From NCBI RefSeq assembly GCF_004010195.1, contig NC_057755.1, positions 5,025,643 through 5,089,642 of the forward strand: DNA of 64,000 bases, in the 5' to 3' direction. The notes below the pieces were generated by a model. The model searched no databases. It was not told where the DNA came from and worked only from the letters and a program-made list of their open reading frames with translations. Each line of letters opens with the position of its first letter. Within the stretch, counting starts at the first letter, position 1. The translations under genes and the position numbers were made by a program. The DNA comes from Chiloscyllium plagiosum (Eukaryota). Shown piece after piece: positions 1 to 64,000 of this stretch.

Positions 1-799
1 CCGGCTCCTCGCATTCTGCCTGACTTGCTGTGCTTTCCCAGCACCTCACCCTCGACCTTCAAAGACTCTATCGACTCTGGAACAGAAGAACACCAGAATA
101 TAAGAACGAGGAGCAGCAGTAGCCCATTCGGTCCCTCGAGACTGCTGCTCCAGTCCTTACGAACGCAGTTGATCTGAAGTTGACCTCAGCTTCACTTTCC
201 TATCGTCTGTAGCCCCTCAAGCCATTGCTGATCAAGAATGTCCGTGTCCTCTTTAAATGTACTCAATGTCCCTGCATCCACCAATGCCTGAGAGTGTAAA
301 TTCTGCAGATGTGTGATCCTTTTGAGAGCAACATTTCCTCCACATCTCTGATTTAAATCGGCTAAGCTCTTATCCTCAATCAGTGAATTCTAATCCTCGA
401 CTGGCCCATGCAGGAATGCATCCTCTGTTTGTCTACTTTGCCAATACCCTTTCGCATCTTATGTTCCTCAATTTGATTTCTTATAATTCTTTGAAATCCC
501 GAGACTGTAGGCCAAAACTCCTCAATCTCAATTCAGAGGAGAGTTCCTAAGTGGGGATTGGTGCGTCCCTGATGTAATTTGAATATTTAAAGTGAGAAAA
601 AAATTAATTAAAAACCCGTTAGAATGAAATCCAAATCGGAACCAATGCATTGCTGGTGTTTTTATCTGTGTTTAACTTCCATCCCTCCTCAGACATCCAA
701 CGACAGTACAACTATTTATCCAAGATCATATTAATCTCGAAGAGGACCAAACAGGATCAATTCAAGAAGGTTGTTCCTGATTAAGGTCTCCAGAACGAG

Positions 800-2050
800 G
801 GGTCACATCTGAAGATGTGTGTTTGTTCATCAACACGCTCCGGCACTCTTCCTCTGTTGTTGTAAGTGGCGCCATTCTGGCCAATTCATGGACCTGCACT
901 TTTGCGGTTACCCGAAACATCTTCCATTCATCTGGAGGCCAAAGACGGACTGTACAGGGACTTCATGAACAAAACTCTGAATAAGGCGATGTGAAGATCG
1001 TACCCGACACTACGTTCATCCTGATGGCCACTTTTTTTGTGTGGCTGCATCCATCTGAGCGTAGACCCTCGGTACACAAACACCAAGCGTCACTCCGTAC
1101 TGAGGTTCTATTTGTCCCCGATGTTGTAAAGAATTGGACTGGCCTTAATCCCGTTGGACTCTCCGAATAGTTAAACCATTCTACATCACCTCTCCTTCAT
1201 GCAGAAATTTGCAAAGAGAAAGCACCTTTGGCCATAGTCCGTCAGGAAGTGGTCATCTGTAGGGTCCTCGAGACCTTGCACGAAAAGAAGAGGGGGGGTC
1301 GTCTGTTTGATTCCCTTTGCAGGCTGTCAAAGGCATTTTGAAGAACGCCTCATCTCTAGAAATGTCCTACAACTGCCAATGGACCGCTTGGCTGTTGTTG
1401 AGAAGTGCAGTCCCTGTGAGATCCTTCCTGTACTCCCTGTCGCTCTGTTCCACCACACACTGCCCATGAAACGTCTTCGGGTTGGTACCGGCTGTCAAAC
1501 TTCCTTCTGCAATGTAGAAGCGAAATCTGATGGAAGTTGCAGTTGTTTGTATCGTGGTTCATCCCGAGCAGCTCCGTGACGTGGATCACGGTCCATGGTC
1601 CTGTTCCCCGGGATACAAATCAAGAAAATCATTGCCTGCACCTGGAGGACTATTAACCCGGTGATAGACGCTCTTTGGTCTAACCTTCCAGAACAATAGG
1701 TTGACACCGACTGAGTGTTGCAGACTAGCCCATTCCAAGAGTTGGGGTTATGTGCTCTGGGATGCACTCAATCTTGGGGCAATTGCCTTCGAGGTGCAGT
1801 GGGGTAAGATGACCATTTAAGGTGTTTCAGCCAATATACAATGAACCTCTGTTCAATTATCGGAAGCTTCCAGTGTCCCAATTCTATTTAAAAATACGTT
1901 TTCTGTGTAAGATGTGTCTACGTTTGTTTGGATAGATTCAAACTCCTACGATTTTGTTTTCTTGTTGTACTATTGTACAGAACTGTGCTGCCTTTGTGAT
2001 TATTAACATATAAAGATCATTTAAATTCCTAAAATATATTCTTGAATTAA
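800..2050 (+). mobile_element. Decayed Tx1/L1-like LINE 3' part
   Basis: Frameshifted ORF2 C-terminal-like sequence and a 3' UTR homologous to 55900-56850. Confidence 0.6.
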
Positions 2051-2404
2051 AAAGAAATGAATGAATACAGTACAACAGAATACAAATAATTGTGACATGA
2101 CGATCCGACCTCATTTTTTAATCATGTGTCAAATCCATATTTAATAAACCTTTTTAATACAATAGATTGAAGGAAAACCTTCCTTGCAATCCCGTTCAGT
2201 TCCTCTAGAAGCCTGTTTCTCAATGTTTTCAATGCGATTTAGCGGTATCACAACTATCTGGACAAGTGCACTGGAAATCATTACCCACTGTTCTTGCAGT
2301 TGTTACAAAAGTTAATGATTAAATAATGAACATAGAATTTACCATTCTCTTTGACAAGATATAAATAGAAAGCAGGACACAACAACTTCGCTTCACTTGG
2401 AGGT

Positions 2405-2480
2405 CGCCACTGATGATGTTACCTGATAATGAAACGTCTGGATATCAAACCTACAGCTCAGCGAGCAAACCTACACCCTA
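2405..2480 (+). ncRNA. Minimal hammerhead-ribozyme-like motif (Penelope-type repeat)
   Basis: cca-CTGATGA-tgttacctgataat-GAAACGTC-tgg has both catalytic boxes, a palindromic ACGT stem III and a short cca/tgg stem I. Stem II is imperfect. Confidence 0.55.
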
Positions 2481-2649
2481 TCTCTTTGACAAAGTTTAAC
2501 AAAAAACACTCACAGTCATTTGCATTGCATGGAACTTCCAATTTATATTAAGTAATTAGACTCCAGCTACAGCCAAACTATTATTGGCCATCAGTCTATA
2601 TCCAACGAATTAAATGTGTAATCCCCTTCAAAACTCAATCTTCTACATA

Positions 2650-2800
2650 CGCAGACATACTCACATGCACACTTGCACATGTAAACACAGACACACACGT
2701 GCATGCACTCTCACATGCAAACAGAGGAACACACACACACAAGCACATGCAAACATATACACGCACACCAACACACACATGCACACACAAACCAGCACGA
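2650..2800. repeat. Degenerate (CA)n-rich tract
   Basis: Direct reading of the sequence. Confidence 0.85.
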
Positions 2801-2882
2801 AAGAGAGAAAAAGAAAGAATGTTATGGATGGAGGGAAAAACTAAGAAGGAAGCCCCAATTCCTCTTCACAATGAAAATGATA

Positions 2883-3180
2883 TTAGATTAGATTACTTAC
2901 AGTGTGGAAACAGGCGCTTCAGCCCAGCAAGTCCACACCTCCCCTCCAAAGAGCGACCAATCCAGACCCATTCCCCTACATTTACCCCTTCACCTAACAC
3001 TACGGACAATTTAGCATGGCCAATTCACCTAACCTGCAGTTCTTTGGACTGTGGGAGGAAAGCAGAGCACCCGGAGGAAACCCACGCAGACATGGGGAGA
3101 ATGTGCAAACACCACACAGACATTAGCCCGAGGTGAGAATTGAACCTGGGTCCCTGGCGCTGTGAGGCAGCAGTGCTAAT
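2883..3180 (-). mobile_element. tRNA-derived SINE (HE1-like), 5' truncated
   Basis: Highly similar to 48630-48951, with B box GGTTCAATTC and a TTAGA-type tail. Confidence 0.85.
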
Positions 3181-3189
3181 TGTATTTAT

Positions 3190-4480
3190 TCTCTTCCGTT
3201 CAGAATGTTGTTTCACAGTCTTCCTTCTCTCAACGCTCTTATTGATTTACAAAAGGCACGAAGACTGATTCACAGTTATGAATATTCTCTGTCATCCTCA
3301 TTAAACGGCAGAGTTCACATGAACTGCACAAGAATAAATGAATCAGGTTTCTTCTGGCTTAAATGAATTTTTACTGCTGGGAACAGAGAGAGACCTTCCT
3401 TTCAGGTGGAGGTCTGAGGCTTCTCTGGATTTACTTCAGAATCCCAAGTGGTTCAGCTGTCTGAGAAACAGTCACATCACTGTTGGCAGACAGAAGGCCT
3501 TTGGAAATTGATAATCGGTCGGTTGTTTACAAACCAAGCAACTACTTGCTCTAAACCAAGGCTCCATCTGTAAGTATTTCTGTTCATCTGCAAGGACTTC
3601 AATCATTATGTCATTCTCACTGTCAAGAGAATTGCTTCCGAAGCATGCAACAATCCTCCACCAAACCTCTGGTTTTGAAGTAGGTCTTTTTCCGTTTTAG
3701 TCAACAATTAAAATCCAGATGTGGAAAAAATGTTTTTCATACACCTCAGCCCTTATAAAACTGAAATGCCATTCAAAAAACGCATTTCCTTACAAAGTAT
3801 ATGATGTACAAAAATATAACATCAGACTGCAATCAATTTATTCTTTCTTCCATGTGACAATGTTTAACAATCAGCATTCCTTATATCTTTCATTTATTTC
3901 ATAATTTGACATTTGAGACAATACATTGGCCATTACATTATGTGTTGCAGCATGGTGTATGATCTTTACATTAAATGGATCCAATTGAATTGTCTTGCAA
4001 TCATTGTTGGAAAGCTTTCAATGAGGACCAGTGGATTCTGTCCAGTGCAACTTCTCATTTTATTGTTCCCAGTTGGGTTCAGGCTTCATAGTATTGAAGA
4101 GCCAACGGCAATCCTAAAGCTTCTATTTCCCTGGGAAGTGTTTCCTATGATGCGTATTCTTTTCAAGAGTAGAACACAATGCGCTTCTCTATTTCTGAGT
4201 CATCATCCTGCAACATGACAGCAGTCAACAGCATGAACTGCCATTTCAAAACTCTGGAAAGCTCAGCGATGGCCGACATTGGCCCTTTGATTCAAATTCC
4301 CTTCATCCCCACAAAGGTAGTCTCGCATTCTACTAATCAGATCACTTTTACTTGGTTCCTTCACAAGTTTCTTTAATGGCACAACTCAAAAGCTGAGATA
4401 ATGCAAAACGTTCCAATAAACATACACATTCCGAAAAAAATCTATCAATTTCACACTAGGTTTTGGAAATAAAAGGAAAT
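3190..4480 (-). mobile_element. Gypsy-type (Gmr1-like) LTR retrotransposon relic: RT-connection/RNase H, PPT and 3' LTR
   Basis: Minus-strand pieces read AVMLQDDDSEIEKRIVFYS, EIEALGLPLALQYYE, CTGQNPLVLIESF and FNVKIIHHAATHNVMANVLSQ (RNase H motifs, 3910-4230). They are followed by PPT-like taagggctgagg and TG at 3743. The far LTR end is uncertain. Confidence 0.7.
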
Positions 4481-4487
4481 TAATAGA

Positions 4488-5280
4488 AGATAGAACATGA
4501 CAGCGCAGTACAGGCGCTTGGACACTCGATGTTGCCCCGATCTTTGAAAACAATCTCAAGCCCATCTAACCTACACTATTCCATTATCACTCATATATTT
4601 ATTTAATGATAATTTACATGCCCTTCAAATTGTCAAGTCTTCCACTGTTGCAGGCAGGGCATTACATATCCTTACTAATCTCTGAGTTAATAACCTTCCT
4701 CTGATATCTTTCCTATATCCATTACTCCTCAATTTATAACCATGTCTTCTCATGCCAGCCATCACCAGACGAGGAAAAAGACTCTTACAGTTCATCCTTT
4801 CTGATTCTCTGATCATCTTGTATCTCTGTATTAGGGGTCCTCTCAACCCCCTTCTCTCCCACGACAACATCATGGTAAATCCCCTCTGCACCTTTTCTAA
4901 TGATTCCAGATCCTTCTTGTGATGCAGCAAATAGAACTGCACGCAATATGACCTCATGGCTCCGAAACTCAATCCGTGTACCAATAAAAGCTACCACACT
5001 GTAAGCCTTCTTACCAACCCTGTCAAGCTGGGTGTGAACTTTCAGGGATCAATATACATGGACACCGAGGTCTCTGCGTATTCACACTTCAAGAATCGAA
5101 CCATTAGCTCAGTGCTCTGTGCTCCTGTTACTTCTTCAAAAGTGAATCATCTCACACTTTTCCGCATTAATCTCCATTTTCTACCTCGCAGCCCAGCTCT
5201 GAAGCTTATCCATGTTCCTTTGTACCCTGCAACATCCTTCAGCACTATCCACTACTCCACCGACATTAGTGGCATTCACG
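4488..5280 (-). mobile_element. CR1-type LINE 3' fragment
   Basis: YCVQF...LEKVQRGFTMML...RICNALP RT C-terminal motifs, with a TTCTA-type tail. Confidence 0.85.
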
Positions 5281-5299
5281 TTGGCTATCATTGGCAATA

Positions 5300-5700
5300 G
5301 CTGTGTGCTTCTACATGTATGACTATGTGTTTCTCGATGCACGTGTGTCTCTGAGTGTCTGGGAGTACATGTCTGAGAATCTGTGTGCGTGTACATGTGC
5401 TTGTGAGTGCATATATATGAGTGTTTGTCTGTCTCTGTGTGTTGTTTTTGTGTGTGAGTGCCTGTGTCTGTCTGCTTTTCTCTCTCGGTTTGCGCATGCA
5501 CCTCTGGACATGTCTCTGCTTATGTGAGTGCCTGTGACTGTGCGTATGTGTATCTCCCTCTGTATCTATCTGTATGTTTCTGGTGATGAATCTGCATGCG
5601 TGACTATCTACACGTGTCTGTGAGTGCATGTGCGTGTGTCAGTGTATATAAGTGTGTCTATTACAGTGCGTTTCTTTGCTGTATATATATATCGCAATCT
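5300..5700. repeat. Degenerate (TG)n-rich tract
   Basis: Direct reading of the sequence. Confidence 0.85.
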
Positions 5701-6727
5701 ACCTCTGTGCCTATGCCGGTGTTGGACTGGGGTGGACAATATCAGAAGTCACACTAGACCACGTCAGAGTCCAACAAGTTTAATTGAAATCACAAGCTTC
5801 CAATTACAACTGTTCAAACTGCAACATGTGACTTATAGCACCATCTACATGTTTGTGCCTTTTGTGTGTTAATATGACAGTACGTTTATATTTCAGTGTG
5901 TATCTCTGTGACTGTATGTCTGTGCAGTAGCGTCTCTGTTGCTTTGGAAGCGAAGCCGTTGAACTGAGGTTAAAAACCCTCTATCTGTGTCACTATTGTA
6001 TTTAAGGTGGTAATTTGATGCTGCTGCTGATGTGTCCCTGTATAAGTGTGTGTATGTGTCTGTCTCTCTGTACTGGTATATGCCTATTTGCGAGTATGTG
6101 TGCTATTCTCTACCCACAATGGGAATTACTTTTTTTTCCAATGAAGATTTGAGTGAATAAGTTAAAATGTTGTTAATCGAAGTTTCAGACTTTCTCTCTC
6201 TCTCCATCTGGCTGTCCTTTTGTTTTCAGTGATACAATGCCATCCTCAACTGGACTCCCCACGCCACAGCAAAAGCAGGTTTTGCTCAGAGAAACGATCA
6301 AGCTGTATGAACCTCTCACTGCATATTTGTTCCGTTCTTCAAAGAATGTCTTTGGAAACACAAATCAGTTTTGCCTGATCCCTTGCGATATTCTCCCTGA
6401 GACATGAGGAGAAGAAGCTGAATATACCCAGTGCTTGTCTTATCCACTCCAGTTTTATATCAGTTCTCACTTAGAATTTGATGTGCGAGTTTACATCAGA
6501 ACACACCTGCCGAAATTGTAATAAAATTCACCATAGTCTCCTGAAGAGACGATTCACTAAAAGGTTTTGAATATAATTGCAGCGGAAATACTCTAATTCA
6601 TGTCTATTATTTCAAAGACAAATCATAACTCACTGCAGACGGAGCACAAATGTTGCTCTCCTGAGTTACCGACTGAGAGACCTCAGTGCAATTGTTACCA
6701 ACTCCACACCAGTCTTGCAGAAATGTG

Positions 6728-6736
<9 letters not shown>

Positions 6737-6763
<27 letters not shown>
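6737..6763. repeat. (TG)n microsatellite
   Basis: Direct reading of the sequence. Confidence 0.9.
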
Positions 6764-6766
<3 letters not shown>

Positions 6767-7519
6767 ATCATTGCCTGTGTTTCAGATTCTGTATGCTTGT
6801 GATCGTGCATGTGGGTATATCTGCGTTGATTGTACTGGCCTCGCTCTCACTGTGTCTTTCTGATTGAGTCAGGCATTTTTTTACCCTCCACCAATCCATG
6901 TGTAATGGTGTGGGGGTTCCAGCAGAGGGTTAACATTGTCAAACCTTCAACAAAAGAGATATTCATTATTTGAATTTGACTCTTCACTACATGACAGGAA
7001 ATTCCTGCTTCAGACCTCATTGGAGTATGACCCCTTTGGCAGCTGTAACAATGATACTTAAAAGTAGGCACCTCAGCCATTTGTTTTCATGGATATAATC
7101 GATAGAACTAGATTTTTTACTGCGTTATGAAACTTCACGCTGAACCAAGACAATGTCACTGAATAAATAAATGTTTCAAGAGTAGTTCTAATACTGTCAT
7201 GTAATCCCCTGTCACAATTCCTCACATTGAATCTGGTCATCGTGGGCTCTTTGTGACATTAGCATGCAATCTGTTGAATCGGTACTCAGGAGTATGACCA
7301 CGGACTTAATCGACAAACATTTTCTAAATTACTGTGTTATTTAGTTTAATCAGATCTCTTTGAAGGATACGATTTTTTGTAGACTTATAGAGGGTTCCAA
7401 TCTGATAGGATTTAATCAATAGGAAATTTCAATCCCGGGACAATTGCTTTGGATTGTGCTGCACTAGCAAATCCGTAAGTTCCTAGTTGAACTCCCTCCC
7501 TGCATTGGGATAAGGCTTC

Positions 7520-8160
7520 ACTTTCAAGGTCCCCATTTGCCCTGGATGGAGCAGCTACAACAACAGTCAAGCAGCTGATCACCAACCAGGACAAAGCAGC
7601 CCCCTCTTGATTGGCACCGTATCCTCAAACATCACCTCCCACCCCACCGACACTCAGTAGCAGCAGTGCGCACCACTTACAATATGCAGCACAGAAATTC
7701 ACCAAAGATCGTCAGGAAGCAATTTCCAAACACACACACACAATTACAACGAGATGGAAAATGGTTCTGCTGTCTATCTCTGGTCTCGTTGATTCTCTCC
7801 TTTGCTCTCACCTTTCAATATATTCTGGACTCGACTGGTCACTAAAATGTGTCTGACTGTCAGGGCATTGGGCAACAGAATTAAAGCGAATGGCAGATGC
7901 ATGAGGACGCCATACCATTGTAAGTTTCCTTCGAATTCTCTCGCCATTCCGACTGTGAAATGTATCACTGTTCCTGAAGTGTAGCTTGTTCAAAGTCCCG
8001 GAATTCCCTTCCTCACGGCATTGTGGGTGAACACAGAGCACAAGGACTGCAGCGTATCAAGAAGGCAGTTCACTCTTGTCTTCTCATGGGGTGGCAACTG
8101 GTGACGGGGCAATAAGTTCTGACGCAACCAGTGATGTCCACATCCCGTGAGAGAATTGGA
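7520..8160 (+). mobile_element. LINE 3' end (CR1-like family with a ggcaataaatgct...cacatccc tail), interrupted by the GPCR fragment
   Basis: Same family as 25810-25945. The tail is also seen at 16425-16480. Confidence 0.65.
7765..7897 (-). pseudogene. Isolated GPCR TM5-ICL3 fragment inside a LINE 3' end
   Basis: LPFALILLPNALTVRHILVTSRVQNILKGESKGENQRD matches the same segment of copies A, C and D. Confidence 0.85.
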
Positions 8161-8217
8161 AATAGCATCCATAGTCTGGAAACAATCAGAACTTTCTTTT
8201 GGATTCAATTAGCGGTT

Positions 8218-9104
8218 TTATTTTTTCATAATGGCAGAAATTCATGTAACTAGGTATTTTACTGTGTTACTCTCGTTCAATCTGAACCTAGGCAACGTTG
8301 CTGCATAAATGGATATATTTATGCAACAACTTAAATTCTGGAGCATGTAACCAGTCATACCTAAGGAATACAGGAAAGCCGAGTAATCATAAGGATGGGT
8401 TCCTTGAATGACATAAGAACTGTATAAGAAAGAGTAACCACAGGATTATGAAAGTCCCAGATTTAGTGAGGAGCAATATCACAGCCTTCCTTCTGCTCTC
8501 CATCTCACGGTCTGTGCAATTCTCTTCTTCGTTCTCACCTTTCAGCATCTGCTAGACTCGCCTTGTCACTAAAATGTGTCTGACTGTCAGAACAGAATTA
8601 AAGCAAATAGCAGTAAAGGGCGAAAAACTGTATCCAGCCAATCTAATACCACTCACCAAGTTTCAGTAAAGTAGCTTGATTTTGTTTTAAAGTAGAATGG
8701 TACATTGTTGATTATCAACCGACGTTCATATTGAAAATTGAAGGGGATGGTTTTCAAACAAAACAGGGTGCAGGTTGTTGCTAGAACCAGAGTTACATTT
8801 CTATCAGTGCAATATTTTGTTTTCAGCTTCTGATATCAAATACTCACAAATCTGTCAGAGGAGTAAGTGAGAGTGAAGCAGACAGATCAGACAGTGGCTG
8901 CATGCGACACAACCCCAATAACACTGCACACAGGAGTGATAGACACGACAGAATCTGAGCAGTAATAAAAGTGAAAATCTGTTCGTATAATGTCAGTGAT
9001 AATGGCCATCAGATCGGCAGCTGCCATAACCGCCAGGTAATGAGTCGTGCAAGGGGAAACACCACATTTTCCCCGGGAAAGGATAAACGTCACCAGCCAA
9101 TTAA
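8218..9104 (-). pseudogene. GPR139/142-like GPCR copy A, exon 2 (heavily disabled)
   Basis: After an AG acceptor (9105-9106) it reads (V)NWLVTFILSRGKCGVSPCTTHYLAVMAAADL...TPVCSV...DRFVSI*YQKLKTKYCT...GYMLQNLSCCINISIYAAT..RFR. It is collinear with the other copies and has several in-frame stops. Confidence 0.9.
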
Positions 9105-10311
9105 CTATGTAAGAAAAATGGGAAAAGACACAACAAAATTATTGATTATAAATTCCTCTGTGTCTTCCAGAGTGCAAAAGTAAAATTTTACTCCACCACC
9201 CAGTGCACTCTGTGTGTGGAAGTGAAAATGATTGGAATTGAATGAGTTTGAATTTCAAGAATTTCTCATTCATCTCAGATTGACCTATGGCCCAACCGCT
9301 CCAGAGTTTATGGATTTTGGACAGATACTGAACTCGTGATTCCTCCAATGAGAACAGAAGCAAGTTTGAGATTTTTCTGGATGAAAGGGAACAATTCAAA
9401 TGCCTGTGATAGTTTTTCACAGTCCTCAGGTCCAACGCTGGCCAGGTGCAGAACGCCAATAGAAACAGTCATCTCAACACAGACATAGGACTGTGTTATG
9501 AAAAACGGAAAAAATCCTAATTCTGCAAATCAGAAACAAAAAGGAAAAGCTCAGCAGCTCCTGTCAAGATGTGAATTCTCTGGCGATACAGGCGAAGGCG
9601 GAGAGAATTTCGTAACGGATGGTAGCTGGATGAAGTTTTACAAATCAAAGCAGGATGCAACTTCCTCAATTCCTTTGTTGTTACTCAAACAAAGATCTCA
9701 AAATGAATATTAACAACTGCTCCCTTTGTGGATGAGAGCTCCCAACCACTTTCACATTTTGCTTCTGGATGTGCTACGTCACATTGCTGCTGAACAGTCT
9801 GGTCCTCATTCTTAGACCATGCTGCCTTATTATCAAATCATCAGCCAGTGGAAATCGCTAATATTTTCCTGTCTTTTCCAGTTAATTACTTCTGGGATTT
9901 TTCACAGATCACACTTCAATCTTCTAAACAAGCCTCATTTGTACAACAAAACATAAATTGCTCAGCAGGACTGGCAGCATCTGTGGAGAGAAAGGAAACT
10001 TACCGTTTCGGATCCAGTGACCCCTTTTCAGAAGTAACTCGCTTTATCTCTCCTATTACCTTCAAACTCTGTGAAACTGGATCAGATGCGACAACATTGA
10101 TATCAGATAATGCTGCAGTAGCAGTGAAGTTGGGAGTCTCAGTCAGCGGAGAATTGTACCGAGAGTGCCACTCAGTGAATTACTGTCACTGTTGCGGTGT
10201 CTGGATAAGGCTGCCCAGTCAGTGAACTGGAGATGTTATTGTTCAAAAGGTAAAACCAGACAGCAGATCAGCAGCAGATTAAAACAAGTTCAATTATCAG
10301 AATGTCCACAC

Positions 10312-10378
10312 CAGGAATACCAATAAAAGCAAGAGTGCTGTCGAACACCTTCTCCACTTCATTAATTGGTAAATTATT
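10312..10378 (-). pseudogene. GPCR copy A, exon 1 (start codon lost)
   Basis: 67 nt reading NNLPINEVEKVFDSTLAFIGIP+G, followed by GT (gtgtgg). Length and phase match exon 1 of copies C and D, but there is no ATG. Confidence 0.75.
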
Positions 10379-11148
10379 TCTCCGTGTGAAGTGATCTATC
10401 ACTCCAGTCAGCTGGCAATCTCTTTGTTTGAAACTCTGAGCCAATGCATTTCCAGAGACATAGTCTTCTACTGTATCGAAGCTCCTTGGGGAAATCGAGG
10501 TGACAGCATTACTCAGCTTTGTTACTGTTTAACAAATTTCAGTAAATGACTAAATTCATTACAATAATCAGTTTAATCTCTAAATATGAAGTGGTGTTGC
10601 TGCTCAGAACATCATAACGGAATAACAAAAGCCGAATCGGAAATCTGCCAGCAATAAAGCTGTCAAATCAAACACCATGAGCCCTTTCCCAGATCACAAA
10701 TCACTTTAGCAGACTAGGGGTACATAACCATCCTTGTACAATACGAGCCACTGTTATTCTATTGTAAGGGGCAGGGGTGCAGAACCAGGAATGGGTGACA
10801 GTTCAACAATTTGAGCATTCTGATGTCATGTAGAACATGCTGCCAGGGATTAGACCAAGATATTTACAGAAAATGTTCTCTGTTCTCTGCACTGGAATCG
10901 ATATTCTGAGGCAGCGATTAAGCTCTTTTTACACTTTCTGCGTATTGGCTAACAGCTTTGTAATGACTGCATGCAAAGATGCAGCACGGCAAAAGGATAC
11001 TTGTGTCCAGGATCCCTGTGGAATGACCAACAAGACACGTGGTGTGTGCAGATTGGATCCTGTGGGTCCAACCTACAATATTGGTGCTGTTCAAGTGAAA
11101 CCATCAATTTGTGACTTACTGGAAACCACATATGCACACGCATGTGTG

Positions 11149-11152
11149 CACA

Positions 11153-11215
<63 letters not shown>

Positions 11216-11220
11216 ACACG
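11149..11220. repeat. (CA)n microsatellite
   Basis: Long near-perfect array. Confidence 0.95.
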
Positions 11221-12444
11221 TGCACACGCATGGAAGTACATACACACAGACCTGGGAATGGACTATTCACTAATTTCACTGGTAAAATCTTGTTTGATAA
11301 CGTTCACCAGGAAGAAATGCAAATCATAATAGATCCAACAAAGGCACAGCTACTGTAGTGGTTTCAGTCCCGTTTTATATGATTACATTTGCACGTGATC
11401 TGTAGAATAATGAAATGAGGGACACGCCAATATGAGAAAAAACCCATGTCAGCAGTTAATAGACGAGAATTGATCTCGTCACAGCATATGGGGCAGGAAT
11501 GTTACTGGTCAATAACCTCAGTTTGGATAACTGGGATAATAAACCCAGAACTTTGGCCCAACAAGTCAAATGAACCAGTGAAGCACTGAATTATAAACAA
11601 TCAACAAGAGACTACAGGATAACTACACAGAATGAGGCTAATCACCACGATGGTGGAGAGTCACGCCAAGATGATTAACGGGGTGATGGAATAGCTGAGG
11701 GCACAGCTCAGGCAGGTTAGCCAATGGAAGGTCCCATCCTGGATCAGTGACAAACAGCGTGAACAATCTGTTCCAAGAGAAACCCCTCACTAACATCTCT
11801 TACTGTCAGTGACAGCAGCTCACCGAGGTCGGGGTTACTGACATCACGATGAGACACTGACCGTGGTGATAGTCATTCCTATTACCCTGAGGGGCAAAGC
11901 TGGTTTGGAGTCAAGAATGTCAGACTTATATGAAAAGGGTAGTTGTTTGGGTTACCATGGCGTCCTCCCATCTACTGCGGAGAGACAGGGGATATAAACC
12001 GGGGTCAGTCCGAAGTAAATGTGAACAAACGGGCCATTCCACTATATGTCCAGAGGTTACCATTCATGAAATCGGCTCCTCTCACATCAAGCTGTGGGCC
12101 AATTTCTCTCACCTTGATCTATGTTGGGATATTGTTGCTCTGATTGCTGCTGGAAATGACAGATATTCCAAAAAATTGTTACGATCATTATGAATAATCC
12201 ACAATCAGGGGCTAGAAGATAGATGGAGCACTATGGGTAATCACTTTATTTTTATTCATTCATGGAAGCAGTAATGAGGCAAAAATATAAGGATGGATTG
12301 GCAAAAGGCATCCATTGTTGTTGATACAGGGCTGCAAAACAAGTCAAGATATTTGCTTCAGTGATCAGCACCTTTCATTTATTTGATTCAACCAGAAGTA
12401 CATTACTATGAACATATCGAAATTTGCATCACGAGTTTGGAGCT

Positions 12445-12675
12445 GAAAATGTGTTGCTGGAAAAGCGCAGAGTTCATGCAACATCCAAGGAGCAGGAGAA
12501 TCGACGTTTCGGGCATGAGCCCTTCTTCAGAAATCTATTTCTGAAGAAGGGCTCATTCCCGAAACGTCGATTCTCCTGCTACTTGGATGCTGCATGACCT
12601 GCTGCGCTTTTCCAGCAACACATTTTCATCTCTGATCTCCAGCATCTGCAGTCCTCACTTTCTCCCATAACTAGT
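12445..12675. mobile_element. Penelope-derived palindromic element with two opposed hammerhead motifs
   Basis: Inverted arms of about 90 nt (12445-12533 and 12537-12628) around a 3-nt loop. Each strand reads CTGAAGA-agggctcat(g/t)ccc-GAAACGTC. Confidence 0.8.
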
Positions 12676-13204
12676 TTGGAATTTATGTTCAGATCCGGAA
12701 ACAGAATTTCTAACCTCAAATTGAGGGTTCCCGTCAGTTGTGCGTCTATTATGATGGACAGGGCATTAAACAACACCTCGTCCTGTTGTCCTAGAAATGA
12801 ATGGGGAATAGACACGAATGGAGAAAATCAGAGCCGCAATATTCGCACCAACGTTGCAGTTGAATTAGACATATGCATCACATTGAACATAGGAGATCAT
12901 TCAGCTCTTTGAGCTTCACACCTGACTTTGCTCCACATCGCTTAAAATCTATTTACAAAAATGTATTGATCTCAAGTTGAAATTTATCAATAGATCCAGC
13001 ATTCACTGTCGTTTCTGGAAGAAACCTCTCAAACCCTTCGTGTGCAAAAATCCTTCATAATAGTCTGGCCCTGATTCTCAAACGATATTCCCTCGTCCGA
13101 AAATCCCTAAACAATGGAACAAGTTTATCTTTCTCTGCTCTGTGTTATTTTCCTTTTAATGTCTGGGAGACATACACACTGAAGAATCTATCCCTAAATG
13201 GATC

Positions 13205-13540
13205 ATACAATCCCTACACTGGTGATAGAGGCCATTTGGCCCAACCAAGAGCACTCTGCCCAGATCTTTATCCCAAGCCATTCCTGTAACCCCATATTTA
13301 GTGCAGCCAATGTGCTTCGTCTATGCACCCCTATCACGACGGACTAATTTAGCAAATCCAATCTACCTAACTTTCACGTCTTTGGACTGTGGGAGAAATC
13401 TGGAGTGCCCTGACGAAACGTACTAACATGGGGAGAATGTGCAAACTCCACAGGAACAGTTGCCTAAAGGTAGAACCGGACCCCAGTCCCTGGTGCTGTG
13501 GGGAGCAGTGCTGACTACTGAGCCACTGCACTGCCTCACG
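13205..13540 (-). mobile_element. tRNA-derived SINE, decayed
   Basis: Core tttggactgtgggag...gggagaatgtgcaaactccaca shared with 48630-48951. Confidence 0.8.
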
Positions 13541-14329
13541 AGTAATGCACTGATTTTTGCACTTGCCCTCATTTTCTCCTGATATAATGTCAGTCACACC
13601 CAACAAATTCTTCTTGTCGTGTTAATTCCTCACGTTCACCTCTATGATTCTGCATATTCCTGTCCAGATCATTTCTTGCTTTCTTACTTACCCAGCTCAG
13701 ACTGACCTACCGCACTACCCTTTCCTTCCTACCTGTTTTTTTAGAAACTACTCATGCCCCACAATATTTCTGACATTCTTTCATATTCCGGTCACTGAAG
13801 ACCAAGAGAAAGACACACGCCCATACGGTTATCATGAACTGAGAATGGTAAAAAATGCATTTTCTCTTTGAGTCCTGTCTGCAGAATGAACACTTTCAAA
13901 AGAAAATACCGACCTCCCTCAACACTCCTGCCCTAAATCCTCCCCGACAGCCTGTCAGAATAAACACCATTTACTGTTTTTGCAGTTCTAAGGAAGGGTC
14001 ACTCGACTTAAAAAATTAATTCTGTTTCTCTGTCTGCAGGATTTGCCTGACCTGTTGAGTTTCTCCAAGGCGCTCTGTGTTTAATTCAGAAGAAAATTCA
14101 GTTTCAGAGAATGTCACACACAAAATACATGCACTAGAACCGATTCCTGGTGACTGATCATTTTCACAAGAAGAACCACTTTCAGTCTGAATGTGAAGCA
14201 CGCATGCAAAGAACTGAAGATTGTTGAAATCTGAAATGATAACAAGAGAGCGCTGGAGAAACTCAGCAGGTCTGGCAATGTCAGTGGACAGAGAGAAACA
14301 AAGTTAACGCTTTGACGTTTGTGTAAATA

Positions 14330-15090
14330 GAGTCACAATGATGTACAGCACAGAAACTATCCCTTTGGTCCAACTCTCTCATGCCGAGTAGATATCCTAA
14401 CCTAATTTCCTCTCATTTGCCAGCACTTGACCCACTTCCCTCTTAACCCTTCCTATTCATATACTCAATTAGATGCCTTTTAACTATTGCAACCATATCA
14501 GCCTGCACCACTTCCTCTGGCATCACATTCCATACATATACCACCCTCTACCTGAAAACAAGTTGCTCCTTACGTCCCTTTTATGTCTTTTCCCTCTAAC
14601 CCTAAAGCAATGTCCTCTAGTTATGGACTTCCTCACGCCAGGGAAAATACCTTATCTATTTATCCTAGCCATGCATCTCATGATTTAACAAATTTGTATA
14701 AGGTCACCCCTCAACCTCCGATGCTCCAGTAAAAATAGCTCCAGCCTATTCAGCCTTTCCCAATAGCTCAAACCCTCCAATGCCGACAACATCCTTGGAA
14801 ATCTTTTTTTGAACCCTTTCAAGTTTCACATTATCCTTCGGATAGAAACGAGATCAAAATTGCGCGCAATATCACAAAGTGCTCTAACCAACGCATTGAA
14901 CAGCCTCAAAATTACCTCCTAACTTCTATACTCAATGCTCTGACCAATAAAGGAAATCATACAAACGCCTTCTTCACTATCTCATTGACCTGTGATTCTA
15001 ATTTCGACGAACTATGAACCTGAACCCCAAAGTCTCTTTGATCAGCAGCACTCCCAGGACCTTTCCAATAAATGCAAAAGTCCTGCTCTG
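14330..15090 (-). mobile_element. CR1-type LINE 3' fragment abutting the 3' end of copy B
   Basis: Reverse complement of the family at 23170-24035. Confidence 0.85.
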
Positions 15091-15149
15091 ATTCTCGACA
15101 AAGTATGGAAGATTCTCATTGCACACAGAGCACGGTAAGAAATTGACCT

Positions 15150-16078
15150 TTAAGGAGGAAACAAAACTGTGCAGTGTTTATTGAATGCATTGACCATTGT
15201 CAAGAAGAGCGTCCAAGGGAATTCAAACAGTTTATGTAGCTCGGACCTAAATTTGGTCTGCGTCATAGCATAGATGCATGTGTTTGTACAAGAACTCGAA
15301 TAAGTGAGCAGATACCCAGTCTCAGTGGCAATGTATGAGGAGGAGTTATAATATATTTGGTCAAGCACAGCCAAGGTGTTGACCAAAGAAGTCACTACAG
15401 ATGTCAGATAAAGCAGTATAAAACTGCCCAACACCATAAAGAGAAGAAGAATCGAGTTTCTTCGGGTTTTCATCTCTGGATCGCTCTTGGTTTTAGCCTG
15501 CTGAGCCCAAAGCCTCCTGCGACGAATATTGCTTCCTACAATGTGTCTGGCAGTCAAAGCATTAAATAGTAATATCAAAAAGAAAGGAATCCATGTAACT
15601 AAAAGATTTTGCAACTTTTCATAGCTCGCACCTACGGTTGGTTTGAGAAAATACAAACTGGGATAGAACCCCCAGTGAATATTGTTAAGTGTGCATTGGT
15701 GTTCACATGCAAACCAAAATGGAATGTTCTCTAAGTCCACCAGCACCGAGACAATTATTATGACCGTGAATGCAGTTCTTACTGTGCTATACTTGGTTTT
15801 ATGCTTCGGACAGCATATAGCTATAAATCGGTCAAAGGTGAAGCAGGTTGTGTACCACACTGACAAATATACATTAGTGCAGCTCATGTACAATATCAGA
15901 TTTATGACCACAGTGTAAGAGAGGAATGAATATGGGAACCGTCTATTCAGAATTTGAAATAAAAAAACATTGAGCATGGCCAGCCGATCTGCTGTCACCA
16001 TCGTTAGCATGTAGATTGAAATGCATTTAGAAAGGCTGCAATTTCCTCTCAAGAGAATCACAGTTGCCAGGAAGTTTG
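15150..16078 (-). CDS. GPR139/142-like GPCR copy B, exon 2 (open frame; splice acceptor reads AT)
   Basis: The 303-aa ORF 15150-16061 extends upstream as (A)NFLATVILLRGNC. It has hydrophobic TM segments, FTFDRFIAICC (DRY-like), NALTARHI, DPEMKTRR and CTNTCIYAMTQTKFR (TM7/helix 8). A polypyrimidine tract and CTAAC branch point are present, but the acceptor is AT at 16080-16079. Confidence 0.9.
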
Positions 16079-16589
16079 ATAGAGGAAAAGAAGAAAAATA
16101 GGTAAGTTAGAGAATACAGAACAATAGAATAGATGATGGACTATAGCAGCATTATCACCAAGTTAGTAACGCAGAAATCCAAATAATATTTTGGGGATTT
16201 TGGTTCAAACCAGAATTAGACATTTGAATCTCAATTCATAAAGTTTGAATTCAATAAACATCCAGAGCTAAGAATCTAATAATGAAAATGGAATGATTGC
16301 CAATTGTCAGAGGAAATCCAATTTGGTTCATTAATGCCCTTTAAGAAAGAAACTGCTGCCCTTACCTGTGACTCAGAATCACAACAATGTGATTGACTCG
16401 CAACATGCTCTCTGGGCAGTGAGGAATGGGCAATAAATGCTTGTCAGTCTTGTGACACACACATCCCATGTGGAATAAAATATTAGATCTTATGATGGTT
16501 CACCTGCCAATGTACAGATGTTGTGCTGCGTGTTATGAATTGTGTATTTTCCTCTTGTCATAATCAAAATGATTAACAATCTTTGTGGA

Positions 16590-17290
16590 TGTAATTTCAT
16601 TGGCAGACTGCAAGGACTCTTCCCACATTTTACAGATGCACCCCATAGAAAAGAATCTATCTGGATGCATCACAGTGCGGTATAGCAACTGTTCTTCCCA
16701 AAACCACAAGAAACTACTGGGAGACCTGATGACAACCCAGCCCATCATGCATACCTGCTTTCCACCCGATGACTCTAAATTTACTTCCCACTGCCTCAGC
16801 AAAACAAGTAACATAATCAAAGACCCCTCCAATTGCACTTCTACAATCTTTCAACGCATTCTGTCGGGAAGAGGTCATAAATATCTGTAATAAGTGCAAA
16901 TAGATACTGGACCATTTTCTTCCTGGCTGTTATCAGACTTCTAAATAGATTTCATAAATGGTACGTTTTTCACAGAATCTAGAATCCCTACAGTAGGGGA
17001 TAAGGCCATTAGGCACAACAAGTCCAGGCTTGCGATATGAAGAACACCACACCGAGAATCACCGTGCTGTCCTATCCCTCTAACCTTGCATTTCCCATTA
17101 CCAGACCATCTAACCTGAACACTTTCGGTCTTGCTCTCTGTGAACCTTCTCTGCAGCTGTATTATTTGCTCTTTTCAATTACCCTTTGCAATGTGTACAG
17201 TATGATCTGCCTGCACTACATGCAAAACAAAGTTTTTCACTGTACAGATGACATTAATGAATCAAATTAAATTAAAACAAATCAAATCAA
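16590..17290 (+). mobile_element. Rex1/Babar-like LINE 3' fragment with a nested SINE piece (~16975-17130), in the intron of copy B
   Basis: IEKNLSGCITVRYSNCS and NIIKDPSN resemble the Rex1 C-terminal motif (IESILSGCITxWYG; IIKDPxHP). It ends in a (TCAAA)n tail. Confidence 0.65.
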
Positions 17291-18244
17291 ATCTATGGTT
17301 TAATAAGGAAGATCAAAACTAGCTTGTCAAGGTCAATGCGTGACGAATGACAAAGATTGGCTTACTCTCCAGGAAAGCAAGCGGAAAAGATGTAAAGAGA
17401 TAATGGAATCTATTCTGAAAAAGGTAATCTTGGCAGGAGCATTCATTTTTCCGCAATACATCAATAAACAGGTTCAACAGCGGAATGCACATCTCACTGT
17501 TGTGTATGAACGTACGAAACTGGAACAGGAGTAGTGTATTAGACTCTTCGAGCCTGCTTTGCCTTTCAACATGATCGTGCTGTTCTGCCTGCATTTTGAA
17601 CTCCACATTCCCATAGACCCCAGATTGCCCTGGATTGACCAGCTGAACAGGAATCTATCAACTCTGGTTTGGAAAATATTCAAGGATTCTGCCTCCATCA
17701 TCTCCTGGTGCAGTGAAATCTAAATTTGTATGACATCCCAGTCAGCGAGAGAGAGAGAAAAAGAACTGTCATTCGTTTTCTCACATGGTGAGCCCCAACT
17801 TTAAAGCATTGAAATCAGACATTCGGGTTCATACCTTTACACAATCGTTCCCAAAATCTGCAGTTGATCCTTGATCAGTTGTACAATATTAATCGAAAAT
17901 CAACAATTGGTTTGTTAAACTAAATTATTGAGTGATACCGGCCAAAGGTGAATCGACAGAGTCAGGTCACAGGTCAACCGTTATGTCATTGATTGGCAGA
18001 ACAGGATCGAGGGGCTGAATGGCCTATTTCTGTTCCCATGGACGGTGTTAGATGACAATCCACATTCTGTTCAAATGTAATTATAAGGAAGTGAGATACG
18101 TTAATTAAATAGAATGGAGAGCTGCAGATGCTGGAGATCTGAATCAAACAAACAAACGAAAGTAGCTGGAGAAACTCAGCCTGTATGGCAGCACCTGTGG
18201 AGAAAGAAACACAGTTTACGTTCCAATTCTTTTTCAGAAAATAC

Positions 18245-18314
18245 CTGGAACACCAAAGGGTGCCAACACAGGATAGAAGATATCCTTTATCTGTATAATT
18301 ATCGGCCGCACCAT
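18245..18314 (-). CDS. GPCR copy B, exon 1
   Basis: ATG at 18314 gives MVRPIIIQIKDIFYPVLAPFGVP+G, then a GT donor. The 70-nt phase-1 exon joins exon 2 in frame (GVP-A-N). Confidence 0.85.
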
Positions 18315-18387
18315 TGTTTAGAAGAATTCACATTTATGCCTTGTATCCTTTCGCTGAGAATGGATGCACGATTCACAAAGGCTTCCC

Positions 18388-18394
18388 TTTTATA
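18388..18394 (-). promoter_or_regulatory. Candidate TATA box of copy B
   Basis: TATAAAA 74 nt upstream of the ATG, at the same spacing as in copy D. Confidence 0.45.
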
Positions 18395-18718
18395 ACACAG
18401 TTGGTGACCAAGCATGAAATGAGTTTGTGTAATGTGACTCCTTAATTAGTCCATCAAAAGACAGTTCAGTTCAGGCAGACTGGTTGTCCATGAAAGCTTT
18501 GCAATCAAAATTAATCACAAGGAAAAACATTGGTGAATAATCATTGAATTAAAATGTAAGAAGCAGCCACAAAGCTCATAAAACCAGTAGATTAATATTA
18601 CAATCTATATACTTGGTGAATTGGAAACAGCTATAACTGTGTCCTCAGTTTCACCCTTCTTGACGTCTGAGGTAGAAGAAATTTTTGAGGAATAGCCAGC
18701 GGTGGGGTATTGAAGAAG

Positions 18719-18723
<5 letters not shown>

Positions 18724-18810
<87 letters not shown>
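18724..18810. repeat. Compound (TG)n(AG)n microsatellite upstream of copy B
   Basis: Direct reading of the sequence. Confidence 0.95.
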
Positions 18811-18814
<4 letters not shown>

Positions 18815-19039
18815 GTTATCATAATTAAATAAGAAAAAAATTATCTGTAATCTGTCAGCCATAATGCTACCCACTCTAGCACGACGAACTTAATCCAGTG
18901 ATGGCAAATTATTACAACAGACATCACTCTTATATTCACTCTCCGTCCAGATACATCACTGACCTCACTCTCACTGACACTGTCCGTCCAGTCATATGAC
19001 TAAACGTGCAATGAAATCTATCAGGAAATAAAAACATTG

Positions 19040-20010
19040 CTTTCTGTTCTTTAATATATTTGCATATAAATGGAGATGATTAGTGAAGGATAGAGTGGTC
19101 AACAAGGAACACGTAGGGCGAGCTGCTTACTATCAAAGGTTATGGTGGAGATACTAAATTAATATTTTGCTTCTGTCTTGACTAAATTAGAAAATGGTGA
19201 CATTGGTCCAGTTGAAACTATGAATGTTGAACAACTCGACAGTACAGGGATGGATAAAACAGAGATTCCAAAAAGGCTGGCAGCGCTCCAAATGTCAGCA
19301 GGACTGAATGGTATAGTCCCTAGATTGCTTCAAGAGAGAAGGGAGCAGATCATAGAGCCATTGACGGAAATTGTACAGAACTCTCCGAACATGACAAATT
19401 TCTGTGGGACTATAGGATTTGACTGTGACTCTTTTGGTTCTCAATGGGGCAAAGGAAAAGTTAATACCTGGCAATCAGCGTGACATTGTGAAGGACTACT
19501 CAGGTCTGAAGCATTTAATTACTTCTTTTCACGAGGTGACAAACGCAGTGGATGTGGGTGGTGCTGTGGCTGTTGTATATTGGAAATTCCACAAAATATT
19601 AGGCACAGAACCACATGGCATATTGGTGAGCAATTCAGAAATTTTTGGGACTAATGGGTCCTTGGCACCATGAATTAAAAGTTAGCTGAAAAATAGGAAA
19701 CAGAGGGTAGGTGTAGATGGGCACACAGACTGGAGACGAGTTGAAAATTGTGTTCACTAGAAATCCGTGTTACGAAACTTGCTTTACTTTTTTGTTATAA
19801 ATGATTTGATGATATTTGTTGGCAGCAACTCTCTGAATGTGCAGCCAATATAAAGCAAGAAAATGCACTGCCTGCGAGTTTAGTACAAGTGGATTGCATA
19901 GGAAGTTATAAAAGAGAGGTGAATATTTATTTGTCAGCGATGAACTTACAGGGGGCTGGAAATGAAGCTGGAGAGTGGGACTAGCGGGGAGTTCTTTCGG
20001 GATCAGATAA
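19040..20010 (+). mobile_element. Old CR1-type LINE fragment
   Basis: GLNGIVPRLLQERREQIIEPLTEI and VDVGGAVAVVYWKFHK resemble the CR1 ORF2 tether/RT. Confidence 0.75.
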
Positions 20011-20344
20011 CTTCCCATGTTTTCATTATGCTCGCAAAGGCAGTTTCCTTATAAATGTAATCATTTTATGCTCGCCTTTCCATTTTAGCTGAGTGAATTC
20101 TCGAATATCTAAACCACTAGTAAATCGGGCAGACAGACTTTCCATTTCATAAAGGTTCACTGACTCTGCTTGATTACATCCAGGGTTTTCAATTTTTACG
20201 CTATTACTTGCTTAATATTACTTTTCCAACAACAACTGTCAAGCGAATCGGCCGATAGTTATCCAGTCTTTTTTTCCCTCACTTCTTGAATGGCGGTGTC
20301 TCATTAGTAGTTTTCCAATTCTCCAGTACTTGTCCAGAATTCAA

Positions 20345-20735
20345 GGTTTGAGGCTGAGGGGTGACCTTCTCGAGGCTTATTCAAAAATTACGGGCATAGA
20401 TAGGGTAAATAGAGAAGGTCTTTTCCCATGGGTGGTGGAGTCCAGAAATAGATGGTATATGTTTAAGGTGAGAGGGGAAAGATTTGAAAGCGATCTAAGG
20501 GGCAACATTTTCACTCAAAGGGTGGTGCATGTATGGATTGGGCTGCCAGAGGAAGTGGTGGAATCTGGGACGATTACATCATTCAACAGGCATTTGGATG
20601 GGCATATGAATAGGAAGGTTTGAGAGGGACATGGGCCAAATGTAGGCAAATAGGACTAGATGAATTTAGAACATTCGGTCATCATGGACGAATTAGACTG
20701 AAGGGTCTATTTCTGGGTTATATATCTCTATGACT
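20345..20735 (+). mobile_element. CR1-type LINE 3' end
   Basis: RLRGDLLEAYSKITGIDRV...FTQRVVHVWIGLPEEVV. Confidence 0.85.
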
Positions 20736-21464
20736 GACTATTTTTTGGGAAAATTACATTCAATGCATCTATTATCCTTGTGGCTACTTCATTTGTGATC
20801 TTAAGATGCAAACCATCAGGGCCAGGGGATGTATATGCCTTTAGATTAATTAGTTTGTCAGGCATAATGTTTCCTGTGATGGTAATGGGATTTAGTACCT
20901 CGCACCTGTATTCTTTAGTATTAATGGAATGCCACTTGTCTTCCACCATTGTTCTTTGTTCTTTTGTTCTTTGTATAAAGACTGCTGCGAAATATCTCTT
21001 TAGCTACCATTTCCCATCACTGTCTCTGCTGTTTGCTAAGCGAGATTGCTGAAAGAGAGAGGACCTACTGTTTTAACCCGATTCCTGAAAAAGTGCTTTT
21101 GCTCAAAACGTCGATTCGAATGCTTCTCAGATACTGCCTGGCCTGCAGTGCTTTTCCAGCACCAAACTCTCCACTTTTGCTTGTATCTGTCTGCCAGTCC
21201 ACGTAACTGAGCTCGGTCGAATAGCTATAGCCCTCCCTGCTCTGACACAGTACGATTCTTTTCTCTTGTAGCTCCTTCTGAGGTATTTTGGTACCTGGAC
21301 AGGTTCCTCTGACTTTGCCTCAGGTACAAGTGTCATGTGACGCACAGTAGAAGTTGTTTTGCACTTGGAACAATTCAGAATAAAGAATTCTCATCTTCAA
21401 TCCTTCCTAACATAATTGGGAATATGTACTCATTATTTTAGCTAAACTGTTGGACGTATACGCT

Positions 21465-22506
21465 AATGGGTATTCTTCTCCATTGGGTTACCTTTGAGAT
21501 AATACACTTAACGCCAGAGGTCTGGTTGGGGTAGAACTTGTAAGAAGCGTCCAGGAGAGTTTTCTAGAGCAGTATGTAAATAGTCCGACGAGGGAAGGGG
21601 CCATATTGGACCTGGTACTGGGGAACGAGCCAGGACAGTTCGTAGAAGTTGCAGTGGGGGATTTTTTTGGGAACACTGATGACAATTCTGTAAGTTTTAG
21701 AATACATTTTGATAAAGACGAGAGTGTTCCTAAGGGAAGAGTACTAAACTGGGACATGGCCAATTATATCAGAATTAGGTAGGAGATCGGAAATGTGAAT
21801 TAGACACAGCTATTTGACGGGAAGTCCATATTTGACGTGGGAGGCTTTCAAAGTTAGGTTAAAAATAGTGCAGGATAGGCATCTCCTGTGAAGGCAAAGG
21901 ATAGGAAGGACAGGATTCGTGAACCGTGGATGGCAGGAGAAATTGTATGACTAGCCAAGAGAAAGAGGGAAGCTTACATAAGGTCTAGGCAGCTAAGAAC
22001 GGAACGGGCCCTGGAAGAATATCGGAAGAGTAGGACAAGTCTTAAACGAGGAATCAAGTGGGATAAAGGAGGTCATGAAATAACCTTAGCGACTAGAATT
22101 AAGGAGAATCCCAAAGCATTATATTCTTATCCAATAAGCAAGTGGGGAACTAGAGAAAGGAATTGTCCACTAAAGGATAACAAAGGAAGATTGTGTCAAA
22201 CCTGAGAGAATGGGTGAGGTTCTGAATGATTACTTTGCATCAGTGTTCACTGTGGAGAGGAACATGATGAATGTTGAGATTAGAGATAGAAGTTTGATTA
22301 GTCTGGATAACGTTGACATAAGTATGGAAGATGTGTTGGGTAGGCGAGAGGTTATTAAGGTGGACAAATCCCCAGGACCGGATGGGATCAATCCCAGGTT
22401 GCTGAGTGAGGCGAGAGAGGAAATATGTGGGGGCATGACCGATATCTTTGTGACATCCTTAAATACAGGTGACGTGCCGGAGGACTGGAGGGTTTTTCAT
22501 GTTGTC
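21465..22506 (+). mobile_element. CR1-type LINE ORF2 (endonuclease end and tether), cut by the gap
   Basis: PTREGAILDLVLGNEPG; MGEVLNDYFASVFT...DKSPGPDGINPRLL...VPEDWR. Confidence 0.9.
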
Positions 22507-23006
22507 NNNNNNNNNNNNNNNNNNNNNNNNNNNNNNNNNNNNNNNNNNNNNNNNNNNNNNNNNNNNNNNNNNNNNNNNNNNNNNNNNNNNNNNNNNNNNN
22601 NNNNNNNNNNNNNNNNNNNNNNNNNNNNNNNNNNNNNNNNNNNNNNNNNNNNNNNNNNNNNNNNNNNNNNNNNNNNNNNNNNNNNNNNNNNNNNNNNNNN
22701 NNNNNNNNNNNNNNNNNNNNNNNNNNNNNNNNNNNNNNNNNNNNNNNNNNNNNNNNNNNNNNNNNNNNNNNNNNNNNNNNNNNNNNNNNNNNNNNNNNNN
22801 NNNNNNNNNNNNNNNNNNNNNNNNNNNNNNNNNNNNNNNNNNNNNNNNNNNNNNNNNNNNNNNNNNNNNNNNNNNNNNNNNNNNNNNNNNNNNNNNNNNN
22901 NNNNNNNNNNNNNNNNNNNNNNNNNNNNNNNNNNNNNNNNNNNNNNNNNNNNNNNNNNNNNNNNNNNNNNNNNNNNNNNNNNNNNNNNNNNNNNNNNNNN
23001 NNNNNN
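22507..23006. other. Assembly gap (500 N)
   Basis: Run of N. Confidence 1.
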
Positions 23007-23169
23007 AGTCATAGGATCATCGAAAAGTACAGCACAGAAACAGACATTATTGTCCAACTCGTCCCTGCCGTCCAGATATCCTAAATTAATCTAGTTTCAT
23101 TGGCCAGCATTTGGTCTATATCATTCTAGACACGTCCACTTCATATACTCATCCACGCGTCGTTTGATG

Positions 23170-24035
23170 TGTAGTGGACACTGAAGAAGGTTATCTCGGA
23201 TTAAAATGGGATCTTGAGCAGATGAGAAAATGAGGACTGGAAGATGGAGTTTAATTTAGATAATTGCGATGTACTGCCTTTTGGGAAAGCAAATCTCTAC
23301 AGGACTTATACACTTAATGGTAACGTCATAGGGAGTGTTGCTGAACAAAGAGACCTTGGAGTGCAGGTTCATAGCTCCATGAAAGTGGAGTCGCAGTTAG
23401 ACAGGATCGTGAAAAAGGCTTTTGGCGTGCTTTCCTTTATCGGTCAGAGTATTGAGTACAGGAGTTGGGAGGTCATGTTTCGGCTGTACAGGACATTGGT
23501 TAGGCCACTGTTGGAATATTGCGTACAATCCTGTTCTCCTTCCAATCGGAAATATGTTGTCAAACCTGAAAGGGTTCAGATCAGATTTACAAGCATGTTG
23601 CCAGGTTTGGAGAATTTGAACTATAGGAAGAGGTTGAATAGGCTGTGGCTACTTTCCCTGGACCGTGGGAGGCTGAGGTGTGAACTTATAGAGATTTATA
23701 AAATCACGAGGGGCATGGATAGGGTAAATGGACAAGATTTATCCCGTGGTGTGTGTCAGGCACAGGTTTAGAGTGAGAGGGGAAAGATGTAAAAGGGATC
23801 GAAAGGGCAATTTGTTCACACAGAGTGTGGTGTCTGTGTGGAATGAGCTGCCAGTGCATGTGGCGGAGGCTGGTGCAATTGCAAAATTTGAAAGGTGTAT
23901 GGATTGGTATGTGAATAGGAAGGAAATGGAGGGATGTGGGCTGGGTGCTGTCAGGTGAGACAATATTTAAATGAGATACTTGGTCAGCATGGACGAGTTG
24001 GACCGAAGGGTCTGTTTCCATGCTGTACATCTCTA
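23170..24035 (+). mobile_element. CR1-type LINE 3' part
   Basis: MEFNLDNCDVLPFG...EQRDLGVQVH...LYRTLVRPLLEYCVQ. Confidence 0.9.
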
Positions 24036-25131
24036 AGATTCTCTGACTAAATTTTGTAATTTTACCAGACTCCAGCATTTCCACTGGCAGTTCATTCCAT
24101 ACACGCACCACCCTCTGCATGAAAACGTTGCCACTTTTGTCCCTTGTAAATCTTTTGCCCTCACTTTAAAACTATGCCCTCTAGCGTTAGACTCCACTTT
24201 TGTACGAGACCTTGACTCTTCACTCTGTCCATGTACCTCATAATTTTATATATCTTCATAAGATCATGCCTCAACCTCCAAGTCTGGTCTCACCGACTCC
24301 AACTCTGAATCATTTATCAACCAGAATTTGTGAGAGTGTGTCAGAGAAAATTGTAAGCTGAAGAAAGTGCAATAAAATTTATCATGTCTCCTTTCAAGCA
24401 GTTCACTCGGTAGGGCAGGATATAATTGCAGTGGAAACATTCCATTTAATGTGCATAATGTCAGGACGACTGCTCAAAGACAATTTTTTCCGCCTTGCAG
24501 TGGGAGCACAAGCATTTCTCCACATGAGCATGTTCCACACTGAAGGACCTCAGTAGAGTTGCAAGCCTCTCCAAATCAGCCTTGCGTGTGTGTGTGTGTA
24601 TGTGTGTGTGTGTGTTTATCTGTGTCCTTGTGTGTTTCCGTCTGTCTGTTGTTGTTGATGCTTCTGTCAGTTTGAATTGTGCTGTGAGCTTCCACCCTCC
24701 CTGTCTCCCGCTGTCCCTCTCTGTTTGAATCACTGACGGTGATCAAACCTCACCACTCTCTGTGCAGTGGAGTAGGCAGGCCAGCAGAGGGTGCCATTGT
24801 ATCACTTTCACACAAGGGAGCGACTTTCTGTCTGATCTTCATGACAGGAAATCTGTTCAAACTGCATTGTCGTAGCAGCCCATTTGAATTGGGAAGCTGC
24901 ATGCTGAAAATTAGGGAATCCAACAATTTGTTATCTTTCACAAGTTTTATTGATTCATAATGCATGTCATTCATGTTAGCAGTTCCTCAATGCTGAACTT
25001 CGATCTGAACATTGGCTATTTTGTTGCATAAATAAATGTTTGTTGGGTATGTTGTGGTGAAGTCACGTAATCACTTGCCACAATTTCTCATGTCGAAACA
25101 GTTCGTGGTTGTCTGTTGTGACCCTAGTATT

Positions 25132-25440
25132 AGGGCGGAACGCTAGCTCACAGTACTCGTGACCCTGGTTTGATTCCAGCCTCGGGCAACTATCTGTGTG
25201 GCGTTTGTGCATTTTTACCCCATGTCTGCGTGGTGCTCTGGTTTCCTCCCACAGTCCAACGGTTAGGTTGGATTGGTCAAGCTTACTTGCCCATATTGTT
25301 CAGGGATGCGTACATTAGGCTCGTTAGACTAAATGTTGAGAAGTAGGATGGGAGAAGGGGTCTGGGTGAGATTCCCTTCGGAGGGTCAGTGTGGGCCTGT
25401 TGTGCCCAAGGTCTTGTTTCCACACTGTAGGGATTATTGA
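25132..25440 (+). mobile_element. tRNA-derived SINE, decayed
   Basis: Homologous to 51179-51500. Confidence 0.75.
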
Positions 25441-25952
25441 TCTGTTGAATTGTTACTGAGCTGAGGAGAAAGACCAGGTATTTAATTGTCAAATATTTCC
25501 TGATGCACGATTCCATTTAATTTAAGCATATCCATCTCAAATATTTGATTTTTTGGAGACTAACAGAGGATTCCAAGTAGGTAGGAATTACTCAGTAGGA
25601 AATTCCATTTTCATAGACAATTCCCTTGTATTGTGCTACAATGGGGAATCTGCAGTTTCCCAGCTCAACTATTTCCCTACAGTAGAATAAGGAATCCCTA
25701 TTTGGGGCGTGAAGAAACTACCCAATTGGTTGGGTGAGTCAAGTTCGCGAAACTCGACGCCAGCTAGGGACAAAGTAGCGCCTGCTTTATCTGCAACACA
25801 AAATTAAGCATCCATTCCATCCATCAGCAGTCGCATCAGTGTGCACCATCTACAAGATGCACTGCAGCATCTCACCAAAGATCCTGAGACAGCACCTTCC
25901 AAACCACCGACCACTTCCATCTAGAAAGTCAATGGCAGCAGGGAAACGGGTT

Positions 25953-25991
25953 TGCAGTTTTCTCAGTGTAATATTTTGTTCTCAGCTTCTG
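25953..25991 (-). pseudogene. 39-nt GPCR ICL2 fragment
   Basis: Reads QKLRTKYYTEKTA versus QKLKMKYCTEKTA in copy C, and the nucleotides closely match 30541-30578. Confidence 0.6.
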
Positions 25992-26296
25992 CAAGTGGTC
26001 ATTTATCTTGCTCACCCACACATTGCTCCTGTTCAACCCCCTTTTTAATCCTTTCTATGTCCTATTTACAGTTTATTGTACCATCAAACTTTGATGTTGT
26101 CAATTGTTAATGATCCCATCAGCTCAATCATTGATTGAGGTGATAAATTGCTCTGTCTTGAGCAATGGCCCTTGTGGCACCCATTACTGCAAGTCTAATA
26201 TCCTGAAAATGAAATGTTTATTCCCACTCTCCGTTTTTTGGCCTTTATCAATCTTCACACTAAGTCCCTAAATCCTCATCACTACCTGGGCTCACG

Positions 26297-26631
26297 AATG
26301 TATATTAGCTACTGGTTCAACAACACCTGGATTTAATAATTCTGCCTCCTATGCCCAGGACTTTCCAACTGCCTTCATGCATTTACAGTACCACGAAGGG
26401 AACATAAAATTATTCATTGTCATCCGTTGTTGTACAGCTCTTGTCTGTCTCAATGTATATTAGCTACTGGTTCAACAACACCTGGATTTAATAATTCTGA
26501 CTCCTATGCCCAGGACTCTGGATGGAACAGAGAAGGATCTATTTCCATCTGCCTTCATGCATTTACAGTACCACGCAGGGAACATAGAATTATTCATTGT
26601 CATCCGTTGTTGTACAGCTCTTGTCTGTCTC
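26297..26631. repeat. Two-copy direct tandem duplication (155 nt and 180 nt)
   Basis: aatgtatattagctactgg...cttgtctgtctc starts at 26297 and again at 26452. The second copy has about 25 extra nt. Confidence 0.9.
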
Positions 26632-26759
26632 AGGGTATCCTCGGTAAATGTCCAGTGGAGTGTTTCCCTTCGTCCCTGTGTGAGCCTGTCTCTGTCTATA
26701 AATCTCGCTGTCTCAGGGATTAGCTATCTGAAGCATAGTCAATATGTTCCTGTTATACA

Positions 26760-28200
26760 AGAAGGAAGCAATAGATAAACCTGAGATTACAGGCCAGTCA
26801 GTGTACCCTCGTTGGTGGGAAAAACTGCTGGAAGCAATTGTGAGGGACAGAATGAATCTGCATTAGAAGAGATAGAGATTAATCAAGAACAGGCAATATG
26901 CAGGGAGGGCATGTCTGATAGGCTGGATTAGGGTTTTCAAAGATGTGACCAGATATGTCGTTGAGGACTATTGAAGGTGTCAAATTGGACCTCAGTGAGC
27001 TTCATGATAATGGCCGCATGGTGACTCAGTGGTTGGCACTGCTACCTCACAGCGCCAGGGACCCGGGTTTGATTCCAGTCTTGTCGAGTTTGACTCTAGT
27101 ATGCGTGAAGTTTGCACATTCTCTCTGCCTCTGTGTGGTTTTCCTCGCACAATCCAAAGATGTGCAGTTCGGGGTGGATTGACCGTGCTTAATTGCCCAT
27201 CGTGTTCAGGGCTGCGTAGGTTAGGTACATTACTTAGGGGTCAATGTAGGATAATAGGGTAGAGAAATGGGTTTGGATGGTTTCATGTTCAGAGGGTCAG
27301 TATTCACCTTAGGGCTAAATGGCCTGTTTCCACACTGTAAGGATTCAACATTTCTAAGAGTTTCACATGGAGAGCTGATATCAAAGGTTATCATGGTTCC
27401 CATGGAATTCAAGGAAATATGAAAGACTGGATCCACGATTGTCTGAGTGATAGGAAGCAGAGAGTGAAAGTTGAGAGGGCATTTTCTGACTGAAGTTGGT
27501 ATTCAATGGGACCCCAGGGCTCAGTTTGGGTCCCTTGCTGTATCTAGTTTATTAAACTAAACGATACTTGAATGTAGGGGTAATGATTAGTGAGTTTGAA
27601 GACTATGCAAACATTGGAAGATTGGTAAATAGTAACCAGTAATATGGAGGATAGTTTCAGTTTACAGCAGGGTATAAATTGGCTGATCAAATGGGCTGAT
27701 CAGTGGCAAATGCAATTCAATCCGAATAGGTGTAAGATGATAGACTTGTTCAAGAAAACAATGCAAGGGTATACACGATATATGATAGGACCATGGGATG
27801 CATCGGATATCAGAGGGTGTTAGTTTCGATGGACAGAAGCAACTGAAGGTATCAGGAACGATGGATAAAGTGGATAAGGATGCATGTGATGTGCTTGGCT
27901 CATTCACCGAGACTTACATTTATGTGCGTGTTTGAACTGTATACAACGTTGGTTTTGCCACGTTAATTTATATCAAAGGGAAAGAGCATAAAAGGAGATG
28001 TTCAGATATAGTTCTCATCCAAGCGTCGGTGTGAGCCTGGAACTCATTGCCTGTAAGGATGGGAGAGGTAGAAAACATCATCTCGTTGAAGAATTGTTTG
28101 GACATACAAGTGTGATGCCAAGGCTTTCAAGGCTGTGGGCCAGGAACTAGAAAATGGGATTAGAAGAGTGACGTGTTTGTTTTTGGACAATAACAGTCTG
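26760..28200 (+). mobile_element. Old CR1-type LINE with a nested SINE (~27012-27350)
   Basis: Decayed RT motifs on both sides of a SINE with A box TGACTCAGTGG. Confidence 0.7.
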
Positions 28201-28324
28201 ACGGGAAGTTTTTGTTGCGTGTTGTAGTTCTCAGTGATTCTCTGACACACAGACACCTACCCCACCCCCACACACAAATACATACAGAGTCAAGCATAGA
28301 AGCTTGCGCAAAGTCGCCCAGACA

Positions 28325-28406
<82 letters not shown>
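28325..28406. repeat. Compound (CT)n(CA)n(GA)n microsatellite
   Basis: Direct reading of the sequence. Confidence 0.95.
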
Positions 28407-28408
<2 letters not shown>

Positions 28409-29948
28409 ATCATCGTGTAAAGGGCAGTTCCTGATGGGAAATAAATGCTGACCAGACAAAGATGGCCCCATCCCAATGGTGAGTAACAAACGTGCCGTAC
28501 TTGAACGTATGCACTCACGCAAAACAATATAATTTGTAGGCAGACACAAAAGCAAACACAACTACAATACACAGACAACCAGACAGGTGTGCACAAAAAG
28601 TACGAGACAGACACACTTATACACACAGAAAGGCAAAATAACATACACACTTTATCAAAAATACACAGAAGAAACAACACACGAATGCATAAACTCAAAC
28701 ACAGATTGAAATTCTTAATGCAAAGTCATACCCAACTCAGCACTACAGAAACACTTGCACAATCACACAAATACGGAGGAAGTGCTTCCACAATAGTAAA
28801 TTCATGGGAATCAGTAATGCGGAAGCAATATTCCAATAATTCAGTTCACGGCCTCGAGTCACAGATGTTTAATTCTGCCTTCATTAACATCTGTACCAAA
28901 AGACAAAACTCCCTTTTTAACTGCTGCCATAATAGTTCAGCTTGATCATTCCTTTAGGGAAGGAAATCTGCCATCATTACGAGGTTCCAGGGTCTGGTTG
29001 ACCTCTGTGCAATTGGAACTGAGGTGTAAATGCTGGTTTTGGCAGCAACGCACAACAATCCGCAAATAAAGTGTAAATAAGCAGCGACTCACACTCCCAT
29101 TCACTCATATTTCAAGACACAATGGCAAACAGAAGGACTGGATTACGATTGGTCAATACATTGCAAGGATGCTAAGTGATGTACCAAATCGATTCTCCAT
29201 GACATTGTGGGTGCTCATTTGTGATGCTGAGCTGTGGAGAGAATTCTGACACTGTTTGGTACTTGAACCATCAAAGTCGTTCTTCCTGGATTTTTCCAAT
29301 TGACAAGGTTCTTGGACCACATGGTGCAGATGTCAGGCAGAGACCATGTTCATTCAATATGACAAGGGAGAAGTGAGTGAACCTTAATAATCTCTCTGTT
29401 CGTTACACCAACTACTGGTCACAGGTCAGCCTCTGTCAGAATTACCAACTGGTCTTCCTAGGCGTCTGATGTCACGAGTCAACTTCTTGTTTGAAAGTGC
29501 TTTGTGTTCAAGGATGAGCATTGGTTTAGCGCTTACATCAGTCCATGGCTTCAGTTATCTGATTGGCTGATTTATTTATTTTCTCGTGCACAAAAGTTCA
29601 GTGAAAAGGTTTGTTTACGAGTAGTACCAGCAGATCATGGTAAGCAAGAGCGTACAGATAAAACAAACTTATACAGAGGCATTCAGATGAGACTTCACAG
29701 GGTGTGCGCTAAGCGATATCAATGTTAGCAATATGAGCATTATTTGAGGCGAGAGAGTGCAATCATCTGCCTAATACTGGCTGAAAAGGAACTGTTCCAG
29801 AGCCTGTCCGTCCAACGGTCCAGGCTTCTTTATTTTCTGCCTGGCGGAAGAAGTTGCAGCAGATCATTGTCTGTTTGGCTGATCAGCTTTCAGTTATTGC
29901 ATGGTGCTCTCTGATTGGCTGGCTGCCCTTGGACAAGTCTCAATTGCT

Positions 29949-30847
29949 TTATTTCTTCAGTAATTTAATAATTGCTGTAAAGGGATATTGCAACATGTTC
30001 AGGAGTTGCTCTCGAAACTTCTACTGAGTCAACCCATACATGCAGGTATTAATGCATCAATTTGCATCGAGCAACATCCATCCAATTTGTTGAAATATAT
30101 ACTCAGCCAGTTTGTAATCCGTAGGATCGGATCCTGTAATTTTAGAATATAAGAATTCTACAACTTACACTGACCACAGAACGATAAAGTTGCCCAAAAT
30201 GGTTAAAAGTAAAATCACAGACTTCCGTCTGCTCTCCATCTCTGAGTATCCGGCATTCTTTCCACTGCTCTGACCTCTCAGTCCCTTATGTACTCGACTA
30301 GTCACTAAAATGTGTCAGACTGTCAGTGCATTAATCAATAGAATTAAAGTGAAAGGAAGTATGGGGGTTAAAATCCGATCCAACCAATCAAATCCCACCC
30401 ATCCAGGATCAGTATAATAACTTAGTTTCACACTGCAGAGCCATGGTACATTGTTGATTATACTCAATGGCTCAATTGTAAAGTAGTATGGGCTGTTTCT
30501 TAAACAGAGCAGGACGCAGGTTACTGTTAGAACAATGGCTGCAGTTTTCTCAGTGCAATATTTCATTTTCAACTTCTGGCAACAAATGGCCACAAATCGA
30601 TCAAAAGAGAAAACAACTGTGAACCAGACAGAGCAGTCTGTCGTTGCAGAGGCGAGTACAGTTTTGAGGCTGCACACAAGAGCAATATCCAGGAATGTCC
30701 CTGGGAAATAATGATAACTGATGTGCCACAAAAAGTTGATTAAAATACTGACTGATAGATCTGCTATTGCCGTGGCCACCAGGTAGCGAGCGGTACCAGA
30801 TAGCCCACACTTTCCGTTACACAGGATGACAATTGCCATTAAATTAG
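29949..30847 (-). pseudogene. GPR139/142-like GPCR copy C, exon 2 (nonsense-disabled)
   Basis: AG acceptor at 30849-30848, then (A)NLMAIVILCNGKCGLS...DCSVWFTVVFSFDRFVAICCQKLK...NALTV*HILVTSRV...EMESRRKSVILL. It has four in-frame premature stops (TGA at 30315-30317, then TAA, TGA, TAG) before the terminal TAA. Confidence 0.92.
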
Positions 30848-31746
30848 CTGAAAGGAAAGGAATGGAAAATAATGTGAAAATGACTGAACATGCATCCTCC
30901 ATGTACAATTAAGGCCATAAGTTTACCTTGCGACTGAAGGGAGGAAATCAGAAAAACTACTAGTCAAACTGTATTTGACCCTCCTCAAATGCAAAATGGA
31001 CTTTTTAGAAATGATCAAGTCTGAAAATATTCACTAAACAGTTGTTGCTATTGAAAGGAGAAGGAGTCTGTTAAGTGTAATCGAGGCAGCTAAAGGTATA
31101 GATTCTTTTCCTTTTGGACCTCTGCAGAAAGACGTTCAGACCTTAATTTCATTGTGTTGTGACAGGATGGTCAGAGGGAGAGAAGGCAAGTCAATCTGTA
31201 TTGCTGATGGCGTTGATAGATGAGGCAGGCATGTTGGAGGATGAGATAGATAATCTGTTCACTGATAAGACAATGGAAAACTCGTCAACTAATTCTCTGA
31301 ATGGGAAGTGAAGGAGTCAAGGAACAGACAGCTATTGACAGTGATGTACTGTTTGAAGAAACAGTGTTCTGGAACTTGCACCAACACAACGATTAAAATA
31401 AAAGGTAACATGTATGAAGGATAACATGTAAAAAGGAAAAGTCCTAATAAACATATTGCCTCGGAATTAAATAGACAGTATTCAGACAAAATTAAATTAA
31501 TTAATGATACATGTGCAGCTGAACAGGTCTGACCTAATAGCCACTACAGCGGCACTGATGTATTAATACCAATGGATATCGAGTAAAGCGTCAGGTACAA
31601 TTCAAAATGATTAGCTTAACCAAATTATTTTACTCTTAACGTGAATTTATAAGTGTGACAATTAATTTAACACGAGGTATTATGAGACATACAGTAAAAG
31701 CAGAGTGCAACTGAATCATACAATATCGTTGGCTTTTTTCACTTCC

Positions 31747-31813
31747 CAAGAATTCCAATAACAGCGAATATCATATAATATAATTTCAGCACATCATCAA
31801 TTGGACGGGACAT
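31747..31813 (-). pseudogene. GPCR copy C, exon 1 (donor GT>GG)
   Basis: MSRPIDDVLKLYYMIFAVIGIL+G, 67 nt, followed by GGAAGT instead of GTAAGT. Confidence 0.85.
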
Positions 31814-31901
31814 TTTTAGTGTGAGGTGCTAGCTTTCTCTGAGATGCAGATAGTCTCTCCCTGCATTATAAACTGAAGACTTTAATTTCCCAAGCCTTTC
31901 A

Positions 31902-31915
31902 ATTATAGCCTGTGA
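31902..31915 (-). promoter_or_regulatory. Candidate TATA-like element of copy C (TCACAGGCTATAAT)
   Basis: About 89 nt upstream of the ATG and nearly identical to the copy D motif. Confidence 0.4.
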
Positions 31916-32089
31916 GATCACCCGTCTGGGGATATGGCATTACAACATTTTTAACTGATTGTAAAACAGATTTTGACAACGCTTCTGTGTGATCAGTAAC
32001 TGAATACACAAAAGAAAAACATTTTCTTGAAGAGGTTTAGTAGCAATGCCATAGAATTGTGATATCATCATTTCACGCATGGAGACAAA

Positions 32090-32492
32090 AGGAGAGAGGG
32101 GAGGGAAGAAACACAGAGAGAAGTGAGGAGACAGAGTCAGAGACAGAGAGAGCGTCAATGAGAGAGGGATAGACAGATTGAGAGAGAAGAATGAGGGGTA
32201 CAGAGCGAGAGACAGATTGAATTTAAGACCACAAGTGAGAGAGATAGAAAGAATGAGAGAAAAGCTGGAGATCGAGATTGACAGGGACAGAATGGCAGAG
32301 GAGACAGTATGAGAAAACAGAGATATACAGATAGAGACAGGTTCAGACAGACATAAACAGAATTAAGGAGGGAGAATAGAAACACATACACATACACACA
32401 CAGATAGACATAGAAACACCCACACACACCCACAAACACACATTTCCCCCCAACACACACGCACACACACACGCACACACACACAGACAGAC
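32090..32492. repeat. GA-rich then CA-rich low-complexity tract upstream of copy C
   Basis: Direct reading of the sequence. Confidence 0.8.
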
Positions 32493-32999
32493 GTGGTTTG
32501 AGGAAACAGACAGTGCACTTTCTACGATTTGAAAAAAATGTGAGGCAATTCCAGTGAACTTTATGAAATGCTTCGTAGGTGGATGTGAATCAGATGATTC
32601 CTTTGGCAGGTGACTCCTGGACCAGGCAGCACAATATCAGAATTGGAGGTACATGGTTTATGTTTCAGACAGGGACAAACGCAATGGATTGCAAATTCAG
32701 CTCATCAAGGCTGATCCACCATTCAATATGATCATGACTGATGGAAGATGTCAATGTTTTTACTCATTCCATCTCCACAAACTTGCAGCTTCACAAAATC
32801 TTGAACAAAAGCATTCTGAATCTATACTTCCAAATCTTTATTTCGATTGTACATGAACGGAAAGGGAGGAATTATCCTTGTTAGGAATTTGCCAATAACT
32901 GCGGATATTTCACGAGGTTGGGATTGGGTGATGTGAGAGGTGGTTGTTCCAGTTGACTTTGGGGGCTTGAGCAGCAAACGAGGGTATTGTCTTAATAGC

Positions 33000-34060
33000 G
33001 TTAGATTGGGAAAGGTGTGAGGTGCAACAAAATCTGAGAGCCCACCTCACACCAGTCGCTCAGGGGATGCATGTATTGCAGCAAGTCGTGAAGAAGTTAA
33101 ATGGCACTTTGGCCTTGAGTACGAGAGGATTGGATTACAGCCGTGGTGATATCTTGCTGCAATTGTGCAGGGACCTTAATGAGACGCCACCTGGAGTAAT
33201 ATGTGCAGTGTGGGGTCTCCTTATCTGAGGTAGGCTGTTCTGGTCATGGAAGGATACAAACCTTGTGGGTGACATGATGGCTCAGTGCTTAGCACGACTG
33301 CCTCACACTGCCAGCTACCCAGGTTCGATTCTAGCCTTGGGCGACTGTCTGTGTGGAGTTTGCACATGCTTCCCGTGTCTGTGTGGGTTACCTACGGATG
33401 CTGCAGTTTATTCCCACTGTCCAAAGATGTGCAGGTGAGGTGAATAGCCAAGTTAAATTGCCCATTGTGTCAGGTACCTTAGTCAGGGGTAAGGATAGGG
33501 AAATGAGTCTGGGTGGGTCACTCTTTGGAGCGTCGGTGTGGACTTGTTGGGTCGCAGGGCCTGTTTCCACACTGAAGGAAATCTAGTCTAGTTTCCAAGA
33601 CTGATTCCTGGGATGGCATGACTGATGCATGGAGAGAGATTGTATCTGTTAGAATTGAGTTCACTGGAGTTGAGAATAATGAGGTGAAATCTCTTTAGAC
33701 CCTGAAAAGTTCTGCTATGGTGAACACAATAAGAATAAATCCGAAGACCAGGGATCCTAGAACCAGGAAGTGCGGTGGGTAAGTTCATACTGAGATGCGG
33801 AGAAATGTTTTCACCCAAAGACAGGGGAACCTATGAATAAATCTGCAATAGGAAGCAGTTACAGCCACGACATTGAATGTTTTCGAGATGGAAGTCAATG
33901 TTGTTCTTAGGGCTAAAGGGTTCAAAAGAAATGGCGGAGAGAACAGGAACAGGGGATTGAATTGGGTGATCAGGCAGAGTGCGTTGAACGGCAGACCAGT
34001 CTCGCAGGGCCCAAAGACATACTTCTGCTCCAATTTCTTGTGCGTCCATGGTAGACGCAG
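33000..34060 (+). mobile_element. CR1-type LINE 3' part with a nested SINE (~33267-33590)
   Basis: VLQQVVKKLNGTLAL...LLQLCRDL; SINE A and B boxes TGGCTCAGTG and GGTTCGATTC. Confidence 0.75.
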
Positions 34061-34479
34061 TGTAAAGCCATTTCGCTGTGTCGATATATGTTTGTGAGGA
34101 ATCTGCAATGAACACATGATCAGCTGCCTGCATGAAGCTGGCACATTGAGGGCACAGAGTAAATTTCTCAAATGTGGGACGTCTCACACGCACCAATGTG
34201 GCTATCTGACCATGATAGCCATGGCCAATGATCTGAAGCCCTGACATATTGCACACCTTATCGCTCTGTCTCGCTGTCACATCGTCACTTGGAAATATAT
34301 CAGCGTTTCCTCAGTGTTAATTGGTCAGAATCCAGGAATTCCCTCCCTAAGGGACGTTGTGGGTCTGTGCCAGAGTAAAGCTCTCACTACACTGTCCCCG
34401 ATCAAACATTCCCAGGACAGCGACAGTACGGGTTTAATACAGAGTAAATCTTCCTAAGAAATAAGAACAGGTTGTTGAC

Positions 34480-36415
34480 GTCATTGAATTTGTTCTACAG
34501 GCTCCCAAGTAGTCAACGGGAATTAGAGGAACAAGTATGCAGAGTGATTGGAGGGACTTGCAGGAGCAATTGGGTTGTCATAGTAGGTGATTTTAATTTG
34601 CCTATTATGGACTGGGATTATCAGACCATTAAGGGTTCAGATGTGAATTTGTTAAGTGCGCTCAGGAAAATTTCCTTAAGCAGTATGTAGGGAATCCTAC
34701 TTGGCAAAGGGCAAAACCTGACCAATGTTTGAGAAGTAGGGCTGGACAGTTGACACAGGTGACAGTTGGGAGCACTTTGGGACCAATGACCATAGATTAT
34801 TAATTCTAAAATATTTATGGAAAGGGACAAAGGTGGTCCTCAGGTTCAAGTTCTAAACTGGGGCAAGGCGTATTTCGATTGAATTAGACATGAGATTGCA
34901 GGTGTGGTCTGGAGTACTTTGTTTGCAGGCATAGTGACCTCCGGAAATTTGGAGGGCTTTAAAATTGAAATAGCTACAGTTTAAGGAAACATGCTCCTGT
35001 GAGGTGGAAAGGCAAGACTGCCAGGGATAGGGAACCCTGGGTGACCAGAGATATTGAGGGTTTGACCAGAAGAAAAGGAGGTATGGCTCAGCTACAAGCA
35101 ACTGGTATCAAGGGGATCCTTGGAGGTATATCGGGAACGCAGAAGTTTACTGAAGAAGGGCAAAAAGGGGGTGTGAGGTAGGCTTGTCTGAGAAGATTAG
35201 AGTGAATCCAAAGAGGTCATTTCAGCATATTAAAGGTAAAACAATAACTAGAGAGAGAATAATGCACCTCAAGGGCCAATGTAGACATGTATGTGAATAA
35301 CTTCAAGTGGTAGGTGATATCCTCAATGAATACTTCTCCTCTGTGTTTTTTGTGGAGAAAGACATGAAGACTTGGGACGGGGGTACGTTAGTTATGATAT
35401 CATGAGGACCGTTCATATCATAGCAAAGGTGGTGTTGGACGTATTAGAATGCATAAAGGAGGATAAATCTCCTAGTGCTGACCACATATATCCAGGAACA
35501 TCGCAAGAGGCGTGAGAGGAAATTGCCGGGGTCCTGGCTGCTATTTTTGCATCATTTTTTGGTATGGTTGAGTTCCTGGAAGACTGGAGGGGAGTATTCA
35601 AAAAGAGCTAGAAAGAAATATCTGGGAACTATCGATGAGTAAACGTAAAATTTGTGCTGGGAAATTTAGCTGAGAAATTCAGCGAGGTAAGATATGCATG
35701 CATTTGGAACGAGAGGGTTTTATTAGAAATAATGTTGTGCGTAGAAGATCATGCTTCACATATTTGTTAGAGTGCTTAGATGAAATGATCGGTAAGTATG
35801 ACGAGGGAAAGGTGGTAGAACTAGTCTAATGGATTTCAGGAAGGTCTTGGATAAGGCTGCTCTGGAAGGTTAGAACACTTGGAATCCAGAGGTAGCTGGA
35901 CAATTGTATATGCACCTGGTTTGATGGTAGGAAGCTTAGAGTATCAGTGCAAGGATGCTTTTTGTCCTGTAGGTCTCTGACTAGTGGAGTGCCTCAGAGA
36001 TCGATGCAGGTCCCATTCCTGTTATTATCTATATCAATGATTTAGATAAAAAGTTACAAGCATGAATGGTAAATTTGCAGATGACACTAAAGTAGGTGGT
36101 ATCATGGACAGTGAGGAAGGTTATCAGAAACTGTAACAAGACCTTGATCATATGGGCAAGTGTTCGAGAAATGGCAAATTAAGCTTTGTATAGATAAGTG
36201 TGAGGTCTTGCATTTTGGAAAATCGAATCAAGGTAGAGTTTCATGGTGAGTGGTAAGACCTTAATGCGTACAGTGAGACATGGGAAGCTTGGAGTTTAGG
36301 TGTATGGTTCTCTGAAAGTGGGGTCGCAGGTAGACAGGGCATTGAAGAAGGCTTTTGGCACACTGGCCCTCATCAGTCAGGGTACTGAGTAGAGAAGTTG
36401 GAAAGTTATGCTGTC
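34480..36415 (+). mobile_element. Long decayed CR1-type LINE ORF2
   Basis: FYRLPSSQRELEEQ...VVIVGDFNLP (APE endonuclease), running through the KFADDTK RT motif near 36070. Confidence 0.88.
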
Positions 36416-37140
36416 CATGTTTAAACCAAGACTATGAAGAGGTCAGGCGCTGAGTGACCCTGGCGAAACCCAAACTGGGCGTCACTGAGCAGGTTATTGG
36501 TGAGTAGGTGCTGCTTGATAGCACTTTTAATGACTCATTCTATCACTTTATTGATGATCGAGACTGATTGGGTCATAATTAGCCGGTTTGGATTTATCCT
36601 ATGTTTGTGTTGCAGGTTTCTACGTTGTTGGGTAGACACCGGTGTTGACCGGTAGTCAGCAAGTTCTGGAGCACATGTTTTCATTACTATTGCTGGAATA
36701 TTATGAGACCCCATTGCCATTGCAGAATCCAGTAATGTATATCGAATTGGCTGGAGGCGGGTATCTGCGATGCTGAGGACCACTGGAGGCTCTCGAGATG
36801 GATCACCCACTCGGCGCTTCGGACTGAAGACTGTTGCGAATGCATCAGCCTTACCTTCTGCTCTGATGTGCTGAGCTCCCCCATCATTGAGGATGTGGAT
36901 ATTTGTGAAACATCATTCTCCAGTGAGTTGCTTAATTGCCCACCACCATTCACATTGGATGTAGAAAGACTGCAGAGCTTAGATCTGATCTGTTGGTTGT
37001 GGGATCGCTTAGCTCTGTCTATCACTTGCTGTTCATGCCGTTTGGCACACAAGTAATCCTACTTGGTAGCTTCAGCTGGGTGACACCTCATTTTTAGGTA
37101 TGCCTCAAGCTGCTCCTGACATGCTCTCTTGCAGTCTAAC
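36415..37140 (-). mobile_element. LINE ORF2 fragment (second CR1-like family)
   Basis: HEQQVIDRAKRSHNQQIRSKLCS and AMGSHNIPAIVMKTCAPELA are tether-like motifs. Confidence 0.7.
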
Positions 37141-37454
37141 CACTACCCCTTGACATTCAACTGCATTACCATCACTGAATCCCTCATTGTCAACATTCTT
37201 GGGATTAACATTGAGCGCTAAAATCTATCCATCACCTACAAGGCACAAGTCTGAAGTGTGATAGATTATTCCCCACTTGTCTGGAAGGGTCCAGCTCCAA
37301 CAAAACTCCGGAAACTGACACCATCTGGGGATGTGTGCATCTCAGTGTAATGGGGTCTCTGTTGCTTTGGCACTGAAAACTTTGAAATGCGGTCAAAACT
37401 CCTCTCTCCGTAAGTCCCCTTGTTTTGAAGGCAATGCGATTGATTGTCACGTCG

Positions 37455-37680
37455 ATGCGTGTTCCTATGTGTTTTTGCATGTCTGTGTGTGTGCATGTGT
37501 GTGCGTATGCGTGCCTGAATCTATGTATGTTTGTGTGTGTGCGAGCATACATTCCTGTATCTGTGTGTGTTTGTGCAAGCATGTCTCTGTCTGTGCCCGC
37601 ATATGTATCTATGCGTGTGTTTTTCTAATTTACGTGTATGCATGTGTGTTTATCTCTGTGTATGTTTGTGTGTGTGCATA
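37455..37680. repeat. Degenerate (TG)n-rich tract
   Basis: Direct reading of the sequence. Confidence 0.85.
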
Positions 37681-38504
37681 ATAGTTTAAACATGTTGAAC
37701 ACTGAATAGTCTGGACACAATGAAGTTTGGGAAGACGTTTCCTTTCGTGGAGAGTGTAGGACCCGATGGAGCAGGCTTACAGGAAATGGAAAACATGTTA
37801 GAACGGAGAAATACGAGAAACTTATTCAGTCAGAGAGTGGTGAATCTGTGGAATTCACTGCTACAGAAGGCTGTGCAGGATAAATCATTGAATACATTTA
37901 AGACAGAAATAGATAAGTTCTTGATTGCCAAGGTGATTGATGGTTATAAGGAGAAAGTGAGACAATGGTATTGAGAAATTTATCAGCCATGGTTGAAAGT
38001 TGGAACAGACTGAATGGGCGGAATAGCTCAATTTGTGCTCCGACATTTTATCGATTCAGGGTCACATTATGCGTCTGTGCAAGTGTTCATCTGTGTTTGC
38101 AATGGGAATCACTTTGCTGTGATGGACGTTTGAATGAATGAACTAAAATGTGGTGAATCAAATGCTGAGAGTCTCTCTCTCTTTCTCTCTAGCTCCGTGT
38201 CCCTCTTTAAAGTAAAACAATGCCACCCTCTGCTGGACAGCCCGTACCACTGCACAAGCAGCATTTTCAATCTCTCACATTGCACGTTTATTTCAGACTT
38301 CAATGAAAACATTGCAACGTTGTCCCTGACGTATGACGTAAAAATCCGTAACTGATCGATGAGGGTAATATAGTGGATGTTGTCTATTTGGATTTTAGTA
38401 ACACATTCAAAAAGATATCTCATGGTAGGCTAGTCCAGAATAACAGGTGCATCGGATCCATGGTGTCTTGGCCGCGTGGAGAGAAATGGATTTTTCTATA
38501 GAAG

Positions 38505-39205
38505 TGGAGACGTCGGTGTTGGATTGTGGTGAGTAAAGTTAAAAATCACACAAAACCAGGTTATAGCTCAACAGGTTTATTTGGAAATACAAACGTTAAG
38601 AGCGCTGCTCATTTGCCATGTCGCTCGTTGGGAAGGATCATAGGACACATAATTCAAAGGAAAAGATCAAAGCGCCTTACAACAGATGCGAAGTACTGAA
38701 CAAAAATAGATTGCTGTCTGGAGGTGCTGGAAAAGCACAGCAGATCCATTCCTGATGAAGGTCTTTTGCCTGATACCTCAATTTTCCTGCTCCTCGAATG
38801 CTGTCTCACCTGCTGTGCTTTTCCAGCACCACGCTAATCGAGATTATAATTTCCAGCATCTGCAGTACTCAGTTTTGGTAAAAGTAGAATGCTGTTTATT
38901 CTTTAATTACTTAGAATGTGGATGTAGATTTCTATATTTTAATATTTAAATCTGAGAACTTCCTTCAAGTATCAGTCGCGAGATAACATAATGTTTCATC
39001 TGAAAAGGTGACATCTCAGTTGAGAAAATGCATTAAAGGTGTAAATTCCGAGTCTGACTGTCTGCCAAACTACAATCAGGTTGGTTCTATTTCCAAAGTA
39101 GAAATTTATTCAGTGTCACATGAACTGATTGCCTTCAGGTTATGTGCTTTGAGAACAAAATAGCATGTATCTGCAAATACAAATCGGCAAATTCATATTC
39201 ATATC
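38505..39205. mobile_element. Penelope-like terminal-repeat sequence with a nested arm of the palindromic element
   Basis: ggtgttggattg...aaaatcacac..accaggttatag also occurs at 5717-5800 and, reversed, at 52050-52135. The distal part matches 57250-57490. Confidence 0.55.
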
Positions 39206-39524
39206 CAGACAACAGTGAAAGATGCAGAAAATGCAATAAAATTCACTCGGTGTCCTCATGAAATGGGACACTCAGAGGTGCATGTGTACAAATTCAGCAG
39301 AAACACTTCATTTATTGTATATAATGTGAGGAATAGTTCTGAAAGAAAGATTATTTCTGTATTGTAGGGAGAGCATAACACACTATTTAATGTGTATGTT
39401 GTGAGGAATAATTGTGAAGGAAAATTGATTTCTGCATTGTACAGGGAGCATAACTTATCTACACAGATTGTGTTGCACTCTGAGGAAGGTCAGTCCAGTT
39501 TCAAACGTGTGCGTGTTTATACAA

Positions 39525-39875
39525 CATAGAACATAGAATATTACAGCTCAGTACAGGCCCTTTGGCACTCGATGTTGCGCCGCCCTGTCATACTAATCTG
39601 ACGCCCATCCCACCTACACTAATCCATATACGTCCATATGCCTGTCCAATGACGACTTCAATGCACTTAAACTTGGTGAATCTACTACCGTTGCAGGCAA
39701 AGAATTCCATACCCTTACTACTCTCTGAGTAAAGAAACTACCTCTAACATCTGTCTTATACCTATCTCCACTTTAAAGTCGTGTCCCCTCGTGTTTGCCA
39801 TTCCCATACTTGGAAAAAGGCTCTCCCTGTCCACCCTATCTAAACCTCTGATTATCTTGTTTGTCTCTATTATGT
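39525..39875 (-). mobile_element. CR1-type LINE 3' end
   Basis: GDIIETNKIIRGLDRVDRESLFP with a TTCTATG tail. Confidence 0.85.
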
Positions 39876-41558
39876 CACCTGACTGTGTGTATGTGTACAT
39901 ATGTGTGTACATATGTATGTTTCTGTGTGTGTTTCTTTGTGTGAGTGTGCATGTTTCTCTGTATGTGTGTATGTGTGTGTTTCTCTGTATGCGCGTGTGT
40001 ACATACATGTGTGCATGTTTCTACGTTTGTGTGTGTGTGTGCATTTTTCTGCTCTGCACCCATTCACAGCAAATTATGGCAACTTAGAAATTTCAGTTTA
40101 TATGCAGAAGATTACTTGGGGGAGGGGAATGGAGTAAACGATATGTGGTGAGAAAGCCCAATTAGAGAGAAAAACAGTTGAACAGAGAAAGGTGAAATTA
40201 ATGACAGAGGACACGAAGGAATGAATGGAACGGCAGTCCCATCGGTGACAGGAACAGAACTTCTCCAAGGTTGACATGCTTGGAAGGGATGTGGCAGTGA
40301 GTTAAATACTATACCGACTTATCACTCACGCCTTACACAATTTCCCCCAAAGCTATCTTCTGCATATAAACCGAAATTGTTCTACTACCATCAGTTCTGA
40401 GGTAGAGTCACTCAATCCGATACGTTAACTCTGATTTCTCCCCACAGATGCTGCGAGACTTGCCGAACATTTCCAATAATTTTTGTTCTTGTTTCAGTCG
40501 TAGGATTGGCGATTGGACCGTCAATATAAAAAAACTTTCCTCATTTCTTCGGATCAAATTATCTCCTGTTCTTGGCATTGGACCAAATTCTGAAAGGGTT
40601 TGCAGAAGGATCAGGAAACAGGTCATCAGAGTCTGCTTAGGGTTTCAAAGAAGACTACTCCATGTGCCATGCCCAATTGCAGCATAACAGAGTGTGCAGA
40701 CGGCCCCACGTGACAGTGTGTTAGCGTGAGGACAGCTGTGATACTTACACCGGAAATTTACATATCTCTACGTGATAGACGCCTCAATGTATAGGGATCA
40801 GGAGGGCAAACTGTCAGGCGTTGAGTTCCCTAACGAGAGAGTTTGAGGAGGAGAGAATTTACAGAAGGGAAGGTAGTTACATTAAGCTTTATAAATCAAA
40901 GCAGGGTGCATATCCCTAAATTCCTTTGCTTACCAAAAGAAAACAAAAATACGATATCAGATTGAAAACGAGCAACTGATCCGTTTGTGTGAGAGATTTG
41001 CAAACCTCTCCGATCGTTTGTTTCTGATGTGCACAGTAACATGTTTGCTGAACGGTCTGACCTTAATTCTCAGATATGTTCACTCATTCAACAGTCCCTC
41101 AACAATTGAAAACCTCGTCTTTTCGTGTTGATACATTGTGGGGCATAGTACAGATTGCGCCTTAAAATTCTAAATGCTTTTGAAAATAGGCCTCTTTTGT
41201 ATACGAAAAACAGAAGTTGCTCAAAAGGTCAGGCAGCACATGCAGAGAGATAGTACAGTTAACATTTCAGGTCCGGTGACCCGTCTTCAGAAATAACTTG
41301 CATGATCTCTCCTTATACAACTGAAGGAATCCGTAAGAAATGACAGAACACAAAAATCAGAAAATGCTGCAGCAACAGTGAAGTTGGGAGTCTCTTTCTG
41401 TGGAGAATTGTAACGAGAATGCTGCTTGATGAATTGTTATCACTGTTCCGGTGTCTGGCAGAACAGTCAGTAACCTGGTGACATTATTTTTCAGAAGGTA
41501 AAACTGGAGAGCAGATCAGCACCAGATTAAAGGAAGTTCAACAATCGTAATAGCACAC

Positions 41559-41625
41559 TAGAGGAGCCCATGAAAGTAAGGCTGGTGTCGAATACTTTCT
41601 AAACTTGATTAGTTGGTCTGAGTAT
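41559..41625 (-). pseudogene. Orphan GPCR exon 1 (paralogous to exon 1 of copy A)
   Basis: 67 nt reading ILRPTNQV*KVFDTSLTFMGSS, then gtgtgc. ATA stands in place of ATG and there is an internal stop. The flanks align with 9560-10710. Confidence 0.7.
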
Positions 41626-42369
41626 TTTTCTGCACGAGATGTTCTGTCCCTTCAGGCAGCTGACAAGCTCCTTGTTTGAACCTCTGAGCTGATACAATCC
41701 CAGAGACTTGCCTTATACTGTGTGAAAGCACCTTGAGGAGATCAAGGTTACAGCATTTCCCAGCTTAATTACTCTTTTTCAAATTTCTTTAAATGAACAA
41801 GTTCATTACAATAACACGTTTAATGCCAAATTATGAAGGAGCTTTGTTGTTCATACATAGTGATGAAATAACAAAAACAGAATCTAGGATCTGCCAGCAA
41901 TAACATTGTCCACTCAAACACCATGAGCTCCGTCCCGAGATTACAAATTATTTCAAACAAAGCTGCATAGAGACAGTTTATTCCAAGTGCAAAAGTATGT
42001 CTCAGCGCTGTCTTTCTGTGTTCTGGTGTAGGAGCTTCCCCATTACACAAGAGCATTTAGTTGATTGAAATGTGATTCCTCTCACACACTGAATGTGCGT
42101 ATTGCTGCCAAGGTCAGCAATTATTCCCGATCCCCCAACACCCCCAGTTGGAGTCAAGGACCAATTGATGAGAACATGCTGCCTTTACAAAGGGGCTGAC
42201 AAACAGCTTTCAAAAGTAAATACATCATTGACTTCACTCTTCTTGTCAATGTTCAACTAGATGCATCTCCGACCTGACCCTTATTTGTATTGCCTATCCG
42301 GATCCATCACTGATCTTGGGATGAATCTATCAGGAAATTATTACCGTTTTAGCTTTCAGTTTTCATGTT

Positions 42370-44190
42370 ATATTAATGTATAAATGAAAAACGATATAAG
42401 AAGAATAGAGTGAGCCCAGCAGGAACACGGACAGTAAGATTCTCACTGAACCTAAGGATATGGCAGACATATTAATAAGTTTTTTTTCATCTGGCTTTAC
42501 CAAATTAATGTTGAACAATTGAGCAGAATAGTGATGGATAATGGAATAGTAATAAAAAGTCCGGCAGCAAACCAGGTAGAGAATTCACCAGACCCAGATT
42601 GGATGCGTCCTGGTTTGCTGAGAGAGGAAAGGGAGCAATTTGCAAAGTTATTGACAGAAATATTCCGGGTCTCTCCGAATATAGGATCAGTCGCAGGGCA
42701 ATGGGGGATTGCAAATGTGGCACCGTTGTTTAATATCAATGGATATACCAATGAGCTACAGCCTGTAAATTTGTCATCAACAGTGGGAAAGGTGGTTGAG
42801 TTCTTTGACGAGAAGAGATAGTCAGTGATTGAGGATCGTCCTGTGGATGCTGTACATTCATACTTTCATAAAGTATGCGATGCAATGCCCCATTTCAGTT
42901 TTGCTCGAAAATTAGAAATGTTTAGCATTGATTGGTCCTTGGCCAATATGGATTAGAAATTAGGTAAATGACAGAAAACGGAGGGTAGATAGAGAAGAAA
43001 ATTTCACAGATTGCTGATCATGGTGGCACAGTGGTTAGCACTGCTGCCTGCCAGTGCCAGAGATCCGTGTTCAATTCCTGCATCAAGCAGCTGTTAGTGT
43101 GGAGTTTACACATTTACCCCCATCTGCGTGCGTTTCCTCTCACAGTCTAAAAATTTGCAGGTGAATTGGCCGTGTCGTGTTAGGTGTAGGGGAATGGGTC
43201 TGGGTTGGTCGGTGTAGACTTGTTGTTCGAAGGGCCTGTTTCCACACTGTAAGTAATCTAATCTAACGATGAGTTTAGATTAATGCTCCCCAGGGTTTGT
43301 TGTTGGGAAATTGCTTTTTCTGATTTGCATAAACAATTTGAAGTTGTACATTGAGGGCAAACTCTCTAAATTTGCAGATAACGCTAAACTGGGGGAATAG
43401 TGAATTGTGAGGGACACGCTGAGTGACTTCAACGAGACAGATGTCAGGAGGATGAATTCCAACAACAGAAAAAGTGAAATGGAGCATTTTGTGAGAAGGA
43501 ACATGGAGAGACAATACAGACTCCATGGTCTAACTTTGAGGGAAGTACAGCAGCAGAGGGACATTCGGGTTTATGTGCATGATTCGTTGAATTTGGTCAG
43601 TCAAGCTGAAAGGGCTATTATGAAAGTCTATACGATCCCAAGGTTTATAAATACATGCAACCAATGTTCAAACAAGGCAGTGTTGCCACACCTCTCCAAA
43701 TTATTTTTCAGACCACATTTGCTACAGTTCTGTGCACTGTATGTAAGGAAAGATGTTAAAGCCCTGGAGAGAGTTCAAAGGAGATTACTGGAATGATCTC
43801 AGGAATGAGGGTGTTTCGACAAAAGGAACAAAAAAAATGAAATTGTGCTTACTCTCATTGGAGTGGGGAAAGATTAGTGGTGACCTTCACGAGGTGTTCA
43901 AAATTGTAAATAATGTTGATAACATAAAGAAGTATATTCTCTTTCCAGCAGTTGGTTTGTCATTAACTGGAGGCCACAACACCAAGATTGTCAGCAAGAT
44001 AGCTATGCGTTAAGTTAGGAGAAGCTTCTTTACTCAAAGCGTTGATAGGATTGGGAATGCACTACCTGGTAGAGTGGTGGAAGCGGATTCTAGCAGAGGG
44101 TTTAAGGAACAGCCGGATATGTATTTGAGGGCGATGTATCTCTGGATGGTTATTGCCGTGTTTGGGATTATGCTGTCTACAGATGGTCCT
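42370..44190 (+). mobile_element. Old CR1-type LINE with a nested SINE (~43018-43265)
   Basis: SPDPDWMRPGLLREERE...WGIANVAPLF; KFADNAKL; DVKALERVQRR. Confidence 0.8.
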
Positions 44191-45069
44191 TTAGAACATA
44201 GAACACTACAGAGCAGTACAGGCCCTTTGGCCCTCGATATTGTGCCACCAATCCTGGGATGTCTCGCATAGCTGTTACACAGTACTGGTTATCTGTGTTG
44301 ACGATTGAGTGATTTACTCTTTGCAGGATTTCACGACATTGATATATTCTAGTGCCTTCATTATCACATCACGGAGAGTTGTGATCAAGCTGAGATCAAC
44401 TGTAATGGCATTGACTAGGGGAACTGGCCGATGGGCTGAATTTCCTGGTCCTGCTTAAACCACGTGATGATTTGCTCTGAAGACATTTGTTCTGGGGTTG
44501 TTTTAGGGTTTTTCCTCACTCTCGGAACCCTCTGCTGTTATCTCCCAAAGGGAAGCTCAGAGTGCACCACGTTGTTGTGTGTATGGGATCATATGTCGGA
44601 TAGCCAGGCAAGGACGATAGATTCCTTTCCCTGGATCAGACTGACACTGTTGACCAGGTCAGAGTTTTATACATATGAATGCTGTCACATGTTACGGCTA
44701 GATTCGCAGCCAATTTGTAAAGATCAGGTAAATAGCAATAACAACAATAATAATGACAACAAAGTAATAACAATGCTGTTGCATTTGCTGTCATATCTAA
44801 CGTGTACATTGTTGCTAGTCCTGATCAGATTTTGAACAGGATACCTTCAATTTCGAGATAGGAAGTAGACAATCTCACTTAGATCCTGTTATTTGATCTA
44901 TGTGCAGCTCATGAGGTAGATTACAGGTAAGAAAGAAACCGAGCAGAACTCGTGAACATAGTTTACAAGAACTCTTAAGTAAAATCCAACAATGATGAAT
45001 TAGTAAGTACCAGTGATCAATGTTAAGATAAGGATCAAGATAGCTGGTGATAATGAGACAGTTGGTAAT

Positions 45070-46685
45070 GTAGCTGCTGAGCAACTGAGCAGGACCGTGA
45101 TAGAAATGAAAAAGACGTCGACAAAGGCTGTAATCATTCTTGGATGAGAAATCGCCAGGCCCAGTTGGGATGCATCCTGGATTGCTGAGAGTGGTAAGGG
45201 AACAATTTGCAAAATCATTGACAGAAGTTTTACATGCCTCACTGGAACACAGGATTAATCCCAGGGGACTGGAAGATTGCAAGTGTTTCACCATTGTTTA
45301 AGAGAAGGGCAAAAGATAACTCAGGAAGTTACATAAGTCTCAGCATAGCTTCAAAACTGGGGTACGGGTGGAGACCATGATACAGGATAAGGTGAAAAAA
45401 CGCTTGGAGAAAAATAAGTTAATACCAGACAATCAACATGGCATTTTCAAGGGCGAGACATGTCTGATAAATTTAATGGAATTCGTTGTCGGGATCAAAG
45501 GAGTGGATGAGGGCTATGCTCTGGATTTTACAAAATTGAACTTTCTGAAAGCATTTCATTTGATTGCTCATGGCAGCTTGGTGAGCAAATTAGAATTGTT
45601 TGGGATTGACGGGTCCTTCACAGCACAAGCTAGAATTTGGCTAAAAGATAGGTAACAGAGGATAGCTATAGACGGACACTTCTCAGTCATAAGACGAGTT
45701 GAAAGCAGTATTCCCAGGCATCAGTGTTGGGACGCTTGCTTTTCCTGAGTTGGTGTAGGTATTGAGGGCAAACCCTTTAAATTTGCAGATGATACTAAGT
45801 TGACAAGAACAGGAAATTTTCAGGATGGCCCTGGGAATCTTGAGTGGGACATTGACACTTTGGCCAATTTAGTAGACTCCTGCACTTTAATTTCAATGTA
45901 GAGAGATATGAAATGATGCATTTTTGTAGAAGAAAAGAACAGAGAGACAATACAGTCTCAATGGAACAAACTTGAGGGGAGTACAGGAGCAGAGAGATAT
46001 CCGGAATAAAGTGGATAATTTCCTGAAAGTGGCAAGGGAAGTGGAAACAGTTGTTAAGAATGTTTATGGGATCCTTGGGTTTATAAACGGGGTAGAGAGT
46101 ATAAAAACAAGCCAGATATTCTATACCGTAAAAATGATTGGTCAGGCCACATTTCGAATATTGCATTCAGCTCTGGAACCTTACTTAGGAAGGATGTTGA
46201 AAACTACAGAGAGATGTCAAAGGAGATTTACTTGAATGATACCAGGAAGGAGGGATTTAAATACAAGTTGACAGAAACTGGATGTATTCTCCTTGGAGCA
46301 GAGAAGATTAAGAGAAGAGCTTATTGATTTATTCAAACTATGAACAATTTTGACAGGGTAAAGAAGGATATTCCGTTTCCACTGGTTAGAATGTCAGTAA
46401 CGTGAGTTCACAAAGTCAAGATAGTCAACACGGCACTGAGATGAGGAGTGACTTCTGAACTCAGAGAGTTGCCAGCATTTGGATTGTGTTGCCGAGGAGA
46501 TTGGTGGAGGGATATTCTTTTGATGTTTCGAAATATAGTAGGGTATATATTTCAAAATGATGAATTAGGGGGCTACAGAGATAGGATTGGAGAGTGGGAC
46601 TAACTGTGTAGCTCTGCCTGGAACTCGTACGGTCACGATGGGTTGAAGGACATCCATCTCTCCTGCAAAATTGTATGATTTTCTT
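45070..46685 (+). mobile_element. Old CR1-type LINE ORF2 3' half
   Basis: DNQHGIFKGETCLINLMEF; KFADDTK; GVQEQRDI. Confidence 0.85.
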
Positions 46686-46899
46686 GCAATTTCTGAGGAC
46701 TGCTTGATAATCCTTTTCAAAATAGGCAGACATGATCAGTTTTGGCAGTGTGAAGCGCAATATTCATGGGTAGAGACCATTATAATAGAATTGGTTCCCA
46801 CTAATTCCGCAGAGTTATAGATTAAGGGATGTCACTTTGCAAAGAATTAATCATAACTCTGTTCATGTCTGTGTGGTTCATGGAGACCAACAAGCAACG

Positions 46900-47130
46900 T
46901 CCGAAAAAACATGTTTACAGAAATCTTTCAGCTCGGCTATGCGTTTTACAGAGACACTGTTGGGTGCAGTATCATTCCTTTTCCAATCACCAATGCGGAC
47001 AATCAGAACAACGCCAAATTGCATTTCAGGGAAACCTTGGAAGCATCCTTGTGGAGCTCGACGTGACCATGGAGAACCGGGCAGAGAACACGTCCACTGG
47101 ATTCCAAACTATACAAGACGAGTACTAATT
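46900..47130 (+). mobile_element. Possible RTE-clade LINE C-terminal relic
   Basis: KLHFRETLEASL resembles the RTE motif KRFKDTLKASL. The match is short and decayed. Confidence 0.35.
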
Positions 47131-47576
47131 GGTGAGGATGTTCATTTCGAGTTTGCTATTCGATTGAGTCACTGACCCCACTGAAAGAATAGTTTTTTTG
47201 AATAATCAGATAGAACGCAAAAAAAGTTTCCTGACCTGGCAGGAAATATGCGAACAGCCAGGTCAGTTAAGTTGTTTATTCCCAAACTTGGCTGCTGTCC
47301 CACCCCGAGTCTGACATCCATTCCGCATCATCACCATCTACAGTTGGTGTCAATCTCATTTTGCTCATCAGGACACCAATGCTGATGGTGATCCGTTGAT
47401 GAAGGTTTATGGTAATTATAACATTCATGCAGTAGAACCACCTGGACTCATTTCTGGTCTGCCCTTGAATTACATTTGTTTCGATATTTTCTTCGGAGAT
47501 GTTACTCAAAACATCTGGAGCAGGTTGGATTGATGTCGTCCTCCTTTCTCAGAGTTAGGGACACCACAAGAGCCCC

Positions 47577-48475
47577 CTAGCATATTTTCTGTTTATTGAT
47601 TAGCAGAATAATTGGTGTGAATAGATACATAACAGTACTCTGCAACTGCTCTCTGAACCTGGACTGAGTCGCCGTGTAAATAAAAGTGTTTGTGCAGCAA
47701 TTGATGTTCTGCAGAATATACCCAACTTGTTCAAAAATATAAAATGACGTATTGTCAAAGTAAGATGAAATTTTAAAGCAATATAGAACATATACAAGCC
47801 ACAAAAGTATGAAGCTTCCGGAAATGGCGAAGAGTAAAATCACAGATTTCCTTCTGCTCTGCATTTCTGGGTCACTGGTATTCTTGCCCTTGTGGACACT
47901 CCTCAGTCCTTGTCGGACTCGACTTGTCAATAAAATGTGTCTGACAGTCAGTGCGTTGAACAATATCATTAACACAAATGGGGGTATTGGCGTTAAAATT
48001 GTATCAAATTGAGAAAATGCTAACCACCCAGGCTCAGTATGAAAACTGGGCTTCACAGAGCAGAACCATGGTACATTGTCAATTAATTCTGCAGGTTCAT
48101 ATACAAAGTAGAAAGGAATATTTTTCAATAATAGCAAAATGAATGTCATTGCAAGAACAAAACCTGCAGTTTTTTCTGTGCAATATTTGATTTTCTTCTT
48201 CTGGCAGCAGATGAACATAAATCGATCAAAGCAGAAAGTGACAGTGAACCAGACCGAACAATCTGTGGCTGCACAACTGAGGACACTGAGAATGCTACAT
48301 ACAGGGGTCATGTCCAAGAAACACAGTGGGAAATAATAGCCATTCATGTGTCTCAATATAACTTAAATGATAATGAGCAGTAGATCCGCCACTGCCATAG
48401 TAACGAGGTAACACGTGATGCAGTTGCTAAGACCACACTTTCCCCGAGACAGGATTGTAATGGCCGTGATATTGA
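47577..48475 (-). pseudogene. GPR139/142-like GPCR copy D, exon 2 (single premature stop)
   Basis: AG acceptor at 48477-48476, then (V)NITAITILSRGKCGLSNCITCYLVTMAVADLLLIII*VILRH, continuing into the 259-aa ORF (DCSVWFTVTFCFDRF, NALTVRHI, DPEMQSRRKS, NCCTNTFIYTATQSRFREQ). The only lesion I see is TAA at 48363-48365. Confidence 0.92.
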
Positions 48476-48629
48476 CTGCAAAAGCAGGAGATGAAAGAAA
48501 GGAAATTAATCAGAAACACATTTCCTTTCATGAGCCTAGACATTTTGTGTTGAATGTAGCACCCATAAACAAAACATTGAACGTGATCAGATGTTTAGGA
48601 ATGTCAGTCAATCGTTCACATCTTCTCAA

Positions 48630-48951
48630 TTAGATTAGATTAGATTAGATTACTTACAGTGTGGAAACAGGCCCTTCGGCCCAACAAGTCCACACCGCCC
48701 TGCCGAAGCGCAACCCACCCATACCCCTACATTTACCCCTTACCTAACACTACGGACAATTTAGCATGGCCAATTCACCTGGCCTGCACATCTTTGGACT
48801 ATGGGAGGAAACCGGAGCACCCGGAGGAAACCCATGCAGACACGGGGAGAATGTGCAAACTCCACACAGTCAGTTGCCTGAGGTGGGAATTGAACCCGGG
48901 TCTCTGGCGCTGTGAGGCAGCAGTGCTAACCACTGTGCCACCGTGCCGCCC
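48630..48951 (-). mobile_element. Full-length young tRNA-derived SINE (HE1-like) in the intron of copy D
   Basis: 5' GGGCGGCACGGTGGCACAGTGGTTAGC (A box), GGTTCAATTCC (B box) and a (TCTAA)4 tail. Confidence 0.92.
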
Positions 48952-51178
48952 TAATGACCTGTTTGGATTATGAATTGAATTAGGTGAGGGAGAGTTTAGC
49001 GCATCACCATGGGAGGGGGAACACATAATTTTTATGTAGACTTCCCTGAATAAAACAATTATTATAGTATTAACATTCAAGTCACCATAGTCTTACCAGA
49101 CCATTGAGGTGCGCTCTCACGACAGAGAGAGATGACTGGTGGTGATTTAACCTTAGCGCCACCAAGCGTCAGGTGAGTGAAGAGACTGGGACGGTGATCG
49201 CTTCATGTTAATCTCAGCTAGTGATGGTAATTCCAAGGGTACAGAGATTTAAGGAAAGGGTGCAAGTTAAAACAAGTATATCTGATCGTGGGTGTAGGGG
49301 TATGCAGGAAAGTACATAAACACCGAAACACAAAAACAAACATTAGGAGCAGGTATATACCATTTTGCCCTTTGACCCCGGGCAGTCATTCAATATGATC
49401 ATGCATGATTACCCAACTCAGTCCCCTGTTCCTTCATAACCATCAATATCTATTTGTTTCTACGATTCAAGGTTTATAATCCAACGCTTTCTTGAAACCA
49501 CACAATCTTTAGGTCTTCAATGATTTATCTAGTAATGAATGGCACAGGCTGTGGAGGAAGAAATTTTTTATCATCTCAATCCTGTATGTTTTACCGTGTA
49601 TCTTTAATCTGTGACCTCTGGATCTCCATTCCATGGTCACTGGGAACGTCCTTCTTGTGTTTATTGTGAACAGTCCTGTCAGGAATTTACAATGTCCTAT
49701 GCTAGTTCCCTCTAATTAATCTGAACGCCAGCAAATACAAAACGATCTGACTATTCTTGAGTGGAAGGCAAGGTTGATTTAATGAAGTCAAGTGTATGAA
49801 AAGTCTTTTAAATAAAGATACTGCAGATGGTCTGAAATGAAGGAGAAATTCTTAGAGAAGAGAAACCAGGAGGTGCCCAGAGACGATCGGTTCTCATGGG
49901 AAATTCTCCAGTGTGCCAAAAAAAACAATTCTACACGAGAGTGTGGACCATAGGAGTGTAGGAAATATCTCTCAAGTCTGTTTCACCATTCAATAGTGAA
50001 CTTATCGTCTAATTTCACGTGTCTGCCTTTAGCCCATATTCATTTAAACGCATGGTTCATGAATATATATCTAACTCAGACTGAAAATTTAGAACATCTG
50101 TTTGTCTAAGAGAGTTTCCAAACTTCTACCAGCCATTGTGTGTCAAAATGCTCCTGAACGTTCGTCCTGATTGGTCTGGCTATCATTCTCACACTATAAC
50201 CCTAGTTCCGAATCACCAAACATTGTAAGTAGTTTATGGTTATCCACCCTGTCTTTTTCCGTTATTATCTAGAAAGAGACTTTGATCAGGTCATGCCTTC
50301 ATGTTCTAAATTCCAGAGGACACAGACTTAATTTCTATAATATCTCCTCGTAACTGAACCCTGGAACAATACGTAGATATCGTTCTTGCAGACCTACGTT
50401 TTCATCTTTCCAAGTGCAATCTATCCTTCCTAAGGTCTGGTCCTCAGATCTGCCCACTGTGCTCAAAATAGGGTCTAACCACTCTGTCTATTTACAACAG
50501 CCTTCAGTTGGCTCCCTCCACCACTAACTCTGCGTTCTGTCATCGCAGCCCAGGCACACAAGAACCTGCCAACATTTCTTCAACACCTACTGCCTCTGAC
50601 CTAAGTATTTCCCTTTCGCAGTACATTCTGGCCCTGAAAATGCCAGGCACAAGTCTCAGAATCTTACAGGGTAGATCCTTTAACAGATATAAAAGCGCAG
50701 AGGTCCTTCACTCAGGGTTACAGTGGAAAGTTTCATGAGTACTCGACCAAGCTCATATACACGACACAGCAGAATAAGAAAATCATGACTGTTGACCATG
50801 TAAGAACTTAAGCCAAATAATGAGAGAGGAATTTAACGGGAAGAGTGACTGAAGGGATCAAAGCCATTAAGTGTCAAGTGGAGAGTGATTCAGTGTAGGA
50901 CGATCAGTGTTACCTTACCCAGAAATAGCCTTTCGCTGTCTGTCCGGATACAATGGAATACAGGAAGAGAATGAGGAGGCTTTGAACGGATAATGTAAGC
51001 AATTAGGATGGAGTTTAAAATCTAGTTCTCAATCGTCATAATATCAGGATTACTTCCGATGCCATATGCTAATAAGAGTGGGAATATGGGGATCGTCCAG
51101 ATGAATGCATGACTGAGGAGCTGTTGCAGGCGAGAAGGATTTATGTTTTATTGAAATCTCTTCTGGGGTAGAAGTGCT

Positions 51179-51500
51179 GGGGCGGCATGGTGGCTCAGTG
51201 GTTAGCACTGCTGCCTCCCAGTGCCAGCGTCCCAGGATCGATTCCAGCCGCGGGCGTCTGTCTGTATGGAGTTTGCACGTTCTCACGTTCTCCCCGTGTC
51301 TGTTTGGGTGTTCTCCATAGTCCAAAGATGTGCAGGCCAGGTGAATTGGTCATGCTAAATTGCGCATAGTCTTAGGGGCATTAGTCAAGGATAATGTAGG
51401 ATAAGGGAATGGGTCTGGTGAGTTACTCTTCGGAGATCGGTGTGGACTTGTTGGGCTGAAGGGCCTGCTTCCACACTGTAAGGAATCTAACCTAATCTGA
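51179..51500 (+). mobile_element. tRNA-derived SINE inserted in a CR1 ORF1 relic
   Basis: A box TGGCTCAGTGG, B box GATCGATTCC and a TCTAA tail. The flanks resemble 63170-63240. Confidence 0.85.
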
Positions 51501-52504
51501 CCTGATTGGAAGGACAATTCGACCTGAACTAGAAGGGAACCAATGTCATGGTGGGGAGATTTGCAAGAGCTGCTTGAGTAGACTTAAACTCAATAATTGG
51601 TAAGAGGTCGGGGGGGATGGGTTGAGGAAGTGATCGTGAGAAAAGTGCTAAGTCTGTGGCTGGTACTGTTGAGAAGAGGAGCACGTTAAATCGTTAAGTC
51701 AGGAAGGAAAAAGGACAGCGCACGTTTTAATACTGATAAATCACACTTCCTTCATCATAATATAAGACATCTGACAGGTAAGGCAGATGCACACAGTGTG
51801 GCTGGGTACATGGGACTGGGAGCATCACAGGAATTTTAGAAACATGGTTGAAAGCAGGGCAAGATTGAAAGGCGAACAGAGCCACAACAGTTTGGAAGGG
51901 TTCTATGATTACTGATAAATCAATGATTACTATCACTCACATCTTCAAGGTGTGGTATTTTGTATTGCTATGAATTCAAATATACTGGGACTTTACCACA
52001 CTCGCATCTACAGTGTGTTACACAAGTGCTTGGAATCACCTGAGCCAGCCAGCTAGTGCTTCCAGTTAAACCTGTTTGTCTGTAACCCGGTGTTGCGCAA
52101 TTATTAATTTTGTACACCCCAATCCAACACCAGCTCCTCCTCATCATGGCTACTGAACACAATGATGTTCGAATAGTGATTTCCTCCAAAGAGTGGCCAT
52201 TTGACCAAATGATCCAGTTGGTGAATTAACTTTAAAAACTTGCACGGTGGCACAGGATCTGAATAATACATGGAATTCTCTCCATGTTAGGAAGCACACG
52301 CAGTATGTTTTAACATTACATTGTGTTCTTCCTTCGCCTGGGCAATTGTCCACAAATCAAAAGTCCACAGTGCTGCTAGGTGTCGAAGTTTCGGAAAATT
52401 GGTCAAGTGTGTGATACACAAGATCAGATCATCAGAAATTGAAATCAAGCAAAACAGTAGAGTTAATCTAGAGAGATTATCTTTCAGGATACAGCAAATA
52501 AATG

Positions 52505-52730
52505 GGAATGCTGGATATCTGAAACAAAAACTGAAGCTGTGGGAAAATCTCGGCATGTCTGGCAGAATCGATGGTGAGAGAGAAACCAGAATTAACGTTT
52601 CGAGTCAAGTGTCACTTGTTCAGAACTCAAAGAAAGATCCTGATGCAGTGTCACTGGACTCGAAATGTTAACTCTGCTTTCTCTCTCTCCACAGACACGT
52701 ACAGACTTGCTGGGTTTTCCACACATTCTG
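52505..52730. mobile_element. Decayed Penelope-derived palindrome
   Basis: Opposed arms ...gagagaaaccagaattaacgtttcgagtc / gactcgaaatgttaactctgctttctctc with eroded CTGAnGA/GAAA boxes. Confidence 0.65.
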
Positions 52731-52799
52731 CTTGTGTTACTTGTTTGCTTAAATTCTTTGTTATGACTCAGAAAAAGTTTCAAGTTGGCTCAGTTAGAT

Positions 52800-53120
52800 T
52801 GGACAGCGAGATGGATCAGTGCTTAGCACTGCTGCCTCATAGCGCCAGGGACCCAATTACATCCTCGGGCTACTGTGTGTGTGGACATTCTCCCCGTGTC
52901 TGCACGGGTATCTTTCGCCTGCTCCCGTTTCCTCCCACAGTCGAAAGATATGCAGGTTGGGAGGCTTGGCTTGCTAAATGGCCCAAAGTGTCCAGGTGGA
53001 TTAGCTGTGGGAAATGCAGCGTGATCGGGATAGATTGGGGGTTAATCTGACCGCCATGCACTTTGGTGAGTCTCTGTGGATGTGTTGGGCCGAATGGCCT
53101 GTTTCCACACTGCAAGGAAT
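52800..53120 (+). mobile_element. tRNA-derived SINE, decayed
   Basis: Homologous to 51179-51500. Confidence 0.75.
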
Positions 53121-53635
53121 CGGTAGAATTTCTGGTTTATAATGTCGAGGTATATCAGAACAGTGAGCTCAATTCCCTGTCCTGTCTGAGGTTACTACGA
53201 AGTACTTTCCTCTTCAATCTCTCCCCTTACCTCAGATATAGTGAGCATTGGGTTCAAACACTACCAGACAACTCTCTCTCCCTCAAGTGAAATAACAGCT
53301 CGTATCTTTGGTGAGAACATGCTGATTAGCACTGAACAAGATCATGAAATAATACATCAATATGTGACTGACCATGAATCCGACAACAAAGACAGTAATC
53401 AAGTAAAAGCTGAAAGAACTGCGGACGCTGGAAATGACAAACTAAAACGGAAAATGTTGGAAAACTCAGCAGGTCTGGCAGCAGCTGTAGAGAGAAAGCA
53501 GGGAATACGTTAAGTTTGATTTCTGTCGCAGGTGCTGCCAAACCTGCAGAGATCTTCCAGCAGTTTCTGTTTTAGTAAAAGCAGTAACCAGTTCGCCAAT
53601 AGATTCACAAACCTTAACCAAATATTGTTACTTAC

Positions 53636-53702
53636 CAGGAACACCAATGATGGCAATGATTGTGTAGACTATTTTAGAAATACTGTGGAATACGCCAAGC
53701 AT
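53636..53702 (-). CDS. GPCR copy D, exon 1
   Basis: MLGVFHSISKIVYTIIAIIGVP+G, 67 nt, with a perfect GTAAGT donor. It joins 48475 in frame across an intron of about 5.2 kb. Confidence 0.88.
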
Positions 53703-53778
53703 TTTTCTCCGTGAATTATTGTGTGGTATCGATTCCAAATGAATTAAAATTGAGGCATGACATTATTGTAGCCTGGGA

Positions 53779-53791
53779 TTTATACCTGTGA
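53779..53791 (-). promoter_or_regulatory. Candidate TATA box of copy D (TCACAGGTATAAA)
   Basis: 77 nt upstream of the ATG. Related motifs lie upstream of copy C and the orphan exon. Confidence 0.5.
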
Positions 53792-55899
53792 GAAGTCTAT
53801 AGGGAATTTACAGTTGTAATACCTCTTTACTTTGGATCCAAGAAACAAGAATACACATTGCTCAAAAATAAAAAAAAACAGATTTGAGAATTGGGAGCAG
53901 TTCAGGTTTCAGTAACATAATACAAAGTATTAATTAAGTGGGGGGGGGGGGATACAGAGCGAGGGTGAGCGTGAAGGGAACATTAAAAAAACATAGCAGA
54001 GAAATATCAAGAGAAAAGAATTAATAAAGTGGAATGGAAGTCTCTCACATCTAAAGATAGGGGAATTCGAACTGCGCACAAACAGGTGGCAAATTCATGA
54101 AATACATATTTTAGTTCTCTCTTAACAACAGAGGGCGTAAATAAAGCCCAAGTAATACTGGGGACAGAGTCCAGTGAGATGAAGGAGCCATAGACTCTCT
54201 TCAGCCCATTGCGTTTGCACCTGCGAACAAACTACCCAATGTTTGCACTAGACATATATTCCTGCATTCAGCCCGTAGCCTTGAATGATCTACATTTCAA
54301 ATGGATAACCCAATACGTTTTTTTAAAAAAATGTGAGGTCTGTACTCCACTATCCTTTTAGGTCGTGCATTCCTGACACCCACCGCACTCTGGTTTCCCT
54401 GATTCCCCTTTAAACCTCATGCTTTTCACTTTAATATCATCTCCTCATACCCCATCCCTTGTTACTGACCCTTCACTAAGCGAACAACCGCTTGTTATCC
54501 ACCTTACCGTGACTCTCATAATCTTAAACAATTTATTCAGGACCGCCTCAACCGTCTATGCTTGAAATAGAAAATTAAGGACATCAGCATTATTCGGGAA
54601 ATGGTTTTGGGTAAACGCTAATAAAGGCTAATAAAACCTCGGCCAAAATAATCTACGTTCCAGAATATTTCAGGAATTGTCCCGAGTAATATTGGATGCG
54701 TTCATGATCACCTGCCAACGTTCTATCAACTCTGGAACATAAGAAGACAAGGACATAAGAGCCAGGAGGGGATGTGGGTCATTAAGCCCTTCGAGACGGT
54801 TCCACCATCGATAGATGAGCTCAAGTTGACCTCATTTACTTTCCTGTCCCCTTTGCATATCCCCTTAAGTCATTGCTGATTAAAAACGTTTCCATCACCT
54901 CGTTAAATTTGATCAATGTTCTGCATCCACCGCACTCTGGGGGAGTAAATTCCACAGTTTGACGACCTTTGAGAGAAGGAAATTGTCCACATCGCTGTTT
55001 GAAATCTGCTGTTCCTTATGGTAAAAGTATGACCTCTACTCTTGACTGCCCCACATGAGGTAACATCCTCTCGACGTCTACTTCGCAAATCCCCGTTAAC
55101 ATCTTATATTCCTCAATTAGATCTCCTCTCATTCTTGTAAACTCCAAAGTTTTTGGATCAAACCTGTTTAATCTCTCTTCACAGGACAGTTCCTGCGGAT
55201 TGAAGGGTCACCGATGTAATTCGAATGTTTAACGTGAGGAAAGAGCAAAATAAAGATCATTTGGCCTGACATCACAATCGGAACTAATGCCGTTTTGGAT
55301 TTAAAAAAAAATGTGTTTAAACTTCATTCCACCTCAGACATCCATAAGGCATTTCAGCTACTTATCTGAGGTCATATAACAGGATCAAACAGGGTACATG
55401 CAGGAAGGCTGTTACAGAACCAGACGTCAAAATTCAAGTATTTGTTTTTTCCCCGTTTCTTCATTTAGATTGGAAATATAGAGAATAGTGAACATCAAAG
55501 TGTAAATTTGTTCTCTGTTATGAAGAGAGTATGGATCTGAGCGGCTTCATTAACAGTACACAAATAATTATTTTGTGAAAAAAATATAATTTTACATATA
55601 ACTCTGAGTGTTGGGCCCTGCTAATGCCTCAACTAAATGCCAGTAGTTTGATTGTAAACACAGAGAATGGTGTACGTCAAGGCTTCAGTTGTTCTCTGTA
55701 AGTAAAGTGTGTATAGATGTGAAGAGCTACATTAATTGTAGATGTACATAAAGATGCATCTTTATCAAGAACGTAAATTTTTGCAAAATTGTCATATGAT
55801 AGTTTATAGAACCAAACTACTTCAGTGGCTATTTATGTACATGAAAACATTTTTATGAATAAAGTATGTTTCTGAAATTAAAACTAAATGCAGAGTGTT

Positions 55900-56850
55900 G
55901 TGAAGGATAGGCTTAGTCTCATCGTACTGAATGCTCCAGATAGTTGGACCGCTCCGTATCACTTGTCCCTCGTGCTAAGAGAAACACCATTGACCACAAT
56001 TCATCTTGAAGTGGACAGCATGCAGTGTACCTGAGATCCTGCGGTAAAAGGAGGTGGTGGATCCTGTCGCCTAGTTCCCTGGGCAGGCTGTTGAATTCGT
56101 TTGGCAGAATGCCTCAACACCAGAATTTTCAAACAAATGCCAAGACGTCTCTTGGTTAGTGGTGAGAAGAAAATTACGTGTCAGATCCCTCATGAATGCC
56201 TGGTCGCTCTTTACTACCACACGCTGCCCTCGAAGCTGTTGAAGATGTATGGGGGTGAGGAGTGGTGGAAGAATGTCACACATCTTCTTCTGGAATGTGT
56301 CTTTGCCAAGTCTGGAGGAAGACTTTGTTCGAGGTTCTTACTGCGCAGCTCCCTGATTCAGGACTCTGTGATCTCCGGTCTGTTCCCGTAAACGCCCACT
56401 GCAACAGGCAGCGACTGCCCCTGGAGGACCATCAACCTGATGAAAGACATTCTCTGGTCTGCCCAACACTTGTTGGTCTTCTAAAACAAGGAGTTTGACC
56501 TGACTGAGTATTGCAGACGGGCACATTCCAAGGCCAAGGACGATATTGTGAGGGACACACGGTAGCTTGTGGTAGGTGCCTCCATGGTCCAGAGGCGAAA
56601 GAACACTATTTATGGTCTTTCAGCTAAAACACAAGGAAGCCCCGTTCAATTATCGGATTCTCCCAGCACTTGTAATTCATTTGAATATTGTCTTGATGTG
56701 TTAGAGATGTCTGATTTTTGTTTGGAGCGAGTCAAACTCCTGTTTATTTTTTCTTGTTATGCAATTGTACAGAACGAAGCTGCATGTGTTACTAATTAGA
56801 TATAAAGATCTTTTAAATGAAGACAATATAGTTTTGAAGTAAAAAGAAAT
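55900..56850 (+). mobile_element. Tx1/L1-like LINE 3' part
   Basis: GGEE..NVTHLLLECVFAK...DSVISGLFP, a CCHC-knuckle-like ORF2 C-terminus. Confidence 0.7.
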
Positions 56851-59800
56851 TAATGGATATCTTGTAATAGAATATTGATAATTGAAAAATGACTATCCCA
56901 GTTCAATTTCTACACGTTATAAATCCACATTTAGAAACAACACATGTAATACGTTGCATTTAATAATAAGCAAACTTGCCTCGCAATCCCGTCTAATTTC
57001 TTCAGAATGCCTTCGTCTCAACTCTTCAAATTTAAGAGTCACACAGCAGCAGATTATGATCCAACAGTTTTATTGAGAGCACTGGATTTCTTCTCAGGGT
57101 CAAGCAGCTGAAATTATTTATGGGCAAAACTAGATTGTTGTTGAGTCTTTCATCTTTTAGAATGGATTACAGGTTTCAGTTCATTGATATGTAAATGCCA
57201 GAACATGTTTTAAGTCACATTCTCGAGACAACGTAAGATTTTCTCAGAAAAAAAAAGTGACATCAGAGCTCAAGCAATGCATTAAAGGTGTGAGGATAGA
57301 GGATGCCTATGTCCCAATCGTGAGTCAGACTGATGCTATTTCCAAAGTGGAATTTACAAAATATTACATGGAATGACTGCCTGCATTTTTGAGCAAAATA
57401 AAATGTTTCTGCAAAATAATTCTGCAAATCCATTTTTGAGCAAAATAAAATGTTTCTGCAAAATAATTCTGCAAATCCAAATTCACCCTGGTAGACTGAT
57501 ATATTTGTTCATATGCATGAGCATAGAACATCGAACAGTCCAGCACAGAACAAGCCCTTCAGCCCACGATGTTGTGTCGACCATTGATCCTCATGTGAGG
57601 TAAACCTCATGTACGAACTCACAAATTTCTGTGACCATATGCATGTCCAGCAGTCTCTTAAATAACCCAATGACCTCACTTCCACAACTGCTGCTGGCAA
57701 CGTATTCCATGCTCTCACAACTCTGTGCATAAAGAACCCGCCTCTGACATCCCCTCTATATTTTCCGCCAAACAGCTTAAAACTACGACCCCTCGTATTA
57801 ACAATTTCTGCCCTGGGAAAAAGTCTCTGGCTGTCAACTCTATCTATGCCTCTCATTATCTTGTACACCTCAGTTAGGTCCCCTCTCTTCCAATGAGAAA
57901 AGTCCGAGCTTAGTCAACCTCTCTTCGTAAGATAAGCTCTCCATTCCAGGCAGCATCCTGGTAAACCTCTTCTGAACCCACTCCAAAGCATCCACAACTT
58001 TCCTATAATAGGGCGACCAGAACTGGACACAGTATCCCAAGTGCGGACTAACCAAACTTTTATAGAGCTGCAACAAGATCTCATGGCTCTTAAACTAAAT
58101 CCCCCTGTTAATGAAAGCCAAAACACCATATGCTTTCTTAACAATCCTGTCCATCTGGGTGGCAATTTTAAAGGATCTATGTACTTGCAAACCAAGATCC
58201 CGCTGTTCCTCCACACTGCTAAGAATACTACCTTTAATCATCCTGTACTCAACTTTCAAGTTCGACCTTCTAAAATGCATCACCTCGCATTTATCCAGGT
58301 TGAACTCCATCTGCCACCTCTCAGCCCATCTCTGCATCCTGTCAATGTCACGCTGCTGCAGTGTACCTGAGATCCTGCGGTAAAAGGAGGTGGTGGATCC
58401 TGTCGCCTAGTTCCCTGGGCAGGCTGTTGAATTCGTTTGGCAGAATGCCTCAACACCAGAATTTTCAAACAAATGCCAAGACGTCTCTTGGTTAGTGGTG
58501 AGAAGAAAATTACGTGTCAGATCCCTCATGAATGCCTGGTCGCTCTTTACTACCACACGCTGCCCTCGAAGCTGTTGAAGATGTATGGGGGTGAGGAGTG
58601 GTGGAAGAATGTCACACATCTTCTTCTGGAATGTGTCTTTGCCAAGTCTGGAGGAAGACTTTGTTCGAGGTTCTTACTGCGCAGCTCCCTGATTCAGGAC
58701 TCTGTGATCTCCGGTCTGTTCCCGTAAACGCCCACTGCAACAGGCAGCGACTGCCCCTGGAGGACCATCAACCTGATGAAAGACATTCTCTGGTCTGCCC
58801 AACACTTGTTGGTCTTCTAAAACAAGGAGTTTGACCTGACTGAGTATTGCAGACGGGCACATTCCAAGGCCAAGGACGATATTGTGAGGGACACACGGTA
58901 GCTTGTGGTAGGTGCCTCCATGGTCCAGAGGCGAAAGAACACTATTTATGGTCTTTCAGCTAAAACACAAGGAAGCCCCGTTCAATTATCGGATTCTCCC
59001 AGCACTTGTAATTCATTTGAATATTGTCTTGATGTGTTAGAGATGTCTGATTTTTGTTTGGAGCGAGTCAAACTCCTGTTTATTTTTTCTTGTTATGCAA
59101 TTGTACAGAAGGAAGCTGCATGTGTTACTAATTAAATATAAAGATCTTTTAAATGAAGACAATAAAGTTTTGAAGTAAAAAGAAATTAATGGATATCTTG
59201 TAATAGAATATTGATAATTGAAAAATGACTATCCCAGTTCAATTTCTACACGTTATAAATCCACATTTAGAAACAACACATGTAATACGTTGCATTTAAT
59301 AATAATCAAACTTGCCTCGCAATCCCATCTAATTTCTTCATAATGCCTTCGTCTCAACTCTTCAAATTTAAGATTCACACAGCAGCAGGTTATGGTCCAA
59401 CAGTTTTATTGAGAGCACTAGATTTCTTCTAAGGGTCAATCAGCTGAAATGATTTATGGGCAAAACTAGATTGTTGTTGAGTCTTTCATCTTTTAGAATA
59501 GATTGCAGGTTTCAGTTCATTGATATATAAATGCCAGAACATGTTTTAAGTCACATTCTCGAGACAACGTAAGATTTTCTCAGAAAAAAAAGTGACATCA
59601 GAGCTCAAGCAATGCATTAAAGGTGTGAGGATAGAGAGTTCCTATGTCCCAATCATGAGTCAGATTGATGCTATTTCCAAAGTGGAATTTACAAAATATT
59701 GCATGGAATGACTGCCTGCATTTTTGAGCAAAATAAAATGTTTCTGCAAAATAATTCTGCAAATCCAAATTCACCCTGGTAGACTGATATATTTGTTCAT

Positions 59801-60645
59801 ATGCATGAACATAGAACATAGAACAGTACAGCACAGAACAAACCCTTCAGCCCACGATGTTGTGTCGACCATTGATCCTCATGTGAGGTAAACCTAATGT
59901 ACGAACTCACAAATTTCTGTGACCATATGCATGTCCAGCAGCCTCTTAAATAACCCCAATGACCTCACTTCCACAATTGCTGCTGGCAACGCATTCCATG
60001 CTCTCACAACTCTGTGCATAAAGAACCCGCCTCTGACATCCCCTCTATATTTTCCGCCAAACAGCTTAAAACTACGACCCCCCGTATTAACAATTTCTGC
60101 CCTGGGAAAAGGTCTCTGGCTGTCAACTCTATCTATGCCTCTCATTATCTCGTACACCTCAATTAGGTCCCCTCTCTTCCAATGAGAAAAGTCCGAGCTT
60201 AGTCAACCCCTCTTCATAAGATAAGCTCTCCATTCCAGGCAGCATCCTGGTAAACCTCTTCTGAACCCTCTCCAAAGCATCCACAACTTTCCTATAATAG
60301 AGCGACCAGAACTGGACACAGTATCCCAAGTGCGGTCTAACCAAACTTTTATAGAGCTGCAACAAGATCTCACGGCTCTTAAACTAAATCCCCCTGTTAA
60401 TGAAAGCCAATACACCATATGCTTTCTTAACAATCCTGTCCACCTGGGTGGCAATTTTAAAGGATCTATGTACTTGCACACCAAGATCCCGCTGTTCCTC
60501 CACACTGCTAAGAATCCTACCTTTAATCCTGTACTCAACTTTCAAGTTCGACCTTCTAAAATGCATCACCTCGCATTTATCCAGGTTGAACTCCATCTGC
60601 CACCTCTCAGCCCATCTCTGCATCCTGTCAATGTCACGCTGCAGC
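56021..60645. repeat. Tandem duplication, unit about 2.3 kb
   Basis: Identical ORFs recur at offset 2336 (56101/58437) and related ones at offset 2289 (57870/60159). The junction is near 58356. Confidence 0.95.
57522..58355 (-). mobile_element. CR1-type LINE 3' part (duplicate, truncated at the junction)
   Basis: WAERWQMEFNLDKCEVMHF; LYKSLVSPHLGYCVQFWSP. Confidence 0.9.
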
Positions 60646-61720
60646 CTACAACAGTCCCCTATTCTGTCAACGGCACCTCCAACCTTTGTGTCGTCCACAA
60701 ACTTGCTAACCTATCATTCAATCTCTTCATCCAAGTCATTAATAAAAATTACAAAGAGTGGAGGCCCAAAAACAGAGCCCCGTGGAACACCACTCACCAC
60801 TGACTTCCAGGCAGAATATTTTCCTTCAACTACCACTCGCTGTCTTCTGTCGACCAGCCAATTCTGTATCCAGATAGCTAAATTTCCCTGTATTCCATCC
60901 CCCCTGACCTTCTGAACGAGCCTACCATGGTGAACCTTATGAAATGCCTTACTGAAGTCCATATACACAACATCCATCACTCGACCCTCATCAACGTGTC
61001 TAGTAACATCGTCAAAGAACTCAATAAGATTTGTGAGGCATGACCTACCCCTCACAAAGCCGTGCTGACTGCCTTTAATCATACTATGCTCTTCCAGATG
61101 GTCATAAATCCTATCCCTCAGAATGCTTTCTAACACCTTGCAGACGACAGATGTAAGACTGACTGGTTTATAATTGCCGGGGATTTACCTATTTCCTTTC
61201 TTGAAGAGAGGAATTATATTTGTCTTCCTTCAGTCCTCCGATACGACTCTGGTGGAGAGCAAGGATGCAAAGATCTTCGCAAGCGGTGAAGCAACCACAG
61301 TTCTCGCTTCCCAAAGCAGCTGAGGACAAATCTGGTTTGGTCCTGGCGATTTGTCAATTTTAATGTTTGTCAAAAGTTTCAACATACCAGCTTCCTCAAT
61401 CTGTTCCAGCATGCATATCTGCTCCTCAATGGTTTCTTGCACTACACGGTCCTTCTTTTTAGTAAAGACAGAAGCAAAAAACTCATTTAGGGCTTCCCCT
61501 AACTCCTCAGACTCTATACACAAGTTGCCTATGCTATCCCTGATCGGCCCTACTCTTTCTTTGATCATTCTCATATTCCTCACATCCGTGTAAAATGCCT
61601 TTGGATTGTCCCTAATCCTTCCTGCCAAGCCTTTTTCGTGCCCCCTCCTGGCTGTCCTCAGACCATTTTTGAGCTCCTTCCTCGCCTGCCTGTAATCCTC
61701 TAGAGCTGAGCAAGACAGCT
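59805..61720 (-). mobile_element. Young CR1-type LINE ORF2 (tether and RT to the 3' tail), frameshifted
   Basis: [60 protein letters not shown]. Confidence 0.93.
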
Positions 61721-61838
61721 TGTGCATTTCAGAGAGTGTGCGTGAGTGTGTGAATATGTAAGTGTGTTGTGCGTGCAAGCGCGTGCGCGTGTGTGTGTCT
61801 GTGTGTGTGTATGAAAGAGACGTTATAATGTTATGGGG

Positions 61839-61928
61839 TCACTTGTAGTTTGACATGAACCCAAGGTCCCGGTTGAAGCCATCCTCATGGGTACCAAGCT
61901 TAGCTGTCAGCCTCTGCTTGGCCACTTT
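61839..61928 (-). mobile_element. Penelope-like element ORF C-terminus
   Basis: KVAKQRLTAKLGTHEDGFNRDLGFMSNYK* resembles the end of the PLE GIY-YIG region (GLN motif). Confidence 0.7.
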
Positions 61929-62384
61929 GCTTTGTTGTGTATCATCATAGCTACAGTCAACTTTTCAAAGGAGAGTTAGAGTTTTCACAGCGTTCTTGGC
62001 TCCTGTACTGGAAATCAAGATCTGTTATCCTTGCAGTTGTAACAGAGGTTAATGATTGAAAATCCACACAGAATTGGTCATTCACCGTCCTCTTAATCTG
62101 AGGTGAACAGAAAGCATTCATTCCTCCAATTCAGCCACGGGAGTTGAGAGAGCGCAACCCAGGGAGCAGATAGGAAGTTAACTTTGAATATTAAATGTTT
62201 ACCTTGTAAATCAACCGAGCAAAGGCTGAACAGTAGTGACAGCGTATATGGTGACTGCTGGGTACATGATCTAATACATCCGGGAGTGGCTAAACCTGAA
62301 ACACTACACGTGTAATGTCTCCCATCCGTCCTCCTTTTCTAATCACGCCAAAAGACTCAATATGGAACGTTGGTCAGCAATTCA

Positions 62385-63618
62385 GAGGGGGTGGAAGCTA
62401 GACCTTTTCCATGCTGCCTTTGCAGGATGTTCAAGGTAAGGCCACCACTAGTGTCCCTGCTGACTTCACCTGCGAGAAGTGCCACAAACCCAGCTCCTCA
62501 CAGACAGCGTTAGGGAAATGGAAATAGAGCTGGATGAATTTCGGATTATTCAGGAGGCTGAGGGGGTGATATAGAGGAGTTATAGGGAGATAGTCAACCT
62601 ATGTCACGGTATAAAGGTAGCTGTATGACCATCAGCAGAGAAAAAGGAAAGTGCAGGGAGCCCCTGTGGCCGTTGCCTCAAAATTAGGTATAACACTTTG
62701 TATACCTATAGGGGGAGTGAACTACTGGGAAAGCCACAGTGGCTCAGAACGGAAGGAGGGGAGAATAGGAGGGCAATAGTGATAGTAAATTCAATTGTTC
62801 GAGGAACAGATGGGAGATTGGTCGTGAACCAGGGTCCTGGATGGTGTGATGCTTCTTGAGTACCAGGGTCAGGGATGTCTCGCATCAAGTCGGCAGGATT
62901 CTCAAAGTGGAGGGTGAGTAGCCAGAAGCCGTGATACGCATCGGTACCAGTGATATAGCTAGGAAAAAGGATGAGGGCCTGAAAGGAGAATCTAGATAAT
63001 TAGATTGGAAGCAAAAAATGTCAGGACAAGTAGTGTAGTAATCTCAGGATTGCTACCGGGGCCATGAGCTAGTGAACGTAGGAATAGAGAGTGACTGCAG
63101 CTGAACACGTGGCTTTAGAGCTGGCGTAAGAGGCCGGGCTTCACATATGTAAATCATTGGGATACATTCTGGGGGAGGATAGGACATATGCAAGGAGGAT
63201 GGGTTGCAACTGAACTGGAGAGGCACCGATATCCTGACCAGAAGGTTTATGAAATCGCTTCACGAAGGTTGAAATTAGTTTGGCAGGGATTTGGGAACCG
63301 GAACGATAGATCAGAAGATGGGGTAGCTGGCGAACAGGCAGCGATTCTGTGAGGAAGTATCGAGAGTTGATAGGCAAATTTGCAGTTAGTGTGATGGGTT
63401 GAGGTGTGTCTGTTTTAACCAAAAATGTCTCAGGAATAAGGGTGATGAACATACAGCATGCATCAGTACTTGGAGCTAGGATGTTGTGACCATTATGGAG
63501 ACTTGAATATCACAGGTACAGAAATCGTTGTTGGATGTTCCGCGGTTCAGATGTTTCAAAAAGAATAAGGAGGGAGTTAAAAGAGGTGGGGAGTAGCATT
63601 GCTAATCAAGGAAAGTAC
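62385..63618 (+). mobile_element. CR1-type LINE 5' part: ORF1 (zinc-finger and SGNH esterase-like) and the start of the ORF2 endonuclease
   Basis: Frameshifted pieces FTCEKC, VIRIGTSDI, DGLQLNWRGTDIL, then IRNKGDE and the endonuclease start. Confidence 0.8.
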
Positions 63619-64000
63619 TGTCACAAAGCTAGTCCCTTTTTTGCTAAAAGCTGTTCTTCGGTTAAAGGAGTCTCTGACCTTGACATTGGCCATGTTTTAG
63701 AAGTGACCTGAAAAAGAAATGGAGTAGTCAGCTCTCTAGTTAGCTGAGTTGAGCAGTTTTATTTAAGGCTTGAACTGCAAAGTTCAACAGGGAGCTGTGT
63801 GAAAACTCTTTCTCTTTTCTGCCTTTCAAATTCAACCTATAAGCATGTGTTCCATTTATACTGGTTTTTGAAGAGAGTTTGCTTACTGGGACTGGTGCGT
63901 TTATTCGGCATAGCATAATTAACTCTTATTGGATGGGTTGAGTTTGTAGGCGTTCTTTATTCTGTTCTTTGTGTTTCATTGTGTAATTTTGTGAATAAAC
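63619..64000. mobile_element. Probable LTR inserted into the CR1 endonuclease region (runs off the window)
   Basis: CR1 homology stops abruptly and the new sequence starts TGTCAC, with T-rich LTR-like composition. The second terminus is not visible. Confidence 0.45.

Follow-up and report, generated by a model that had tools for sequence, protein, structure and literature searches.

What does a cluster of receptor-like genes in a shark genome do, and is any of its members still intact? The window, that is, the whole stretch of 64,000 nucleotides analysed here, comes from Chiloscyllium plagiosum. An earlier note had read in it four two-exon receptor units, an orphan exon 1 and two fragments, all on the minus strand, and searches with tblastn, a family HMM and blastn confirm this inventory (all features below lie on that strand). 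As far as its letters tell, each of the four units carries an inactivating lesion, and none is demonstrably intact. Copy A has a pseudogene for its exon 2 (8215..9104), with frameshifts and many stops but with the AG acceptor kept; its exon 1 (about 10312..10378) has lost the start codon, no ATG being left, and keeps its GT donor. Copy B has an open frame in exon 2 (15150..16078) and an exon 1 (18245..18314) with ATG and donor, but its acceptor AG is lost: the site reads TCTAT, against TGCAG in a paralogue that is 82% identical. Exon 2 of copy C (29949..30847) is a pseudogene with 4 stops, and the donor GT of its exon 1 (31747..31813) reads GG. Copy D has a single TAA in TM2 of exon 2 (47577..48475), where four close paralogues have Glu; its exon 1 is at 53636..53702, and the intron in between aligns collinearly with the introns of two paralogues of D.

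The orphan exon 1, of the A type (41558..41626), has lost its start, its frame and its donor, and has an internal stop. It sits inside a 1.1-kb duplicate of the exon 1 region of copy A, with a TATA at 41717; the protein HMM missed it, and it was found by blastn with paralogous exons. The fragments are a TM7-helix 8 remnant (7088..7192, family HMM E 0.0017) and a TM5-ICL3 remnant (7678..7956, tblastn and family HMM E 5e-15) that recurs, some 190 kb away on the contig, in the duplicate of the A/B cassette; an ICL2 remnant at 25950..25994, with a family HMM E of 0.85 only, is doubtful.

These units are pieces of class A (rhodopsin-like) receptors: copies B, C, D and protein P0034 match the Pfam model 7tm_1 with 45-81 bits, for a cut-off of 30.5, and no OR, TAAR, V1R, T2R or V2R model is matched by these four proteins at E<=0.01 or E<=0.1. 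The motifs proposed from the window recur in an alignment of 115 family rows: DRF in 101, NALTVRHI-like in 63 and DPEMxxRR-like in 74. The activation core is conserved, with D2.50 in 114 rows, R3.50 (of DRF) in 113, W6.48 in 107, N7.49 in 114, Y7.53 in 113 and C3.25 in 110, around a variable pocket. Copy B had been singled out as a different subfamily, rightly: it is at most 44% identical to the other rows of a 41-row tree, a 142-row tree places it nearest to proteins from horn shark and stingray, and its subfamily is distinct and old. Copy A was excluded from the trees owing to its frameshifts.

The same note placed these receptors beside GPR139 and GPR142, which belong to class A and respond to L-Trp and L-Phe, the former being coupled to Gq. 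This paralogy is not borne out. The genome contains a separate orthologue of each, with a single match in both cases, and a clade uniting the family with both is rejected (AU p=0.000148, lnL 53.5 lower), the GPR139/142 group of this test consisting of shark GPR139 and shark GPR142 only. The GPR139 pocket was defined at F109, H187, W241 and N271 by mutagenesis, with R244 modelled (PMC5430874). Among the 115 family rows, F is found at its position in 17, H in 24, N in 9 and W in 107, and Arg is not among the seven commonest residues at the R244 equivalent: the positions of F109, H187, R244, N271 and E108 are variable, and the aromatic-amino-acid pocket is not kept. Since the pocket is not conserved and GPR139/142 are not paralogues, a screen of amino acids alone would be poorly aimed.

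The window receptors are better described, on sequence comparison, as distant cousins of GPR139/142: identity is about 25-35%, and among solved structures the family profile matches GPR139/142 best (PDB 7vug, 9m42; E 3e-15). C3.25, present in the family, is absent from GPR139/142. The NTxxY form of TM7 holds in 101 of the 115 rows, but it marks no departure from GPR139, GPR139/142 being likewise without the NPxxY proline. Shark GPR139 also has a phase-1 intron before the TM1 Asn, as do the family loci and a gene that we call X; this intron is a trait of the wider clade and so not diagnostic of GPR139/142.

The sister of the family is Y, an uncharacterised gene present in amphibians and in sturgeon (e.g. 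XP_069092602.1), with support 100/99, and support is 100/98 for the group of X (e.g. XP_005988539.1), Y, Z (XP_063078741.1) and the family. X and Z have shark genes of their own (L032 and L033). Of four non-shark relatives that fall outside the X and Y groups, two score above the Pfam cut-off for Srw, a chemoreceptor family of nematodes, and so does the anchovy Z gene. The family had been proposed to be lineage-specific. It is lineage-expanded, but a shark-only lineage is not tenable, given the conserved sister gene in amphibians and sturgeon.

The family has more than a thousand copies in the Chiloscyllium plagiosum genome, damaged copies included. One exact family motif has 1,320 genome matches, against 1 for a control; the genome yields 7,718 candidates, and all 146 that were scored are at least 52% identical. 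In the protein database 1,530 proteins reach E<=0.001, and among the matches listed all 120 are from sharks; members are also found in rays, skates and one chimaera, and trees contain subfamilies common to sharks and rays. Copies are thus not few, nor do they nest in a characterised family. Within 464 kb there are 24 near-full-length copies of exon 2, 10 of them open with an AG acceptor, and multi-gene cassettes have been duplicated en bloc. Copy counts, pseudogenes and the selection described below all support the lineage-expanded, birth-and-death family with diversifying loops that the window had suggested. Processed retrocopies were considered as a source of the dispersed copies and rejected, most readable loci keeping their acceptor.

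Selection was measured site by site. For 13 intact copies of the young subfamily C8, the comparison of models M2a and M1a, in a home-made implementation and with 2 of the 15 intact copies dropped as too divergent, gives 2dL=246 with omega2 8.4. Fourteen sites have a posterior above 0.95, all in ECL1, ECL2/TM5 top or TM6 top/ECL3/TM7 top, and they face outward or towards the pocket, as placed from alignment and helix spacing. The signal persists with per-segment trees (2dL=170), and null simulations gave 2dL of 4.5 or less in 5 out of 5 cases. The clade that contains copies C and D (26 copies) has 2dL=16.8 with omega2 2.0. The framework has omega 0.14-0.29, and the extracellular segments as a whole, by parsimony, 1.13, which is not significantly greater than 1 (p=0.32). 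An earlier pairwise estimate for C8 (1.67 outside, 0.49 inside) included broken copies and is superseded by these analyses.

The promoters offer another line of evidence. The palindrome TCCCNNGGGA, which we take to be an EBF (O/E)-like site, occurs with at most 2 mismatches at -28..-16 from the TATA, with a peak at -21, in 17 of 28 promoter groups, a count to be read with the facts that the interval was chosen after viewing the sequences and that promoters share ancestry. Shuffled promoters average 0.8-1.2, with a maximum of 6, and 74 of 1,655 background TATAAR sites have the element. In the window, copy D has both parts (53779..53805: EBF-like site with 2 mismatches at 53805-53796, TATAAA at 53784); copy C has a TATA-like box at 31907 and a degenerate EBF-like site with 3 mismatches at 31932-31923; copy A has an EBF-like palindrome with 1 mismatch (10483..10492) and no TATA match left; and copy B has a TATA at 18394 with no EBF-like site at the family position. 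FOX-like (9/28) and C/EBP-like (8/28) sites are enriched, E-boxes weakly so. The immunoglobulin-type octamer occurs in none of the 28 groups, and NF-kB, IRF and PU.1 sites show no enrichment there. A homeodomain site stands beside the EBF-like site in 4 groups, and homeodomain sites overall are not enriched (0.72 vs 0.61). As identities of the element itself, a STAT site does not fit (0/28) and AP-2 fits 5 groups only. In the mouse, Lhx2 and Ebf sites serve both the promoters and the enhancers of OR genes (PMC5608512). EBF acts in B cells as well. The anatomy of the promoter, judged from its motifs, favours a sensory role.

Transcripts come from one single-cell library, X19, whose tissue is coded: 244 reads fall on one subfamily, in sense, and 17 poly(A)-tailed reads end 32-34 bases past an AATAAA, where the genome has no A-run. 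X20 yields 0 reads on both stretches and so has no bearing either way. Only 2 reads of X19 fall on the last exon of s100z, a top olfactory-library marker in catshark (PMC11979771); TRPC2 was left out as a marker, its 3' exons not having been found. Because s100z is nearly absent, the X19 transcripts most likely do not come from olfactory epithelium, and family expression is most likely not confined to the nose.

Duplication of cassettes and decay of receptor genes have shaped a birth-and-death array, of which the window is one decayed piece. Our tentative answer as to its role, which we would place a little short of an even chance, is that the family senses a variety of external chemicals, in sensory cells that express EBF and likely occur outside the nose too. 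On this reading EBF would drive the TATA and EBF-like promoter; each intact copy would bind a different set of ligands and, as its kinship with the Gq-coupled GPR139 suggests, signal through a G protein of the Gq/Go type; and expression would be sparse, in sensory neurons or chemosensory cells, as for odorant receptors or MRGPRs. The family has olfactory-type traits, being large and clustered, with many pseudogenes and a diversifying pocket. The odorant receptor, V1R, T2R and MRGPR repertoires and nematode srw are also clustered and in birth-and-death evolution, with a short N-terminus, a variable pocket on a conserved core and, possibly, an O/E-like promoter site, but they belong to different receptor lineages, and the Pfam searches with four family proteins gave no match to any of them. 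Counting against a chemosensory role are those searches, the extracellular omega, the X19 transcripts without s100z, the mix of EBF, FOX-like and C/EBP-like sites, and the scarcity of adjacent homeodomain sites. So does the finding in catshark that almost every olfactory neuron is a microvillous cell with TRPC2 and Go, a type associated with V2Rs (PMC10116579). The broader claim, possible though less likely than not, is that cartilaginous fishes, held to be poor in GPCRs and smell receptors, have about a thousand chemoreceptor genes of an additional family, derived from one conserved jawed-vertebrate receptor that amphibians and sturgeon retain. It would have its own TATA and EBF promoter, and each sensory cell, olfactory or extra-nasal, would express one or a few of its genes.

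Much of this evidence can be read otherwise. The family could be a surveillance repertoire of leukocytes (B-lineage or myeloid) for microbial or parasite molecules, like formyl-peptide receptors or mast-cell MRGPRs, an alternative that we find doubtful yet serious: an omega near 8 at pocket-facing sites of a young burst fits an arms race, sense transcripts come from a library nearly without s100z, and the EBF-like, FOX-like, C/EBP-like and weak E-box mix is one known from B-cell and myeloid genes. However, octamer, NF-kB, IRF and PU.1 sites are not enriched in the 28 groups, and a thousand class A genes is a scale known for chemoreceptors and not for leukocyte GPCRs. In favour of this alternative, MAS1 and its relatives are reported absent in cartilaginous fishes (PMC8455134), which may have left the niche open. 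That the receptors detect peptides made by the animal itself or by conspecifics, such as pheromones or signals of gametes or mating, and co-evolve with a diverse ligand family, seems unlikely: about a thousand receptors need a matching diversity of ligands, and in 464 kb no ligand gene family is found, the long ORFs being family members, retroelements and simple repeats. This holds even though the wider clade is kin to the FMRFamide, MIP/sex-peptide and proctolin receptors (available part of PMC12208981; Atlas neighbours) and the pocket of Y is invariant across amphibians, as for a fixed ligand.

That segmental duplication on small, repeat-rich chromosomes accounts for most of the copies as a by-product, with few that matter, is very improbable and already largely refuted. 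None of the four window units is intact, 32 of the 47 gap-free C8 copies are broken, cassettes duplicate en bloc, and contigs C37-C51 carry 89 of the 146 best hits; but the constrained framework, with positive selection at outward sites only, the promoter element at a fixed position across diverged groups and the subfamilies shared by sharks and rays all speak against it.

A full-text search of the literature other than subscription papers found no description, phylogeny or function of the family. It is unmentioned in the accessible parts of PMC11979771, PMC10620051, PMC8455134, PMC13621994 and PMC12208981, and the small supplementary files of PMC11057056, PMC10529500, PMC13188829 and PMC11806052 have 0 matches. 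In sharks, rays and Callorhinchus its members stand in RefSeq as "probable G-protein coupled receptor 139", "neuropeptides capa receptor-like" and "vasopressin V2 receptor-like", names that are automatic only: a family of about the size of the mammalian OR repertoire was concealed by such a name. Cartilaginous fishes are described as relatively poor in GPCRs in the paper on the whale-shark genome (PMC8455134), and Syed et al. explain why sharks have a small olfactory repertoire by a premium on sensitivity rather than on discrimination (PMC10116579). If the family is sensory, how sharks discriminate odours becomes directly testable; an immune role would make it a surveillance repertoire of germline-encoded GPCRs much bigger than those familiar to us. 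In either case the conserved sister gene Y, with one match per species listed and 66-74% identity among amphibians, offers through Xenopus a tractable route to the ancestral ligand.

Six-frame translation, tblastn and the family HMM bear out the arrangement that the earlier note had described in the window: four two-exon receptor units, A to D, on the minus strand, accompanied by a lone (orphan) exon 1 and by two clear fragments. Exon 1 of each unit has about 22 codons and ends at a phase-1 intron; exon 2, about 900 bases long, encodes the protein from the first transmembrane helix (TM1) to the C-terminus. All four units carry damage: in A the start codon and reading frame are gone, C lacks its splice donor and contains four stops, and TM2 of D is interrupted by a single stop, at a position that is Glu in four close paralogues. 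The frame of B is open; its acceptor reads TCTAT, where a paralogue at a distance of about 190 kb has TGCAG, and using the next in-frame AG, as read from the sequence, would cost 11 residues of TM1. The remaining long open reading frames, judged by eye, are retroelement remnants or simple repeats. Between units B and C, an N gap of 500 bases (22507-23006) lies within a LINE remnant, and a 2.34 kb tandem duplication with 96% identity, at 56021-60645, also contains LINE remnants.

Across 464 kb around the window, which spans 5025643-5089642 of contig C46, tblastn yields 36 clusters, two small ones being probably retroelement matches. A near-full-length exon 2 is present in 24 of the 36, and is open with an AG acceptor in 10 of these 24. 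The adjoining units A and B, as a block, and unit D are each repeated nearby, with 65-82% DNA identity including introns: the array thus grows by cassette duplication.

Across the whole genome, 1,320 sites match a degenerate 27-base motif exactly; the reversed control matches once. Around the window the motif finds half of the intact copies, 5 of 10, and has 11 matches in all, 5 of them intact; on contig C8, 15 of the 47 gap-free matches are intact. These counts and fractions give a rough estimate of 500-1,200 intact exon-2 copies, a number on which the unplaced contigs bear, as some may be allelic duplicates. Of 7,718 candidates, 146 were scored, and each of these is at least 52% identical to copy D; contigs C37-C51 carry 89 of the best 146 matches. 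In the databases, the family has members in many sharks, rays and skates and in Callorhinchus. Contig C8 holds a young subfamily between 0.3 and 45 Mb (loci L124-L183), with about 90% DNA identity, whose copies sit on both strands at intervals of a few hundred kb and usually beside assembly gaps; this scatter may be a scaffolding artefact.

The earlier note had placed these receptors with GPR139 and GPR142, and human GPR139 is the best solved-structure relative of the family profile, with an E-value of only 3e-15. However, GPR139 itself has one separate match in this genome (L031, contig C21), as has a 56%-identical gene on C24 (L075), which we take as GPR142; a tree test rejects a single clade of the family with GPR139/142. 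At C21:58.7-60.2 Mb, close to the contig end, some family members are placed at a distance of 0.5-1.5 Mb from the true GPR139 gene, probably a coincidence of terminal clusters.

The nearest non-chondrichthyan proteins of an exhaustive profile search sort into three groups. Group X comprises sharks, with a separate gene, coelacanth, ray-finned fishes, amphibians and reptiles, with no mammal or bird among the 120 matches listed; Z has one shark and one anchovy member; and Y was seen, in a word-limited search, in amphibians and sturgeon only, no shark gene among 119 scored being more than 37% identical to it. The phylogeny that the note had proposed (IQ-TREE, 41 rows) removes the family from GPR139/142 and finds Y as its sister group: family and Y join with support 100/99, X and Z come next at 100/98, followed by amphioxus at 87/73, and the family is monophyletic with 92/85. 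On the best reading of these sequences, the family would be the chondrichthyan expansion of Y; only this expansion would then be confined to sharks, rays and chimaeras, and the lineage would be wider.

The site-wise dN/dS analysis, also proposed in the note, bears out a diversifying outward face. Among 60 C8 copies drawn from the first 100 motif matches, 15 are intact, 32 are broken and the other 13 are cut by gaps; some of the breaks could stem from errors of assembly. By parsimony, omega among 13 intact close copies is 1.13 in 85 extracellular codons, by itself not above 1, and 0.29 in the remaining 213 codons (Fisher p 2e-19). A home-made M1a/M2a comparison, with branch lengths scaled rather than refitted and gene conversion only partly controlled, gives 2dL=246, with omega2=8.4 at 5.9% of sites; all 14 confident selected sites are extracellular, several of them three or four residues apart. 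With per-segment trees, 2dL=170 is retained, five null simulations giving at most 4.5. The older clade with C and D has a weaker signal (2dL=16.8, omega2 2.0).

The activation core is conserved. Among the GPR139 pocket residues taken from PMC5430874, W6.48 is the only one retained. Positions 3.32, 3.33, 5.43, 6.51 and 7.38 are highly variable over 115 family rows and invariant in Y; Trp/Phe sensing of the GPR139 type would therefore be unlikely as a family-wide trait. GPR139 itself couples to Gq.

The promoter set consists of 53 distinct upstream regions, which fall into 28 groups by sequence, and was aligned on a TATA-like box that precedes the ATG by 57-118 bases. The element TCCCNNGGGA, with at most 2 mismatches, occurs at -28 to -16 from this box in 17 of 28 groups (33 of 53 promoters), with a sharp peak at -21, in a test window chosen after the sequences were inspected; about one group has it when the sequences are shuffled (p<0.0005), and so have 4.5% of background TATAAR sites. 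TGTTT(G/A) around -70 (9 of 28 groups) and TT(G/A)(C/T)AA around -35 (8 of 28) are enriched. We take the three to be EBF-like, FOX-like and C/EBP-like. In mouse, OR promoters and enhancers are marked by EBF sites (PMC5608512). The octamer, sought in the 28 groups, is absent. EBF also drives B-cell and other neuronal programmes.

A C8 query has no match in the indexed sequencing runs recorded as RNA. In 2% of X19, a raw poly(A) single-cell run, 244 reads match one C8 exon 2 with at least 85% identity, and 17 poly(A)-tailed reads end 32-34 bases 3' of AATAAA. The reads represent sense transcripts from paralogues or alleles of the C8 copy, all of one subfamily and one library. A second pile, on the opposite strand, spans the 5' part and intron of the copy, and looks antisense or unspliced. 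At locus L126 (4600-5025), an opposite-strand pile has GC-rich loose ends at 5008 (X19) and 5013 (X1 and X6, contig sets guessed to be RNA), which suggests a spliced antisense transcript running into the receptor exon; the loose-end sequences are absent from the genomic DNA examined. Since the last exon of s100z, an olfactory marker, has only 2 reads in the sample of X19 reads that gave the C8 transcripts, X19 is probably not olfactory epithelium. For the TRPC2 gene (L189, C6:117.80-117.82 Mb), a search of 120 kb downstream did not turn up the exons beyond TM6, an absence likely due to an assembly gap.

This class A family is very large and old, and its genes turn over. Its members combine a fixed core with an outward face that diversifies and share a compact promoter, and the transcripts are real. 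It might form a receptor repertoire for varied external ligands. Family size and promoter lead us to rank first, tentatively, a repertoire at work in sensory cells. Leukocytes, for which the strength of positive selection and the transcripts of the non-olfactory library X19 speak, come close behind, as a somewhat less probable site. In catshark, the published probe for the V2R co-receptor marks about 6 cells per mm, and each other V2R probe about 1 (PMC10116579, Table 1); that this leaves room for a further receptor family is only a possibility.

The literature searched contains no description of the family: it is unmentioned in the available parts of PMC11979771, PMC10620051, PMC8455134, PMC13621994 and PMC12208981, and the small supplementary files of PMC11057056, PMC10529500, PMC13188829 and PMC11806052 have no family match. 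Its genes are already catalogued, under automatic names only; new here are the amphibian and sturgeon sister gene, the rejection of GPR139/142 membership, the site-level selection, the promoter signature and the marker-negative transcripts. Groups X, Y and Z are three more GPR139-like vertebrate paralogues with automatic names only (loci L032, C26:36.60 Mb, and L033, C98156:21.3 kb; proteins P0232, P0258 and P0231).
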